This document shows positions 1-64,000 of a stretch of DNA of 64,000 nt, in pieces. The position numbers and the translations under genes are program-made. The DNA comes from Nannocystis bainbridge. GTDB lineage: Bacteria; Myxococcota_A; Polyangia; Nannocystales; Nannocystaceae. The notes under the pieces were generated by a model. The model saw only the letters and a list, made by a program, of their open reading frames with translations. It ran no database searches and had not been told where the DNA came from. Position 1 is the stretch's first letter. Each line of letters opens with the position of its first letter. The stretch lies in contig NZ_JAQNDL010000001.1 of the NCBI RefSeq assembly GCF_028368995.1, positions 4,288,001-4,352,000 of the forward strand, given 5' to 3'.

Positions 1-2
1 GC

Positions 3-458
3 GCCGAGGAGGCCGCGACGATCAGGACCTGGGTCGAGGGCGGCGGCGGTCTGATGTCGATGACCGGCCACACCAACAACAACACCGTCGTCGATCGCCC
101 CAACTCGATCATCGCGCCGATGGGCCTGGCCTACAACCAGAGCAAGGGCTTCTTCGGCGGGCCGGTGACGCAGTGGACGCCGCACCCGATCACCGAGGGC
201 ATCACCTCGGTGTCGTTCTACGGCGGCCTCTACGTCGACATCGTCGAGGACGGCGTCGCGCTCAACGAGGTGATCGGCACGCTGCCGCAGGGCCCCGTCG
301 CGGTCGGCCAGACCCGCCTCGACGGCAAGCTCTTCATCTTCGGCGACGAGTGGATCGAGTTCGACTCGGAGTGGCAGCAGATCCCGCAGATCAAGCAGTT
401 CTGGGTCAACATCCTCGCGTGGCTGTCGCCGCAGAACTTCTGCACGATCCCGCAGTGA
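3..458 (+). CDS. C-terminal part of a hypothetical (probably secreted) protein, GATase/DUF4350-like fold; 5' end outside window
   Basis: Frame is open from base 3 (AEEAATIRTWVEGGGGLM...) with GC3-rich codons and a GKLFIFGDEW...FWVNILAWL motif; TGA at 456-458. Confidence 0.6.
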   Translation, partial: AEEAATIRTWVEGGGGLMSMTGHTNNNTVVDRPNSIIAPMGLAYNQSKGFFGGPVTQWTPHPITEGITSVSFYGGLYVDIVEDGVALNEVIGTLPQGPVAVGQTRLDGKLFIFGDEWIEFDSEWQQIPQIKQFWVNILAWLSPQNFCTIPQ

Positions 459-461
459 TGG

Positions 462-500
462 GCGACTCGCTCCTCCCCCGGCCGCGAGGGAGGAGCTCGC
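462..500. terminator. GC-rich hairpin between convergent genes, possible bidirectional terminator
   Basis: gctcctccc (469-477) pairs with gggaggagc (488-496), extended by gcga/tcgc; no clear U-tract. Confidence 0.4.
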
Positions 501-516
501 TGGGTCGGCGCACGGC

Positions 517-2301
517 TCAGCGCAATTCGAAGGTCCGCAGCACCGCTCGCCCCGCGAGCGTGCGCAGCCCGGGCGCCAGGCACCACGGGTACAGCCACCA
601 GAAGCCCGGCAGGATCGGCACCAGCGCCCGACCGGCCGCGGCCCCGGCGTGACGCGTCGCATCGCCCGGCGCGGTCACGACCAGCGCCCCCGCGGGCACC
701 GACGGATCGGCCGCGAATTGCAGGCGCGCGCCGAGGTCCCACATGCGAAGCAGGGCCACCCGGCGGATCGACGCCTCGTCGGCCGCGTGGTGCACGACGT
801 ACGGCGCTCGCGGCCCGCGGTAGCGCAGGCGGTCGAGCGGGCGCAGCAGCGACGCCTTCCACCCCGGCTTGCGCCGCGGCCGGGCGCCCTCGCCTTCTGC
901 CAGCGGGCGCGACATCAGCGTCCGCCACACCGCCTCGACCTCGGCGCCCGACAGCCACGCGATGTAGACCGCCAGCATCACCTGCACGAACGTGCCGACG
1001 TTCATCGCCACGTCGATCACCAGGTGCATGATCACGCCGACGCCGAGCCACAGCCGCTTGCCGCACAGCCACCGCAGCACCCACGCGTGCGCGCGCGGAC
1101 GGCGGGCCCGCAGCCACAGGTACGAGCCCACCAGCAGGGCCGGGAACGCCAGCACGCCGGCGACCACGAGCGCCTGCGCCTGCGCGCGCGACAGCTGCAC
1201 CGGGCCCTCGCCCGGGCTGTAGTAGTACCAGGCGGTCAGGCCGCCGACGTAGGCCAGCGCGCCGACGATCGCGGCGATCAGCGCGTACGAGCTCCAGCGC
1301 CGCCACGCCTGCACTTTCGGCCATGTCCCTTCGGACAGCTCGCGCTCGCACCGGCGCAGCGCCAGCCCGACCAGCGCCAGCGGGAACAGGGTCTCCCACG
1401 CCTTGGTGACCCACGTCGAGAGCGGCAGGAAGCCGATCATGTGCAGGAACGTGGCGACCTGGATCTGGAACGGGTGGCGGTAGAAGTGGTCGAGGCTGAG
1501 CGCGTAGAACAGCGCGGTGCCGTCGAACCACGTCAGGCCGCTCTTGAGCGCCCCGGTGGCGCAGTAGATGATGGCGAGCTGCAGCATCATCAGCCGCAGC
1601 GGCCACGCGGGGATCTGCCGCAGCGCGGGCACGACGACGCTGCCGGCCAGCAGCTCGCGCCGCCGTCGCCACCAGGTGTCGAGCGCGTAGGCCTCGCCCC
1701 AGCGGGTCAAGACGCCGAGGAACAGGAACACCCGCAGGACCGTGTCGCCGCCGCTGTAGAAGACGGGGCTGTAGCTGTAGAAGGTGTTGACGAGGAACCA
1801 GCTCAGCAGGGTGCTGAGGCGCGTCTTGATCCCGAGGATCATCGCCGTGACGCTGGCGCAGGTCAGGCCGAACACCGCCCACACGAAGGCCGGGTCGGCG
1901 CGCAGGTGGAACAGCGAGAACTTGGCCCACAGCGCCTGGACCACGCTCCACCAGCTCTCGAAGCCGTGCTCCGGGTCCCACAGCCGCCGCAGCTCGCCGC
2001 CGTAGTTCTTGCGCGCCATCGCCGGCAGCCACAGGCCCTCGTCGGTGAACAAGAACCGCAGCAGCGGGATCAGGTCGAGCAGCGTCCACAGCACGACCAC
2101 GCCGTAGACGATGCGCAGCAGCCCCGCCGGCCGCGGGTCGACCCGCTCGAGCCACAGTCGCCGCCACAGCTCGGGGCGCACCAAGAAGAACGCGAGCGCG
2201 CAGCCGAGGCCGAGCCACAGCGCACCTGTCGCAAGGGACATGTGCGCCGAGAGGTCGATCGCGGGCCCCTTGGCGGCCGGAGCGAGCAGCGCGGCCAGCA
2301 T
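517..2301 (-). CDS. HTTM-domain (SdpB / vitamin K-dependent gamma-carboxylase-like) multi-pass membrane protein with degenerate C-terminal DCC1-like domain
   Basis: Many TM segments; GGDTVLR, WPLRLMMLQLAIIYCATGALKSGLTWFDG and MNVGTF motifs; ATG at 2301 overlaps the upstream TGA (TGATG). Confidence 0.8.
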   Translation of the reverse strand: MLAALLAPAAKGPAIDLSAHMSLATGALWLGLGCALAFFLVRPELWRRLWLERVDPRPAGLLRIVYGVVVLWTLLDLIPLLRFLFTDEGLWLPAMARKNYGGELRRLWDPEHGFESWWSVVQALWAKFSLFHLRADPAFVWAVFGLTCASVTAMILGIKTRLSTLLSWFLVNTFYSYSPVFYSGGDTVLRVFLFLGVLTRWGEAYALDTWWRRRRELLAGSVVVPALRQIPAWPLRLMMLQLAIIYCATGALKSGLTWFDGTALFYALSLDHFYRHPFQIQVATFLHMIGFLPLSTWVTKAWETLFPLALVGLALRRCERELSEGTWPKVQAWRRWSSYALIAAIVGALAYVGGLTAWYYYSPGEGPVQLSRAQAQALVVAGVLAFPALLVGSYLWLRARRPRAHAWVLRWLCGKRLWLGVGVIMHLVIDVAMNVGTFVQVMLAVYIAWLSGAEVEAVWRTLMSRPLAEGEGARPRRKPGWKASLLRPLDRLRYRGPRAPYVVHHAADEASIRRVALLRMWDLGARLQFAADPSVPAGALVVTAPGDATRHAGAAAGRALVPILPGFWWLYPWCLAPGLRTLAGRAVLRTFELR

Positions 2302-3203
2302 CAATCACCCCCCCCGTCGGCCCCGCCGACCTCGGCCCCGCCCTCGTTGCCGCCGCCCTCGGCCGGCAGCGCCGGCTCGTCGCCGTCCTCGACCGGGGCC
2401 ACGTCGCGCTTGCGCTTGCCGTCGACGGCCCGTCGCCGCTCGAGGATCTTGGCCCGCGCCGCGGCCCGCTCGCGCCAGCTCGTGGTGTCGACCTCGACGA
2501 AGCTGCCGGCCGGCAGCGGCGCGAACCCGTAGCGGGCGCGGATCTGGTCGGGAAGCTGCGCGTGCGGGGTGGTCGCGCAGTCGAAGCCCTTGAGGTCCTC
2601 CTTGTAGAGCTTGAGCTCGAACGGGTCGAAGCCCATGGTCTCGATCGCCTTCGACGGGTGCGGCACCTTCGTCCACATCTTCGTGAAGTTGACCCGCACC
2701 GGCGGCTCGCCGCCGTGGGTGCGCGCCCACTCGCGGCAGACCCACGCGGCGTACGGCGACTGGTAGCGCTCCTGCTCGAGCAGCCGCCGGTTGATCTTGC
2801 CCATGCGGTCGTAGAAGAAGTACGGGTAGTCGCGCCGGCCGTAGATGTCGTGCAGCAGGTCGATCTCCTCGCCGGCCTGCGTCACCACCCGCACCTGCAA
2901 GAACATGTTGGTGCGGTGCGGGTTGGGGGCGAACATCGCCCAGCTCTGCACGCTCGAGGTGGCCCGCATGTAGGCGCCGGAGCGCAGCAGCTCGGCCAGC
3001 CGGCGGTTGAACCGCTCCGACAGCCCGCTCGCCGGGGTGGTGTGCTGCAGCAGCGCGACCGTGTGATAGAGGACGAACAGGCTGACCAGCAGCGCCGCCC
3101 ACCCGCGGTAGGCCCACGGCCCGTCGCCCACGTCCTCGGCCGGCGGCGCCCGCAGCAGCGCGTCGGCCAGCCTCGTCGTGCCGTCGTGGGATGGCCGACT
3201 CAC
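2301..3203 (-). CDS. SdpA/DUF5819-like partner of HTTM protein
   Basis: One N-terminal TM and QSWAMFAPNP motif; homologous to C-terminal domain of 3357..5921; start uncertain (GTG 3203 chosen, ORF is open to 3251). Confidence 0.7.
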   Translation of the reverse strand: MSRPSHDGTTRLADALLRAPPAEDVGDGPWAYRGWAALLVSLFVLYHTVALLQHTTPASGLSERFNRRLAELLRSGAYMRATSSVQSWAMFAPNPHRTNMFLQVRVVTQAGEEIDLLHDIYGRRDYPYFFYDRMGKINRRLLEQERYQSPYAAWVCREWARTHGGEPPVRVNFTKMWTKVPHPSKAIETMGFDPFELKLYKEDLKGFDCATTPHAQLPDQIRARYGFAPLPAGSFVEVDTTSWRERAAARAKILERRRAVDGKRKRDVAPVEDGDEPALPAEGGGNEGGAEVGGADGGGD

Positions 3204-3356
3204 GGGACATGCTCCTCGGGACATGTCGCTTTGGCCATCAATACAAGGCACCCCACGTGTCCCTCATGACATGTCCCATGCGCCAGCTTCAAAGATAACG
3301 AGGTTCCCACGCCGGACGGCCCCGGCGGCCCGGCGCCGTGCGGGGCCAGCCGCGGT

Positions 3357-5921
3357 CTACTCGCCATCGCCGCCTCCCTCGTCCTCGGCCCCGCGCGCCG
3401 GCTCGGCCGCGGGCTCGGGCGCCGCGGCGGGGCGCGGCGAGGTGACGCTGGCGGCGCGCGGCTGCGGGTTGCCGCCCCAGTCGCGGCGGGTGGCCCAGCT
3501 GCGGCGGCGCTGGTCGGCCTGGCGGGCCTGCTTCTCCGCGGCCGCCTCGAGCTCGCGCTGGTCGGCCTCGTCGAGCGGGACCCCGTAGCGCTGCTTCATG
3601 AAGGCGGGCAGCTGGCCCTGCTTGAGGCAGCTATGGGTCTCGAGCAGCTCGTAGGTGGCCTTGAGGTCGGCCGGGCGGTACCAGCCCTTGTCGCGGACCT
3701 GCTCGGGCGTGGGGATCTTCGTGGTGATCCGCCAGGTCTCGACCTTGGCCGCGGGCTCGCCGTACTCGATGAACCAGTTGCGACAGACGAAGAACGACCA
3801 CGGCCGCAGGTACGACTTGCCCTTGCCGATCATGCGCCGATGCATCTTGCGCATGCGGTCGTTGTAGATCCACGGGAACGGCCGGTAGCTGTAGCTGTTG
3901 TAGCCGATGTCCCAGCGGGTCCCGTCGGGCAAGACCACCACCGTCTTCATGAAGGTGTTGGCCCGCGGCGGGTTGGGCGCGAACATGTTCCAGCTCTGCG
4001 AGGTGCCGGTGACGGTGAGGTAGCTGCCGAACACCCCGCGCGCGGCCGACCGCCACTGGCTGAACACGTTGCTGCTGGGGAACAGCGCCAGCGCGACGGC
4101 GCTGAAGTGCCACGTTATGAGGCCGAGCACGACCGCCCGGAACAGCGCCCCGCCAGCCAGCCCCGGCGTGCCCCCGGGTGCGGCGTCGGCTGGCACTCCG
4201 GACATGCCCTTGAAGACATGTCTCAAGGGCCTTGTGAACAGACGAAACACCAGCGCGACCGCGGCGACCAGGCCGAGCCAGGCGTAGACGAGGCCGCCGA
4301 CGTCGCGGTCGCCGCCGATGCGCTTGTAGATGATGGCGAGCAGCAGCGCGCCGAGGACCACGACGATCGCGTCGGGGATGGTCCGGCCGCGCGCGGGCAG
4401 GTCCTCGGGCCGCTGGGCCGGGCCGAACAGGCGCTCGCCGCCGGCCGGCAAGACCCGCCGCAGGCCGGTGCGCCGGGCCTGCCGCCACAGCCAGTGCAGC
4501 GCCGCGGCGATCTCCTCGCCGCGCAGCCAGGCGACGTAGACCATCAGCATGATGAACGGGAACATGCCGATGTTCATGAACAGGATCAGGAAGCCGTGGA
4601 AGAGCAGCCCGAGGCCGAGCCACAGCCGGCGCCCGAGCAGCCACCGCTGCACGAACGACTGATCGATCGTCCACCCGCGCACCCGCAGCGGCCAGCGCCC
4701 GAGCGCGAACCAGGCGACGATGAGCAGCGGCACGATCACGCCCAGCACGAGGTGCACGTGGCCGACGCCGGTGGCGACCAGCGCCCGCGCCTGCTCCGGC
4801 TGGTTCTTCGGCAGCTCGACCACGTACGGATACGCGAGCACGCTGACGCGGTAGAGCGCGGCGTAGCCGAGCAGCAGGGCCAGGCGGCCGAGCCAGCGGC
4901 GCCACGGGCGGTCCTGGGCGATGAACCACGGCTGGTCGCGGTGGCGCAGCTGGAACCCGAGGATCGCGCCGAGGATCGCGATCGCGAAGTGCTCCTCCCA
5001 CCAGCGCGTCACCCACGTCATCAACCGGAACAGGTTGGTGCCGAACACCGCCGAGACCTGCTGGGTCCAGTCCTCGAAGCGGTAGAAGTGGTCCATGTTG
5101 AGGGCGTAGTACAGCGCGTCGCCCTGCATCCACACGTTGCCGGTCTTGACGATCCCGGTGGCGGTGTAGATCGCCGCCAGCTGGGCCATGATGAGGTAGC
5201 GCGGCCAGCTCGGGATCAGGCGATAGACCGGCTGCTTGCCCGGCTGGGCCGGCTCACCGACCTCCTGCAGCTTGCCGGCGCGGCGCAGCAGCTTGCAGCG
5301 GACCCAGTTGTCGAAGCTCCACGCGTCGCCGGTGCGGGCGAAGATCAGCACCCACCACAGCGTGCGGTACACCGTGTCGGTGCCCTCGAGGTAGAGCCCG
5401 TTGTGGTTGTAGACGCTGCACACCAGCAGCCACGAGAGCACGCCGGTGAGCCGCGAGAACACCCCGGCGGCGTACAGCAGCAGCACGCCGAAGATCGCGT
5501 ACATCACCCACTCGACGCCGTCGGGCGCCGACCAGAAGTAGAACAGCGAGTGCTTGCCCCACAGGAACTTGAAGACGCCCCAATGATCGAGGAAGCCGTC
5601 CTCCGGGGTCCAGCCCATCAGCGCCGAGCTGCCGAACCGCGAGCGCGTCTCGTCGAGGTCGTAGAGGCCCTCGTCGCTCCACAACATGCGCCAGTACGGG
5701 TGCAGGTTCCAGAAGCACTGGATCGTCATCAGCGCGGTGCCGATGCGCAGGGTCGCGAACATGCGCGGGTCCTCGAGCGCGAGCAGGCTGCGCCGCACCG
5801 ACTCCATCCGCGTGGCCGCCCACGCCAGCGTCGCCACCACCACCGCCAGACAGAGCCAGCCGACGTGGCTGCCGAGCTCGGGGGGGACGCGGCTGAAGTC
5901 GAGCGCCTCGGGTGCCAACAT
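3357..5921 (-). CDS. HTTM domain + SdpA/DUF5819-like domain fusion protein
   Basis: WPRYLIMAQLAAIYTATGIVKTGNVWMQG and MNIGMF motifs, then QSWNMFAPNP; paralogous to both downstream genes. Confidence 0.8.
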   Translation of the reverse strand: MLAPEALDFSRVPPELGSHVGWLCLAVVVATLAWAATRMESVRRSLLALEDPRMFATLRIGTALMTIQCFWNLHPYWRMLWSDEGLYDLDETRSRFGSSALMGWTPEDGFLDHWGVFKFLWGKHSLFYFWSAPDGVEWVMYAIFGVLLLYAAGVFSRLTGVLSWLLVCSVYNHNGLYLEGTDTVYRTLWWVLIFARTGDAWSFDNWVRCKLLRRAGKLQEVGEPAQPGKQPVYRLIPSWPRYLIMAQLAAIYTATGIVKTGNVWMQGDALYYALNMDHFYRFEDWTQQVSAVFGTNLFRLMTWVTRWWEEHFAIAILGAILGFQLRHRDQPWFIAQDRPWRRWLGRLALLLGYAALYRVSVLAYPYVVELPKNQPEQARALVATGVGHVHLVLGVIVPLLIVAWFALGRWPLRVRGWTIDQSFVQRWLLGRRLWLGLGLLFHGFLILFMNIGMFPFIMLMVYVAWLRGEEIAAALHWLWRQARRTGLRRVLPAGGERLFGPAQRPEDLPARGRTIPDAIVVVLGALLLAIIYKRIGGDRDVGGLVYAWLGLVAAVALVFRLFTRPLRHVFKGMSGVPADAAPGGTPGLAGGALFRAVVLGLITWHFSAVALALFPSSNVFSQWRSAARGVFGSYLTVTGTSQSWNMFAPNPPRANTFMKTVVVLPDGTRWDIGYNSYSYRPFPWIYNDRMRKMHRRMIGKGKSYLRPWSFFVCRNWFIEYGEPAAKVETWRITTKIPTPEQVRDKGWYRPADLKATYELLETHSCLKQGQLPAFMKQRYGVPLDEADQRELEAAAEKQARQADQRRRSWATRRDWGGNPQPRAASVTSPRPAAAPEPAAEPARGAEDEGGGDGE

Positions 5922-6158
5922 GCGGGTGAGGCCGCCGACACTAGCACGGCGCAGACCTTCCTCAGCGCCCGCGGGCCACGCGCATATTTTGCGTGACTGG
6001 CGATCTAGAGGCTACTGGCGCGGCCTGGGCCGGGGAATCCGGCGGGCGCTCGAGATCGGGCACGGCCGCCCGGGAGCTGTCCCGAGAGACATCTCGCCGA
6101 GGCGGATCCGCCGTCGCCTCGACTATCGCGGCCGGGCGGGTTCGCGGTAGAGGAGAGC

Positions 6159-6668
6159 GTGCCTTGGAGCAGGCGGCGGGTGCTGGGGCTGGTGGCGGTG
6201 GCCGCCGGCTGTCGGCCGCCGGAGCTGCCGCCGTCGGCGCCCACCAGCCTGCTCGGCGAGGCTGCGCCGCAGTTCTCGCGGCGGGGCCTCGACGGGCGCA
6301 CCGTCGACCTCGCGGCGCTGCGCGACCGGGTCGTGGTGGTCGAGTTCTTCGCCCGCTACTGCGAGCCGTGCTGGAAGCACCTGCCGAAGGTCCAGCGCTG
6401 GGCCGCGCGGCAGCGCGACGTCGTGGTCATCGGCATCGGCGCCGACGAGTTCGCGGGCGACACCCTGGCGATGGTGCGCGCGCTCGGGGTCGGATTCCCG
6501 GTCGTGCACGACAGCGGCCTCGTGCTCACCGCCCGCTTTCGCGTCGACAAGATCCCCGCGACCCTCGTTTTGGACCGCGGCGGGCGGGTCCGCTGGCGCT
6601 CGCTCCCCGGCGACGGCGTCGGGGCGATGGACCGCGCCGTCGAGGCCATCCGCCGCGCGCGCGATTGA
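6159..6668 (+). CDS. TlpA/ResA-like thioredoxin-fold lipoprotein
   Basis: Lipobox VAAGC; FFARYCEPC (CxxC); cis-Pro motif KIPAT. Confidence 0.8.
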   Translation: MPWSRRRVLGLVAVAAGCRPPELPPSAPTSLLGEAAPQFSRRGLDGRTVDLAALRDRVVVVEFFARYCEPCWKHLPKVQRWAARQRDVVVIGIGADEFAGDTLAMVRALGVGFPVVHDSGLVLTARFRVDKIPATLVLDRGGRVRWRSLPGDGVGAMDRAVEAIRRARD

Positions 6669-6682
6669 GGTACTCTGGCAGG

Positions 6683-8263
6683 GTGACCGCCCCCCGTCCG
6701 GCCGCGCTCGCGCTCGGGTTCGCCGCGCTCCTGTCCGCAGAGACAGGTTGCCGCAACGCCAACCTCGCCAGCGTCATGGCCCAGACGCCGAGCTACGAGC
6801 CCGAGGGCCAGACCCGCTGCGGCGTCGCGCGCAGCCACGCGCGGCCGCTGATCATCGAGTGGCCGGCGCACGACCGCAGCGAGCTCGAGACGCTGGTGGC
6901 CGAGGGCGAGCGCATGATCGCGGTCCGCTTCGCCGGCTGCGAGATGGAGCTGCTGCGCGGCTGCTCGGCCGCCGGCAGCTACCGCTACCAGGGCGTGCAG
7001 CCGAAGCGCGAGGACTACGTGTTCAAGCGGGCCGACGACCTCTACGCCAAGATCCCGCTCGGCGCGGCCAACCTCGAGGCGGAGCTCGAGCGCCACGGCG
7101 CGCTGACGCTCGGCATGACGGTGGTGGGCCGCTGGCAGGGCGGCCACGGGCGGCCGGCGCGGATCGATCTGCGCGGCGACTGCGATCAGGCGACGCACGT
7201 GATCTCGGGGCTGTCGGTCGGGGCGTTCCGCCTGTCCTCCGAGGCAGGTGCGGAGATCCGCGGCGAGGTCGGGTGGATGCAGGTGGGCGCCGGGGCCGGA
7301 TCATCTGCGGCGCGCGGGCTGGTGCGCAGCGACGGCGACCTCGCGGCCTGCGGCGACGCCGGCGGCGACGGCCCGCCGCACCGCTGCCGCGCGCTGCTGC
7401 GGGTCGAGGTCACGGCGATCCGCGAGCCGGCGGAGGTGGCGGCGGCGCGGGCTCGCCAGGTGTGCCCGCGCGACGCGGCGCTGGTCGAGGGCGGCCGCTT
7501 CCGCGCCAGCGTCGGCGGTCAGGTCGAGCTGGCCGATTTCTGCCTCGACCGCGAAGAGGTACGGGTGGCCGACTACGCCGCCTGCGCGGCCAAGGGGCCG
7601 TGCTCCGAGGCGGCCACGAGCGCCCGCTACAAGGGCGCGGACGAGGAGCTCGCGTGGGCCAACGGGCAGTGCAACGGCGACCGCGCCGGCCGGCGGCGCC
7701 ACCCGATCAACTGCATCAGCTGGAACCAGGCCGCGGCCTACTGCCAGTGGGCCGGCGGGCGCCTGCCGACCGAGGTCGAGTGGGAGTGGGCGGCCCGCGG
7801 CGGCGAGCAGGAGCGGACCTACGCGTGGGGCGAGCAGGAGCCGGGGCCGCGGCTGGTCAACGCCTGCGGGGAGGAGTGCGCGCGGGCGCGGGCCCGGCTG
7901 CAGCCGGCGCTCAAACATGGCCTTCAGGACATGCCCCCGGAGACATGGCTCAAGTTGCACGGCAAGAGCGACGGCGAGGTCGGCACGGCGCGGGTCGGCA
8001 GCTACGCCGCCGGGCGCGGCCGCGGGCAGGTCGCCGACCTGGCGGGCAACGTGTGGGAGTGGACCGCGAGCCAGGAGATCTCGTATCAGACCGGCGAGGA
8101 GCAGAACGTCGGCTGGGGCGGGCCTGACACCGGCCGCCGCGCCACTCGCGGTGGCGGCTTCCTCTCGACCGACGACAACGACGTGCGCACCACGGCCCGA
8201 CGCCTGCGCGACGTGAAGGACCGGCGGCCCGACCTCGGCTTCCGCTGCGCCTACGACCCGTGA
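6683..8263 (+). CDS. Lipoprotein with C-terminal FGE-sulfatase (SUMF1, C-type-lectin fold) domain
   Basis: GTG 6683 with signal peptide ending in Cys; HPINCISWNQA, RLPTEVEWEWAARG, DLAGNVWEW, GFRC. Confidence 0.8.
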   Translation: MTAPRPAALALGFAALLSAETGCRNANLASVMAQTPSYEPEGQTRCGVARSHARPLIIEWPAHDRSELETLVAEGERMIAVRFAGCEMELLRGCSAAGSYRYQGVQPKREDYVFKRADDLYAKIPLGAANLEAELERHGALTLGMTVVGRWQGGHGRPARIDLRGDCDQATHVISGLSVGAFRLSSEAGAEIRGEVGWMQVGAGAGSSAARGLVRSDGDLAACGDAGGDGPPHRCRALLRVEVTAIREPAEVAAARARQVCPRDAALVEGGRFRASVGGQVELADFCLDREEVRVADYAACAAKGPCSEAATSARYKGADEELAWANGQCNGDRAGRRRHPINCISWNQAAAYCQWAGGRLPTEVEWEWAARGGEQERTYAWGEQEPGPRLVNACGEECARARARLQPALKHGLQDMPPETWLKLHGKSDGEVGTARVGSYAAGRGRGQVADLAGNVWEWTASQEISYQTGEEQNVGWGGPDTGRRATRGGGFLSTDDNDVRTTARRLRDVKDRRPDLGFRCAYDP

Positions 8264-8350
8264 TCGCAGCATGTCCCTCGGGACGGTTTAATAAGGTGTC
8301 CTCGGGGACAGGTGATGCGAGGGGCCTTTACCTGTCCGAAGGGTCAGCTT

Positions 8351-8935
8351 TCAGCCCCACGCGCACAGCGGGCGGCAGGTCGCGGCGAGGCAGTCGGACA
8401 TCGGCTTCCACAGGTTCCACGACGGGCCGCCCATCAGGCCGTAGAGGTTGATGACGGACTCGCACGGGGCCTGGCAGTCGAGGCCGTAGCAGAGGCTGGA
8501 CTGCGCGCACTGCTGGATCGCCGCGCAGCCCTCGTCGGCGTGGCAGGCGTCCCACAGCGCCATGCAGTCGGTGCAGATGCAGGCGGCGCACTCGTTGCCG
8601 GGGTCGACCTCGGCCAGGCACGCCTCGATCGGGTCGGGCGCGGTCGTGCTGCTCGCATCGCCGGTCGTCGTCTCGCCCGTCGTCGTCGTCGTCGACGTCG
8701 TGCTGCTCGACGTCGTGCTCGTGGACGGCTCGCCCGTCGTGGTGGTCGTCGTCGGGTCGCCGCTGCTGCCCGTGCTGCTGGTGCTGCTCGAAGTCGAGCT
8801 GCCGGTGGTGTCGGGCGCGGCGCTGGTGACGGCGCTGGTGGTGCTGGCGACATCGGCCGTCGCGCCGCCTCCACCATCGCCGCAGGCGGCCAGAGCGAGC
8901 ACCGAGGCGAGGACCGCAGGGGGGAGGCGGGGCAT
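8351..8935 (-). CDS. Ser/Thr-rich lipoprotein with C-terminal 14-Cys domain
   Basis: Lipobox LAAC; Thr/Ser stalk; Cys-rich domain paralogous to 9213..9866. Confidence 0.75.
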   Translation of the reverse strand: MPRLPPAVLASVLALAACGDGGGGATADVASTTSAVTSAAPDTTGSSTSSSTSSTGSSGDPTTTTTTGEPSTSTTSSSTTSTTTTTGETTTGDASSTTAPDPIEACLAEVDPGNECAACICTDCMALWDACHADEGCAAIQQCAQSSLCYGLDCQAPCESVINLYGLMGGPSWNLWKPMSDCLAATCRPLCAWG

Positions 8936-9212
8936 GGCGCCGACGATAGCCGCTCGCTTGCGCGCCGGTCAAAATCGCGCAGCAGGCGCGAATGTGACCT
9001 CGCCCGGGGTCCGCAAGCTGGACTCGCGATCGCGACGATGCCGGCGCGGAGCGGTGCGGGCCCGCCCCAGGCGTCCGTCGCGGAGCCCCCCTCGCAGCGG
9101 CTGCGACCGACGCCTGTTCCCGGCGGCAGGTCGCGAAGACGCCGACGCAGGGGCTGCGCCGGCGTGGAGCACCGGTGGGTTCAGGGCCGGTGCGAGGCGT
9201 GCGGGTCGGGGC

Positions 9213-9866
9213 TCAGCACTGGCCCTGGCACTGCGTGTCGACGCAGGTGCCGATGGCCTGGGCCTTCATGCCGGCGGGGCCGAACGGGCCGCCGTTCATC
9301 TGGATGACGGTGCCGCACGGCCCGAGGCAGTCGATGCCGCCGCAGCCGGACTCCTGCGCGCAGTCGCGGATCGCCTGGCAGCCGGCATCCGCCGCGCAGA
9401 TCTGCAGCTCCTCGAGGCACTCGGTGCAGGCGCACTCGCCACACGGGTCGCCCGGGTTGACGCTGTCGAGGCACTGCATCAGCGGGTCGTCGGTGGTGGT
9501 GCCGGGATCGGTGGTGCTGGTGTCCTCGGTCGTCGTGCCGGGGTCGGTCGTCGACGTCGTGCCCGGGTTCTCGGTGGTCTCGGGCTCGGTGGTCGTGTCG
9601 ATCGGGCCCTCGGTCGTCGTCGTCGAAGTCGTGGTCGTCGTCGTCGCCGGCGTCGTGGTCGTCGGGTCGTCGCTGGTGATCGAGGTGCCGGTGCCCTCGG
9701 TGGTGTCGGTCGTGGCGGGCTCGGTGGAGCCGTTCGAGGTGCCGGTGTCGGTGGTCGCCTCGGTCGCCTGGACGTTGGTCTCGCTGGTCTTGCCGTCGTC
9801 GCCGCAAGCGCCGAGCGAGAGCAGGCCGAGGGCCGTCATCGAGCTGAAGAAGAAGTTGCGAATCAT
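9213..9866 (-). CDS. Thr-rich lipoprotein with C-terminal 14-Cys domain (paralog of 8351..8935)
   Basis: Lipobox LGAC; Thr stalk; DP...C-x9-C-x2-C-x-C-x2-C pattern shared with neighbour. Confidence 0.8.
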   Translation of the reverse strand: MIRNFFFSSMTALGLLSLGACGDDGKTSETNVQATEATTDTGTSNGSTEPATTDTTEGTGTSITSDDPTTTTPATTTTTTSTTTTEGPIDTTTEPETTENPGTTSTTDPGTTTEDTSTTDPGTTTDDPLMQCLDSVNPGDPCGECACTECLEELQICAADAGCQAIRDCAQESGCGGIDCLGPCGTVIQMNGGPFGPAGMKAQAIGTCVDTQCQGQC

Positions 9867-10012
9867 AGGTCAGTGCCTCCTGATGGGGCGCCGCGCGCCC
9901 TTTCCGCCGCACCCTAACACGCCCCCCCGACCGGTGGGCCAGAAACGGGCGGAAAGGCCCATGCGCGCGCCCCACAGTGACGCGCTCCACAACGAAATAG
10001 CGGGCCCGTGAA

Positions 10013-12046
10013 TCAAGGCCCGGCCGCGCTCGCGGCCACCTGTTGCAGCAGGTCGAAGCGCGCCTGATAGAGCTCGGCGATCCGCCCCAGGCCCTCGATG
10101 TGATGGCCCTGGCCGGCGAATTCGACGAGCGTGACCGGCTTGCCGAGCGCGCGCGCCCTGTCGTGGAAAGCGCGCGACTCGCCGACCGGCACGCGCCAGT
10201 CGTTGCTGCCGTGGGTGAGGAGCAGCGGGGCGGCGAGCAGGTCGACGTGCGAGAGCGGACTGCGATCCTTCATGCGCGCCAGGTCCTCGGGGCGGCTCGG
10301 ATCGCCGCTCTCCAGCACCACCCAGTCGGGGATGTTGCACTGGTCGTGGAAGCTCTTGATGTCGGAGAAGCCGGCGTGGGCCAGGCCGAAGCCGAACTCG
10401 TAGCGCTCGGCATGTCCCTTGGTACCTGGCGGAAAGGTCAGAGCCCGCATGGTCGCGTAGCCGCCGTGGCTGCCGCCGAACACGCCGATCTGCGCCGGCT
10501 TCAGGCCGAGCGTGCGCTCGGTCCAGCGGGCGACGTGGAACAGGTCGACGATCTCGTCGCCGCCGAGGTCGCGGTCGTTGAGGGCCGCGAACGCCTTGCC
10601 GAAGCCGTCGCCGCCGCGCACCGTCGGCGACACGACGGTCAGGCCGGCCGCGCACATGACGTTGGCGAAGGTGCTGTAGTGGTTCTCGCCGCCGTAGAAC
10701 GCCTCGACGAGGGCGAGCCGGTGGCCGGGGTCCGCGGGCGGACGGCGCGGGGTGAGGACAAAGGCGTGCAGCTCGCGCGGCTTGCCGGTGGCCTTGTCGC
10801 GGTCGAAGGTCGGGATCTTGACCCGCTCGGCGCGGCACTGGGCGACGGCCTCGCGCACGGCGGGCGCGGGCCCGAGGCTGAAGCCGGGGCCGAACGCGGG
10901 GCCCTGGGCGTCGGCGTGGACCGGCTGGACGTTGAGCTCGAAGTACTGGTCGGGCGCCTCGTGGGTCCAGATCACCCGGCCGTCGCGGCCCTCGAGCACG
11001 TCGGCCGCGCCCGGCAGCGGGCGCGCGGCCAGGACCTTGCCGGTGCGCGGATCGATCACCGCCAGCGACGAGCCGAGCGGGCTGCGGTGCACGCCGACCA
11101 CGCCGATGGCGGTGATGAAGGCCGAGGTCAGGTCCTCGGTGAAGCGCGTGAGCTGCTTGATCGCACCTGTCTTGCGGGACAGGCTGTAGAGGTTGCGGTA
11201 GCCGTCGTCGTTGGCGAGCAGCAGCGCGGTGTCGGCGTCGAGCCAGCCCTCGAGCAGCTCGGCGTCGGTGCGCGTGACCTTGGGGTCGGTGAGCACGCGG
11301 ACGACCGGGCGCGCGGCCGTGAGGTCGACCGCGACGAGCTGGGTCCGGTTGCGATCGCCGTCGACCTGGGCGGCGAAGAACACCTCGCGGCCGTCGGGTG
11401 AGAACCGCGGCGACGACCACGTGAAGGTCAGGGCCGGCGTGTCGCAGACGACCTCGCGCGCCGCCTTGCTGGCGATGTCCAGGACGCGCAGGCAGGTGCG
11501 GTACGGCGGCGCCTCACCGGCGCGCGGGAGGTAGGCGATCTGCGATTCAGCGTCGTCGAGGCCGAATCCGTAGACGTAATCGTGGTCGGTGACCTGCTCG
11601 AGCGCCCCTGTCTTGAGATTCAGGGTCCATAGATTCATGCGCTCGTCATTGCGAGCATCGGCGTGCAGCCACAGCGTCGCGCTGGCGGCGTGGTGGTGCA
11701 GGCGCCACAGGCTGCGCTGGGACCAATCGACGTCCGAGACCTTGGTGGCCTGGATCGGGTCGCGGATCGAGTCGTCGGCGAGGTCGAGCACCTGCAGCTC
11801 GTAGCGCTCGCCGGTCTTCAGCACGAACAGCTTGCCGGTGCGCAGGCTCGGCATCCATTGCGTATACGGGAAGCCGGTGAGGAACGGCGCGAGGTCGACG
11901 GCGCGGTCGAAATAGCGGACCACGCCGACCTCGGCCTCGGGCTTGGCCGCGCCCGCGGGCGGCTCGCTGTTCGGATACGGTTTGGCCGCCCTCGGGGGGG
12001 CGCAGGCGGCCAGCAGGGTGAGCGTCGCGACGAGGGGAGTGCGCAC
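10013..12046 (-). CDS. S9 family (prolyl oligopeptidase/acylaminoacyl peptidase) lipoprotein
   Basis: Lipobox LAAC; beta-propeller-like N-terminus; GGSHGG nucleophile, HGSNDWRV, QGHH. Confidence 0.85.
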   Translation of the reverse strand: MRTPLVATLTLLAACAPPRAAKPYPNSEPPAGAAKPEAEVGVVRYFDRAVDLAPFLTGFPYTQWMPSLRTGKLFVLKTGERYELQVLDLADDSIRDPIQATKVSDVDWSQRSLWRLHHHAASATLWLHADARNDERMNLWTLNLKTGALEQVTDHDYVYGFGLDDAESQIAYLPRAGEAPPYRTCLRVLDIASKAAREVVCDTPALTFTWSSPRFSPDGREVFFAAQVDGDRNRTQLVAVDLTAARPVVRVLTDPKVTRTDAELLEGWLDADTALLLANDDGYRNLYSLSRKTGAIKQLTRFTEDLTSAFITAIGVVGVHRSPLGSSLAVIDPRTGKVLAARPLPGAADVLEGRDGRVIWTHEAPDQYFELNVQPVHADAQGPAFGPGFSLGPAPAVREAVAQCRAERVKIPTFDRDKATGKPRELHAFVLTPRRPPADPGHRLALVEAFYGGENHYSTFANVMCAAGLTVVSPTVRGGDGFGKAFAALNDRDLGGDEIVDLFHVARWTERTLGLKPAQIGVFGGSHGGYATMRALTFPPGTKGHAERYEFGFGLAHAGFSDIKSFHDQCNIPDWVVLESGDPSRPEDLARMKDRSPLSHVDLLAAPLLLTHGSNDWRVPVGESRAFHDRARALGKPVTLVEFAGQGHHIEGLGRIAELYQARFDLLQQVAASAAGP

Positions 12047-12109
12047 GGCCCTACCCTGCTAGCAGCCCGCCCGCGCCGGGTGCAAGGGGGGCGCGGGCGG
12101 CGGCGCGGG

Positions 12110-13093
12110 TCAGAGCGCCTGGGTCTGGGTCATCAACAGGCCGCCGTTCTCGGACGGGCTGGTGGTGCTGCAGGTCGGCAGGACGCCCTTGCCGGCGGCC
12201 ACACACTCGGCGATCACCGCGGCGCGCGTCCACGACAGCCGGCGCGGAGTGTTGAGGCAGACCGCGCCGTCGGGGCCCCACTTGGCCTCGACCGGCCAGG
12301 CGGTCCCGGGCTGCTGGATGCCCCACTTGTCGCTCACGTCGATCGGGTTGCCGTTGACGGTGTGGCTCGCGCCCGTGCCGCAGTAGTCGGCCCGGATCAT
12401 GCGCACCGCGGCCTGGTGGGCGTCCTTCAGCGAGGTCGCGCCGACGCTGCGCCACGGCGCGTAGCCCCACTCGACCGCCTTGGCCAGGGCGGCGCCGCGA
12501 CAGGCCCAGGTGAACGCGTCGGCGTACTCGATGCGCGAGCCGGTGCGCTCGTCCCAGGCGAAGTTGAGGGCGATCGCCTCGGTCGGGTTGCTGGCGCCGT
12601 CGCGGCACAGATACTCCCAGGTGGTGGCGTCGACCTGGTAGCGCACGTCGTTGAAGTAGATGTCGTCGTCGGAGCCGCTCTGCACGACGCTGAAGATCTT
12701 GAGCCGCTTGTTCTCGAAGCTGCCGGGCGAGATCTCGTAGTCGAACTCGTACTCGGCGTCGACGAGCTCGGCGCCCGAGCGCTGGATCGAGTCGAGCAGC
12801 GCAGTGATGAGGCTGCCCGACGTGATGGCGAAGCTGTCGAGCTCGGAGGTGTTCATGCGCATCCCGTTCATGCGCATCCCGTTCATCACCTCGCCGTTCA
12901 TCCGCATGCCGTTCATCCGCATGCCGTTGACGAGCGGTCCGTTGACCTGGACGCCGTTGTCGATGACGGTGCGAAACGTGACGCCGTCGTCGATCGGCGT
13001 GCCGACCTGGGCGTGCTCGGCCACCTCGTCACATCCGACGAGCCCGATGCTCAAAGCCGCGACCACCAAAGTATGCTTATGAACCGAAAACAT
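12110..13093 (-). CDS. ADYC-domain lipoprotein with NGxxx pentapeptide repeats
   Basis: Lipobox LVGC; NGMRMNGMRMNGEVMNGMRMNGMRMN; RMIRADYCG and EAKWGPDGAVC motifs. Confidence 0.8.
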   Translation of the reverse strand: MFSVHKHTLVVAALSIGLVGCDEVAEHAQVGTPIDDGVTFRTVIDNGVQVNGPLVNGMRMNGMRMNGEVMNGMRMNGMRMNTSELDSFAITSGSLITALLDSIQRSGAELVDAEYEFDYEISPGSFENKRLKIFSVVQSGSDDDIYFNDVRYQVDATTWEYLCRDGASNPTEAIALNFAWDERTGSRIEYADAFTWACRGAALAKAVEWGYAPWRSVGATSLKDAHQAAVRMIRADYCGTGASHTVNGNPIDVSDKWGIQQPGTAWPVEAKWGPDGAVCLNTPRRLSWTRAAVIAECVAAGKGVLPTCSTTSPSENGGLLMTQTQAL

Positions 13094-13273
13094 GGCTTCC
13101 CCCTCCAAGGGCCGAAAAACCGGCCTCACCATCTTTCATATCGCGGGTGATCCGATTTTACGAGTGACAGCACACCGCGAAATATTCGCAGTCGCCGTCG
13201 GGCGCCCGCCCGGCGCCCGCCCGCGCGTGTGGTCTGCGAATCGCCGCTCCGCGACTGACGACTGACGGCCTCT

Positions 13274-16200
13274 TCACGATCCGCCGGTCGGCCTCGCGGG
13301 CGCGACCGAGGCGCAAACACGCAACCCCAGCGTCGAATCACGGGTGTCCGGCGACCACGGATAGCGGTTCACGGAGCGACAGGTCACCTCGTCGTAATAA
13401 TAAGCCCCGCCGCGGATGATGCCCTCGTTCGGCGCGAGGGACGAAGTCGTCCACTCCCAGACGTTGCCGACCAGATCGTCGACGCCGAACGGGCTGCGCG
13501 AGGCCGGGTGGGCGCCGCCGACGTCAGGCCCGCCGTGCTCGGGGACGCGGGCGTAGGTCTCGTCGTAGTTGGCGTCGGCGCGCGTGATCGAGTCGGCGTG
13601 GGGGAAGTTGCGGGCATCGGCGCCGCGGGCCGCTCGCTCCCACTCCCATTCGGAGCAAAGCCGGGCGCCCGGGACCCGCCCGGAGCGATCGAGCCAGCGG
13701 AGGTACGCGTTCGCGTCGTCCCACGAGATGGCCGAGACCGGCATGTCGAGCCAGTCCTGCTCGGCCAGCGCGTCGCGCCCGGCGTAGCGCAGCGGCTCGC
13801 CCATGCGCGCGGCGTAGGTGGCCTCGCCGGCCTTCATCACCAGCCGCCAGCCGCGCTCGACCGGCTCGAGGCGGACGCCGACGTGGAACTTGTCGGCCTC
13901 GACGCCGGGGGTCCTCAGCGCGCGCTCGGCCGCGGGCAGGTCGTCGAGGAAGGCGATCCATTCGCGCCAGGTGGTCTCGCGCCGGGCGATCGCGTAGCTG
14001 CCGGTGGTGACCTCGTGCTGCGGGGCGGCGAAGAAGAACTTGCGGCGGATCGTGTCCTCGTCGGCGCTGCCGAACAGCGCGGCGCCGGCGGCCACGAACG
14101 CGAAGCCGGGCGGGATCGACGAGGCCAGGGGGATGTCGAGCGCGAGCTGCTTCGCCTCGCCGCGCCCCAGCAGCACGGGATAGAAGATCGGCTCGCGACC
14201 GTCGATCGCGAGCTCGAGCAAGTACGAGCCGGGCGCCAGCTCGAGCGGCGCGACCGGGGCGAGGCCGAGCTCGCGCGGCTCGACCAGAGCGTAGCGGTGG
14301 TCGTCGTCGCGCTCGTAGCGGGCCAGCTTGACCGTGGCGGCGTCGGGCCCGACCGCGACCGAGAGCGTCGCCGGGGCGCTCCAGCGAGCCTGGCGCGTGC
14401 CGTCGTCGTAGAGCCTCACGCGCGCGACCAGCTCCTCGGCCAGCTCGGGCCTGTAGCGCACCTCGGCCAGCGCGGCCCGCTCGTACAGCGCGTCGGCGAT
14501 CAGCTGCTTGGCCTCGGGGTGCGCGGGGTCGAAGCCGAGAGCCACCTCCGAGGCCGAGATCGCCTCCTTGTAGGTGCGGTCGGCCTCGTCGAAGCGGTGC
14601 AGCGTGCGCGCCCACTCCTCCTCGCCGCCCGGGACGTCGCGGCCGTCGAACTTGCGCAGCGCGTGGGCCCGGCTGGTCCGCGCCTCCTGGTCGTGCGCGT
14701 GGGCGGCCGCGAACGCCTCGCGCGCGCGCGTGAGCTGGTCGTCGACCTTGCCCGCCAGCGCTCGCGCCTCCTGGACCTTCACCCCGGCGAACGCGAGCCC
14801 GGCGACCAGCGGCAGGGTCGCGATCGCCACCCCGCGCAGCCAGCGACGGCGCCGCAGCTCGGCCGCGCTGGCGGCCAGGAACTCGCGCTCGCGCGCCCGC
14901 AGGCTCGCGGCCTCGAGCTTGTCGGACTCGACCAGCTGTTCGGCCGTCCACAGGCCCACCTGGCCCTGCCCGAGGCGCTGCCACTCGACCGCCGCCTGCT
15001 CGAGGCGATGACGGATCTCCCGCGACTCGCGCTCCTCGTTGATCCACCGCTGCAGGGCGCTCCAGTTGCGGATCAGCGCCTCGTGGGCGATCTCGTGGAC
15101 GGTGCCGTCCTGGGCCTCGCGCGCGACCACGAGGCGGCCGCGGACCAGGGCCTCGAGCGCGGCTTCGCTGGCCGGGTCGCCGCTGACGAGGTCCTCGACC
15201 GGCAGGCTCGCGCGCGTGTCCTCGATGGTGACGAGGCGCATCAGCAGCCGGCGCACGGCGATCCGCTGCGACGGCGGCAGGCCGGCGACGACGTTGTCGG
15301 CGTGGCGCGCGAGCGCCCCGGTGACGCGACCGATCCGCTCGAGATCGGCGGCGGTGATGATCTTGCTGCCGGCCTCGCGCGCCTCCCACAGCTCGGCCAG
15401 CGCGAACTGCAAGAGCGGCAGGCTGCCCTCGACGCCGGCCTGGATCAGCTCGTCGACGAGGCCCTCCGAGCCGAAGTGCACGCCCTGCAGCGCCGCCGGG
15501 CCGACGATCGCCTCGCGCATGCCCTCGCGCGTGAGCGGCGTGAGCAGGTAGACGGCGGGGTTGATGAACGGCCCGAGCTGCGGCAGCGCGGCCGCGCGGG
15601 TCAAGAAGTCGCCGCGCACGCTGGCGAGCAGGCGCAGGCTCGGCACGCCGGAGGCGAAGGCGGTGAGGAAGCGGCCGAACGGCTCGACCTGCGGCGCCTC
15701 GCTGAGGGTGACGAGCTCCTCGAGCTGGTCGATGAACAGGACGAACCCGCGGTCCTTGCCCTGGCGGCGCGCGAGCAGGCGCACCAGGCCCTCGGGCTCG
15801 CCCATGAGCAGGGTGCGCAGGGCCTCCTCCTTGAGCGTGAAGTGCGAAGCGAGCGCGGACACCAGGGTCTGCAGCGGGCGCCGGCCGGGGATCATCGCCA
15901 GGCTGCTCCACGTGCGGCCGCCGACCCCGGGAGGTTGGCTCGCCTGCGGCAGCACGCCGGCGCGGCACAGCGACGACTTGCCGACGCCCGAGTCGCCGGC
16001 CACCAGCACGAACGACTGCACGCGCAGGCGATCGACGACGGTGCGGATCTCCGCGACCCGGCCGAAGAACACGGCGCGGTGGCGGGCCTCGAACGCCTGC
16101 AGGCCGCGGTACGGGTTGCCGTGGATGACCTCGGCGATCGGTCCGGTGGTCAGCAGCAGCTCGAGCGCGGTGCACAGCTCGTCGGCCGAGGCGAACCGGG

Positions 16201-17113
16201 CCGAGGACGCGCGCTGCAGGCAGCGGTCGATCAGCGCCGCGAACCGGCTGTCGACCGCGGGCGCGACCTCCTGCAGCGGCCGCGGAGATGTCTCTTGGGA
16301 CAGGCGGGCCAGCTCGAGCGTGCTGGTCGCCTCGAGCGGCGGATGCCCGGCGCAGAGGATGTAGAGCAGCGCGCCGAGGGCGTAGATGTCGGAGCTGCGG
16401 GTGGCCGGCTCGGCGCGCCACAGCTCGGGCGCCATGTAATACGGCGTGCCGACGATCACCTCGTCGTCGGCGTCCTCTCCCGACGCCCGGCCCGCCATCG
16501 TGCTGTCGAGCGGCGCGACGATGTCGACGCGCGGGATCCCGAACTCGGCCGTGTCGCCGATATGGTTGTCGACCCCGAGCATCACCGGCGCCGGCGTCTT
16601 GATGTCGGGCCGCCGCGCGGCCCCCTGCGGCACCAGCTTGGCCAGCCCGAAGTCGAGCAGCTTGACCTCGCCGAGCTCGTTGCGGACCACGTTGGCGAGC
16701 TTGATGTCGCGGTGCAGCACGCCCTGGCGGTGCGCCGCCGCCAGCCCGCGGGCGAGGCCGACGCCGATCGTCAGCGCCTCCTGCCACGGCAAGGCGCTCT
16801 TGATGTCCGACAGCGGCTGGCCGCGGACGTACTCGGAGATGATGTAGAGCCGCCCCTCGAGCTCGCCGATGCGGTGGATCGCCATCACGTTCGGGTGGGC
16901 GATCCGGGCCGCGGCGCGGGCCTCGGTGACGAACCGCTCGCGCGTGCGCGGATTCGCGTCGCGGGCGTTGATGAACTTGATCGCTACCGGCCGGTCCAGG
17001 ATCGTGTCGTGACCCAGGAACACGACGCCCATGCTGCCGCTGCCGAGCCCGCGGACGAGGCGGTACTCATCGAACTGTTGTGGAAGGGTCCATTCGCCGC
17101 CGGCCGACATCAT
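13274..17113 (-). CDS. Ser/Thr kinase - nSTAND1-type NTPase - TM - FGE-sulfatase domain protein
   Basis: LGSGSMG, VAIK, HRDIK, DFG, GTPYYMAPE; NPYRGL, GDSGVGKSS, FIDQLEEL; a TM helix; EWEWERAARG, GNVWEW. Confidence 0.9.
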   Translation of the reverse strand: MMSAGGEWTLPQQFDEYRLVRGLGSGSMGVVFLGHDTILDRPVAIKFINARDANPRTRERFVTEARAAARIAHPNVMAIHRIGELEGRLYIISEYVRGQPLSDIKSALPWQEALTIGVGLARGLAAAHRQGVLHRDIKLANVVRNELGEVKLLDFGLAKLVPQGAARRPDIKTPAPVMLGVDNHIGDTAEFGIPRVDIVAPLDSTMAGRASGEDADDEVIVGTPYYMAPELWRAEPATRSSDIYALGALLYILCAGHPPLEATSTLELARLSQETSPRPLQEVAPAVDSRFAALIDRCLQRASSARFASADELCTALELLLTTGPIAEVIHGNPYRGLQAFEARHRAVFFGRVAEIRTVVDRLRVQSFVLVAGDSGVGKSSLCRAGVLPQASQPPGVGGRTWSSLAMIPGRRPLQTLVSALASHFTLKEEALRTLLMGEPEGLVRLLARRQGKDRGFVLFIDQLEELVTLSEAPQVEPFGRFLTAFASGVPSLRLLASVRGDFLTRAAALPQLGPFINPAVYLLTPLTREGMREAIVGPAALQGVHFGSEGLVDELIQAGVEGSLPLLQFALAELWEAREAGSKIITAADLERIGRVTGALARHADNVVAGLPPSQRIAVRRLLMRLVTIEDTRASLPVEDLVSGDPASEAALEALVRGRLVVAREAQDGTVHEIAHEALIRNWSALQRWINEERESREIRHRLEQAAVEWQRLGQGQVGLWTAEQLVESDKLEAASLRAREREFLAASAAELRRRRWLRGVAIATLPLVAGLAFAGVKVQEARALAGKVDDQLTRAREAFAAAHAHDQEARTSRAHALRKFDGRDVPGGEEEWARTLHRFDEADRTYKEAISASEVALGFDPAHPEAKQLIADALYERAALAEVRYRPELAEELVARVRLYDDGTRQARWSAPATLSVAVGPDAATVKLARYERDDDHRYALVEPRELGLAPVAPLELAPGSYLLELAIDGREPIFYPVLLGRGEAKQLALDIPLASSIPPGFAFVAAGAALFGSADEDTIRRKFFFAAPQHEVTTGSYAIARRETTWREWIAFLDDLPAAERALRTPGVEADKFHVGVRLEPVERGWRLVMKAGEATYAARMGEPLRYAGRDALAEQDWLDMPVSAISWDDANAYLRWLDRSGRVPGARLCSEWEWERAARGADARNFPHADSITRADANYDETYARVPEHGGPDVGGAHPASRSPFGVDDLVGNVWEWTTSSLAPNEGIIRGGAYYYDEVTCRSVNRYPWSPDTRDSTLGLRVCASVAPARPTGGS

Positions 17114-17221
17114 TCCCGCGTCGACCCCTCCTTTTATCGTCTCCTGGATGGCCGCAAGTATATACGGCGGAGGGGGCGCGCCGCGGCCCGGTCGTTCGTC
17201 CCACGGCCCCGTCCGCCCCGG

Positions 17222-17686
17222 TCATGCGCCGCTCGCGGAGGCTCCGCTGCGGGCGTCGGCGTCGGGCCCGTGCACCAGCCGCCTGTCCTCGACCTGGTAC
17301 AGGAACTCGACCGCTGCGTCGACGCTGGCCCCCTCGCCCACGACCTGCACCACGATCGTGCCAGTCCCCGCCCCGATCTCGAGCACGAGCCGGCGCGAGG
17401 TGCCGTAGAGCAGCATGAGCAGCAGCGCCACGCCGAACAGCCCATACGTGATCGTGCGGTCGTACTCGAGGGCGGCGATCCCGAGCACCGCGGTCACGGC
17501 CGCGAGCCACAGCAGCCACGGCAGATGGTGACGTCCCAATCGGACCCACTGCACCGCGGCGACGGGGATCGAAGTCAGCGCCGCCGACGAGCCCTCGCGC
17601 GCGCTCTGCCAGACCCGGTGGGATGTCAGCGTGATGTCCCGCCAGGTGGAGACCACGTGCTCGCCGCGCAACAGCTTGCGGTTCAT
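17222..17686 (-). CDS. Small membrane protein (2 TM)
   Basis: 154-aa ORF with two hydrophobic helices and GC3 bias. Confidence 0.6.
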   Translation of the reverse strand: MNRKLLRGEHVVSTWRDITLTSHRVWQSAREGSSAALTSIPVAAVQWVRLGRHHLPWLLWLAAVTAVLGIAALEYDRTITYGLFGVALLLMLLYGTSRRLVLEIGAGTGTIVVQVVGEGASVDAAVEFLYQVEDRRLVHGPDADARSGASASGA

Positions 17687-17774
17687 AACGCTCGCAGCAT
17701 GCTACCGCCGCCGCGAGGAGCGAGAAAGCGCGGCGTCCGGCCCATGGGCCACGGGTTATCCTCGCCGCTTGTCG

Positions 17775-18974
17775 GTGCGTGGACTGTTGACCCTGGTGGC
17801 CGGCGGATGGCTGGTGAACGCCGGCTGCGACGCCTCTGCGGGCCCTCGCGCGCGCGCTGCCGAGCAGCCGCCCCGGGTCGCGTCCGCGGGGCCTCCGGCG
17901 TCCTTGCGGGTTGCAGCTACACCGGACGGCGGGGCGTCCGCAGACACCGATCGGGGCCAGCCGCCAGCCCCCACCGGGCCCGCGCCGCTGTCACCCGAGC
18001 AGCGGGCGACGCTGGAGCGGGTGCGGGCCGAGCGGATCTTCGTCACCCCGCCCCTGCACTTCACGGCCAGCAACGAATACCGCCACGCGCTGTGGTTCCC
18101 GTTCGTGCAAGGGCTCGGCGGGGCCTACGTCGGCGTGGCCTCCGACCAGAACTACACGCTGCTGGCGGCGGCCCGCAGCGAGGTCGCGTTCATCGTCGAC
18201 ATCGACCGCAAGGTCGTCGACCTCCACCAGATCTACGCGGCGCTGATCGCCGCGGCCCCCGAGCCCGCGGGGTTCCTGGCGCTGTTCGAGCCCGGAGCCG
18301 GCGAGGCCGCGCGCCAGGCGATCGCGGCCGGGCTGGCGCACCAGCCTCGCGACCAGCAGGGCCGCGTGCAGGCGCTGTTCGCGGGCGAACGCGCGGCGCT
18401 GGCGGTGTACCTGCAACGGGTGCGCGACCAACAGATCGGCTCGTGGCTGGCCGATCCCGCGGCATACACCTATGTCCGCGAGATGTTCGCGGCCGGACGG
18501 ATCCGCGTGCTCCAGGGCAACCTCACCGGCAAAACGACGATGGCCGACATCGCCGCGGCGACTCGCGCGCTCGCGTTGCCGGTGACGGTCCTCTACCTCA
18601 GCAACGCCGAAGACTATCTGTTCTACACCGACCGCTTCGCCGCCAACGTGGCAGCGCTGCCGAGCTCCCCGCGCAGCGCGCTGCTGCGGACGATCCACGA
18701 CCGCTTCCCGACGTGGGAGAGCGCCGGCGAGGGCGATCCGCGCTGGCACTACCAGGTCCAGGCGCTCCCTGACTTCCAGCGAAGACTCGGGGACCGCTCC
18801 CACGGCCGCAACCAAGATCGTGCTTCGATGTTGACGACGGCGGTCGCCGTCGGCGCAGTCGAGCGCAAGTCTCGCGGGCTGAGCACGATCGCCCTGAACA
18901 CCACAGAACCGGCCGGAGAAGGAGATCTCCTCATCGCGCGCGCGGACGAGGCCGCAGCGCCACGCCGAGACTGA
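17775..18974 (+). CDS. Hypothetical lipoprotein (LIC_10091-like)
   Basis: GTG start, signal ending VNAGC; SNE...GGAYVGVASDQNY and YLSNAEDY motifs; start approximate. Confidence 0.6.
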   Translation: MRGLLTLVAGGWLVNAGCDASAGPRARAAEQPPRVASAGPPASLRVAATPDGGASADTDRGQPPAPTGPAPLSPEQRATLERVRAERIFVTPPLHFTASNEYRHALWFPFVQGLGGAYVGVASDQNYTLLAAARSEVAFIVDIDRKVVDLHQIYAALIAAAPEPAGFLALFEPGAGEAARQAIAAGLAHQPRDQQGRVQALFAGERAALAVYLQRVRDQQIGSWLADPAAYTYVREMFAAGRIRVLQGNLTGKTTMADIAAATRALALPVTVLYLSNAEDYLFYTDRFAANVAALPSSPRSALLRTIHDRFPTWESAGEGDPRWHYQVQALPDFQRRLGDRSHGRNQDRASMLTTAVAVGAVERKSRGLSTIALNTTEPAGEGDLLIARADEAAAPRRD

Positions 18975-19042
18975 CGCCCCGGCAGCTCGGCGATCGCAGA
19001 GCCCCTTTAAAAGTTTGTCACGCTCGCTCGCAGGGCCCGATA

Positions 19043-19115
19043 GACATGTTTAAAGAATCATGTCTTTAAAGACATGTCTGATTCGACATGCCCTTCACAA
19101 CATGTCCCATAGACG
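19043..19115. repeat. Phased array of 14-bp TGTC-N6-GACA palindromes
   Basis: Exact copies at 19061 and 19075, flanked by degenerate units in the same 14-bp register. Confidence 0.8.
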
Positions 19116-19443
19116 TTGCGCCGTCGCATCCGCAGGTACGACCTCGCGGCTCGCCGCGTCGGACGCGTCCTGCAGCCGGTCTCCAGCGGTTGCTGTCGTG
19201 CTGACGGAGAGACGCCAGCGGACTGGGTGCCCGGCTTCATGCTGCGCTCGGCCGCCCCCAGCACGACGTCGACCGCGGGCAGCAGCACCGCTTCGACCTG
19301 CTCGATCGGCTGCTGACGCTCGGTCGCTGCGGCTCGAGCTTCGCGCCGCCAGCCGCGGAGATCGACATGGACCCTGACGCTTGCCGCCTGGCCTTCGAGG
19401 CATGTCCCTTCGGGCATGCCCCCGCATCCGCCGCGCGAGCGCG

Positions 19444-22400
19444 TCACACCGCCAGCACGACGTCGGCCGCGGGGAACAGCAGCACCGCCTCGACCTGCTT
19501 GCGCTCGAGGCCGGCCTGCTCGGCCGCGGCCGCGCGCCAGGCGGTCACCGCGTCGCGGTAGAGGCGGGCCCGCTCCTCGGCCTCGGACTGCTTCTCGATG
19601 TTGTCGAGGCAGAGGCCGTAGACGACGGCCTTTTGCACATGGCCCTCGAGACCTGTCGCATCGACCTCGTCGAGGCCGAGCTCGAGGTTGGGGTCGAGGT
19701 CGAGCACGAGCCGGGCGATCTCGCCGGTCTGGAGGGCGCCGCTGCCGTCGAGGCGGGCGAACGGGACCTGCCGCTCGACCCGCGTCGCGGACGGGTCGCG
19801 CGCGCCGCGACTCAGCGCGGCGCGCAGGTTGGGGCCCTCGAGCACGCGCAAGAACTCCTGCACCCGCGCCCGCACCCACGTCTCGTCGCGGCTCGGCGCG
19901 GCGGCCCGCACGATCGCCTCGAGGCTCGGGGTGCTCGGGTTGAACTCCTCGAACCAGGCGATCTCGGCGAACAGGGCCCGCATCGCCGCGCCCCAGTGCG
20001 ACAGCGGCGTGTCCGCCAGGTGCATGTGGTCGGCGACGGTGCGGCCCGGGTCCTGCGCGAGCACGGCGGCGCGCACCAGCGGGCCCTGCGAGGGCAAGAA
20101 GCTGAGGCTCGTCGGCTCGCTCACCGGCACCGCCGCCGGCCGCTCACCCGCTCCCGCCGGCGCCGACTCGAGGTGCGGCGCCGAGGGGTCGACGGGGCCG
20201 GGCTCGACGTAGGCGTGCGGCGCCAGCCAGCTGCGGTCGCCGTGCTCGAACAGCACGCTGTCGGGCTCGACCGGGCCCTCGTGCAGCGCGTGGATCACCA
20301 GCGCCGCGGCCTTGGCCGGCGCGCCGCGGCTGCCCTCGCTCGGCGGGTCGACGAGGATGAACAGGCCCTCGCGCGCGCGCGTGACGGCGACGTAGAGGAG
20401 GCACAGGCTCTCGTGCGCCAGCCGGTCGATGTGCTGCTCGAAGATCGGGCGCAGGTCGTCGAACTGCTGCCACATGTCCTTCGAGACATGGCGGGCGATC
20501 CGGATCACCGGGCCGGCGTCGCCGTCGCGCTCGTAGACGACCTTGAGCGTGCGCGTCGAGGCCAGCTCGGTCTCGAGCTCGGGCAGGATGACGATGTCGA
20601 ACTCGAGGCCCTTCGACTGGTGGACCGTCATCACCTGGACCGCGGAGGCGGCCGGGTCGGCGACGGGCCGCGTCTCGACCATGGCGACGAACTGGTCGCA
20701 GCGGAGGGTCCGCCGCTCGTCCCACACCTGCGCCAGCTGGATGAGCTGCATGCAGCGCCGGTACTGCCGCTCGTCGACCTGGCCGGCGATCGCCCGCACC
20801 CACTGCTGCAGGGTCGGCGCCAGGCCGTCGCTGGCGATCTGCCGCCGCACCCGCGCGGCGACGCGGCGCTGCAGGTTGCGGTCGTCCTTGTCGAAGCCGA
20901 CCACCTGTCCCAAAGGACTGGCGAACACGTTGAAGCCGGCGATCGAGTGATCGGGGTGGTCGGCGAGGCGCAGCAGGTCGAGGATCGCGTTGACCGCGGG
21001 GGCGTCGGTGAGCGGGCCGCCGCCGCGGCCGGTCGCGGGGATCTTGAGGCGGGTCGGGCCGAGCTCGTAGAGGACGCGGCCGACGGCGCCGTTGGTCCGC
21101 AGCAGCACGCCGATCGTCTTGCCGGGGTGGCGGTGGTACAGCTCGGCGACCAGCGCCGCGGCCTCCTGCAGGCGCAGCTGCTGCCGCTTGCCCTGGTCCT
21201 CGCAGCGGCCGACCGCGCGCACCTGCACGTAGCCGGGCAGCTTGCGGGTGGTGGTGTGCTGCTCGAACTCGGAGTCCCAGCGGCGCGCGGCGTACGGGTA
21301 GCGCAGCAGCGTCGGGTTGTCCTTGAGGTTGGTGAAGATCTTGTTGACGACCTCGATCACCGCCGGCGACGAGCGGTAGCTGGTGGCGAGGGTCTCCTTG
21401 TGCAGCACCTGACCACCTGGCCGATGGAGCAGGTCGTCGAGACGCGAGAGGATCTCGGGGCAGGCGTTGCGCCAGCCGTAGATCGACTGCTTGACGTCGC
21501 CGACGCAGAAGAAGCTGCGCTCGTCGGTCGAGTACGACACGGTCTCGTCGACGATCGGCCGCAGGGCGTTCCACTGCTGGATGCTGGTGTCCTGCATCTC
21601 GTCGAGCAGGACGTGGCGCAGGCGGGCGTCGATGCGGAAGCAGATCTCGTCGAGGTGGCCGGAGAGGTCGGCCTGCGCCAGCGCGACGGTGAGGTCGGCG
21701 AAGGTGATGACCTTGTGCTCGCGCTTGACCCGGCGATAACAGCTGTCGAACAGCTGCAGCAGGGTGCAGGTGGCCCGGGTCTGCTCGATGACGCGGCGGC
21801 GGAACACCCCGCGCGCGTGGCCGAGCAGGCGCCGGTAGGCGAACACGGTGCCCGGCGCGATCGGCTTGTTGTAGTAGACGAGCTCGTTCTCGGCGACCTT
21901 CTTGGCCAGACCGGTGGTGAAGAACTCCATCCAGTCGTCGGAGCTGCCGCCGCGGCACTGCTCGGCGCGCTGACAGTCCTTCTGGTGGGCCTCGATGCCG
22001 CGCTTGCCGAGGTCGGTCGGCACGGCGAAGCGCAGGGTCGCGATCGCGTCGTCGAGCTCCTGCTCGCCGAGCGTCGGCTCGGGCGCGATCGCCTCCCACG
22101 CGGAGGTGTCGTGGGCCTCGCGGTAGAGGTCGTAGAGCGAGCTGACGGTGTTGTCGATGGTGTCGGTGACGGCCCGCTCGGAGCTGCCCTCGGTCAGCGA
22201 CGCCAGCAGCTCGATGATCGCCTCGGTGTCGCCCTCCTCGAGCATGAGCCCGATCGCCTCGCGGCGCAGGCGGAAGGCCTCGTCCTCGTCGACGATCCGG
22301 GCGTCGGTCGGCAGCCCGAGCTCGAGCGAGAAGCAGCGCACGATCGTGCCGAAGAAGCTGTCGAGCGTGCGGATCTGCAGGCGGTGGAGGTTGTTGGCCA

Positions 22401-24174
22401 GGCTGGCCAGGAGGTCGAGCACGCGGGTGCGCGCGAGGTCGCGGTGGAGCCGGTGGCCGAGCTCCTCGCGCTTGGCGCCGTCGTCGGCGGCCTCGGCGAG
22501 GGTGCGCAAGATTCGGTCGCGGATCTCGCCGGCAGCGGCGCGGGTGAAGGTGCTGGCGAGGATCGAGTAGGGGAAGGCGCCCCGACTCAAGATCTGCAAG
22601 TAGCGGTTGGTGAGCTGGTAGGTCTTGCCCGAGCCGGCCGAGGCCAGGATCCGCATGTGCTCGAGCCGGTGCCCGCCGGTGAGCCGCGGGTCGGGCGGGA
22701 GGTCGAACGCGGCCTCGGCGACCCGCTCGGCCTCGGCGATCACGGCGAGGACGTCCTGCCGCGGGGCGGGCGGCATGTCCTCGGGGACATACGACCTGAC
22801 CTTGGCACCAGGTCGCTTGCGCGCGTGCGGCGGGTCGAGCACGACGGCCTCGGCGAGGGCGATCGCGTCGGCGAGGTTGTCGGCCGGGCCCGGGAGATCG
22901 GTGGCGTGCGCGAGGGCGTCGATCTCGTCCGGGACGAAGCGCCGGGTCCGTGGCGGCTCGACGGCGACCTGGCTCGCGTGCAGCTCGCCGTCCCCGGGCT
23001 CGAGCCACTCGGCGTCGGCGGGCGAGATGTCCTCTTGAACAGGCTCGGACGGGACTTGGTCGCGGCTGTCCTCGCGGACAGGTCGCTCGACGAGGGTCTC
23101 TGCGCGACGCGAGGGCTCGCCGGGGGCGTTGCGGCCCGTCGCGCCCGCGCGGTCGGCTCCTTCGCGGTCGTCCGGGCCACCGTCCGAAAGGACAGGCGAT
23201 TCGTCGCGCGCACGGTCGCTGACGGCGCGCGCGCGCCTGCTCGAAGCGACGGAGGCCTCGACTTCGGCGACGCGCGCTGGCGCTTCCCCGTCCAGGACAT
23301 GGAACGTCCTGTCCGAAGAGACATGTACCGAGCTCACGCTCTGTCTCTGCTCCTCGGCGGCGGCGTCGCTCTCGAGGACAGGCTCATCGGACAGGGCATC
23401 GTTCGCGTGGCGAGATGTCCTGACCGACGGGACAGGCGCGCCTGCCCGCGGCTCACTCGCGCCGCGCGCCATGTCCTTCGGGACAGGTCTTCCCGCCTGT
23501 GGCTCACTCGCACCGCGCGCCTCACCGCGCGCCTCACCGCTCGTCGGCGGCTCACTCGCGCTGCGAGGCTTCCTGTCCGCGAGGCCAGGTTCTCTCGTCG
23601 GCGGCTCGCTCACACCACGGGACCTCCTGTCCGTCGGGACAGGTCCGCTCGCCTGCGCCTCACTCGCGCCGCGAGGCTTCCTGTCCGCAGGGCCAGGTTC
23701 TCTCGTCGGCGGCTCGCTCGCGCTGCGAGGCTTCCTGTCCGTGGGGACAGGTCCGCCCGCCTGCGTCTCGCTCGCGCCGCCGGGCCTCCTGTTCGAAGGA
23801 GTAGAGGACGCCTCGCCCATCCGGTCGCCGGTGTCGCGGGCTCTCCTGTCCGTCGGGACAGGTCCGCCCGCTTCGGTCTCGCTCGCACCGCCGGCTTTCG
23901 AGATCGTCGGCGGCTCGCCGCGGTCGCCCTTGCGGCCGCGCCGGCGCGGCTCGGCGGCGGGCTCCGGTTGCGGGGCCGGGCGCGCGGCTGCTTCGGCGCT
24001 GCGGGCGAAGGCGCCGGCGACCGCGTTGAAAAGGTCGCGCGCGGGGCGGGCGACCTGACGCGGGGCGGTGCGGTTGCGCCTGGCCTTGCGGACAGGTGGT
24101 GGCGCCGCCGCGGCATCGGGCTCGCCGAACAGCCACAGCGACTCCGGGCGCGGCGGCTTCTCGGGGTCGCTCAC
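19444..24174 (-). CDS. addA: AddA/RecB-like SF1 helicase with ~500-aa low-complexity N-terminal extension and degenerate C-terminal nuclease
   Basis: ASAGSGKT, TFTRAAA, LDEMQDT, VGDVKQSIYGWR, SYRS, MTVHQSKGLEF, LYVAVTRAR; GTG start overlaps addB stop (GTGA). Confidence 0.85.
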   Translation of the reverse strand: MSDPEKPPRPESLWLFGEPDAAAAPPPVRKARRNRTAPRQVARPARDLFNAVAGAFARSAEAAARPAPQPEPAAEPRRRGRKGDRGEPPTISKAGGASETEAGGPVPTDRRARDTGDRMGEASSTPSNRRPGGASETQAGGPVPTDRKPRSASEPPTREPGPADRKPRGASEAQASGPVPTDRRSRGVSEPPTREPGLADRKPRSASEPPTSGEARGEARGASEPQAGRPVPKDMARGASEPRAGAPVPSVRTSRHANDALSDEPVLESDAAAEEQRQSVSSVHVSSDRTFHVLDGEAPARVAEVEASVASSRRARAVSDRARDESPVLSDGGPDDREGADRAGATGRNAPGEPSRRAETLVERPVREDSRDQVPSEPVQEDISPADAEWLEPGDGELHASQVAVEPPRTRRFVPDEIDALAHATDLPGPADNLADAIALAEAVVLDPPHARKRPGAKVRSYVPEDMPPAPRQDVLAVIAEAERVAEAAFDLPPDPRLTGGHRLEHMRILASAGSGKTYQLTNRYLQILSRGAFPYSILASTFTRAAAGEIRDRILRTLAEAADDGAKREELGHRLHRDLARTRVLDLLASLANNLHRLQIRTLDSFFGTIVRCFSLELGLPTDARIVDEDEAFRLRREAIGLMLEEGDTEAIIELLASLTEGSSERAVTDTIDNTVSSLYDLYREAHDTSAWEAIAPEPTLGEQELDDAIATLRFAVPTDLGKRGIEAHQKDCQRAEQCRGGSSDDWMEFFTTGLAKKVAENELVYYNKPIAPGTVFAYRRLLGHARGVFRRRVIEQTRATCTLLQLFDSCYRRVKREHKVITFADLTVALAQADLSGHLDEICFRIDARLRHVLLDEMQDTSIQQWNALRPIVDETVSYSTDERSFFCVGDVKQSIYGWRNACPEILSRLDDLLHRPGGQVLHKETLATSYRSSPAVIEVVNKIFTNLKDNPTLLRYPYAARRWDSEFEQHTTTRKLPGYVQVRAVGRCEDQGKRQQLRLQEAAALVAELYHRHPGKTIGVLLRTNGAVGRVLYELGPTRLKIPATGRGGGPLTDAPAVNAILDLLRLADHPDHSIAGFNVFASPLGQVVGFDKDDRNLQRRVAARVRRQIASDGLAPTLQQWVRAIAGQVDERQYRRCMQLIQLAQVWDERRTLRCDQFVAMVETRPVADPAASAVQVMTVHQSKGLEFDIVILPELETELASTRTLKVVYERDGDAGPVIRIARHVSKDMWQQFDDLRPIFEQHIDRLAHESLCLLYVAVTRAREGLFILVDPPSEGSRGAPAKAAALVIHALHEGPVEPDSVLFEHGDRSWLAPHAYVEPGPVDPSAPHLESAPAGAGERPAAVPVSEPTSLSFLPSQGPLVRAAVLAQDPGRTVADHMHLADTPLSHWGAAMRALFAEIAWFEEFNPSTPSLEAIVRAAAPSRDETWVRARVQEFLRVLEGPNLRAALSRGARDPSATRVERQVPFARLDGSGALQTGEIARLVLDLDPNLELGLDEVDATGLEGHVQKAVVYGLCLDNIEKQSEAEERARLYRDAVTAWRAAAAEQAGLERKQVEAVLLFPAADVVLAV
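23470..23885 (-). repeat. Coding tandem repeat (~54-bp units, ~108-bp higher-order period) in addA N-terminal extension
   Basis: Peptides GASExxAGGPVPTDR / SASEPPTREPGxADRKPR; palindrome or variant at 23574, 23628, 23682, 23736 (54-bp steps) and 23847. Confidence 0.8.
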
Positions 24175-27122
24175 GCCTCGGCCTCCAGGTCGTCGGCGCC
24201 GCCGAACACGCGGGTCTGGCAGATGTTGGCGAAGTCGTCCTGGTAGCGGGCGGCGAAGTCGCCCATGATGTCGAAGCGGCCGGCGCGGATGCTGCGGACG
24301 ATGTCCCGCGCGGTGCCGACGGCGTCATCGAGGTCGGCCGGGGTCCAGCGGGCGATGTGCAGCGCCTCCTGCTCCGGCTTCTTCGGCAAGTTCATGTAAG
24401 CCAGCTGGACCGGCCCGGAGTAGCCGTGCTGGGCCGCGAGGTGGTGGTAGAGCGGCAGCTGCAGGTCGCTCCACTGGCTCGCCGAACCCCGGGCCGCCCG
24501 GTGCGTCTTGTCGGGGCTGTGGCCCGACTCGCTGGTCTTGTAGTCGATGATCATCCACGAGCCGTCGCGGACGTTTTGATCGATGCGATCGATCTTCCCC
24601 TTGATCCGCATCTTCGGCTGATCGGGAATTTGCAGGTAGGTCTCCTCGGGCAGCTCGAACTCGCAGCGGCGGATCTTCCAGCCGTCGGCGCGGCGGCGGG
24701 CCTGGTGCGGCGCGAACGAGGCGAGGCGCTGGCGGAGGCGCGAGATCTGGATCCGGATCGCCGGCAGCGGGCGGGCGCCGAAGGTCTCGCGCGCGCGGTC
24801 GTCGAGCACGCCGTCGAGGTACTTGGCGATCGCCTCGGGGTCGACGCTGTCGGCGATCGCCGGGTCCTCGCCGAAGCGCTGCAGGACGTCGTGGGTCAGG
24901 TTGCCGAACTGCAGCGCGTCGAGCTCGACGGCGCTGTCGTCGATCAGGCGCAGGCGGCGGACGTACTTGAGGTAGTAGCGGAACGGGCAGCGCAGGTAGA
25001 GGCCGAACTCGGTGACCGTCATGGCCGGCGGCTCGATCGGCGGGCCGGGTTCGGGGATCCGGAAGCCGGAGGTCGCGCTAGAGGGCGGGGCGCCGTACGG
25101 CAGGGCCCAGCGGCGGGCATGGTTCGGATCGCAGAGCCGGAGGATCCGCGCCGGCAGCAGCTCGAGGTCGCCGGCGAGCAGCAAGCGCGAAGGCGTGAGC
25201 GGCTCGCCGTCGGCGGCCTGGCGCCCGGCGATGAAGGTGCACTTGACGCGGCTGCGGCGGATCGCCTCGATGAGGTAGGCGTCGCGGGCGTAGCGGCGGC
25301 CGTTGCTGAGCACGCCGAGGTGCTCACGCAGGCCGTCGGGCAGGAACGCGTCGGCGGTGACGGCCTGCGGCACGGCGCCGTCGTTGCAACCGGCGAGCAC
25401 CAGCACCGGCGCCGGATCGTGGTGCAGCTCGAGCCAGCCGAGCATCTCGATCTGGCCCGAGCGCGGGTCCTCGGGCACGCGCAGGCCGGCAAGCTGCGCG
25501 AGCACGAGGCGCAGCGCGGTCGGGCCGTCGACGTCGGGCTGGAGCCCGGGCGCGGCGCCGGTCAGGTTGCCGAGGTTCTTGGCGATCTCGATGCAGGTGT
25601 TGGCGACCCGCTGGTCGCTGATCGCCCGCGCGTGGACGTCGAGGTGGCCGTAGGCGTTGCGCAGGACCTCGAGGATCGGCTCGAACCACTGCGTCAGCGG
25701 CCGGCGGTCGCCCACCAGCGGCGAGTACAGCTTGGCGACGATGTCGTGGAGGATCTGCATCCGCCGCGCGACCTTCTCGTCGCCGAGCCACGCGCTACCG
25801 AGGTTGTCCTGCAGGTGCTCGGTGTGATAGCGGTCGAGCACCGTCAACCACTCGACGATCGTGTGGTCGTCGGCGGCGACGTCGTCCTTGCTGTCCTTTG
25901 GGACCTGTCCTTCGAGACCTGCGCTGAAGGGCACGTCCTCGGGGACCTGTTCGGCGGGCTTGGCCTCGGCCCACTCGGGCGCGGGGCCGGCCGGCGGCTT
26001 GGCCTTGCCGAGCAGGCGGCGGACGAAGCCCTCGACGTCGGGGTGGCGGATCAGCGCGGCGAACGGGAAGAACCGCGAGTCGCGGACCCACTCGAGCCCG
26101 GCCTGCAGCAGGCGGAACGGGCGGCCGTGGAGGGCCAGGAGGCCGCGCGGGTCGTGCACGCCGATGTCGGCCCACTGCCCGGCCTGGGTCATGGTCGGCG
26201 CGAGCTTCTCGTCGCCGAGGCCGATCGTGACCTCTTCGGGGCGGTAGGCGCCGCCGAGGTCGGCGAGGCAGCGGATGACGGCCTGGGCCTGGTCGGCGGG
26301 GCGGTCGGCGATGATGAGCTGGTCGTCGGGGATCTCGATCGGGCGACCGGACCAGAAGTTGCGCTCGACGCAGCCGTCGGCGTCGAAGCCGGAATAGAGC
26401 TGCTCGGGGGCGTGGATCAGGGCGGTGGCGCGGTCGCCGTAGGCGCGGACGATGGCGCGGTGGACCCGGGCGAGGTCGACGACGCCGACGAGCACGAGCT
26501 GGTGGTCCGGGTCGACCGGGGTGGCGCCGTCGACGAGGGCGGCGATGACCTCGCGCCGGCGCTCGTGCGGGCAGACGCGGTCCTCGCGGCCGAGGCGCTC
26601 GCGGTAGCGGCCCTCGAGGCGCTCGAGCACGGCCCAGCGCTCGGCCTCGCGGTCCATGCTCATGCGGGCGGCGACGCGGGCGACGTCGCGGAGCGCCAGC
26701 AGCTCGGCCGACAGCTCGTCGACGACGCCGGCGACGGTGCCCGCGAGCTCGTGCCAGGCCGGCCAGTCGTAGAAGTCGGGGCGGGTCGGCAGCAGCGGCG
26801 AGATGTGCTCGGGGCGGGCCTCCCGCAGCACGTGCATCCACGCGAGGGTGCACTCCAGGGGCGAAGCGGTGCGGGCGTCGCCGGGGACCAGCAGCTCGGC
26901 GAGGGCCCCAGGGGTCAGGACCTGCGGCGGGACCAGGCGGAGGCCGCGCTCGGCGCACTGGCGGAGCAGCAGGTGCAGCAGGACCCGGCCGGCGCGGGCG
27001 CCAGGCAGCACGCAGCGGACCGCCCGCAGGTCGCAGCGACGACCTTCGGCGTGGCGCTCGATGAGCCAGGCGGCGGCCGCGGGGAGCAGCGGCCCTTGCC
27101 AGTCCAACCATTGACGCTGCAT
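24171..27122 (-). CDS. addB: AddB-like protein with C-terminal PD-(D/E)XK nuclease
   Basis: YLRCPFRYY, GKIDRID, IIDYKTS, DLQLPLY; inactive-helicase-like N-terminus; coupled to addA. Confidence 0.85.
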   Translation of the reverse strand: MQRQWLDWQGPLLPAAAAWLIERHAEGRRCDLRAVRCVLPGARAGRVLLHLLLRQCAERGLRLVPPQVLTPGALAELLVPGDARTASPLECTLAWMHVLREARPEHISPLLPTRPDFYDWPAWHELAGTVAGVVDELSAELLALRDVARVAARMSMDREAERWAVLERLEGRYRERLGREDRVCPHERRREVIAALVDGATPVDPDHQLVLVGVVDLARVHRAIVRAYGDRATALIHAPEQLYSGFDADGCVERNFWSGRPIEIPDDQLIIADRPADQAQAVIRCLADLGGAYRPEEVTIGLGDEKLAPTMTQAGQWADIGVHDPRGLLALHGRPFRLLQAGLEWVRDSRFFPFAALIRHPDVEGFVRRLLGKAKPPAGPAPEWAEAKPAEQVPEDVPFSAGLEGQVPKDSKDDVAADDHTIVEWLTVLDRYHTEHLQDNLGSAWLGDEKVARRMQILHDIVAKLYSPLVGDRRPLTQWFEPILEVLRNAYGHLDVHARAISDQRVANTCIEIAKNLGNLTGAAPGLQPDVDGPTALRLVLAQLAGLRVPEDPRSGQIEMLGWLELHHDPAPVLVLAGCNDGAVPQAVTADAFLPDGLREHLGVLSNGRRYARDAYLIEAIRRSRVKCTFIAGRQAADGEPLTPSRLLLAGDLELLPARILRLCDPNHARRWALPYGAPPSSATSGFRIPEPGPPIEPPAMTVTEFGLYLRCPFRYYLKYVRRLRLIDDSAVELDALQFGNLTHDVLQRFGEDPAIADSVDPEAIAKYLDGVLDDRARETFGARPLPAIRIQISRLRQRLASFAPHQARRRADGWKIRRCEFELPEETYLQIPDQPKMRIKGKIDRIDQNVRDGSWMIIDYKTSESGHSPDKTHRAARGSASQWSDLQLPLYHHLAAQHGYSGPVQLAYMNLPKKPEQEALHIARWTPADLDDAVGTARDIVRSIRAGRFDIMGDFAARYQDDFANICQTRVFGGADDLEAEA

Positions 27123-27409
27123 GGGCCGCTCGCGGAGACAGGCAACCTACGAAACGAAAAGGGGCCATGCAAGGCCCGCGGCGCGCCGGAGATCGCTCGA
27201 GCGGGCCGTGGGGATTGCTAGATCCACCACGTGCCCCGGGAGGGGCAGAGCGGGCGGGTACTGCGGCCGATCGCCGGAAATTCGCGGCGCTGCGTGGCCC
27301 CGGCGAAAATCGCCGAAAATTTGACAGGCCCGTCCGCGGCCTCGTGACGGCCCCTCACGCCTGTCGGGGTCGGTGTCCGGCGGGGTCGGCGTGGTAGCGT
27401 GAGGACCGG

Positions 27410-28528
27410 GTGTTCACGACGGTCTTCGCCGCGGCCGCCATGGTCCTGACCCTGGCCCTGCCGCCCTTCCCGCAGGGCCTGACGATCCCGATCACGATGT
27501 ACCTGCTGCTGGTGGTGCTGGCGGGCTTCGGCGGGTTCCTGCGCTCGTCCGCGGCCCGGGCGCAGGTCACCCTGCTGCTGCCGTGGGTGCTGGCGCTGAT
27601 CGTCGGCCTCGCCGTCGGCACGATCGGCGGCAACTCGCTCGGGCAGTCGCTGGAGGACGCCCTCTCGTACGTGCTGTTCGCGCTCGGGCTGTGCGCCGGG
27701 CGAGCCGCGTACCGGCCGCTGTGGCTGTTCGCGGCGGTGCTGCTGGTCGCGGTGGTCGACGGCGTGGCCTCGCTGTACTTGATGCCGACGTGGGACCTCA
27801 GCCGTTACCGCTCGGTCTACAACTACTTTAAGATGGCGATCGGGCACCCGCTGGTCGGGCTGTTCTGCGCCGCGTTCCTGCTGCATTTCGTGCGCAACCG
27901 GACCCTGCGGCGGGTCTGTTCGCTTTCGCACGCGGTGCTGATCGTCGTCGTCGTCGCCACGGTGAGCCGCGGCATGGTGCTCGGCATGACGCTCGGTTGG
28001 TTGACGAGCCTGACGGTCCGCTCGCCGCGAAAGGGCGCGCTGGTGGTCGGGCTCGGGGTGATCGGGGCGGTGGTGTTCGCCACGGTGCTGTCGGACTTCG
28101 CGGTGACGTACCTGCGCCTGGGGCAGCAGGGCACGGTCGACGCGCGGGTGCGAGAGATCGAGGAGTGCCTGCACATCTTCGCCGAGAACCCGATCTTCGG
28201 CGCCGGCCTCGGGGCGGAACTCGAGGTCGACGGCCATCATGCCAGTTACGTGCACAACATGGTCGCGTACCACCTGTGGAAGTTCGGGCTGGTCGGCTCG
28301 GCGCTGTTCGCCCTGCCGGTGTTCTCGCTGGCGCGCCAGGCGATGCGGGCGCCGCAGCACCTGCGCGCGACGATCTTCGCCGGGGCGGCGGCCGTGATGC
28401 TGTACGTGGTCACGGCCGCGTCGTACAAGAGCTACATCCTCGTGCCGATGGTCGGCATCGTGGTCGGCGCGGCGCTGCAGGTCTCGCTGCCGGCGCGGCA
28501 ACAACATGTCTCGAAGGCCAGCTCATGA
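27410..28528 (+). CDS. O-antigen ligase / Wzy-family polymerase
   Basis: About 11 TM helices; TVSRG, NPIFGAGLG, YVHN...KFGLVG. Confidence 0.75.
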   Translation: MFTTVFAAAAMVLTLALPPFPQGLTIPITMYLLLVVLAGFGGFLRSSAARAQVTLLLPWVLALIVGLAVGTIGGNSLGQSLEDALSYVLFALGLCAGRAAYRPLWLFAAVLLVAVVDGVASLYLMPTWDLSRYRSVYNYFKMAIGHPLVGLFCAAFLLHFVRNRTLRRVCSLSHAVLIVVVVATVSRGMVLGMTLGWLTSLTVRSPRKGALVVGLGVIGAVVFATVLSDFAVTYLRLGQQGTVDARVREIEECLHIFAENPIFGAGLGAELEVDGHHASYVHNMVAYHLWKFGLVGSALFALPVFSLARQAMRAPQHLRATIFAGAAAVMLYVVTAASYKSYILVPMVGIVVGAALQVSLPARQQHVSKASS

Positions 28529-29394
28529 CACCGTTCGCCGTCGTCATCCTCACGCGTGACGAGGAGCTCAACCTGCCGAAGGCGCTGGCGTCGATCGCGG
28601 GCCGCTGCCCGGTGCTGATCGTCGACTCGAACTCGGTCGACCGCACCGAGGCGGTCGCGGGCGAGTACAAGGCCGAGTTCGTGGTCCACAAGTTCGAGGA
28701 CTACTCGAAGCAGCGCAACTGGGCGCTGGAGCAGGTCGAGGACCGGTTCGAGTGGATCTACTTCCTCGACGCCGACGAGGAGTTCACGCCGGCGCTGTGG
28801 GACGAGGTCCAGGCGACGATCCGGCGCGACGACCTCGACGGCGCCTATGTCCGCTGGGACGTGCGCATCCTCGGCCGCAAGCTCAAGCACGGCGAGTTCA
28901 CCCACGCGATGATGCTGCGGCTGATGCGGCCCAAGGTGGCCCGCTTCAGCCGCGGGATCAACGAGCGCGTCGACGACAAGGACCTGCGGATCACCGTGCT
29001 CAAGGCGCGCATGATCCACCGCGACGCCAAGCCGATGTCCGAGCTGTTCCGCAAGCACGTCGGCTACGCCGCGCGCGAGGCCAGGGTCTACGTCGACGGC
29101 CTGAGCCAGCAGCAGCGGCTCGCCGAGCTGCACCTGCGCACCAAGGCCGGGCGGGTGGCGGTGCTGCGGCGGGTCTACAACAAGCTGCCGCTGTTCGTGC
29201 GGCCGTTCATCAACTTCAGCCGGGCCATGGGCCTCGGCGCCTGGCGCGACGGGATCCCCGGGGTCCTGCACGCCGGCATGCACGCGCTGTGGTACCCGAT
29301 GCTGATCGACCTGCTGATCCACGAGGAGCTGCTGCGCCGGGCCGGCAAGCTCGACGAGGAGTTCGCGCCTCGCTGGGGCGGGGAGGACGCGTAG
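28525..29394 (+). CDS. GT2 family glycosyltransferase
   Basis: VILTRDEE, VDSNSVDRT, KQRNWAL, FLDADE; ATGA overlap with upstream gene. Confidence 0.9.
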   Translation: MTPFAVVILTRDEELNLPKALASIAGRCPVLIVDSNSVDRTEAVAGEYKAEFVVHKFEDYSKQRNWALEQVEDRFEWIYFLDADEEFTPALWDEVQATIRRDDLDGAYVRWDVRILGRKLKHGEFTHAMMLRLMRPKVARFSRGINERVDDKDLRITVLKARMIHRDAKPMSELFRKHVGYAAREARVYVDGLSQQQRLAELHLRTKAGRVAVLRRVYNKLPLFVRPFINFSRAMGLGAWRDGIPGVLHAGMHALWYPMLIDLLIHEELLRRAGKLDEEFAPRWGGEDA

Positions 29395-30077
29395 TGGCGG
29401 CGCGCTTCTTCAAGGGGCTGCTGACGCGGATCGGCGCGCGCCTGTCCTCGCGGACAGTTCACAAATTCAACGCGGCGCTCAACTACGTCGAGGTCGGGCG
29501 GTGGATGGCGGCCCGCGGGTTCGACACGTCGCGCCGCGCGGCCCACCGCTTCGAGATCTACGAGCAGATCGCGCGCGAGCTCGGCGAGGCGCGGGTGCTC
29601 TACCTCGAGTTCGGCGTGCACCGCGGCGAGTCGATCGCGCGCTGGTCCGAGCTGCTCCAGGGTCCAGGTTGCCGGCTGGTCGGCTTCGACAGCTTCGAGG
29701 GCCTGCCCGAGGACTGGACCGCGATCGACCGCAAGGGCACGTTCTCGACCGGGGGCGCGGCGCCGGCGTTGAGCGACCCGCGGGTGTCGTTCGTCAAGGG
29801 CTGGTTCGACGCGACGCTGCCGGCCTTCGAAGTGCCGCCGCACGAGCGGCTGGTGCTGCACTTCGACGCCGACCTCTACAGCTCGACGCGCACGGCCCTG
29901 CAGGCGTTCGAGCCGCACATGTCCGTCGGGACATATTTGATCTTCGACGAGTTCGCCGACCGCAACCACGAGCTGCGCGCGTTCGAGGAGTTCTGGGCGA
30001 CGCACCCGGAGTGGGGCTTCCGCCTGGTCGGCTGCGACTCGATCCTCGCGCGCGTGGCCTTCGAGAGGGTGCGGTAG
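29394..30077 (+). CDS. TylF/MycF-like O-methyltransferase
   Basis: YLEFGVHRG, GFDSFEGLPEDW, VKGWFDATLP, HFDADLYSST, IFDEF. Confidence 0.85.
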   Translation: MAARFFKGLLTRIGARLSSRTVHKFNAALNYVEVGRWMAARGFDTSRRAAHRFEIYEQIARELGEARVLYLEFGVHRGESIARWSELLQGPGCRLVGFDSFEGLPEDWTAIDRKGTFSTGGAAPALSDPRVSFVKGWFDATLPAFEVPPHERLVLHFDADLYSSTRTALQAFEPHMSVGTYLIFDEFADRNHELRAFEEFWATHPEWGFRLVGCDSILARVAFERVR

Positions 30078-30102
30078 TGGGCGAGCGAGCGAGCGGCGCG
30101 CG

Positions 30103-31317
30103 GTGAGCGAGCGGCGACAGCCGGCTCCGCGCGGGCACAGGTCGGCGTTCGCGTGGATGGCCGGGCTGTCGGTCGTGACGCTGCTGCTCGGGGCCACGCG
30201 CGAGTTCCTGATCGCCCGCGAGCTGCGGGCCAGCGGCGCGGCCGACCTGTTCTTCCGCGGCCTGGTCGCGATCTCGGCGGCCCGCATGGTCGGCCTGTCG
30301 CTGTATCGGTCGCGGTGGTTCCCCGCGCCGCGCGAGCTGCTCGGGACCGCGCTCCTGCGACAGGAGCGATGGGTCAGCCTGGCGATGGCCGCGGCCGGCG
30401 TGGCCGCGCTGCTGGCGATCGTCGGGCCGCACGCGTGGGCCGACCCCACCGTGTGGGTGTTCGCGGTCGGCGTGGGCCTCGCGGTCCACGGCTCGGCGCT
30501 GCGCGCCCTGGCCGAGCGGGCCGGACGGGAGCGCCGCGGGTTCGCGCTCGAGTGGGGCATCCCGCTCGGGACCATCGCCGGGGCGACGCTGCTGCCGGGC
30601 GGGGCGCTGGGACCTTCGCTCGGGCTGGTCGCGGGGCTGGCGGTCGGCGTCGCGGGGGTGTGGCCTGCTGCGCGCTGTCCCGGAGGACATGACACAAAGG
30701 ACATGCCCCATGAGACACCCGGGCGGACGCGGGCGCTGCTGATCGACGCCCTGGTGTACGCCAACCTCGGGCTGCTCGACGCGGCGCTGTCGCACCTGTT
30801 CGTGGTCGGCGGGTTCGCGCGGCTGAACTACGCCTACCTGTTCGTCAACGCCGCGATCATGGTGCCGTCGGCCGCGGCGACGGTGGTGGCGTTGCGGGCC
30901 TCGGCCGGCGACCCGGCACGCGCCCACGCGGCGCTGCGGCGCTGGGCGGTGCTCGGCGGGTTCACCGGCGCAGGGGCGGTCGCGGCGGTGGGGCTGCTGT
31001 TCACGTGGCAGCCGGCGGCGACGGTGGTCGATCGGGCGATCGGCTGGGACGTGGCGGCACAGACGGGCTTGCTGATCCTGTGGAGCGCGCCGTTCGCCGG
31101 GCTGCGCCTCGCCAACACGATCGGCAGGCAGTCACAGGTCGCCGCCGACCCGCGCGGGCTGCTGGCGTGGGACCTCGGCGGGATCGCCGGTCGCGCGCTC
31201 ATCCTCGGGTTCGGCGCGAGCCTCGTGGGGCTGGTCGCGTCGCCGATCGGGCTGGCCTTCGCCGAAGCGGTGCAGCTCGGCGCGTGGTGGCACGGGCCGC
31301 GACGCAAGGGCGAGTGA
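30103..31317 (+). CDS. MurJ/Wzx-like flippase (MOP superfamily)
   Basis: About 12 TM helices; N-terminal LLGATRE...ADLF resembles MurJ; located in a glycan cluster. Confidence 0.6.
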   Translation: MSERRQPAPRGHRSAFAWMAGLSVVTLLLGATREFLIARELRASGAADLFFRGLVAISAARMVGLSLYRSRWFPAPRELLGTALLRQERWVSLAMAAAGVAALLAIVGPHAWADPTVWVFAVGVGLAVHGSALRALAERAGRERRGFALEWGIPLGTIAGATLLPGGALGPSLGLVAGLAVGVAGVWPAARCPGGHDTKDMPHETPGRTRALLIDALVYANLGLLDAALSHLFVVGGFARLNYAYLFVNAAIMVPSAAATVVALRASAGDPARAHAALRRWAVLGGFTGAGAVAAVGLLFTWQPAATVVDRAIGWDVAAQTGLLILWSAPFAGLRLANTIGRQSQVAADPRGLLAWDLGGIAGRALILGFGASLVGLVASPIGLAFAEAVQLGAWWHGPRRKGE

Positions 31318-31411
31318 CTCTCACGGCGACGTACGTCGCGCGGCTGACGGTGCGTGGCGCCGCAGCGTCTGCCAGCGCGACGCCCGGGCCCACCACGAAG
31401 CGCCGAGGTTT

Positions 31412-32263
31412 CTAGCGGGCCACCGCGTAGACCTCGAAGCCGGTGCCGAGGCCGGCGCGGTCGACCAGGCGGGCGACCGGTTCGGCGGCGAGAGCGAGGC
31501 CCGCCGACACCGCGCGGGCGGGCAGCGAGCTGCCGAGGGCGAAGCGCTGGAAGCCGCGGCTGAGGGCCGCGCGGTCGAGGCCGGAGAAGCTGGTCCAGCG
31601 GACCGGGTCGAAATCGGCGGCGCCGAGCAGGGTCTGCAGGCCGCGGCGGCTGAACAGCGACAGGTGGTCGGGCGGGATCACCATCGGGAAGCGGGGCCCG
31701 AGCGCGCGCGCCGGCAGGCCCGAGCTCGACGGGGTCGAGAGCGCCAAAAAGCCGCCAGGACGCAGCCACTTGCGGGCCTGCAGCAAGATGTCCTTGGGGA
31801 CAGCCACGTGCTCGACGACCTCCCACAGCGCCACCGCGTCGAAGCGCGGCGCCGGCGGGCCGAAGTCGGAGAACCACAGCTCGTGCACGACGTGACCGCG
31901 GCGGCGCGGGCCCTCGGCCGTGCGAGCGCGGTCGACGCCCTCGACCTGCATGCCGAGGTCGCGGCAGGCGTCGAGGAAATGACCCGGGCCGCAGCCGACC
32001 TCGAGCACCGAGCGCACGCCGAAGCGGCGGAGGATGGCGGCGCGCGCGTCGCCCTCGGCTCGCATGCGTGACTCCTGACCCTCCGCGCTGTCGTGGTAGT
32101 CGGGCGCGAGGTAGAGGGTCTCGAGCGCCTGCGGGTCGGGCAGCGGCGTGACGAACACGGTGCCGCAGCGGCGGCAGCGGGCGTGGTCGAAGTCGCGGAC
32201 GCGGAACGCGAAGTCGGCGTGAGGGCCGTCGCAGGCCGGGCACGGGCGGACCGCCGAGTTCAC
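31412..32263 (-). CDS. Class I SAM-dependent methyltransferase with N-terminal Zn-ribbon
   Basis: CPAC...RCRRCG; VLEVGCGPG; FDAVALWEVVEHV; LRPGG. Confidence 0.85.
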   Translation of the reverse strand: MNSAVRPCPACDGPHADFAFRVRDFDHARCRRCGTVFVTPLPDPQALETLYLAPDYHDSAEGQESRMRAEGDARAAILRRFGVRSVLEVGCGPGHFLDACRDLGMQVEGVDRARTAEGPRRRGHVVHELWFSDFGPPAPRFDAVALWEVVEHVAVPKDILLQARKWLRPGGFLALSTPSSSGLPARALGPRFPMVIPPDHLSLFSRRGLQTLLGAADFDPVRWTSFSGLDRAALSRGFQRFALGSSLPARAVSAGLALAAEPVARLVDRAGLGTGFEVYAVAR

Positions 32264-32338
32264 GCCCACCTGATTAACACGGGCGGCGGAGGCTCGCCAG
32301 CCCGCCGGCGACCCCGCCGTGCTAGGGTTCGAGCCCCC

Positions 32339-34345
32339 GTGGCCTACGTCGTCCTCGCCCGCAAGTACCGCCCGCAGCGCTTCGCCGACCTCGTCGGCCA
32401 GGAGCACGTGACGCGCACGCTGGCGAACGCGATCGCCCACGACCGGGTCCACCACGCTTACCTCTTCTGCGGCGCGCGCGGCCTCGGCAAGACCACGGCC
32501 GCGCGGCTGCTCGCCAAGTGCCTGGTGTGCGTCGAGGGCCCGACGATCGACCCGTGCAACGTCTGCAGCGAGTGCGTCGCGGTCACCGAGGGCCGCTCGG
32601 TCGACGTCATCGAGATCGACGGCGCCAGCAACAACCGCGTCGAGGACGTTCGCAACATCCGCGAGCAGGTCCGCTACCTGCCGCAGACCGCCCGCCGCAA
32701 GATCTACATCATCGACGAGGTGCACATGCTGACCGGCTCGGCCTTCAACGCGCTGTTGAAGACGCTCGAGGAGCCGCCGCCGCACGTCACCTTCATCTTC
32801 GCCACCACCGAGGTCCACGAGCTGCCGGCGACGATCCTCTCGCGAGTGTCGCGCTTCGATTTCCGCCGGCTGTCGAGCGCGCAGCTCGTCGGTCACCTCA
32901 AGTCGATCCTCGCCCGCGAGGGCGTCAGCGTCGAGGAGGCCGGGCTCTACACGGTCGCCCGCGCCGGTGACGGCTCGGTGCGCGACTCGCTGACGCTGCT
33001 CGACAAGGTCATCGCCTTCGCCAGCGACACCGGGAAGGTCAGCGCCGAGGAGGTCCGGGTCGTGCTCGGGGTCCCGAGCACGCTCGCGGTCGCCGGCCTC
33101 GTCGAGGCGGTGCTGGCCCGCGACGCCACCCTCACCTTGCGGCGCTTCGACGAGATCTTCACCTCCGGGCAAGATCTCCTGGCCCTCGCCCTCGAGCTCC
33201 TCAAGCACCTCCGCGACCTCACCGTCGTCAAGCTGACCGGCAGCCGCGACGTCCTGCTCGACGCCTCCGACCAGGAGTTCGAGCACCTCGGCCGCCAGGC
33301 CGCCGACGTCGAGGCCACCGCGCTGTCGCAGCTGTTCGACCGCTTCACCCGGGTCGTCGACGCCCTGCAGCGCACGCGCGTACCGCGGCTCGTGCTCGAG
33401 ATGGGTCTGCTCGACCTGGTCCACACCGAACCGCTCATGCCGCTCGGCGATCTCCTCGATCGCCTGGAGCAGATCTCGGCCCCGGGTCCGGGTCCGGGCG
33501 GCGGCGGCGGCGGCGGGTTCGCGCCCGGAGGGCCGCCGTCTCGCGGTTCGGGTGAGGCACCCAGACCTCAGCGACAGGCCCCAGATTTTCCGCCGCGGCC
33601 CCCGCAGCGCGCGAGCGGCGGGGACTCGATCGACAGCTTCCTCGCCAACCTGAAGCCGCCCATGAGCGCGGCTGCGAGCGCGCCGCCGCAATCGGTGAGT
33701 CCTCCGCCGCAACCGGCAAGCCCTCCGCCGCAGCGGCCGCCAGACCCACCGCGGGAGTCGGTCCCGCGAGCCGCTGCGCCCCCCGCTCCGACGCCCGTAC
33801 GCCGCCCGGAGCCCTCGCCGCCACCTCCGGCACCGCCTCCGCCGCAAGCGGCAGCCGTCGCAGCCGCGGCGGCCGAGGCGTGCGCCGTGTGCCCAGGCAG
33901 CCCGCGCGAGGCCACCGGCATGGCGATCGCCTGGGCCAGCCTGCCGCCGTTCGTGGCGTGGGAGGAGTTCCTGAACCGGGTGCGCCGCGAAGAGATGGCG
34001 ATCTTCGCCCTGCTGGCCGAGTTCGGGCTCCTGGGCCTCGGCGAGGGGGTCGTCCGGCTGATCGGCAGTACCTATTATCGCGACATGCTCCAGCAACACC
34101 GGGGGCAGATCGACGAGGCGCTGCATCTGCACATGGGGATGCCGTTCCGCCTCGAGCTGGTCGAGGGCGAGCCAGTGCTGCCGGAGACGCCGAGCCTGCG
34201 CCAGATCGAGCGCCAGCGGCAGGAGGCGCTACAGGCCGAGGTGCTGCAGGAGGCGCGCACGCACCCGCAGATCCAGGCGCTCCTGGCCCAATTCGAGGGG
34301 CAGCTCAAGCAGGTCCGGCCGCTGGGAGCGCCGCAGGCCAAGTGA
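32339..34345 (+). CDS. dnaX: DNA polymerase III subunit gamma/tau
   Basis: YVVLARKYRP, GARGLGKTT, EIDGASN, IIDEVHML, LLKTLEEPP; Pro-rich linker. Confidence 0.97.
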   Translation: MAYVVLARKYRPQRFADLVGQEHVTRTLANAIAHDRVHHAYLFCGARGLGKTTAARLLAKCLVCVEGPTIDPCNVCSECVAVTEGRSVDVIEIDGASNNRVEDVRNIREQVRYLPQTARRKIYIIDEVHMLTGSAFNALLKTLEEPPPHVTFIFATTEVHELPATILSRVSRFDFRRLSSAQLVGHLKSILAREGVSVEEAGLYTVARAGDGSVRDSLTLLDKVIAFASDTGKVSAEEVRVVLGVPSTLAVAGLVEAVLARDATLTLRRFDEIFTSGQDLLALALELLKHLRDLTVVKLTGSRDVLLDASDQEFEHLGRQAADVEATALSQLFDRFTRVVDALQRTRVPRLVLEMGLLDLVHTEPLMPLGDLLDRLEQISAPGPGPGGGGGGGFAPGGPPSRGSGEAPRPQRQAPDFPPRPPQRASGGDSIDSFLANLKPPMSAAASAPPQSVSPPPQPASPPPQRPPDPPRESVPRAAAPPAPTPVRRPEPSPPPPAPPPPQAAAVAAAAAEACAVCPGSPREATGMAIAWASLPPFVAWEEFLNRVRREEMAIFALLAEFGLLGLGEGVVRLIGSTYYRDMLQQHRGQIDEALHLHMGMPFRLELVEGEPVLPETPSLRQIERQRQEALQAEVLQEARTHPQIQALLAQFEGQLKQVRPLGAPQAK

Positions 34346-34433
34346 GCGACCGGAGCCAGGCAAGGGCGCTCAGGCGGGGCCACCGAGCCTTTTGGACCTG
34401 TGCCCCGGCGCTTTCCGGAGTAGGATGAGGCTC

Positions 34434-34760
34434 ATGAGCGAGTTTGACCTCGGAGCAATGATGCGGCAGGCGCAGGTTTTGCGCCAGCAGCTCGAGAGCA
34501 TGCAGCAGAACCTCGACCACGAGGTGGTCGAGGGCAGCGCGGGCAGCGGCCTGGTCAAGGCCAAGGCCTCGGGGACGCAGCGGCTCATCAGCATCGAGCT
34601 CGCCCCGGCGGCGATGACCGAGGACCGCGAGATGGTGCAGGACCTGATCGTCGCCGCGGTCAACAACGCGCTCGACAAGGCCAAGTCGCTGCAGCAGCAA
34701 CGGGTCGGCCACTTGATCCCTCCGGGCATGATGGGCCCCGGCGGCTTCCCCGGCCTGTGA
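34434..34760 (+). CDS. ybaB: YbaB/EbfC nucleoid-associated protein
   Basis: EGSAGSGLV, EDREMVQDLIVAAVNNAL; dnaX-ybaB-recR synteny. Confidence 0.93.
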   Translation: MSEFDLGAMMRQAQVLRQQLESMQQNLDHEVVEGSAGSGLVKAKASGTQRLISIELAPAAMTEDREMVQDLIVAAVNNALDKAKSLQQQRVGHLIPPGMMGPGGFPGL

Positions 34761-35362
34761 CCGGCGACGACGCGCAAAACCCCCTGCAGCGCCTGGCGGC
34801 GCTGCTGACCCGCTTGCCAGGGATCGGCGAAAAGACCGCGATGCGCCTGGCGCTGTCGCTGGTCAAGGCCGATGGCGACTACGTGACGGCGCTGGCCGAC
34901 GCGATCGCGGGCGTGCATCGTCAGGTCGGGCTGTGCGAGGTCTGCTTCGACCTGTGCAGCGGCGGGATCTGCGAGCGCTGCCGCGACAGGCGCCGCGACA
35001 CCGGCATCATCTGCGTCGTGGCGCAGCCGCAGGACCGGATGGCCATCGAGCGCACCGGCGCGTATCACGGGCTTTACCACGTGCTCCACGGGGTACTCGA
35101 CCCGCTCGGCGGCATCGGCCCCGACGAGCTGCGGGTCAAGGAGCTGCTGCGGCGGCTGCAGGGCGACGGTGTCCGCGAGGTCATCGTCGCCACGAGCCCC
35201 AACGTCGAGGGTGACGCCACCGCGGTGTATCTGGCGAAGCTGCTGCGCCCGCTGGGGGTTCAGGTCTCGCGGATCGCCAGCGGGGTCGCCGTTGGTGGAG
35301 AGCTCGAGTACGCCGACATGAACACCTTGAATCGGGCGCTCGCGGATCGGCGCGCGCTGTAG
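34757..35362 (+). CDS. recR: Recombination mediator RecR
   Basis: LPGIGEKTA HhH motif, C4 zinc finger, YHVLHG, Toprim EVIVAT...EGDATA. Confidence 0.97.
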   Translation: MTGDDAQNPLQRLAALLTRLPGIGEKTAMRLALSLVKADGDYVTALADAIAGVHRQVGLCEVCFDLCSGGICERCRDRRRDTGIICVVAQPQDRMAIERTGAYHGLYHVLHGVLDPLGGIGPDELRVKELLRRLQGDGVREVIVATSPNVEGDATAVYLAKLLRPLGVQVSRIASGVAVGGELEYADMNTLNRALADRRAL

Positions 35363-35617
35363 GGCCCGAGGGCGCGCGGAACGACTCGTCGCGAAGTCGG
35401 GGGTCTCGATGCCCACGCGCGCCATGGCCGCGGCACGCGGTCGAAGCGCCGCGCGCTCGTGTGACCTTGAAGGTCGGGCCATGGTCACGGAGACGCTTTA
35501 CGCCATCGTCGTCGAAGGCTGCCATCCGTGATGGACTTGCCCGGATGACTTTGTTACGGTTTTGGCGCCCATGGACATAGGTCCGGGTCCCCACGTCGAG
35601 CATCAGGAGTCTCACCC

Positions 35618-36106
35618 TTGAACCCGCTGAATCCCCAGCTCGTGATGTATGAAGTGCAGCAGAAGCAGATCCAGGTGGTCGCTGAGCGTCTGCATCAGGA
35701 CTCGCGAGCGAGAACGATTCTCCTCATCGACAAGAACGGACAGCTCGTCGCCGCCGCAGGCGACAGCGCCGCCCTCGACACGACCTCGTTGAGCTCTCTG
35801 GTCGCCGGCAACGTCGCCGCCACCGGTGGCATCGCCCAACTGCTGCGCGAGGACGAGTTCACCGCCCAGTTCCACGAGGGCAAGGGCATGTCGATCCACA
35901 TGTCGCTGGTGGGTCGGCGGATCATCCTGGTCGTGCTGTTCGACAAGAACACCACGCAGGGCTTGGTGCGCCTCCGCGTCAAGAAAGCTCAGGACGAGTT
36001 GGTCCCGATCTTCGAAGAGTTGGCGAAGCTGGCGACGACGCAGCCGTCCAGCCCGTTCGGGACGGAGATCACCGACCAGGACATCGACAACCTGTTCAAC
36101 GACTAG
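35618..36106 (+). CDS. mglB: MglB roadblock/LC7 GTPase-activating protein
   Basis: LIDKNGQL, SLVAGNVAATGG, GLVRLRVKKA, ITDQDIDNLF; directly upstream of mglA (TTG start, alternative ATG 35645). Confidence 0.95.
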   Translation: MNPLNPQLVMYEVQQKQIQVVAERLHQDSRARTILLIDKNGQLVAAAGDSAALDTTSLSSLVAGNVAATGGIAQLLREDEFTAQFHEGKGMSIHMSLVGRRIILVVLFDKNTTQGLVRLRVKKAQDELVPIFEELAKLATTQPSSPFGTEITDQDIDNLFND

Positions 36107-36115
36107 CGAGAACCG

Positions 36116-36703
36116 ATGTCGTTCATCAACTACAGCTCGCGCGAGATCAACTGCAAGCTCGTCTATTACGGGCCAGGACTCTGCGGCAAGACGACGAACC
36201 TGCAGTACATCTACAACAAGACGCGTCCGGAGGCGAAGGGCAAGATGATCTCGCTCGCCACCGAGACCGAGCGGACCTTGTTCTTCGACTTCCTGCCCCT
36301 CAGCCTCGGCGAGATCCGCGGCTTCAAGACGCGCTTCCACCTGTACACCGTCCCGGGCCAGGTGTTCTACGACGCGAGCCGCAAGCTGATCCTCAAGGGC
36401 GTCGACGGCGTGTGCTTCGTCGCCGACTCGCAAGACGCCCGCTACGACGCCAACATCGAGAGCCTCGAGAACCTGCGGATCAACCTCCAGGAGCAGGGCT
36501 ACGACCTCGATAAGCTGCCGTACGTGATGCAGTACAACAAGCGCGACCTCCCGAACGCGATGACGATCGAGGAGCTGTCCTCCACGCTCAACCCGACTCG
36601 CGTCCCCGAGTTCGAGGCCATCGCACCGAACGGTCAGGGCGTGTTCGACACGCTCAAGGCGCTCGCCAAGCAAGTGCTCGCCGAGCTGCGCAAGGGCACC
36701 TGA
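36116..36703 (+). CDS. mglA: MglA small Ras-like GTPase
   Basis: [37 protein letters not shown]. Confidence 0.98.
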
Positions 36704-37027
36704 TCCAGCGCGAGCGCAGCTCGCTCTCTGCTGTATTTCCGGACATGTTGCAACGGACAGGTCCCTTGCGACAGCCGCTTGTGGTGATCGCCGGCGCCGG
36801 TCGCGTGGCATGTCCGCGTGGAGATTAAAGTCACGGTTCATGGAGACGCGACTGCAGGCGGTGACGCTCTCCACCGCGGGACACCGGCCGCTCGCTCGAC
36901 GCGTTCTCCGCCTTACGGGCGCGAGAGGCCGAATTAATCAGTTGGAGCGCCTCTAACGCTGTGTATTATCCCCTCGTGTGGTCGCGCAGCCTCGCGCGAG
37001 CCGCCTGACCGAAGCGGAAGCCCCATC

Positions 37028-37948
37028 ATGGCCACGGAAGAATGGATTCAGGAGTCCCTCGCGCGGCTCGAGAGCCTCGAAGAGGAGCGGAAGAAGCACG
37101 AGGACGCGCTGGAGACTGCCAGCGATCCCGCCACGCTCCGCATGCACACGCAGGCCGTCGAGCGCCTCGAGGTGAAGATCCGGGCGCTCTACGCCGAGCT
37201 CGAAGCCGTCGCCGCTCAGGATGGTGGTGACGACTCCGACGACGATGCCGATGTCGCCGACAGCGACGACGACCTCGACGCCGCGCCCGAGCCGGTGCCC
37301 GTTCGTGCCGCGCCCGCCCGTCCCGCTCCCGCGCCGGCCGCTGCGCCCACGGCTTCTCCGTTCGGCTCCGCCGCGCCCGCGGCCTCTCCGTTCGGCTCCG
37401 CCGCGCCCGCAACCTCTCCGTTCGGCTCCGCTGCGCCCGCGGCGGCATCGTTCGACTCGGCACCGGTCTCGCCGTTCGGCGAAGTGCCCGCCGCGGCCCC
37501 GTTCGCCTCGGCCCCCGCCGAAATCCCCGCGTTCTCCCCGTCGCCCGCGGCCTCGTTCGACGCCGGCGACGATGTCGAGAGCAGCGGCTCGGGCAGCAAG
37601 ATCGGCATCATCATCGGCCTCGTCCTCGTGATCGGCGGCGCCGGTGCGTACTTCGCCCTCGGCCGCAAACCCGCCGAGGAGCCGGCCCCGCAGGTCGCTC
37701 CCACCGAGATCAAGGTGATCAAGAGCGGCGAGGTCCCGCCCGACACGCAGGGCCCGCGCACCGCCAAGGGCGGCGAAATCGACGCGACCCACGGCGCCCA
37801 CATCAAGGAGACGGACCGCCGTCCCAGCGGTGGCAGCGGCGGCGGCAGCAGCAACACCGCGCCCTCGTCGACCGAGCCGAAGAAGAAGAAGGAAGACAAG
37901 GCCACGAAGATCGAGTCGACCGACGACCCGCTGGCCGGCATCCGCTGA
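37028..37948 (+). CDS. Bitopic membrane protein: coiled coil, acidic linker, ASPFG repeats, TM helix
   Basis: Heptad-rich N-terminus; 30-bp repeats at 37351-37440; TM IGIIIGLVLVIGGAGAYFAL. Confidence 0.75.
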   Translation: MATEEWIQESLARLESLEEERKKHEDALETASDPATLRMHTQAVERLEVKIRALYAELEAVAAQDGGDDSDDDADVADSDDDLDAAPEPVPVRAAPARPAPAPAAAPTASPFGSAAPAASPFGSAAPATSPFGSAAPAAASFDSAPVSPFGEVPAAAPFASAPAEIPAFSPSPAASFDAGDDVESSGSGSKIGIIIGLVLVIGGAGAYFALGRKPAEEPAPQVAPTEIKVIKSGEVPPDTQGPRTAKGGEIDATHGAHIKETDRRPSGGSGGGSSNTAPSSTEPKKKKEDKATKIESTDDPLAGIR

Positions 37949-38317
37949 GCCTCCTTCCCGTGCCTGCCTCAAGGGCCATGTCGCTTGCGACATGGCCCTT
38001 CGCACATCTGGAGAGCGATTACTGGCTGTGCCTGGGGACCGATGAACGCTTCGATCGGGTCCTCGGTCGGCGGCGATCGTGCCACCACGAGCGCGTCATA
38101 CCTCGCGCGTCGCTCGTCAGGGCTGCCTCGAACCTCGTCTCAAGATCGTCGCGTCAGAGGACGGGCATCGGATTTCGGCCCGCATGCCTCCAGCTCTCTT
38201 TGACCTGGCAGACATCGGTCCGCGAGTCCGCGTCGCGTCACCACCTGCCGTCGAGCGAAGAGCCGCGCCTCGCTCACGGCGACGCTCGCGTGCGTCACCG
38301 AAGCGACAGCGAACCGC

Positions 38318-40051
38318 TCACTTCTCGTCGCTCTTCGGCTTCGGCGGCGCGCGGAACACCGGAGAGGGGCCCGTCGAGGGCGTCGAGCCGATCGCCGGCA
38401 GATCGAGCCGCGTCGTCCCGCGCGTGGGCAGGCCCGTGCGGGGCAACGCAGTGCCATGCGGCGGAGTGCTGACGTTGTTGAGCGACGGCAAGCTCGGCGC
38501 TGGCGGCTTGCTCGGCTCGTTGGTCGGCAACACGCCCAGCAGCGTCTGACGCCGGCGCACCATCGGCGCGTCGCTGTCAGGCTTGGCCTCGGGCGCGCTC
38601 GCGGCCGGCGTCACCGGCCCGGCCATGAACAGCGAAGTGGCGCGCGGAGCCGGGGCCGGCGGCACCGCGGCGGGAGCGGCCGGCCTCTCGGACTTCAGCT
38701 CGGGCGCGGCCCCCGGCGTGAACGGCATCGTCCCGCCGACGCGCGGCACCCCGATGATCGGCGGCGCCACAGGCAGCGGCGTGTGGCCGATGTCCGGCAT
38801 GATGAGGCTGGGCGGCGCCATCGGACCCGCGGGCACCTCGGAAGACAGCGCGGCGGCCACCGAGTCGATGCGGGGCTTCGAGTCGTCGCTGTTGCGATCG
38901 CGGAGCAGCTCCGACAGCGGCGGCGCCGACGTGTGCGGCATCGAGAACAGATCGATCTCGAGGCCCGGATGCGGCGCGTCGGGGTCGCGCTCGATCGGCG
39001 CCGTGGGCTTCGGCGGCGCCGCGGCGGGCACCGGCGCGGACGCCATCGGCCCGGTCTCGGCCGCCACGAACCGCCGCGTCGGCTCGGCGATCTCGGAGCG
39101 CGCGTCGTTCAGGGCCGTCTCGGTGGCCGTCGGCTCGCCGCCGCTGCCGATCTCGCCCGACACGATCTCGCTGGCCGCCGCCTCGCTCGAGACCACGATC
39201 GTCGTGCGCCGCGAACGGGCGCGACGCTCGCGACGCAGCTGCGCCTCGAGGTAGTCCTGCAGACCCTTGCGAGCGCGCTTGATCAGGTCGTCGGTCACCG
39301 GGTCGACCGCCGCGTCCTTGATAGCGATCTGCACCTGCTCGAGCAGCACCGACGCCTCGTCGATGCGCTCGAGCTTCTGCAGCGCGAGCGCCTGCGCGGC
39401 GAGGATCCGCGGGTTGTCGCCGATCGTCTTGCGCGCCGCCTCGACGTAGGCCAGCGCCTGCTTGAACTTCTTGCTCTCGATCGCCAGGACGATGCCGAGA
39501 TCGAGCTGGTCGCGCGGCCCGAGCAGGCCCGCCGTCGTCAGCTTCTGCAACAGGTCGCGGGCCTTGCCGCGCTCACCGGCGAGCACGTGCGCGTGGGCCT
39601 GCGCGCTGATCAACATCACCGCCTCGGGCTGGCCACACAGCTCGGCCGTCTCGGCGAAGCCGGCTGCGGCCGCGTGGCCGTCGCCCAGCTTGAGGTTGAG
39701 CAGCGCGAGCTGCAGCGTGCGCCACGCGGCCGGCGCGAACAGGCGGACGATCGGCCGCGTGGGCAACTCCGTGATCAGCTCGCTCGCGCGAGAGCGATCG
39801 GCGGCCAGCACCTCGCGGCCGAGCGCTTCGAGTCGGCCCGTCACCAGGCCCGGCAGCAGCAGGAACACACCGAAGCCCGCGAGCACGAAGCTGACGCGCG
39901 TCGGCGTCGTCGACATCAGCAGCCCGATCAGGACGAGGACCCCCGGCACGGCCCACTGCACGACCTTCCCCTGGACGGGGCGGGGGCTCCGCAGCCAGAG
40001 ATGCTGCGGGACCACGACGGCCGGGAGCTCGCTGTGTTTGGGACCTGCCAT
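38318..40051 (-). CDS. Membrane protein with TPR-like helices and Pro-rich C-terminal tail
   Basis: Two N-terminal TM helices, helical repeats, Pro/Ala-rich tail. Confidence 0.65.
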   Translation of the reverse strand: MAGPKHSELPAVVVPQHLWLRSPRPVQGKVVQWAVPGVLVLIGLLMSTTPTRVSFVLAGFGVFLLLPGLVTGRLEALGREVLAADRSRASELITELPTRPIVRLFAPAAWRTLQLALLNLKLGDGHAAAAGFAETAELCGQPEAVMLISAQAHAHVLAGERGKARDLLQKLTTAGLLGPRDQLDLGIVLAIESKKFKQALAYVEAARKTIGDNPRILAAQALALQKLERIDEASVLLEQVQIAIKDAAVDPVTDDLIKRARKGLQDYLEAQLRRERRARSRRTTIVVSSEAAASEIVSGEIGSGGEPTATETALNDARSEIAEPTRRFVAAETGPMASAPVPAAAPPKPTAPIERDPDAPHPGLEIDLFSMPHTSAPPLSELLRDRNSDDSKPRIDSVAAALSSEVPAGPMAPPSLIMPDIGHTPLPVAPPIIGVPRVGGTMPFTPGAAPELKSERPAAPAAVPPAPAPRATSLFMAGPVTPAASAPEAKPDSDAPMVRRRQTLLGVLPTNEPSKPPAPSLPSLNNVSTPPHGTALPRTGLPTRGTTRLDLPAIGSTPSTGPSPVFRAPPKPKSDEK

Positions 40052-40171
40052 GAGTTATCCGCAGCCGGGCATACCTAGATCGGCGCAGCCCTGCAAGCTA
40101 GTTTGCGCCCGCGCCGGCTTTTCGGGCGGACCGGCGACAGATCGCGTGGCACGCCTGCTAGAATCGCTCCG

Positions 40172-41098
40172 GTGAGCTCCCCACTCGACCTCGGCCGCTT
40201 CGTCCAGCGCCGTCAGCTCCGCGGCTACGAACAGGACCTCGCCCGCGGCAGCTACGCCTACGGTGTCGATCTTCGCCGCTTCCAGTGGCTCAGCCAATCG
40301 CTGGCGGCCCAAACCGCCATGCGCGCGCTCGAATTGCGGTGGAGTGAACATGCGACGTCGCTGATGACCGCAGGGGACCTACAGTACCCCGAAGGTGCCG
40401 AGAGTCTCCCGATTCTGCAAGAGCTCATCGGGATCGCCGAGCTCCTGCGAGCCGGTTTACCCGGCATCCGCTTCGTCTCTGCGAAGGCCCGCGCGTCGGG
40501 TATGTGGCCGCTCGTGGCGCCGCTCTCCAACTCTCGCGGTGGCGACGCTTGGCTCGTCCTCGACCACGACCGCCTGCAAGCAGAGGCCCCGGAGGTCCGC
40601 GCTTTCTTCCTCGCGCAGGGCCTCGCTCATCTGCAATGCGGCCACGGTGGCCTGTTCATGGCGCATCTCATGAGCGCGCGCGACCGCGTCACGCACGGCC
40701 TCGTCCGCGCCTTGCTCCGCTCGTGGAGTCAGGTCGCCGTTTTCTCGGCCGACCGCGCCGGCCTGCTCGCCGCGGGCGAGCTCGAACCCGCGTTGCTCGC
40801 CCTCGATCGACGCGGCAGGCCGCAGCCCGACTGGCTGCCCACGTTCTCGCCGCGAGCCGAGCGCGAGCGCGCCTTACGAGAGTTCGAGCGCAGCCGCGTC
40901 GTCGCGCGCATTCGCTCGCAACAACGCCACCGCCGCGAGCGAATCCCACCCGAGGAGATCGTCGCGGCGCTCGAGAGCGGCGAGGTCCCCGGCGCCGCTG
41001 CGCAGCCGGCGGACGCACCCGCCGCCGAGGTCCCGGCCGACGCCTGGCCGCTCGCGCGCTGTGATCAGCGCCTCACCACGCGACTGAGGCTCCTGTGA
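40172..41098 (+). CDS. M48 (Ste24/HtpX)-like protein lacking Zn ligands
   Basis: QYPE, FFLAQGLAHLQCGH in place of HExxH, and SADRAGLLAAG; coupled to the downstream dynamin gene. Confidence 0.65.
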   Translation: MSSPLDLGRFVQRRQLRGYEQDLARGSYAYGVDLRRFQWLSQSLAAQTAMRALELRWSEHATSLMTAGDLQYPEGAESLPILQELIGIAELLRAGLPGIRFVSAKARASGMWPLVAPLSNSRGGDAWLVLDHDRLQAEAPEVRAFFLAQGLAHLQCGHGGLFMAHLMSARDRVTHGLVRALLRSWSQVAVFSADRAGLLAAGELEPALLALDRRGRPQPDWLPTFSPRAERERALREFERSRVVARIRSQQRHRRERIPPEEIVAALESGEVPGAAAQPADAPAAEVPADAWPLARCDQRLTTRLRLL

Positions 41099-42927
41099 TG
41101 ACGAGCTCCCCTCCGGATCCCGCTTCCTCTGCCCTCCTCTCCTTCGCCGACCACCTGCGCCAGGTCGCCGATCAGCTCGGCCTGCCGCGGCTCGGCGCCC
41201 AGGTCGCGCAAGAGACCTCTCGCCGGCTCACCGAGTCGCGCCTGCGCGTGCTCGTGCTCGGCGAGATCAAGCAGGGCAAGAGCACTCTCATCAACGCGCT
41301 CCTCGGCGAGGCCTTGCTGCCCACCGGCGTCACGCCCACCACTGGCGCAGTCGTGCAGCTGGTCCGCGGTGAAGTCACCGAGCGCCGCCTCCTCGGCCCC
41401 GCCGGCGCCGAGGTCCTCGCGCCCGAGCGCTTCACCGAGCTCGCGCGCGGCAAGTCGCCGATCGAGGGCTCGCTGGTGGTCACCACCACGAGCGAGCAGC
41501 TGCCGGCCGAGCTCGAGCTGATCGACACCCCCGGTATCAACGACATCCTCCGCCTGCGCACGCTCATCAGCCGCGGCGAGCTGCCGCGCGGCGACGTCCT
41601 GCTGCTCGTCCTCGACGCCACGCAGGTGCTCAAGCGCACCGAGCTGGCCTTCCTGCGCGACGCCCTGATCGCCGTGGGCGGCCTCGGCGACAGCGGAGCG
41701 ACCTTGCTGCTGGCGCTCAACCGCGTCGACCTGATCCCCGAGGCCGAGCGCCCCGCGGTCATGTCGCATATCGAGGCCCAGCTCGCTAGCATGATCCCCG
41801 GCCCGCTCGAGATCTTCCAGACCGACGCGCGCACCGCCGTCAAAGATCCGGCCAAGGACAGCCTCGGCGTGCGCGAGGTGCTGCGCCTGCGCGAGCGCCT
41901 CAAGCAGCTCGCCGGCCGGACCCGCGACCTCTCACCGCCGCGCGCGCGCACCTACCTGCTGCGCAACGCCGACCTGCTCGCCCACCACGCCGCCACTCTG
42001 GCCCGCGCCCTGCGGCTCGAGCACGCGGCCGTGCGCGAGGAGCTGGACGCCGTGCGCAAGGCCTTCGTCGAGCAACAGCTCGACGTCGAACAACAGCGCG
42101 CCACGATCGCCGCTCAGCGGACCGAGATCGTCGCTCGCACGCGCGAGCACCTGGCCAACTTCCGCGGCGAGCTCGAGGCCGCGATCTTCAAGCAGCTCGA
42201 GCGCCCCGACCTGCGCATCTCCGCCGAGCTGCTGCCGACCGCCTCGCAAGACGCGCTGATGCACTTCGTCTACAGCGAAGCCGAGCGCCTGCGGCTCGCG
42301 CTCGAGGCCCTCACCCGCGACGTCCTGCACACCGCCGGCGAGCAGGCCCAGCGGCGCCTGGCGGCCGCCATGCTCGGCCTCGGCCTGCGCGGCCCGGTCA
42401 TCCACATCCGCCCGCCCTCGGTGTTCGTCGAGGCCGGCACTCTGGTCGTCGGCATCGCCGGCACTGCGGTGATGTACTTCGGCAACATCGTCACCGGCCT
42501 GGTGATGACCGTCGCCGCCCCGCTCGCCACCATGGTGCTGCGCGAGCGCTCGGTCCGCGAGGTCCGCGACGCCGCGCGCGCCAGCGTCCCCCCGGCGCTG
42601 GCCCTCGCCTTCGGTGACCTCGAGTCCGCGCTCGTCCGCGCCATCGACGACCACGTCGCCACCCTCGAGGAGATCCTCGTGCTCGCCCACGGCCAGCTCG
42701 GCGATCAGCTGCAGTCCCTGCTGCAGCGCGTCCTCGACCTCGACGACCAGCCCGCGCTGCCCGCCGCAGATCCGCCGCAGGCCGCCGCGAACGAGCCCGT
42801 CCCGCAACCTGTCTCTTCAGCCAGCGAGGCGCGCAAGACCGCAGCCGCCGAGCTCCGCGCGCTCGAGCCCCGGCTCGCCGAGCTCCGCGCGCAGATCGCC
42901 GCGGTCCCGATCGAGCACGCCCGATGA
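41098..42927 (+). CDS. Bacterial dynamin-like GTPase with hydrophobic paddle
   Basis: GEIKQGKSTLINALLG, LPTGVTPTT, DTPG, LNRVD; hydrophobic hairpin near the C-terminus. Confidence 0.85.
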   Translation: MTSSPPDPASSALLSFADHLRQVADQLGLPRLGAQVAQETSRRLTESRLRVLVLGEIKQGKSTLINALLGEALLPTGVTPTTGAVVQLVRGEVTERRLLGPAGAEVLAPERFTELARGKSPIEGSLVVTTTSEQLPAELELIDTPGINDILRLRTLISRGELPRGDVLLLVLDATQVLKRTELAFLRDALIAVGGLGDSGATLLLALNRVDLIPEAERPAVMSHIEAQLASMIPGPLEIFQTDARTAVKDPAKDSLGVREVLRLRERLKQLAGRTRDLSPPRARTYLLRNADLLAHHAATLARALRLEHAAVREELDAVRKAFVEQQLDVEQQRATIAAQRTEIVARTREHLANFRGELEAAIFKQLERPDLRISAELLPTASQDALMHFVYSEAERLRLALEALTRDVLHTAGEQAQRRLAAAMLGLGLRGPVIHIRPPSVFVEAGTLVVGIAGTAVMYFGNIVTGLVMTVAAPLATMVLRERSVREVRDAARASVPPALALAFGDLESALVRAIDDHVATLEEILVLAHGQLGDQLQSLLQRVLDLDDQPALPAADPPQAAANEPVPQPVSSASEARKTAAAELRALEPRLAELRAQIAAVPIEHAR

Positions 42928-45900
42928 GCAGCGACGACACCCGCAAGCCCAAGGACGACGACAAGAACCCGCTGCGCTCGATGGGCACCGCCCTCGGCGG
43001 GTGGGCCAAGCGCGTGGGCACGATCCTCAGCGAGGTCACCCAGCAAGGCCCGCCCGAGGAGGTCGCGCGAGCGATCGGCCAGGCGCGCGAGCTCAGCCTC
43101 GGCGGCGATTATGCCGGCGCCGCCGCCCGCCTGCGCGAGCCGCTGACGCAGCGCCCCGCGGACCCCTACCTCAAGCTCGCGCTGGCGATCACCCGCGTCT
43201 CCCAGGTCCTCACCGGCAACGCCCACCTGAGCGTCCTGCTCGAGCTCGCCGAGCCGGCCAACAAGCGCGGCGAGCGGGCCCTGCCCGAGACCCTCGCCGA
43301 GGCCACGCGGCTGCTCCTGCGCGACGAGTTCGACCCCGCGCTCGACCAGCTCCGCCGCGGCCGCAAGCTGATCGAAGACGCCTCCGAGCCCGCCGTGCTC
43401 GACGGTCGCTTCCTCCTCAACCTGCTCACCACGCTGCTTCAGGTCCGCCGCGGCCGCTTCGAGCGCGGCCTGCTCGAGTTTCAGCGGGCCCGCGCGCGCC
43501 TGCCCGAAGGGACACGTGGTCCCCTGCGCGCGCTGCTCGTCCGCGAGGGCGCGCAGCTGCTCCTCGCCGAAGATCACCTCGACGAGGCGATCGCCTGGCT
43601 CACCGGCGAGGCCGACCTCGGCGGCGGTGTTGCCGAGGTCGAACAGGGCACCGCCGCCGCGCGGGCCTACCTCGCCGTCGCCCTCGCCGCCAAGGGCGAC
43701 CGCATCGGCGCCGAGGCCGTGCGCAGCAAGATCGCCGCCCGGTCCGAGTGGGAGGAGCACCTCGTCCGCATCCACCTGCTCCTCGGGACAGGTGCCGAGG
43801 CGCGCACCCTCGCCCTCCGCCACCTCCAGCAGGACCCGCAGAACCCGCGGCGGAAGCGGCTGTGGGCCCTGTGCGAGGTCGCTGCCTGGCCGGTCGGCGG
43901 CTCGGACGCTACGCCCGCGATCCGCTCGACCGTGCTCGACGCCCTCGTCGACGCCGCCGCCTCGGCCGCCGGTGAGCGCCAGGAGCGGTACCTCCACGAG
44001 CTCGCCCACGTCGCCCTGCGCGCCGACCTCCTGTCCGATGGGACAGTCGCGCTGATCCGCAAGCGACTGCAGGACGGGGCCGTCTCGGCGCCCGAGGAGC
44101 TGCGGCTCGTGCACGCGCGTCGGCGCCTGCACGACAACGACGAGCGCGCGGCCGAGGATTTTCTGCCCGGCCCGCCGCCGCGCTTCCGCAGCCAGCCCGA
44201 CCTCGGCGGCCCCTTCGGCCCCGACGAGATCTCCCCGCTACGCGACGCCAGCCAGCGCCTCGGCGTCCTGCGGAGCCAGCGGGCCCTTGCGTCCGCCGAG
44301 TTCTGCCTCAAGAGCCATGTCCTCGAGGACAGCCAGCCCGTCAACCTGAACGAGGCCGCGCAGGAGTACCTCGTCGAGGTCCTCACCGAGGCCCCCGAGC
44401 ACGTCCGGGCGCGGGCCCTGCTCGCCCAGCTCGCCCAGCCGCTGCAGAGCAACCGCCTCGAAGATCTGCTCGCGGCGGCCACCGCCCTGCTCGCCGCGAT
44501 CCCCAGCCGCGTCCTCGGCGTCCCGATCACCGGCGTCGCCGACGCGCTCTCCGGCGTGATCGCGGCCCGCGAGCGCCTGGCCCGGCCGCTGACGATCGCC
44601 GTCATGGGCGAGTTCTCGTCCGGCAAGAGCACCTTCGTCAACGCGCTGCTCGGCGAGGTCGTCGCGCCGATGGGCGTGCTGCCTACCACCACCACGATCA
44701 ACTTCTTCCGCCGCGGCCCGACTGGCGGCGCGCGCGTGCACTACCGCGACGGCAGCATCAGCACGGTCGCGCGCGGCGAGGTGCACACCTTCCTGCGCGG
44801 CCTCGACGACGTGGCGGCGAGCCGGGTGCGGCACATGGAGATCGAGCGCACCTCGGCGCGGATGGGCGAGGCGGCGGTGGTCGACACGCCGGGCCTCAAC
44901 GCGCTCGACGGCTTTCACGAGCGGGTCGCCCGCGAGTTCGTCGACGAGGCCGACGCGATCATCTGGATCTTCTCGGCGACGCGCGGCGGCGCGGCATCGG
45001 AGGCGGGCGTGCTCAAGAGCATGCGCGCCGACGGCCGCCAGGTCCTCGGCGTCCTCAACAAGGTCGACACCCTCGACCCCGAGGAGCGCGCCGAGCTCAC
45101 CGACTATCTCAAGCAGCAGTTCGGCGACGTCCTGCTCGACATCATCCCGGTGTGCGCGAGTGATGCCCTCGAGCTGCGCACCGGCGCGGCCGATCCGTCG
45201 GCGCGCCACGACGATCCGTTCCGCGCCGTCGAGGACGCGCTCGAGAAGCATTTCCTCGCCCACGCCCGCGAGCTCAAGCGTTCGCTCGCCGCCCGTCGCC
45301 TCGGCGACGCCCTCGCCGGCACCGGCGCCGCCGTCCGCCACGCGATCGCCGGCCTCGAGGCCAAGGCCATCCAGAGCGGCCCCGTCGGCTCCGACCCCGT
45401 GCACCTCGAGGGTCGCCTCGTCGCGCTCGGCGACAAGGTCTACGGCCAGCTGCTCGCCCTCGACGATCTGCTCACCCGCGAGTGCCTCGCCCTCGGCGTC
45501 CTGCGGGCCGGCGCCGGCGGCAAGATCCTCGTCACCGACCAGGACGTCACCTACCTGACGGCTGTCCTTCGGGACAGCATCCTGCGCGCCCTTCAGGCCG
45601 ACCTCGGCGAGCTGTCCCAAGAGCCAGACTCCGACGCCTTCTCCGACATCCTCGCCGCGCGCCTGGTCCCGTGGGCCCAGGGTTACCTCGACAGCCTCGA
45701 GTCGTCGGGCTTCATCGCTTCGCTGATCCACGAGCACGGCCACGGCGTCGCCAAGGGCGAGGCGGCCCTGCGCGAGCGCTACCGCAGCGCCCTCGCCCCG
45801 GTCGCCGCCAGCTGGCGCAAGTTCATCCGCGGGCAGGTCCGGGCGATCCGCCAGAGCATCGCGCAGATGCAGCACCGCACCACCTCCGCCCCCAGCGCCG

Positions 45901-45977
45901 AAGCCCTGCGCCTGCGCGCCACCACCCTCGCCGGCGTCGACGCGCTGCTCTCGGGCCTCGAGCAGGTCGCCCCCTGA
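42924..45977 (+). CDS. TPR-like N-terminus + dynamin-like GTPase
   Basis: GEFSSGKSTFVNALLG, PTT, DTPGLN, LNKVD; ATGA overlap with upstream gene. Confidence 0.85.
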   Translation: MSSDDTRKPKDDDKNPLRSMGTALGGWAKRVGTILSEVTQQGPPEEVARAIGQARELSLGGDYAGAAARLREPLTQRPADPYLKLALAITRVSQVLTGNAHLSVLLELAEPANKRGERALPETLAEATRLLLRDEFDPALDQLRRGRKLIEDASEPAVLDGRFLLNLLTTLLQVRRGRFERGLLEFQRARARLPEGTRGPLRALLVREGAQLLLAEDHLDEAIAWLTGEADLGGGVAEVEQGTAAARAYLAVALAAKGDRIGAEAVRSKIAARSEWEEHLVRIHLLLGTGAEARTLALRHLQQDPQNPRRKRLWALCEVAAWPVGGSDATPAIRSTVLDALVDAAASAAGERQERYLHELAHVALRADLLSDGTVALIRKRLQDGAVSAPEELRLVHARRRLHDNDERAAEDFLPGPPPRFRSQPDLGGPFGPDEISPLRDASQRLGVLRSQRALASAEFCLKSHVLEDSQPVNLNEAAQEYLVEVLTEAPEHVRARALLAQLAQPLQSNRLEDLLAAATALLAAIPSRVLGVPITGVADALSGVIAARERLARPLTIAVMGEFSSGKSTFVNALLGEVVAPMGVLPTTTTINFFRRGPTGGARVHYRDGSISTVARGEVHTFLRGLDDVAASRVRHMEIERTSARMGEAAVVDTPGLNALDGFHERVAREFVDEADAIIWIFSATRGGAASEAGVLKSMRADGRQVLGVLNKVDTLDPEERAELTDYLKQQFGDVLLDIIPVCASDALELRTGAADPSARHDDPFRAVEDALEKHFLAHARELKRSLAARRLGDALAGTGAAVRHAIAGLEAKAIQSGPVGSDPVHLEGRLVALGDKVYGQLLALDDLLTRECLALGVLRAGAGGKILVTDQDVTYLTAVLRDSILRALQADLGELSQEPDSDAFSDILAARLVPWAQGYLDSLESSGFIASLIHEHGHGVAKGEAALRERYRSALAPVAASWRKFIRGQVRAIRQSIAQMQHRTTSAPSAEALRLRATTLAGVDALLSGLEQVAP

Positions 45978-46231
45978 CGCGACCCGCGTGAGCCCATCGC
46001 GGCGGACCGATTCCTTCGGACCGCTGGAGGGCTCCTCGTCTCCATTCTCTTGCGCCGGCGGCCGCGGCTCGCGGCCGCCGCGTTCAGCGCTGTGAGGGCA
46101 CGGAGAGCCAGGCTCCTCTGACGCCCGGACCTGTGTGCAGGGTCGCCGGGCGCGGCGTGGTGCGCCTCCCGTCCCCGCTCGCCCCGACCTGTTCCGCCCC
46201 CGCGCCGATGCGCTATTGTCCGTCCTCGAGC

Positions 46232-46906
46232 ATGAGCCTTGAACACACTTGGCCCGCCTGGGGCCTCGATGAGGCCGGTCGCGGCCCGATCCTCGGCCCC
46301 ATGACCCTGGCGCTGGTGGCCCTCGACGTCGAAGCCGCCGCCGAGCTGCGCGCTCTCGGAGTTCAGGACAGCAAGCGCTTCGGCACCGGGGCCAAGGCCC
46401 AGGAGCTACGCGCCAACCTGACCGTCGAGATCCGCCGCCTCGCCCGCGTCTGCGTCTGCGTCGAGATCCACGTCGACATCATCGACGAGCACACCTTCCG
46501 CGGGCAGCTCAACGTGCTCGAGCAGCGCACCGCCCTGCAGCTGCTCATCGACGCTGGCACCCCCGAAGACGCCCACATCATCGCCGACGGCTGCCGGATC
46601 TTCACTCCGCTGCAGCGCAGCTTCCCGCGCCTGTGCGCCGTCGACAAGGGCGAGTCGGCCCACATCGCCGTCGCCGCCGCCTCCATCATCGCCAAGCACG
46701 CGCGCGACGAGGCCTTCGCCGCCATCGCCGCCCGCTACGCCGCCGATTTCGGCCCGATCGCCGGCGGCGGCTACCTCAACGCCGCCACTCGCCGCTTCCT
46801 CGACGCCTACAACAAGGTCCACGCCCGCCTCCCGCCCGAGGCCCGCAAGAGCTGGGGCGCCGAGAAGGTCGACACCAGCGCCCAGCTCTCGCTGATGGCC
46901 GAGTGA
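46232..46906 (+). CDS. rnhB: Ribonuclease HII
   Basis: GLDEAGRGP, DSK, IADG, KGES...VAAASIIAKHARD. Confidence 0.9.
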   Translation: MSLEHTWPAWGLDEAGRGPILGPMTLALVALDVEAAAELRALGVQDSKRFGTGAKAQELRANLTVEIRRLARVCVCVEIHVDIIDEHTFRGQLNVLEQRTALQLLIDAGTPEDAHIIADGCRIFTPLQRSFPRLCAVDKGESAHIAVAAASIIAKHARDEAFAAIAARYAADFGPIAGGGYLNAATRRFLDAYNKVHARLPPEARKSWGAEKVDTSAQLSLMAE

Positions 46907-46908
46907 CC

Positions 46909-47108
46909 TGTCCCCCGGGACAGCACCGCTCGCGGCCGGCCTGTCTCTCGAGACAGCTCATTTCACCGACGTGAGCGATGAATCGAGCTGTCCCATGAGA
47001 CAGGCACTCATGTCTCACGAGACATGCTCAAGAGCACATGTCCCAGACATCATGCTCTCTGCCACATGTCTCTCGCGACATGCCGCCGAGGACATGTCCC
47101 TTTCGCCA
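46909..47108. repeat. Cluster of TGTC-N6-GACA palindromes, including 7 contiguous 14-bp units (47011-47108)
   Basis: Exact copies at 46909, 46942, 46989, 47011 and 47067; degenerate units in register at 47025, 47039, 47053, 47081, 47095. Confidence 0.85.
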
Positions 47109-47112
47109 TCCT

Positions 47113-47730
47113 CTACTCGCCCTTGAAGTCGGCCAGATCTTGCCGGAGCTTCTCGAGCGCGTAGCGCATGCGACTCTTCACGGTATTCTCCGGCGCCCCG
47201 ACGACGTCGCCGATCTCCTTGAAAGAAAGCCCGTTGATCTGGCGCATCAGGAACACCTCGCGCTGGTCTTCCGGGAGCAGGTCGATCGCGCGAGCGATCC
47301 GCTGGCGGATCTGCGGCGCTGCTGCGCGCTCGTCGGTGGGCACCTCGTCGGCGGCCACCGTCTCGACCATCGCCGGCCCCTCGTCGTCGACCCCGCGGCG
47401 GGGCGTATCGAGCGACGTCGTGCGGCGGAACTTCGCGCGGCGGCTCTCGTCGACGCACAGGTTGCGGGCGATCGTGTAGAGCCAGGTCGTCAGCTTGGCC
47501 GTGCGCTCGTAGCGGTCCTTCGAGCGGACCACCCGGAGGAACACCTCCTGCAGCAGCTCTTCTGCGCGGCTGCGGTTCTGCACGCTGCGCAGCAGGAAGT
47601 TGAACAGCCCGCGGCGGTGGCGCGCGACCAGCTCTTCGAACGCCCGCGCGTCGCCGTCGCGGAAGCTCAGCATCAGCGCCTCGTCGCTGCGCGGCTCGGG
47701 CGGGCGGCCGTTGCGGTGCGGGTCGTCCAT
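47113..47730 (-). CDS. ECF-type sigma-70 factor
   Basis: AEELLQEVF, TWLYTIARN, LPEDQREVF, GLSFKEI, TVKSRMRYA. Confidence 0.92.
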   Translation of the reverse strand: MDDPHRNGRPPEPRSDEALMLSFRDGDARAFEELVARHRRGLFNFLLRSVQNRSRAEELLQEVFLRVVRSKDRYERTAKLTTWLYTIARNLCVDESRRAKFRRTTSLDTPRRGVDDEGPAMVETVAADEVPTDERAAAPQIRQRIARAIDLLPEDQREVFLMRQINGLSFKEIGDVVGAPENTVKSRMRYALEKLRQDLADFKGE

Positions 47731-47808
47731 GCCTTCGATGGCGGCCCTCAGTGTGCGCCCACCGCCTGCGCTCTGGCAAGACTCAGGCCAAAGCGCCCGC
47801 CGGCCGCC

Positions 47809-48672
47809 TCAGCGGACCAGTCGGGTGCGGGGTCGCGGCTGGCAGCGCGGGCAAAACGCCCCGCTGCGGCCGCCGGACACGAAACCGACCAGCGCCTGGC
47901 CGCAGCGCGGGCACGGCTCCTCGGCGCGGCCGTAGACGCGCAGATCGTCCTGATTGCGGCCCACTTCGCCCTCCACGTTGCGGAAGTCCTTCAGCGTCGT
48001 CCCGCCGTTGTCGATCCCCCGCTGCAGCACAGCCACGATCGTGCCCGCCAGTCGCTCCCACGCGCTCGCGTGCAGCCGCTGCGCCTCCACCATGGGGAAG
48101 ATCCCCGCCGCGAACAGCGCCTCGACCGCGTAGATATTGCCGAGCCCGGCGATCGCCTCCTGGTCGAGCAGCGCGTCGCGGATCGGCCGGCGCGACGATC
48201 CCAGCCGCTCGGCCAGCACCGCGCCGCCGAACCCCTTCTCGAGCGGCTCCGGCCCCAGCGTCCCCAGCGGCTCGCTCGCCATCAGATCCTGCAGCCGCCC
48301 CGCCCGCAGCCCGCCGAAGCGGCGCGGGTCCACCAGCCGGACCTCGCGGTCGTCGCCCAGACGCAGCGCGAAGTGGGTGTGCGCCACCTTCGGCTGGGCC
48401 GTCGTCGTCACGCCGCAGCGCCCGCTCATCCCCAGGTGGATCACCAGCCCGTTGGTCTCCCCGTCCGGATCTGCGAACTCCCACACGATGTACTTGCCGC
48501 GTCTGCGGATGTCCTTCGGGACATTGTCCTTCAGACAGGCGAGATTCTCCTCCGCCCAGCTCTTGCCGACCCGCAGCTTGAACGCGCTGCGCCACACCTC
48601 GACCACCGGCGCGCGCAGCTGCGCCGCCTGCAGCCCGCGGCGGACCGACTCGACCTCAGGCAGCTCCGGCAC
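47809..48672 (-). CDS. mutM: Formamidopyrimidine-DNA glycosylase
   Basis: MPELPEVE, RRGKY, HLGMSG, DPRRFG, GLGNIY, C4 zinc finger. Confidence 0.97.
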   Translation of the reverse strand: MPELPEVESVRRGLQAAQLRAPVVEVWRSAFKLRVGKSWAEENLACLKDNVPKDIRRRGKYIVWEFADPDGETNGLVIHLGMSGRCGVTTTAQPKVAHTHFALRLGDDREVRLVDPRRFGGLRAGRLQDLMASEPLGTLGPEPLEKGFGGAVLAERLGSSRRPIRDALLDQEAIAGLGNIYAVEALFAAGIFPMVEAQRLHASAWERLAGTIVAVLQRGIDNGGTTLKDFRNVEGEVGRNQDDLRVYGRAEEPCPRCGQALVGFVSGGRSGAFCPRCQPRPRTRLVR

Positions 48673-49504
48673 CGGCCGCCTCCCGCGCCCGCTGTAGCGC
48701 CGCGAACTGCTCCGGCCCCAGCGTCTCGGGCCGCACGCCTGGATCGATGCCCGCCGCCGCGCACCACGCCTGCGCCTCGGCCCGGCTGCCGAGCGACGCC
48801 AGCGAGTTGATCAGCACCTTGCGACGCTGCTGGAACGCCGCCCGCACCAGGTGACGCAGCCCTGCCTCGTCGCCCACCGCGCCCAGCGGCTCCGGCCGGG
48901 CCTCGAGCTTGATCACCGCCGAATCGACCCGCGGCGCCGGCAGGAAGCAGCCACGCGGCACATTGCGCACCCGCGAGATCGCCCGCACCCGCGACAGCAC
49001 CGCCGTCACCCCGCCGTAGTCCTCTTCGCCCGGTCGCGCGCAAAGTCGGTCCGCGACCTCCTTCTGCACCATCACCACCCACGGCCCGCCGGTCGGCACC
49101 TGCTCGAGCAGCGCGAACAGCAGCGGCCCTGTCAGCTGGTACGGCAGGTTGCCGACGATCGCCACCGGCTCCGCCTGCTCCGCGATCGCGGCCGCGTAGT
49201 CGAAGCGCACCGCGTCGGCCTCGTGCAGCACGAAGTTCGGCCGCTCGCCGAGCTCCGCCCGCAGCACCGCGCACAGATCGCGGTCGCGCTCGATCGCCCA
49301 CACCTCCGCCCCGGTCGCCAGCAGCCGGTCCGTCAGCGTCCCCAGGCCTGCGCCGATCTCGATGACCCTTCGGCCCGGTCGCGCCTCGCTCGCCACCGCG
49401 ATCGCCGTGTGCACCTCGGCCGCGATGAGAAAGTTCTGCCCCCAGCTGTGGCGCGCCTGCAGCCCGTAGCGGCGGAGCAGCGCCCCTGGCGAATCGATCG
49501 TCAT
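48656..49504 (-). CDS. rsmA: 16S rRNA m6,2A dimethyltransferase
   Basis: GQNFL, EIGAGLG, GNLPY, MVQKEVADR, PAPRVDS, FQQRRK. Confidence 0.96.
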   Translation of the reverse strand: MTIDSPGALLRRYGLQARHSWGQNFLIAAEVHTAIAVASEARPGRRVIEIGAGLGTLTDRLLATGAEVWAIERDRDLCAVLRAELGERPNFVLHEADAVRFDYAAAIAEQAEPVAIVGNLPYQLTGPLLFALLEQVPTGGPWVVMVQKEVADRLCARPGEEDYGGVTAVLSRVRAISRVRNVPRGCFLPAPRVDSAVIKLEARPEPLGAVGDEAGLRHLVRAAFQQRRKVLINSLASLGSRAEAQAWCAAAGIDPGVRPETLGPEQFAALQRAREAAGAGAA

Positions 49505-49616
49505 GCTCGCACCTCGACCTGTCCCTCAGGACATCTGATTCCCGACCTCGCGCCGCGAATGACCTGTCCCTCGGGACATATCGCCTCGCGCGCGTCGACC
49601 TGTCCCTGCGGCCACA

Positions 49617-50675
49617 TCACTCGCGGGCCCGCCCTTCGTCCAGCGCCAGGCTCGCGTAGACCTCGACCGGCGGCTCACGGCGCCGGCCGGCCGCCCAGCG
49701 CAGCGCAGCCGCCCCGCCGATCATCGCCGCATTGTCGCCGCAGTAGCGCAGCGGCGGCGCCCGCAGCACGAACCCCTCGCGGCTCGCCGCCTCGGCCAGC
49801 GCCGCCCGCAGCCCGCCGTTCGCCGACACCCCGCCGACGATCGTCACCAGCTTCGCGCCCACCCGTTTGCGGGCCACGCGCAGTTTCGCCACCAGCACCG
49901 CCACCACCGCCGCCTGGAACGACGCGCACACATCGGCCAGCGCCTGCCGCGACGACGGTTGCCCGTGTTGATCGACGTACACCGCCACCGCCGTCTTGAG
50001 CCCCGAGAACGAGAACTCGAGGTTCTCGCGCGACCCCAGCATCGCCCGCGGGAACGCCACCGCCGTCGGGTCGCCCTCCGCCGCCAGTCGATCGATCACC
50101 GGCCCGCCGGGGTAGCCGAGCCCGAGCAGCTTCGCCGCCTTGTCGAACGCCTCCCCCGCCGCGTCGTCGCGCGTGCTGCCGAGCACCTCGTAGCGGCCGA
50201 GCCCTTGCACGTGCACCAGCTCGCTGTGCCCGCCTGACACCGACAGCGCCAGGTGCGGCGTGAACTCGGCCGGCGGTACCTCGTCGTCCCCGAGGAACGG
50301 CGACACCAGGTGACCTTCCATGTGGTGCACCCCGACCAGCGGCAGACCTGTCGCAAGGGACAGCCCGCGCGCCAGCTGCACCGCCACCAGCAGCGCCCCC
50401 ACCAGCCCTGGCCCCTCGGTCACCCCGATCGCGTCGAACCACTCGAAGCCGACCCCCGCGCGTGCCAGCGCCTCGCGGACCACCGGCACCGCCGCCGTCA
50501 GGTGATGGCGACTCGCCAGCTCCGGCACCACCCCGCCGAACTGCGCGTGCAGCTCGACCTGCGAGGCGATCACGCTCACGCGCACATGCAGCCCCTCGAC
50601 CACGGCGCAGGCCGTCTCGTCACACGACGACTCGAGCGCGAGGATGCGGGGACCGGCCATCGACCTTTCGGTCAC
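49617..50675 (-). CDS. tsaD: tRNA t6A threonylcarbamoyltransferase
   Basis: LESSCDET, GGVVPELASRHH, HHMEGH, SGGH, DDAAGEAFDK, DNAAMIG. Confidence 0.97.
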   Translation of the reverse strand: MTERSMAGPRILALESSCDETACAVVEGLHVRVSVIASQVELHAQFGGVVPELASRHHLTAAVPVVREALARAGVGFEWFDAIGVTEGPGLVGALLVAVQLARGLSLATGLPLVGVHHMEGHLVSPFLGDDEVPPAEFTPHLALSVSGGHSELVHVQGLGRYEVLGSTRDDAAGEAFDKAAKLLGLGYPGGPVIDRLAAEGDPTAVAFPRAMLGSRENLEFSFSGLKTAVAVYVDQHGQPSSRQALADVCASFQAAVVAVLVAKLRVARKRVGAKLVTIVGGVSANGGLRAALAEAASREGFVLRAPPLRYCGDNAAMIGGAAALRWAAGRRREPPVEVYASLALDEGRARE

Positions 50676-52921
50676 GGCGCAGGGAGCTTGCGCTGGAGCG
50701 AGCGCAACTGCGCGCGGACCGTGGTGGCGTAGCGCGCCTTGGGGTCGAGTTCAAGATAGCGCTCGTATGCGTGGACCGCGGTCGCGACCTCGCCGAGCTC
50801 TTGCGCGATCACCCCGAGGGCCAGCTGCGCGTCGGCCAGCCCCGCATCGGCCTCGACCGCCGCCTTGGCGGCCGGCAGGGCCTCCGCGAACTTGCCCTGA
50901 TCGAGCCGCGCATTGGCCAGCAGCGCCTGCGCCTCCGCGTAGCCCGGCGCCTCCGTCACCAGCTCGACCAGCGTCGCCTCGGCGTCCTTCGCCTTGCCGT
51001 TCTTGTATTGCTTCTGCGCCGCCTCGAGCTTCGCCTGCTGCTCCGGCGAGATCGGCGTCCCCGGCGGCGGCGCCACCGCGTTCGTGGGCTCCGTCGCTGG
51101 CGGCGGCTCGGGCGCAGGTTCGATCACCGCGACCTTCTCGGGCGTCGTCGGCTCCGTCTTCGCCGGCTCGACCCTCGCCGGCTCGACCTTCTGCGGCTCC
51201 GGCTCCGGCTGGGCCCCCGCCACCGGCTCGACCGCCTGCTTGCTCGCCCCCGCCAGCAACCTGTCCCTTGGGACATCTGCCGAAGTCGGCCGCCACAGCA
51301 GCGCTGCCACCGCCGCGGCGCCCACCGCCATCAACCCCCACGGCCACAGCGAGCGTCGCCGCGGCGCCTCTTCGGCCGCCACCGCGAAGTTCGCCGCCGA
51401 CACCTGCGACGGCGCCGGCGTCACTCCCGAGTTCATCGCCAGCGTCTGCGCCACCAGCTCGTTGAGGCGACCGAGGTCCGCCGCGCTCTCCGAGAGCAGC
51501 GGCTGCCCGTCGCCTGGCGACGACTCGAACGCGCTGATCGTCGGGATCGCGCCGCTGTGTTCGCGCCTGCGCACGATCACCGAAGAGGATGGACGCGCCC
51601 GCGGCGTCGGCACGTCGCGCGGCATCACCAGCTCGCCGACGGCCTCCGCGCTCGGCGCTCCCATCGGCGACGCGATCGTGAACGGGCCCAGGCGATCGGT
51701 CACGCGATCAGGATGACCCACCGGGGTCACCTCTGGCGAGTCACCTGGCCCGTGAGACTCGTCCGGAATCCCGCCGACCAGCACATCGTCGTGCTCCGCC
51801 CCGCCGGAGCCCGGGAACGGCTGCGGGTAACTCGGCATCGGCGGCAGATCGGCCGCCGCCTGGGCCGGCGGCGTGAGCTCGGGCGGCGGCACCTGGATCG
51901 CCATCGAAGTCGCCTTGTGGAGGTCCCACAGCTCCAGGTTGCCCTCGACCGGCGTCTCTTGCGACTGCTCCAGCGCCGACTCGTGCGGCTCGAGCAGCAG
52001 CCCCTTGAAGTAGAGCTCGCTGACGTGCTCGAGCGCCTGCAGGTCGTCGAGGCCCGAGTCGTCGATCGCCTGGATGATCGTCCGCCGGGCGTTGAAGCGG
52101 CGCAGGATCGTCTGCTCCTGTGGCGTCAGCTCCGGGTCCGACTTCGCCGCCAGGCTCGTGTCGATGATGAGCACGTGGTCGAGCGGCGGCAGCCCCTCGA
52201 GCAGGCGGCCCCACTCGTCGACCCGCCGCATCCCCTCCATCAACAGGCTCTGCGTCGACTCCTCGATCGTCGGCACCCGGCTGATCGCCTTGAACTCGAC
52301 CTCGAACCGGCCGTCGCTGAGCCCCAGCAGCCGGAACACCGCCGCGTCCGCTTGCAGCCGCCCCATCTCCGCGTCGATCAGCCGCCCGTCGCGGAACCAC
52401 ACCGCCGCCCGCCCCAGGTCCGTCTCGAACTCGATCGTCCCGCTCTTGCGCGAGATCTCGATCGTCTGCATCAGGTCCACGATCGCCATGTCGGCGAGCT
52501 GCCCGCTGAACTTCGTACGCGCGTCCTTCTTGCCGATCCGCTCCTGCTGCTTTCGTTGCAGCAGCATCTTCACGCGGACCATGATCTCTTTGACGTAGAT
52601 CGGCCGCGTCAGGTAGTCGTCGACGCCGAGCTCGAGCCCGTGGACCTTGTCTTCCAGCTCGGTGGCCGAGGTCAGGAAGATGAAGGGGATCTGGCCCCAC
52701 TTGGCGTGGCTCTTGACGATCCGGCAGAACTCGAAGCCGCTGCCGTCGGGTAGCCGCGTATCCGACACGATCAGCTCAGGATCCGTCAGATCGAGGAACT
52801 GCAGCGCCTGCAGCATGTTCTCGGCCGCGGTGATGCTGTAGCCGGCCTTGCGGAGGCTGACCTCGAGCACCCGCCGCGTCCGGGCGTCCGCGTCGACGAT
52901 CAGCAGGTTTTGCCGGGCCAT
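50672..52921 (-). CDS. Response regulator receiver + DUF4388/PATAN-like domain + Pro-rich linker + TM + TPR
   Basis: Receiver (LIVD, SDT, FLTS, DDYLTRP); FSGQL...DLMQ...SRKSG; TM helix; C-terminal TPR ending YERYLELDP. Confidence 0.85.
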   Translation of the reverse strand: MARQNLLIVDADARTRRVLEVSLRKAGYSITAAENMLQALQFLDLTDPELIVSDTRLPDGSGFEFCRIVKSHAKWGQIPFIFLTSATELEDKVHGLELGVDDYLTRPIYVKEIMVRVKMLLQRKQQERIGKKDARTKFSGQLADMAIVDLMQTIEISRKSGTIEFETDLGRAAVWFRDGRLIDAEMGRLQADAAVFRLLGLSDGRFEVEFKAISRVPTIEESTQSLLMEGMRRVDEWGRLLEGLPPLDHVLIIDTSLAAKSDPELTPQEQTILRRFNARRTIIQAIDDSGLDDLQALEHVSELYFKGLLLEPHESALEQSQETPVEGNLELWDLHKATSMAIQVPPPELTPPAQAAADLPPMPSYPQPFPGSGGAEHDDVLVGGIPDESHGPGDSPEVTPVGHPDRVTDRLGPFTIASPMGAPSAEAVGELVMPRDVPTPRARPSSSVIVRRREHSGAIPTISAFESSPGDGQPLLSESAADLGRLNELVAQTLAMNSGVTPAPSQVSAANFAVAAEEAPRRRSLWPWGLMAVGAAAVAALLWRPTSADVPRDRLLAGASKQAVEPVAGAQPEPEPQKVEPARVEPAKTEPTTPEKVAVIEPAPEPPPATEPTNAVAPPPGTPISPEQQAKLEAAQKQYKNGKAKDAEATLVELVTEAPGYAEAQALLANARLDQGKFAEALPAAKAAVEADAGLADAQLALGVIAQELGEVATAVHAYERYLELDPKARYATTVRAQLRSLQRKLPAP

Positions 52922-52989
52922 GTGCCCTCACCTGCGGGGGAGCCCCCGGCTCCCCGGCTCCACGACGCGCCTGCTCCCCCGGAATTCCC

Positions 52990-53800
52990 CACGGCTCGTA
53001 AAACGATAGCAACCCGGTCAACCGGGCGGCAAGCGGCCGCGCCGCGCGCTGGCGGCCAACATGTCCCAAAGGCCATGGACGTTAGTGCGCTTCTTCCCCG
53101 CGGCTCGTCGTGCAATCGCAGCCCCGGCAACCGAGCGGCGAGCGGCCGCGCCGCTGGCGACCAACATGTCTCAAAGGCCATGGACGTTAACGCGCCTCTT
53201 CCCCGTGGCTCGTCGTTCAATCGCAGCCCCATCAACCGTGCGGCGAGCGGCCGCGCCGCCGGCGGCTCACATGCCCCAAAGGCCATGGACGTTAACGCGC
53301 CTCCCCATGGTCGTGCGCTCGCAGCCCCGTCAACCGAGCGGCGAGCTGCCGGCCCAACATGTCCCGAAGGCCATGGACGCTTGCGCGCCTCCCCAAGGCT
53401 CGTCGACCGCTCGCAGCCCGTCAACCGAGCGGCGAGCAGCCACGTTGCCGGCGGCCAACATGTCTCAAAGGCCTTGGACGTTAACGCGCCTTCCATGGCT
53501 CGTCGTGCCGCTCGGTTGACGTGGCTGCGAGCGCAAGCTGCCGCGCGCAGGCGGCCCAACATGTCCCAAAGGCCACGGACGTTAGCGCGCCTCCCCATGG
53601 CTCGTCGCCCGAGGGCGGCCCCGTGATTGAGCGACAAGCGGCCGCGTTCCCCCGCCAAGCCCAGCAGAAGCTCACCAATTCCAGTGGGGTCCCACTGCAC
53701 CGTCGTGGCCGTCGATCGAGCTCCGCTTCCCGGCGGACGCCGAGACATCGCCGCTACCATCCACATGTCCCAGCGACCATGGACATTAGCGCGCGCTCGT
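52990..53800. repeat. Degenerate ~100-105-bp tandem repeat (6 units plus partial/degenerate flanks)
   Basis: Core GGCGGCCAACATGTCCCAAAGGCCATGGACGTTA recurs at about 53051, 53156, 53261, 53350, 53450, 53550, with a weak copy at about 53761. Confidence 0.9.
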
Positions 53801-54202
53801 GTTTTCCGTGCTCCGCGTTTCTCTGCTAGCTTGCCCGAGTGGTCGGCGTGCCGTTCCATCCCTTCGAGACCACGCCTGCAGCCGTCACTCGCTGCCGACG
53901 CGTACATGCCTCGGGGATCATCCGTAACCGACGTGGGCCGCGACGACCTCGACGGCGGCCGCTAGCCCGACTTCCTGCTGCTCGCCTGGCCAGCGACCCG
54001 CGTCATCGACGCCCAGACCGAGCCGGTTCGCCGAGGTCACCGTCGACCTGGAGCGCGGCCGAGGCGAAGCTCCACCGATCCTTGGTGCGCTCGTCCTCGC
54101 CGATCGTGCTTCCGTGCGCAGTTCCCCCGGGACGCCCACGGCTGCCCGGGGTCCTCGTGACCGATCGAACTCTGTGAGCCGTCGCCGCGAGACACCCGGT
54201 CG

Positions 54203-55357
54203 ATGCACGCCGATTCCCCGCCCTCCGCGCTCCCCCTGCCGCCCGAGACGCTTCGCGTCCGCCTCCGCCAGGCGCCCGTCACCGCCGCGCTGCTCGGCGT
54301 GTGCATCGTCCTCTACGCGATCACCTTCATCGCCACCCTCGCGCAGGCCCCCGACCCGCTGGACGTGGCGATGCGCAGCGTATGGAGCCTGAGCCTCACC
54401 GACAGCACCGACATCTTCCGTCAGCTCGGCGCCCTCGAGCTCTCGCGCGTGTGGCTGGACGGCGAGTGGTGGCGCGTCGCTACCACCGGCCTGCTTCACG
54501 GCAGCTTGCTGCACCTGGTGCTCAACAGCATCGCCCTGCTCTCGGTCGGTGAGTGGGTCGAGCAAGCCTGGGGCCATTTTCGCACGCTCGCGCTGTTCAC
54601 GCTGGCGAGCATCGGCGGCGCCCTCGCCTCGCTCGCGTGGTGCGAGTCCCCGATCGTGCTCGGCGCCTCGGCGGGGATCCTCGGCCAGGCCGGTGCTATC
54701 TGGCTCGCTCGCCGCTGGGGCTCGCCCATCCTGCAGGACAAGCTCGCGCCGATCTCCGCCACCAGCCTGGCGATCTTGATCGTCATCTGCCTCGGCGTTG
54801 GTCTCCTCGTCCCCGGCATCGCTCAGGCTGGCCACCTCGGAGGTCTCGCCGCCGGCCTTCTCCTCGGCGGCGCCTGGGTCACCGGCAGGCGCGCCGGGAA
54901 ATTCGCCCTCTCCCTCGCGCTCGCCCTCCTGCTCGGCGGCCTCGCCTGGCTCGGCGCCCGCCCCACCCACCGCACCAACTACTACGCCATCCTCGGCTTC
55001 CGCCAGCTCGCCGACGACCGCCCCGCCGACGCCCTTATCCTCTTTAATAGAGGGCTCGAGCTCGACCCCGACAACGCCAGCTTCCGCAACGCCGTCGCCT
55101 ACCAACTGGCCGTCGACGGCGTCGAGCTCGACCGCGCCGAGTCCCTCTCCCTCGCCGCCCTCGCCACGAACCACCTCAATCCGAGTTACCTCGATACCCT
55201 CGGATGGATCTGGTGCCGCCAAGGTCATCCGGCCGCCGGCACCCACGCGCTCCAAGCGGCCGCCTGGTTAGCGAGCGAGCGCTTCCCGGAAGTCGACGAG
55301 CACCTCGCAGGCTGCGCCTCGGCCGCGGCGCCGAGTGTTCCACGTGAAACACTCTGA
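54203..55357 (+). CDS. Rhomboid family intramembrane serine protease with C-terminal TPR
   Basis: GEWWR, LHGSLLHLVLN, GASAG, GHLGG; YLDTLGW TPR. Confidence 0.9.
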   Translation: MHADSPPSALPLPPETLRVRLRQAPVTAALLGVCIVLYAITFIATLAQAPDPLDVAMRSVWSLSLTDSTDIFRQLGALELSRVWLDGEWWRVATTGLLHGSLLHLVLNSIALLSVGEWVEQAWGHFRTLALFTLASIGGALASLAWCESPIVLGASAGILGQAGAIWLARRWGSPILQDKLAPISATSLAILIVICLGVGLLVPGIAQAGHLGGLAAGLLLGGAWVTGRRAGKFALSLALALLLGGLAWLGARPTHRTNYYAILGFRQLADDRPADALILFNRGLELDPDNASFRNAVAYQLAVDGVELDRAESLSLAALATNHLNPSYLDTLGWIWCRQGHPAAGTHALQAAAWLASERFPEVDEHLAGCASAAAPSVPRETL

Positions 55358-57348
55358 GCCGGCTCATCGCCGAGCGAGAGCCGGGCTTCTTCAGCCCGCA
55401 CAGCCTGATGTTCCACGTGAAACGTGGCGAGCTTGCCGCGCACCTCGCGGCCTGCATTTCGGCCGCGGGTGTTCCACGTGAAACACTCTGAGCCCGGTCT
55501 TCGCCAGGCCCAGCAAGACGGTCTTCAGACTTCGCATGGCCTGATGTTCCACGTGAAACATGACGATTTCCGGCCAGGCGGAGGTACCGGTCGCATGTAG
55601 CTCATACGGGCCGCCGCCCGTAGCCCACACGGTGCTGGACTCAGTCCCTCTGACTCTCTTCGCGGGTTTGGAGTACGCCGCCGCCGGATCGCAGGCCGTC
55701 CCCGGAGTGTTCCACGTGAAACACTCCGAAACCAGCTCGTTCAACAGGCCTAGCAAGAGGCCAGCACCTCAGGCTCGCACAGCCTGATGTTCCACGTGAA
55801 CGACGCCAGCTTCCGCTGCGCCCAACGGCTTGATGACTGGGCCCTTCTGACAGTCATCGCTGCCCGGCGGGCGCCGCATGGGCGCGTTCCCAAAGGCCGG
55901 CTGCGGTGACCTCGGTCTGAAGCTACTGGCGAGCGAATCGCCAAATGCGGTCGCCGAGGGGTCGCCTGTAACCTGCGACTGTAGCGACCAGTCATGCACG
56001 CTAGCCGGCTATCTGGCCTCGGAGGAGTTTCGTCCACTCTCGCTGGGTCTCGTCTATCGAGTGCTTTCACAGCGACCCGCGCGGCCATGGTCGGGTCGAC
56101 GACCCGCCCGGAGATAGTCCCGCAGCAGCATGGGGCATTCATTGTCGAGGACCTGGAACTGCAGTCCCAGCGCCGGCAGACCGAACTCGGCTCCGACGCC
56201 GCCTCTGGGGTCCCTGCAGCCTATCGGCGGCGTACCATCCCTCCAAGTTCAGGCCGAGTCGATTCGAGCGCTGGCGTCGAGCCTAGCTCGAAATCTGCTT
56301 CAGAAATGCCGCCCCGAATGCACAGGCCGCCTGCGGAGCGTTCTCTCCCGCCTCATGACCTCAGCCGGTCCGCGCGAAGCTCTCTGCTTGCGGCCTCTGA
56401 GGGATCCTTCCCCAAGCCGGGACCAAGGACCAAAGGTTTCCACGTGGAACTCATGACCAGTTGCAGCGCCTCGAGGGAACTCCTGGCTCTGCTACTGCCT
56501 GCCCCCGGCTCGCGCCCAAGCGATCACTAAGTCCTGCCTTCCTGGGCGTTCGCTACATCGCCCGAGATAAGCACGTGACGACTCTCCACCGCTGCCAGGC
56601 GCTCAAATGAGCCCTGAGCCTGGATAGCTTCTTCGCGCTCAGGGCTGCCTTCCCGTGTTTCACGTGAACCTGGGGCCTGAAGAATTGGCCCTGAGCCCAG
56701 ACAGGCCGACTCCGCGCTCTAGCCGCTTCTCCAGAAGTCTAAGTGAAACCTGTTTGTAGCGGGGCTGAAGGAGCGTCGACTGTCCCGCTCCAGCTAGTTG
56801 AAAAGAAGCTCTTTCCGCCACCCACTTGCCCGGACCGCGGTGCCGGTCCCCGCCCGGGCCAATCAAGTCCTCGGGGCGCTCGCTCCCGGAAGAGGGATGA
56901 GCTCTCCCGCCGATCACTACGCCCACCAGGGTCGAACTCAAGCATCGGTTTCCGCCGCTCACCAGGCGATCGATTCTGCCTTCTGGACCTGGGCGGCGAC
57001 TTTCCCATTCGCCGCCCAGGCTCCTCGGGTACCTCCCGCCTCAAACCCAATTTGTCATGAGCGGAGCCAGCGTTGAAGGAAGAGCCCAACCTGACTCTTG
57101 CCGCGGGCTGACGGCCTGAGCAGCGGAGAGACACGAGGCTCGGCCTGAGCAGCGGAGAGACACGAGGCCCCCTCGTGTCTCCCTCGAGCACACCTCGCCG
57201 ACGTCACCGAGTATCCCGCTCCGCGCTCAGCTCGTTCGCAGCGCGGCCGCGGAGTTGCCTGACTTCAGCGATCTGCTGACCCAGCACGGAACCCACGCAG
57301 GAATCTCCGCCACCGATGGAGCACCCCTTCACCGTTCCACGTGAAACG
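55336..57348. promoter_or_regulatory. parS: parS centromere cluster (~9 sites)
   Basis: TGTTCCACGTGAAAC(A/G) at 55336, 55409, 55470, 55545, 55708; cGTTCCACGTGAAACg at 57333; variants at 55788, 56436, 56656; matches the universal parS consensus and is origin-proximal. Confidence 0.92.
57112..57181. repeat. 28-bp direct repeat x2 whose second copy forms an 11-bp hairpin
   Basis: cggcctgagcagcggagagacacgaggc at 57112 and 57141; gagacacgagg pairs with cctcgtgtctc. Confidence 0.7.
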
Positions 57349-57349
57349 C

Positions 57350-57994
57350 TCACCCCCGCGCCACCCCGCGGATCGACCACCGGGCATCATCCACCCGCCC
57401 CACCTCGCCCGCGAAGACCCCCGTCTCCGCCCGCACATGGGCGACGACCACCCCGCCCGGCTTGACCCACTGCCGGCCCACTTCCACCCAAACCTCGGGG
57501 CTGAACACCGCCCTCGCGCTGGCCCAGTCGAAGCTCCCCGGCGTTACCAGCTCCCCACCATTCTTGACCGGCCGCCAAGACGCCCCCTCGACGTGTCCGC
57601 GCAGCACCCCGCAATCTCGCCGCCCGATCTGGTGCACCGCCATGTCGAGAAAGGACGCCCGCCGTTCCCGCGGCTCGATCAGCGTCACCTGCACCTCGAG
57701 ACAGGCAGCAACCACCAGCGCAGGAAAGCCGGCACCCGAGCCGACATCGAGCCAGCGCTGCTCGGGTCGTGTCCCGATTTTGTGCGCCAGGCCGACCACC
57801 TGCAGGCCCTCGAGGACATGTCCCAAAAGACCTGCCTCATCGGTTGCCCCGCTCAGGTTGAACGCACGACCGAAGCGCTGCCACAGCCCCAGCAGCAGCC
57901 GCAGCCGGTCCACTGCTGCGGCCTCGAGGTTGAACCCGAAGCGCGTCGCCGCCGCCTCGAGCTCACCGCCAATATCGACATTGCTCCCCTGCAC
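57350..57994 (-). CDS. rsmG: 16S rRNA m7G527 methyltransferase
   Basis: FNLS, H..EGL, LDVGSGAGFP, IEPRERRASFL, SARAV; start approximate. Confidence 0.88.
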   Translation of the reverse strand: MQGSNVDIGGELEAAATRFGFNLEAAAVDRLRLLLGLWQRFGRAFNLSGATDEAGLLGHVLEGLQVVGLAHKIGTRPEQRWLDVGSGAGFPALVVAACLEVQVTLIEPRERRASFLDMAVHQIGRRDCGVLRGHVEGASWRPVKNGGELVTPGSFDWASARAVFSPEVWVEVGRQWVKPGGVVVAHVRAETGVFAGEVGRVDDARWSIRGVARG

Positions 57995-58034
57995 GCTCGC
58001 GGAGTAAGAAGAGCCCTCCCTTCTGTCAAGCAGC

Positions 58035-59207
58035 ATGTCCGAGCTGTTGAACCAGCGACTCCGTCGCCACCTCGCCGCGCTGCATGCCGAAGGCCTCGCG
58101 CGCGAGCTGCCGCAGATCGGTCAGCGTGACGGAGTCCGCTACCAGCTCGACGGCGCCTGGGTCACCGGCTTCTGCAGCAACGACTACCTCGGTCTTGCCA
58201 ACCACCCGCGCCTGCGCCCCTCGAACTTCGCCACGCTCGCGTCGGGTGACGCGGCTGGTGCCACCGCTTCCCGACTCGTCGCCGGCGACCTTCCCGCGCA
58301 CCGCGCCGCCGAGCAGGCCCTCGCCGCCCTGGCTGGCTCGGACGACGCCGTCCTGTTCCCCAGCGGTTTCCAGCTCAACGTCGGCGTGCTGCCCGCTCTG
58401 ATCGAGCCGGACGACACCGTTTTTAGCGACGCGCTCAACCACGCCAGCCTCATCGACGGACTACGCCTTGCCCGCGCCCGTCCGACGATCCTCCCGCATC
58501 GCACCGCTCCACCGCCGATCGCCACCCCGCGCTGGTGGGTGACCGAATCGATCTTCTCTATGGACGGCGACACCGCCGAGCCCGCTCGCCTGCGCGAGTT
58601 CAGCGAGCGCGGCGGCATGCTCTACCTGGACGAGGCCCACAGCCTCGGCCTCTTCCCTGGCGGCGCAGGCTTCGCCCGTCACCACGGCATTCGTACCTCG
58701 GTGCTCATGGGTGGCCTCGGCAAAGCGTTCGGTCTGGCCGGGGCCTTCGCCGCCGGCAGCCGCGAAGTCTGCACGTGGATCCGCACCCGCGCCCGCAGCT
58801 TCGTGTTCAGCACCGGCAACCCGCCCGCGCTCGCCGAACAGGCCCGGCTCGCTGCGACTCTGCTGACCGGTCCCGACGGCGACGAGCGCCGCGCCCGCCT
58901 GTGGAACAACGCCCGGCTCCTGGCCGCCGCCCTCGAGCGCACCCCGCCGGTCTCCCCCATCTTCCCCGTGCTCATCGGCGCCAACCAGCTCGCCGTGACG
59001 ATCAGTCATGCGCTGCGCGAACGCGGCTGGCATGTCCAGGCGATCCGCCCGCCCACCGTCCCGGTCGGCACTGCCCGCCTGCGACTCACCGTCACCGCCG
59101 ATCACGACGAAGCGCAAATCCACGGCCTCGTCGCCGATCTCCGCACCCTTCTGCAGCGGCACGGCCTCTCGCTCGCCGACACCCAGCCGCTTACCGACCC
59201 GCGCTGA
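58035..59207 (+). CDS. bioF: 8-amino-7-oxononanoate synthase-like (alpha-oxoamine synthase family)
   Basis: FCSNDYLGL, SRLVAG, DALNHASLIDG, ESIFSMDGD, DEAH, GKAFG, IRPPTVP..TARLR. Confidence 0.8.
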   Translation: MSELLNQRLRRHLAALHAEGLARELPQIGQRDGVRYQLDGAWVTGFCSNDYLGLANHPRLRPSNFATLASGDAAGATASRLVAGDLPAHRAAEQALAALAGSDDAVLFPSGFQLNVGVLPALIEPDDTVFSDALNHASLIDGLRLARARPTILPHRTAPPPIATPRWWVTESIFSMDGDTAEPARLREFSERGGMLYLDEAHSLGLFPGGAGFARHHGIRTSVLMGGLGKAFGLAGAFAAGSREVCTWIRTRARSFVFSTGNPPALAEQARLAATLLTGPDGDERRARLWNNARLLAAALERTPPVSPIFPVLIGANQLAVTISHALRERGWHVQAIRPPTVPVGTARLRLTVTADHDEAQIHGLVADLRTLLQRHGLSLADTQPLTDPR

Positions 59208-59219
59208 GCGCCCTTTCGC

Positions 59220-59410
59220 TGTCCCTCGGGACATGTCTCTAAAGACATGCCGAGGCACATATCCACCTGGTCTTTGAGCCATGTTGCAGCGGGGTCACCG
59301 CCACAACTCGCTCGTCGCCCAGAATCATCTGTCTCTTGGGACAGCTCCGACGACGGCGGATCGAAACAGCCGAGCCCAGCGGCCTGCGCTGACGACTGTC
59401 CCCAAGGACA
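59220..59410. repeat. Cluster of TGTC-N6-GACA palindromes between convergent bioF and mnmE
   Basis: Exact copies at 59220, 59234, 59330, 59397. Confidence 0.85.
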
Positions 59411-59549
59411 CATCCGTCACCGCCGTTCAAGTGAGACCGAGCCGCAGCCTGGCCCTCAGCACGAGCCCCGCTCCCCTGGCCGACCAGCTGCGCACCTGTG
59501 GTGCCGCTGACAGGCGACCTGCCCTACCCGGCGATCCCGGCGCCAGGCC

Positions 59550-60872
59550 TCACTTGCCGATGCAGAACTGGCTGAAGATCCGCCCGAGCACGTCCTCGCC
59601 GATCGGGCCCAGCGCATCGCGGCCGGTGATCTCCGCCAGCTGACGTTCCGCCACCCCGAGCTCGAACGCCACCAGCTCGAGCGGCGCCATGCGCTCCAGC
59701 AGCGCCAGCGCCGAGGACAACGCCGCTGCTGCTTCGGACGCCCGGTCGCGGTGACGTGCCAGCCCGATCCACGGGGCACTCTCGTCCCCGCGCACCACTT
59801 TCAGAAGCTCGGCGCGCAGCCCCATCAAACCTTCGCCGGTCTGCGCGCTCACGCCGATCCACTCGGGGCGGCGCGTTCCCAGGTCGCGCTTGCTCTCCAC
59901 CTGCAGCGCCGCCGGAAACACTGACTCGCTCGGCTCGGCGTCGGCGGGCTCCAGCCACAGCACCACCTCGGCCCCCGCGATCTGCTCGCGACTGCGACCG
60001 ATCCCCTCGTGCTCGATCGAATCGTCGGTCGCCTGGCGCAGCCCGGCCGTATCGACCACCACCAGCTCGATCCCCTCGAGCTGCAGCTCCGCCTCCACAT
60101 AATCGCGGGTCGTCCCTGGCGTCGGCGACACGATCGCCCGCGAGCGGCCGAGCAGCGCGTTGAACAGCGCGCTCTTGCCGGCGTTGGGCGGCCCTGCGAT
60201 CACCACGCGCGCACGTTCACGCGCGCGCTGGCCGGCCGCGAAGCTCCCCAGCCATGACCGCGTCGTCGCCTCTTGCTGCAACAGCGCCGCGCGCCAGCGA
60301 CTCACATCGCCGTCCGCGACGTCCTCGGGGAAATCCAGGTTTGCTTCGATCTCCGCGCGCAGATCTCCGACCGCGCTGCGCAGGGATTCCACCGTGCGAC
60401 CGAGCTCGCCGGCGACCAGGCGTCGCGCTTGATCGATCGCCGCCGACGTGCGCGCGGCGATCAGCGCCGCGATCCCCTCCGCCTGCTCCAGGCTCAAGCG
60501 GCCATGCTCGAAGGCCCGGCGCGTGAACTCGCCGGGACCCGCCGCGCGAGCCCCTCGTTCTTGCAGCGCAGCCACCACGCGTCCGACGTTGCGAGCGCCG
60601 GCGTGCACATGCAGCTCGACCACGTCCTCGCCGGTGAACGAGTTCGGTCCGGGCATCCAGGCCACCAGCGCGTCGTCTCCCGCGCCTTCGCCGTCACGCA
60701 CGCGACGACGCGCGAGCACTCGCGGCGGCGGCAGGCTGTCGACCAGCGCCTCGACGAACGTACGCGCCTCGGGCCCGCTGACGCGAACGATCGCCACGCC
60801 GCCGTCGGGGGTACCGGTGGCGACGCCGACGATCGTCGAATCGGGGCTCTGCGAGGCGCGCGGCCGGGTCAA
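59550..60872 (-). CDS. mnmE: tRNA modification GTPase MnmE
   Basis: PNSFTGEDVVE, GEFTRRAF, GPPNAGKS, PGTTRD, DTAG, C-terminal FCIGK. Confidence 0.97.
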   Translation of the reverse strand: MTRPRASQSPDSTIVGVATGTPDGGVAIVRVSGPEARTFVEALVDSLPPPRVLARRRVRDGEGAGDDALVAWMPGPNSFTGEDVVELHVHAGARNVGRVVAALQERGARAAGPGEFTRRAFEHGRLSLEQAEGIAALIAARTSAAIDQARRLVAGELGRTVESLRSAVGDLRAEIEANLDFPEDVADGDVSRWRAALLQQEATTRSWLGSFAAGQRARERARVVIAGPPNAGKSALFNALLGRSRAIVSPTPGTTRDYVEAELQLEGIELVVVDTAGLRQATDDSIEHEGIGRSREQIAGAEVVLWLEPADAEPSESVFPAALQVESKRDLGTRRPEWIGVSAQTGEGLMGLRAELLKVVRGDESAPWIGLARHRDRASEAAAALSSALALLERMAPLELVAFELGVAERQLAEITGRDALGPIGEDVLGRIFSQFCIGK

Positions 60873-61426
60873 GCGCGGGCGTCGTCGTAGTCGTTGCCGC
60901 CGCGGCGCGGCGGATCGCCGTCGCGCGCGGGGAACACGACCACGTGGCGGAAGCGGCCTTCGCCTTCGGACTCGGTGCGCAGGCCGTTGACTTCGACGAG
61001 GGCGAGGTGGACGACGCGGCGTTCCATCGCGCTCATCGGGTCGAAGTGATACGGCTTGCCGGTGCTGAGCACCTTCTGACCGATGCCTTGAGCGAGCTCG
61101 CGGAGGCTCTTCTCGCGGCGCATGCGGTAGCCGCCCACGTCGAGGGTGATCCGCATGCGCTCGAAGCCTTCGGCTTGGAGCACGCGGAGCGTCAGGTACT
61201 GCAGCGCGTCGAGGGTCGCGCCGTGGCGGCCGATGAGCAGGCCGCCGTCCTCTTCCGACGTGTTGAGGTCACAGTGGAGACCGTCCTCCTCGACATCGAT
61301 GTCGACCTCGACTTCGACGCCGAGGAGACCGAGGACGGACTCGAGGAAGGAGCGGACGACGGGGACGGCTTTTGCGTAGCGTTCGTCGGCGCTGAGCTGC
61401 GCATCGTTGGCGTTGGCTTCGGGCAT
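60869..61426 (-). CDS. jag: Jag/KhpB (KH + R3H) RNA-binding protein, no Jag-N domain
   Basis: LIGRHGATLDALQ, ERRVVH, SEGEG; yidC-jag-mnmE synteny. Confidence 0.9.
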   Translation of the reverse strand: MPEANANDAQLSADERYAKAVPVVRSFLESVLGLLGVEVEVDIDVEEDGLHCDLNTSEEDGGLLIGRHGATLDALQYLTLRVLQAEGFERMRITLDVGGYRMRREKSLRELAQGIGQKVLSTGKPYHFDPMSAMERRVVHLALVEVNGLRTESEGEGRFRHVVVFPARDGDPPRRGGNDYDDARA

Positions 61427-61440
61427 GCTGGGATCGCCTC

Positions 61441-63057
61441 CTAGGACTTCTTCACGGCCGCGGTCTGTGTCGGTCGGACCTGGATGAGGGTCTGGATGAG
61501 CGACAGCAACACGTTGGCGAAGATATAAACCCCGAGGCCGGACGGGAGGAAGAGCATCATGACGGTGAAGATGATCGGCATCATCCACGCCATCATTCGC
61601 GCCTGCTCGTTGTCCACGCCGGACGGGGTGGCCTTCATCTGGATGTACATGAGGGCGCCCATCGCCAGCGGCAGGATGTAGTACGGGTCCTGCTGGGTCA
61701 GATCGGGCAGCCACAAGAACGGCACGCGGTACAGCTCGACGGCCGTATTGAGGGTCGCGTAGAGCGCGATCCACACCGGGAGCTGGATAAGCATCGGCAG
61801 GCAGCCGGCCAGCGGATTGACGCCGGCGCGCTGGAACAGCGCCTGCATCTCCTGGGCCTGGCGGACGCGGTCCTCGCCGTACTTCTTCTTGATGTCCTCG
61901 AGCTCCGGCTGGATCTCGCGCATCTTCTTCATCGACCGCATCTGCTTGAACGTCAGCGGCAGGGTGATCAGCTTGACCACGACCGTCAGCAGGATGATCG
62001 CGACGCCCCAGATGCCGGTGAGGTTGTAGAAGGCGCGGAGCAGCCAGATCATCCACTCGCCGAGGATGCGATTGAGGCCGCCGAACCAGCCCCAGTCGAT
62101 CACGTCCTCGAGGTGGGCGCCGGGCACGACGGCGAACTTGTCGAGCCGCTCGAGCTCCTTCGTCCCGAAGTAGACGCCGAACACGTACTGACGCGACTCA
62201 CCGGCCGCGAGCGTCACCGGCTCGACCGACAGCGTCGTCGTCAGCGCCTTGCCGTCGGTGCTCTGACCGACGCGGCACGACTGGACCGCGACCTCCGGGG
62301 TCGGGACGACCGCGGTCGCGAAGTACTTGCTGTCGAGCGCCGCCCAGCGGATGCGACCGCGGACCTCGCCCGAGCTGTCCTTCACGTCGCTGGGCGTGTA
62401 GGCCTCCCAGTCGTCGGCCGTCGCGCACACGCCACGATGGACGTCGTAGCTGTTCTCCGCGCCGATGCCGAACGCGTTCTGCAGCGTCAGTCGGTGCTGC
62501 TGCGGCTCGGCCGAGCGGTTGGCGACGTCGACCGTCAGCCGGCCCTCGTAGCCGCTCGTCAGCTGCAGCGTGCTCTTGACCTCGACGTCGGCGTTCTTGA
62601 ACGCGACGGACCAGTCGGTGTCGCTCTGGCCGGTCGGCTCCCACGCCGGGTCGCGCGGGAACTTGAAGTCGGTCTCCGAGCCGTCGAAGCCGATCACCAG
62701 GCTGCGCGTCCCGTCGAGCTTCAGGAAGTCTTCGCCCTTGCCGTCCGGGTTGATGAAGTGCTTGCTGAGCAGCTCCGTGCCGCGGATGAGGCCGCGGTGG
62801 TTGGTCACGTCGAGCGCCAGCAGCTCCGACTTGAGGCGGTGCTCGGCGACGGGGACCTTGGGGGCCGCAGCGGCGGCCGTGCGCTCCTCAGCCCGCTCTT
62901 CGGCGGCCTTGGCGTCGGCTTCCTTCCGGGCGCTCTCCACTTGCTGCTGCTGCTGCACCGAGGGCTCGGGCAGCGGCGGCGCGAAGAAGCGCTCGTAGAC
63001 CAGCCAGATTACGACGCACGAGACGATCGCCAACAGGGTACGACGCTGTAAATCCAC
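61441..63057 (-). CDS. yidC: Membrane protein insertase YidC
   Basis: IDWGWF, WGVAIILLT, NPLAGCLP, FLWLPDL..DPYYILP, PSGLGVY. Confidence 0.97.
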   Translation of the reverse strand: MDLQRRTLLAIVSCVVIWLVYERFFAPPLPEPSVQQQQQVESARKEADAKAAEERAEERTAAAAAPKVPVAEHRLKSELLALDVTNHRGLIRGTELLSKHFINPDGKGEDFLKLDGTRSLVIGFDGSETDFKFPRDPAWEPTGQSDTDWSVAFKNADVEVKSTLQLTSGYEGRLTVDVANRSAEPQQHRLTLQNAFGIGAENSYDVHRGVCATADDWEAYTPSDVKDSSGEVRGRIRWAALDSKYFATAVVPTPEVAVQSCRVGQSTDGKALTTTLSVEPVTLAAGESRQYVFGVYFGTKELERLDKFAVVPGAHLEDVIDWGWFGGLNRILGEWMIWLLRAFYNLTGIWGVAIILLTVVVKLITLPLTFKQMRSMKKMREIQPELEDIKKKYGEDRVRQAQEMQALFQRAGVNPLAGCLPMLIQLPVWIALYATLNTAVELYRVPFLWLPDLTQQDPYYILPLAMGALMYIQMKATPSGVDNEQARMMAWMMPIIFTVMMLFLPSGLGVYIFANVLLSLIQTLIQVRPTQTAAVKKS

Positions 63058-63060
63058 GGC

Positions 63061-63297
63061 TCAGCAGCTTTCGGGTGGTAGGGCCGCCGGCGGAAGATCG
63101 ACGCCGCCGGGATGCCACGGGTGACAGCGGAGCAGCCGCCGCGCGGTCAACCAGCTGCCGCGTAGCACTCCGTGATCGGCGATGCACGCGCAGGCGTAGC
63201 GCGAACAGCTCGGCGTGAAACGGCAGCACGGCCCGAGCAGCGGCGAGATTGCCACCTGGTAGCCGCGGATCAACGCGATGATGATGCGCCCTAGCAC
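63061..63297 (-). CDS. yidD: Membrane protein insertion efficiency factor
   Basis: [24 protein letters not shown]. Confidence 0.95.
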
Positions 63298-63719
63298 GCA
63301 GACGACCCTGGCAGAGGTCCAGGCCCGGGGGGCCGTGGAGAGATTCTCCGAGACATGGCGTCCATCGCCGCCACGACTTCAGCATAGCGCACGGTCGACG
63401 CGCTCTGTTTGGCGACCCAGACCATATCGCACGGCAATGCGAACTGGCTGCGTTTCCGCCGGAAAGCCTCGCGTACGAGGCGCTTTATGCGATTTCGCAC
63501 GACGGCCGGGCCGACCTTTCGCGTGACCGTGATGCCGAGGCGAACCATCGCAGCGAGCTCTTCGACGCCATTCTGCTGTTCGCTCGCCGGAATCTGACCG
63601 GGCGGCGCCACGAACACCAGGAAATGTCGCGTGTGGTGCTTTCCGCCGCCGTTCTGGACCCGCAAGAAGTCCCTGCGCTTCCGCAAGCGGAAGATCGCAG
63701 GGAACCCTTCAGGCTTCAT
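63291..63719 (-). CDS. rnpA: Ribonuclease P protein component
   Basis: [36 protein letters not shown]. Confidence 0.96.
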
Positions 63720-63743
63720 TTGACGGTCCAGAACCAGCGCGGC

Positions 63744-63896
63744 TCACTTGCCGCTGAGCTGGACGGCGAGGCGCTTGCGGCCGCGGCGGCGACGAGCCGC
63801 GATGACCTGACGACCGCCGCGGGTGGACATACGGGCGCGGAAGCCGTGCGTACGGGCGCGGCTGACGTTGTGGGGCTGGTAGGTGCGCTTCGACAT
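63744..63896 (-). CDS. rpmH: 50S ribosomal protein L34 (not in the ORF track)
   Basis: Manual translation: [50 protein letters not shown]. Confidence 0.97.
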
Positions 63897-64000
63897 CGGG
63901 ACGTTCCCTGGGTGATTCGGCGGCTGCGTCGACGCGGAGGCGGAAATTGCCCCGGACGAGCGCCTGTGAACAAGGGGCCGGATCGATACCAGCGGACCTC

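Follow-up and report, generated by a model that had tools for sequence, protein, structure and literature searches.

A spaced dyad, TGTC-N6-GACA, abundant at gene ends in the genus Nannocystis, looks like a candidate docking site of a dimeric DNA-binding protein

What is the 14-bp spaced palindrome that recurs throughout this part of the genome of the soil bacterium Nannocystis bainbridge, and what might read it? In the window (the whole 64,000-nucleotide stretch analysed here) the initial annotation listed 40 exact copies of TGTC-N6-GACA as a lower bound, and estimated that fewer than one would be expected by chance. All 40 coordinates are exact, and the window contains no further exact copies. 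Dinucleotide-preserving shuffles (n=100) contained a mean of 0.78 copies and at most 4.

Counting TGTC-Nk-GACA over the entire genome (11.05 Mb), as the initial annotation proposed, places the excess at a single spacing. The tally is 3663 at k=6 and 29–175 at each other k from 0 to 19, including the codon-phase-matched spacers (66 at k=3, 48 at k=9, 63 at k=12). Using our own crude GC3-based gene calls, whose starts are imprecise, gene interiors hold 1252 sense-orientation copies at k=6 versus 33 at k=5 and 88 at k=7, and non-coding DNA holds 2067 versus 12–37 at other spacings. The excess is thus ∼20-fold in genes and ∼90-fold in non-coding DNA. One-mismatch copies, also remarked on earlier, number 8008 at k=6 versus 1421–3428 at k=4, 5, 7, and 8. 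The density is 0.33 exact copies per kb, rising to ∼0.8 per kb with the one-mismatch excess included.

The consensus is rCM-TGTCC-N4-GGACA-KGy. The spacer, described initially as fixed in length and free in sequence, is indeed always 6 bp, but its sequence is constrained: position 5 is C in 75% of copies and position 10 is G in 72%, which makes the core TGTCC-N4-GGACA. As had been noticed, the flanks extend the dyad, here to ∼18–20 bp; beyond this, copies share no common flanks. The half-site TGTCC alone is not enriched (12351 occurrences; compositionally matched 5-mers have a median of 11114), which identifies the dyad as the unit; a partner half with at most two mismatches lies beside 72% of the 3806 CATGTCC occurrences. 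All five contigs carry dyads, at 26–105 per 200 kb, with no concentration near ori or ter, the point that a proposed plot of density along the chromosome was to address.

The copies in the window are listed below; no strand is assigned to the dyads, and strands in brackets are those of genes or ORFs.

1324..1337, exact copy within ORF 517-2301(-) (no Pfam match)
2227..2240, exact dyad 60 nt past the stop of ORF 2301-3251(-), at the uncertain 5′ end of ORF 517-2301(-)
3196..3285, exact dyad (3258-3271) 85 nt past the stop of ORF 3357-5921(-), beside degenerate units in 14-bp register (3196-3237, 3258-3285)
6078..6091, exact copy close to where ORF 5993-8263(+), with an FGE-sulfatase domain, is predicted to begin
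6732..6745, exact copy within the same ORF 5993-8263(+)
8297..8310, exact dyad 33 nt past the stop of ORF 5993-8263(+)
11168..11181, exact dyad inside Peptidase_S9 gene 10013-12046(-)
16289..16302, exact dyad inside kinase/nSTAND1/FGE-sulfatase gene 13274-17113(-)
19061..19102, array of three abutting 14-bp units (0, 0, and 2 mismatches), starting 86 nt past the stop of DUF7790 gene 17631-18974(+), which converges with 19444-24174(-)
20475..20488, exact copy within the UvrD/AddA-like helicase gene body
22776..22789, exact copy in ORF 19444-24174(-), a short way upstream of its helicase domain
23067..23860, six exact dyads (23067, 23310, 23472, 23628, 23736, 23847) in ∼108–160 bp tandem repeats
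29443..29456, exact dyad in ORF 29175-30704(-), of doubtful reality and without a Pfam match
29920..29933, exact dyad inside the same doubtful ORF
30676..30717, array of three units (0, 1, and 1 mismatches) in the overlap of two uncertain ORFs
31789..31802, exact copy upstream of dnaX, where no gene is called (31318-32092)
37965..38006, array of three units (2, 0, and 2 mismatches) in a convergent junction; its exact unit (37979) follows the stop of ORF 37028-37948(+) by 30 nt, and the palindrome reaches 24 nt
44032..44045, exact dyad in dynamin-like GTPase gene 42924-45977(+)
44318..44331, exact dyad in the same GTPase gene
45563..45576, exact dyad in the same GTPase gene
46909..47108, five exact dyads (46909, 46942, 46989, 47011, 47067) and degenerate units, filling the convergent junction between the RNase HII gene (stop 46906) and an ECF sigma gene (stop 47113)
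48510..48523, exact dyad inside fpg gene 47809-48672(-)
49520..49578, pair of exact copies following the stop of tsaD (49617-50675(-)) by 83 and 38 nt, upstream of an rRNA adenine dimethylase gene
50349..50362, exact copy within tsaD
51262..51275, exact copy in response-regulator/TPR gene 50672-52921(-), within a variable linker
59220..59410, four exact dyads 12–189 nt past the stop of aminotransferase gene 58035-59207(+); those at 59220 and 59234 abut each other

The initial annotation placed copies within genes in different frames and read this as constraint on DNA rather than protein. In-gene copies do occupy all three frames and impose rare codons: exact dyads hold 14.7% of all ACA codons in a genome with a GC3 of 0.937. 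Some of the supposed in-gene copies are doubtful, however, including the six at 23067-23847. The stretch 23067..23860 of an ORF has a GC3 of 0.74–0.82 versus 0.96–1.0 in the gene body, a weak coding signal, and is probably non-coding DNA 3′ of the stop of gene 24171-27122(-).

Dyads favor the 3′ ends of genes. An exact copy is found in 476 of 1025 convergent intergenic regions (712 when one mismatch is allowed), 487 of 2228 tandem regions, and 91 of 760 divergent regions; control spacings occur in 2–10 regions per class. In tandem regions the density falls from 2.5 per kb directly 3′ of the stop to ∼0.5 per kb by 200 nt. Dyads also abut one another: the genome contains 972 arrays of 3–8 units in strict 14-bp register, compared with 0–2 at periods of 12, 13, 15, and 16, and the spacer sequence differs from unit to unit within an array. 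Gene-end association and phased arrays, both missed by the initial annotation, are the most informative features of the dyad. The gene-end bias could simply mark where insertions and substitutions are tolerated, as has been argued for REP and uptake sequences.

A proposed survey of relatives found the dyad in all 11 genomes of the genus. One sister genus shows a faint trace of it, and a survey of 200 further genomes from the phylum did not find it. Between two species ∼90% identical, 50 aligned coding sites retain TGTC at 0.95 and GACA at 0.985 identity, versus 0.85 for the spacer and 0.81–0.84 for the flanks. At 40 aligned non-coding sites of the same pair, half-sites are conserved at 0.83 and 0.85 versus 0.71 and 0.66, values that anchoring of the aligner on the motif may have inflated; in the 380-kb comparison, 77 of 167 sites fall in unalignable DNA. 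A Fisher test for half-site conservation, on counts rebuilt from the proportions, gives ∼2e-15. Over longer distances the motif persists while its positions change between clades. Among ten orthologous convergent junctions, a site with at most one mismatch is present in nine in genome G000 versus one in G009, and of 63 orthologous junctions nine carry a site in both genomes versus 6.7 expected (p = 0.095, underpowered). Junction-level presence is not maintained across the deep split of the genus, so individual sites are either dispensable or turn over quickly, as expected for a selfish or drive-maintained element. The dyad at 44032 is common to six close species and missing from the same place in three distant genus members, and that at 45563 is kept in eight of the nine genus genomes compared. 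At 44318, a 27-nt indel, in frame and seen against the distant species, carries the dyad, and among species its half-sites are constant while the spacer varies. Four of the six in-gene copies examined lack an indel relative to distant species; the tsaD copy at 50349, for example, differs by a few point substitutions.

Recognition looks to occur at the DNA level, with fixed half-sites that vary independently and no pairing covariation. Mutual information between mirrored positions 5/10 and 6/9 is 0.007–0.012, Watson–Crick complementarity at solitary sites (n=1549) equals expectation at each mirrored pair, and there is no consistent preference for compensatory over non-compensatory double variants. 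We considered RNA wobble as the cause of strand asymmetries among degenerate copies and rejected it in favor of replication-strand mutational skew; all variant types track leading-strand G/T skew, including those without a wobble pair.

The dyad looks like a previously undescribed candidate site on which a paired DNA-binding protein would dock. Tentatively, and at slightly less than an even chance, we favor a DNA-level dyad read on double-stranded DNA by a putative homodimer acting at gene ends. Each subunit would contact one half-site, and dimers would sit side by side on arrays, where units abut every 14 bp and three units span about four helical turns. Selection or a homogenizing drive would maintain the sites. 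Once bound, the protein would mark off the ends of genes, chiefly at convergent junctions, perhaps as an RNA polymerase roadblock or insulator, or as a topological or nucleoid anchor. The 434 repressor (ACAA-N6-TTGT), MetJ on metbox arrays, and the omega protein on heptad arrays act at a handful of promoter sites. The operators of such small dimeric repressors resemble the dyad in its 14-bp length, four to five fixed bases per half, and free center, and abutting units would likewise allow cooperative side-by-side binding; unlike them, dyads number in the thousands and lie mostly at gene ends. A dimeric protein site, one of the options first raised, is the best supported, but its segregation-factor or RacA-like version is not supported, since copies are scattered across the five contigs without crowding near ori or ter. 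RacA ram, parS, matS, and Noc/SlmA sites, also palindromic (13–16 bp) and bound by dimeric chromosome-organizing proteins, occur in tens of copies in confined regions. Taken as a whole, the initial interpretation is partly supported.

Among the alternatives, a self-DNA tag comparable to HIP1 or DUS/USS, read by uptake, recombination, or methylation machinery and accumulating by molecular drive where tolerated, is rather unlikely but the strongest. In known uptake sequences (Neisseria DUS, Pasteurellaceae USS), each asymmetric word acts alone, and inverted pairs of the word are enriched at gene ends. The dyad shares their density (∼0.3–1 per kb), gene-end and convergent enrichment, lineage specificity, and tolerant in-gene positions, its copies arising by substitution in less conserved parts of conserved genes (flanks as above, versus a region average of ∼0.90); turnover of positions under a persistent motif also fits. 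Yet only the full dyad is enriched, and drive alone does not predict strict 14-bp phasing; phased arrays are not known among uptake sequences. The annotation's comparison with HIP1 (GCGATCGC), the cyanobacterial highly iterated palindrome, holds as an analogy. HIP1 is reported to be conserved between genomes above its surroundings (PMC5861425), to be recognized by known methylases, and to be quasi-periodic along the chromosome (PMC5861425, PMC13756078). Both are hyper-abundant short palindromes of a single lineage, within and between genes and conserved above their surroundings, but the two differ in sequence, and HIP1 is a contiguous octamer whereas the dyad is spaced with a variable center, favors gene 3′ ends, and forms phased arrays. 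The suggested search for a co-occurring methylase found none: the distribution of the motif is not shared by the single conserved-looking Type I HsdM/HsdS pair tested, and no C5 methylase family match was found. A REP-like selfish hairpin, copied as single-stranded DNA by a not-yet-recognized enzyme, is improbable. REP, BIME, and REPIN families comprise hundreds to thousands of palindromic units, often clustered, after stops and between convergent genes, with genus- or species-specific sequences. The dyad matches them in copy number, restriction to one genus, clustering (arrays would equal BIME or REPIN clusters), and 3′ location (convergent > tandem > divergent), and the 44318 indel fits too. 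For the REP-like option raised earlier, location agrees but membership does not: PF01797 (Y1/RAYT) has no match in the 11 genus genomes, several of which are in 1–5 contigs; the few IS-like repeats in G000 (2–3 copies each) have ends unrelated to the dyad; the unit is only ∼18–20 bp, without common flanks; gene interiors contain 1252 copies or more, mostly without an indel where examined; and compensatory stem changes are absent.

An RNA-level element, in which UGUCC-N4-GGACA would read identically from either strand as a bidirectional terminator or 3′-end stabilizing hairpin, is highly improbable. It would suit the position directly 3′ of stops and the coverage of two thirds of convergent junctions, and canonical terminators (hairpin plus T-run) are not in excess in the 16 kb scanned (44000-60000; 4 found versus 5.1 expected), a result that equally suits the favored dimer reading. 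Extended dyads fold at -17.8 (the 37965..38006 array) and -20.7 kcal/mol, but typical single units reach only -5.7 to -9.1 kcal/mol (z-scores -0.5 to -2.3), no U tract accompanies the dyads, and many copies are in genes. Compensatory changes are lacking, sense-orientation U.G and C.A at positions 5/10 are equally frequent (104 versus 110), and the wobble-like bias at positions 3/12 follows the replication strand and extends to non-wobble variants. Scarcely credible is a by-product of context-specific mutation or repair bias (very-short-patch-like), without reader or function. In-gene copies do appear by point substitution, and the mutational skew of degenerate copies is strongly strand-specific; however, known repair biases yield at most ∼2-fold enrichment, far from the values here, a two-part target, its gap exactly 6 bp and its units phased at 14 bp, would still need a sequence-specific dimeric reader, and the gene-end gradient is left without explanation.

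The half-site letters invite comparison with the E. coli-type LexA box, CTGT-N8-ACAG, and the CRP-family or MrpC-type site, TGTY-N8-RACA, which share TGT...ACA. The consensus of solitary sites, C-TGTC-N6-GACA-G, fits the LexA box in its letters, but the 350 nt upstream of the genome's only lexA contain no dyad. The MrpC-type spacing, TGTC-N8-GACA, is the rarest genome-wide, with 29 copies.

The dyad TGTC-N6-GACA is over-represented throughout the genome of Nannocystis bainbridge, and at one spacing only. A search of the window returned the 40 copies listed in the initial annotation, each where it had been placed, and no others. Fewer than one had been expected by chance, an estimate borne out by 100 dinucleotide-preserving shuffles (mean 0.78, maximum 4); G+C is 68–73% across the window, which corresponds to C1:4288001–4352000. 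The whole assembly (G000; 11.05 Mb in five contigs, 71.5% G+C) contains 3663 copies with a spacer length k of 6 and 29–175 at each other k from 0 to 19. Spacings that share the same codon phase (k = 3, 9 and 12) occur genome-wide 66, 48 and 63 times. This comparison of spacings with codon-phase controls, proposed in the initial annotation as a test, finds an excess specific to k = 6, and the claim therefore stands. Sense-oriented gene interiors, where counts are upper bounds, hold 1252 exact copies at k = 6 versus 33 (k = 5) and 88 (k = 7), and the 2.54 Mb outside called genes holds 2067 versus 12–37 at control spacings. The excess over neighbouring spacings is thus ∼20-fold in genes and ∼90-fold in non-coding DNA. 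There are 8008 one-mismatch copies at k = 6 and 1421–3428 at neighbouring spacings, an excess that corresponds to roughly 5000 further degenerate copies genome-wide. Copies lie on all contigs at 26–105 per 200-kb bin, with no ori- or ter-proximal concentration in these bins over all contigs. The dyad is in this respect unlike RacA ram, parS and matS sites, which are confined to an ori- or ter-proximal domain, and the earlier suggestion of a segregation factor or RacA-type regional site finds no support in this distribution.

A sequence logo of all 3663 copies reads r-C-[A/C]-TGTC-C-y-n-n-r-G-GACA-[T/G]-G-y. The spacer had been described as fixed in length and free in sequence; its length of 6 is indeed specific, but its sequence is not free, with C at position 5 in 75% and G at position 10 in 72% of copies (positions numbered 1–14 along the dyad). 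The dyad symmetry continues two to three bases outward, as the flanks had first suggested, and nothing shared among copies was found beyond ∼20 bp. The half-site alone is not enriched (12351 TGTCC; compositionally matched 5-mers have a median of 11114), and 72% of the 3806 CATGTCC sequences have a partner half, with ≤2 mismatches, at the right distance. Together these results indicate that the dyad is the unit. A lone half-site as the real unit is ruled out, since only the dyad is enriched.

Dyads also form phased arrays. The palindromic octamer most over-represented in the genome, GACATGTC (2237 copies, 30-fold), owes its abundance to the abutting of two dyad units. Gaps between consecutive exact copies peak at 14, 28, 42 and 56 bp (144, 88, 61 and 36 cases, respectively). 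Allowing ≤2 mismatches per unit, a genome-wide search at period 14 identified 972 arrays of three to eight units, and the same search at periods 12, 13, 15 and 16 identified 0–2. Spacers mostly differ between the units of one array, indicating that recent tandem duplication does not account for most arrays. Five of the arrays in the window serve as examples; others are present.

Examples of phased dyad arrays in the window
19061–19102, array
30676–30717, array
37965–38006, array
47067–47108, array
59220–59247, array

The densest clusters in the genome, with seven to nine exact dyads each (G000:C2:1217411–1217868, C2:2323808–2324259 and C3:586272–586576), sit within long ORF calls, in tandem repeats with periods of ∼21–48 bp. 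Such minisatellite-like expansions may be seeded by the dyad or may carry it along.

Sites accumulate immediately downstream of stop codons. Genes were called as stop-to-stop ORFs with GC3 ≥0.82 and GC3 > GC1 > GC2, the first ATG or GTG being taken as the start; these calls are crude, with exact stops and imprecise starts. Over the final 400 nt of 5673 genes there are ∼10 site centres per 20-bp bin, and the first five such bins after the stop hold 282, 384, 285, 262 and 191, for 1404 site-to-gene-end pairs ≤100 nt past the stop. Between tandem genes, density falls from 2.5/kb within 25 nt of the stop to ∼0.5/kb beyond 200 nt, and no fixed stop-to-dyad distance was found. Allowing one mismatch, about two thirds to 70% of convergent junctions carry a dyad.

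Dyads (k = 6) in intergenic regions of G000, with control spacings k = 5 and 7
Convergent (n = 1025): exact 476, ≤1 mismatch 712; controls, exact 2–10, ≤1 mismatch 72–127
Tandem (n = 2228): exact 487, ≤1 mismatch 869; controls, exact 6–9, ≤1 mismatch 185–222
Divergent (n = 760; may hide small genes, and many long regions probably hold uncalled genes): exact 91, ≤1 mismatch 210; controls, exact 4–9, ≤1 mismatch 61–72

The window conforms to this pattern: 16 of the 17 copies outside called ORFs lie ≤190 nt downstream of a called stop, the exception being the copy at 31789. It encodes ordinary housekeeping and signalling functions, with dnaX, RNase HII, fpg, rRNA dimethylase, tsaD and yidC among them. 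Six copies at 23067–23847 fall where the coding signal of a long ORF is weak (GC3 0.74–0.82 versus 0.96–1.0 in the helicase body) and are probably non-coding tandem repeats behind the stop of the upstream gene. This UvrD/AddA-like ORF (19444–24174, minus strand) contains a weakly coding stretch of ∼1.2 kb upstream of its helicase domain (window 22700–24174), made of Pro/Arg/Ser-rich tandem repeats of ∼108–160 bp with one dyad per repeat, and its annotated start is probably too far upstream. Two other window genes (13274–17113, minus strand, and 5993–8263, plus strand) encode FGE-sulfatase-like C-terminal domains, one of them fused to a Ser/Thr kinase and an nSTAND1 NTPase.

Copies inside genes, among them those in tsaD, fpg and a dynamin-like gene, occupy all three reading frames (201, 575 and 655 copies); that the frames differ had been noticed from the window alone. 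Every frame requires an A/T-ending codon, where the initial annotation had seen such codons often, in a genome with a GC3 of 0.937. Exact dyads contain 14.7% of the ACA codons and 5.1% of the TGT codons in called genes. Three-frame occurrence and forced A/T-ending codons uphold the proposal that the constraint acts at the DNA level.

The dyad is restricted to one genus. The 16-mer CTGTCC-N4-GGACAG occurs 413 times in G000 and 23–567 times in each of the 10 other Nannocystis genomes, against 0–3 for a reversed-pattern control. Among 30 relatives it occurs 39 times in one other genus of the family, eight times in another and 0–2 times elsewhere, and across 200 more genomes sampled evenly from the phylum its maximum is four. 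Within the genus, we compared G000 with a species ∼90% identical to it over one 380-kb syntenic stretch, in which 90 of 167 sites were alignable. For coding sites, a Fisher test on counts rebuilt from the proportions gave ∼2e-15.

Conservation of aligned dyads between two species of Nannocystis (proportion identical)
Coding, 50 sites: TGTC 0.95, GACA 0.985, spacer 0.85, flanks 0.81–0.84
Non-coding, 40 sites: TGTC 0.83, GACA 0.85, spacer 0.71, flanks 0.66 (aligner anchoring on the motif may inflate these values)

Over longer distances individual sites are replaced. The in-gene copies at 44032, 44318, 45563, 48510, 50349 and 51262 are common to six close species across 9 kb of synteny and are mostly missing at that place in three distant members of the genus. 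A few point substitutions separate the tsaD copy at 50349 from its distant counterpart. The copy at 44318 lies on a 27-nt in-frame indel relative to the distant members (window 44304–44331, in a dynamin-like GTPase gene), and among species its spacer varies while both half-sites are invariant. This indel points to short insertions, as opposed to substitution, as the route by which some in-gene copies arise. Intergenic clusters are unalignable across species, but at these places every species carries dyads of its own. In the distant genus member G009 (median protein identity 66%, 800 kb compared), exact sites number 0.94, 0.27 and 0.13 per kb in convergent, tandem and divergent regions, respectively. 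Nine of 63 orthologous junctions carry a site in both G000 and G009 versus 6.7 expected (p = 0.095, an underpowered comparison), and none of these nine has an identical 14-mer. At 10 orthologous convergent junctions, a site is present in nine in G000 and in one in G009. The order of the classes is thus the same in both genomes and the junction sites are not shared, indicating that the motif is maintained while individual sites turn over.

On sequence grounds, we tentatively read the dyad as the site of a putative protein acting at gene ends, a reading to which we give nearly even weight. Fixed half-sites that degenerate independently, exact spacing, abutting 14-bp units with differing centres, a lack of asymmetry relative to transcription and halves that are conserved where the spacer is not all fit a cooperative homodimeric protein that binds double-stranded DNA. 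Such a homodimer would occupy the double-stranded dyad and bind cooperatively along arrays, in which three 14-bp units would span about four helical turns. The stop-codon gradient and the ∼70% coverage of convergent junctions point to gene ends as the place of action, where the protein might be a polymerase roadblock or insulator, or a topological or nucleoid anchor. A more specific and, in our view, unlikely version is that a dedicated, abundant dimer polymerises on 14-bp phased TGTCC-N4-GGACA arrays and thereby marks gene ends as an orientation-independent terminator, insulator or supercoil barrier. Roughly two thirds of convergent junctions would be covered in this way, in a high-GC genome of 11–13 Mb with no excess of intrinsic terminators in the 16 kb scanned, and the in-gene copies would be overflow of the same selective or conversion pressure.

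That the dyad instead acts as an RNA element seems very unlikely. Mutual information at mirrored positions is 0.007 (5/10) and 0.012 (6/9), a weak signal at positions 0/15 vanishes once array members are separated from solitary sites, and at no mirrored position of 1549 solitary sites do Watson-Crick pairs depart from expectation. Compensatory doubles hold no consistent advantage over non-compensatory ones: relative to control spacings, TGCC..GGCA is enriched 2.6-fold and its non-compensatory partners 2.2- and 1.8-fold, GGTC..GACC is the least enriched double of its set, and TGTT..AACA (51 versus ∼10) is the one exception. An intrinsic terminator would be expected to combine a stable, GC-rich hairpin with a U run, whereas single units form weak RNA hairpins (−5.7 to −9.1 kcal/mol) and the oriented logo shows no T run downstream of the dyad. 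Likewise, hairpin-plus-T terminators do not exceed chance in the 16 kb scanned (4 versus 5.1 expected), and Rfam gives no match in the window at gathering score. One-mismatch variants after stops at first resembled an RNA wobble signature in the sense strand (U·G 178 versus C·A 98), with a wobble-like bias of 137 versus 68 at positions 12/3. This bias corresponds more closely to the replication strand than to the transcription strand and is as strong in variants without a wobble pair (e.g. T3>G 496 versus A12>C 205), so we attribute it to leading-strand G/T mutational skew and reject the signature. Degenerate dyads on the G-rich (leading) strand of G000 make up a strand-specific mutation reporter: G- or T-adding variants exceed their mirror images 2–2.8-fold (A12>G 564 versus T3>C 226; C4>T 245 versus G11>A 111), far above the bulk GC skew of 5–10%. 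Pure mutational bias as the source of the dyad itself we regard as less likely still than an RNA element.

Two further alternatives share the location of the dyad after stop codons and between convergent genes, a distribution also seen for REP elements and uptake sequences, perhaps only through tolerance. A REP-like mobile hairpin, one of the options in the initial annotation, is quite unlikely. REP elements need a cognate Y1 transposase, and none of the 11 Nannocystis genomes has a match to PF01797 (Y1/RAYT), a family matched in eight other relatives and six of 14 control genomes. Moreover, REP elements are extragenic and their stems are kept by pairing, whereas many dyads lie in gene interiors and mirrored positions lack pairing covariation. 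Insertion sequences as the source were likewise rejected; G000 has few IS-like repeats (2–3 copies), and their ends are unrelated to the dyad. A self-tag or drive, HIP1- or DUS-like, has a modest probability. Site turnover between the clades of G000 and G009 and the origin of in-gene copies by substitution favour it, as does the gene-end distribution of uptake sequences. Uptake words (DUS/USS) are asymmetric and enriched singly, unlike a dyad whose half-site alone is unenriched. HIP1 is the closest analogue (PMC5861425, PMC13756078). The suggested likeness to HIP1 is upheld in abundance (over-representation by one to two orders of magnitude), in presence both within and between genes, and in conservation above the surroundings, the last in one species pair over 380 kb and not across the deep split of the genus. 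It does not extend to the sequence or to cognate enzymes; HIP1 is GCGATCGC with cognate orphan methylases, whereas the dyad is bipartite, biased to gene ends and arranged in phased arrays, and neither the one HsdM/HsdS pair compared nor a PF00145 search yielded a cognate methylase for it.

The methylase candidates in G000 include a Type I HsdM/HsdS pair with no HsdR next to it (G000:C2:1539556–1542280). Close HsdS orthologues (76–91%) occur in only five close species and weak matches in five distant, motif-bearing members of the genus, so the pair is not co-distributed with the motif and was rejected as its methylase. This HsdS is 419 aa long with only one specificity domain detected, and a stop codon is present within its matches from two close species. 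The C5 methylase family PF00145 gave no match, and PF01555 (N6_N4 methylase) gave 12. Among regulators, CRP-family and MrpC sites have the spacing TGT-N10-ACA, and the corresponding TGTC-N8-GACA is the rarest of all spacings (29 copies). The 350 nt upstream of lexA (the single PF01726 match in the genome) contain no TGTC-N6-GACA, and a LexA box was rejected on this ground. The lexA upstream region (locus L165 1400–1450, G000:C1) does hold an GTATACACCCGTTCAG stretch, unrelated to the dyad, which we take to resemble a Myxococcus-type LexA box.

The initial annotation recognised no described element with this consensus, and that judgement holds for REP/RAYT, DUS/USS, regional organisers, CRP/MrpC sites, the LexA box and intrinsic terminators, whose defining tests the dyad fails. 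We found no description of the dyad in Nannocystis or myxobacteria in a literature search that left most subscription journals outside its coverage, so that a prior description is possible. The dyad is a lineage-specific iterated palindrome. HIP1, REP, DUS/USS and Chi each drew attention to an aspect of chromosome biology, and to our knowledge HIP1 is unsolved after three decades. The dyad is unusually informative by comparison: an exact-spaced bipartite word with nearly a thousand 14-bp phased arrays, a steep stop-codon gradient and a sharp phylogenetic boundary (11 of 11 genus genomes, faint in one sister genus, none in 200 others of the phylum). This boundary should bring a reader protein within reach of phylogenetic profiling or pull-down. 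If such a reader acts on transcription ends or supercoiling, the dyad would be a new gene punctuation for large high-GC genomes. For annotators, it is a genus marker and a source of rare codons and unalignable intergenic DNA. The contig ends of the G000 assembly share repeats of 3.5–12 kb that are 99.4–99.9% identical (C1:4515656–4536530, C2:3012272–3033751, C5:710378–717528 and C2:1–3618), which probably explain where the assembly stops.
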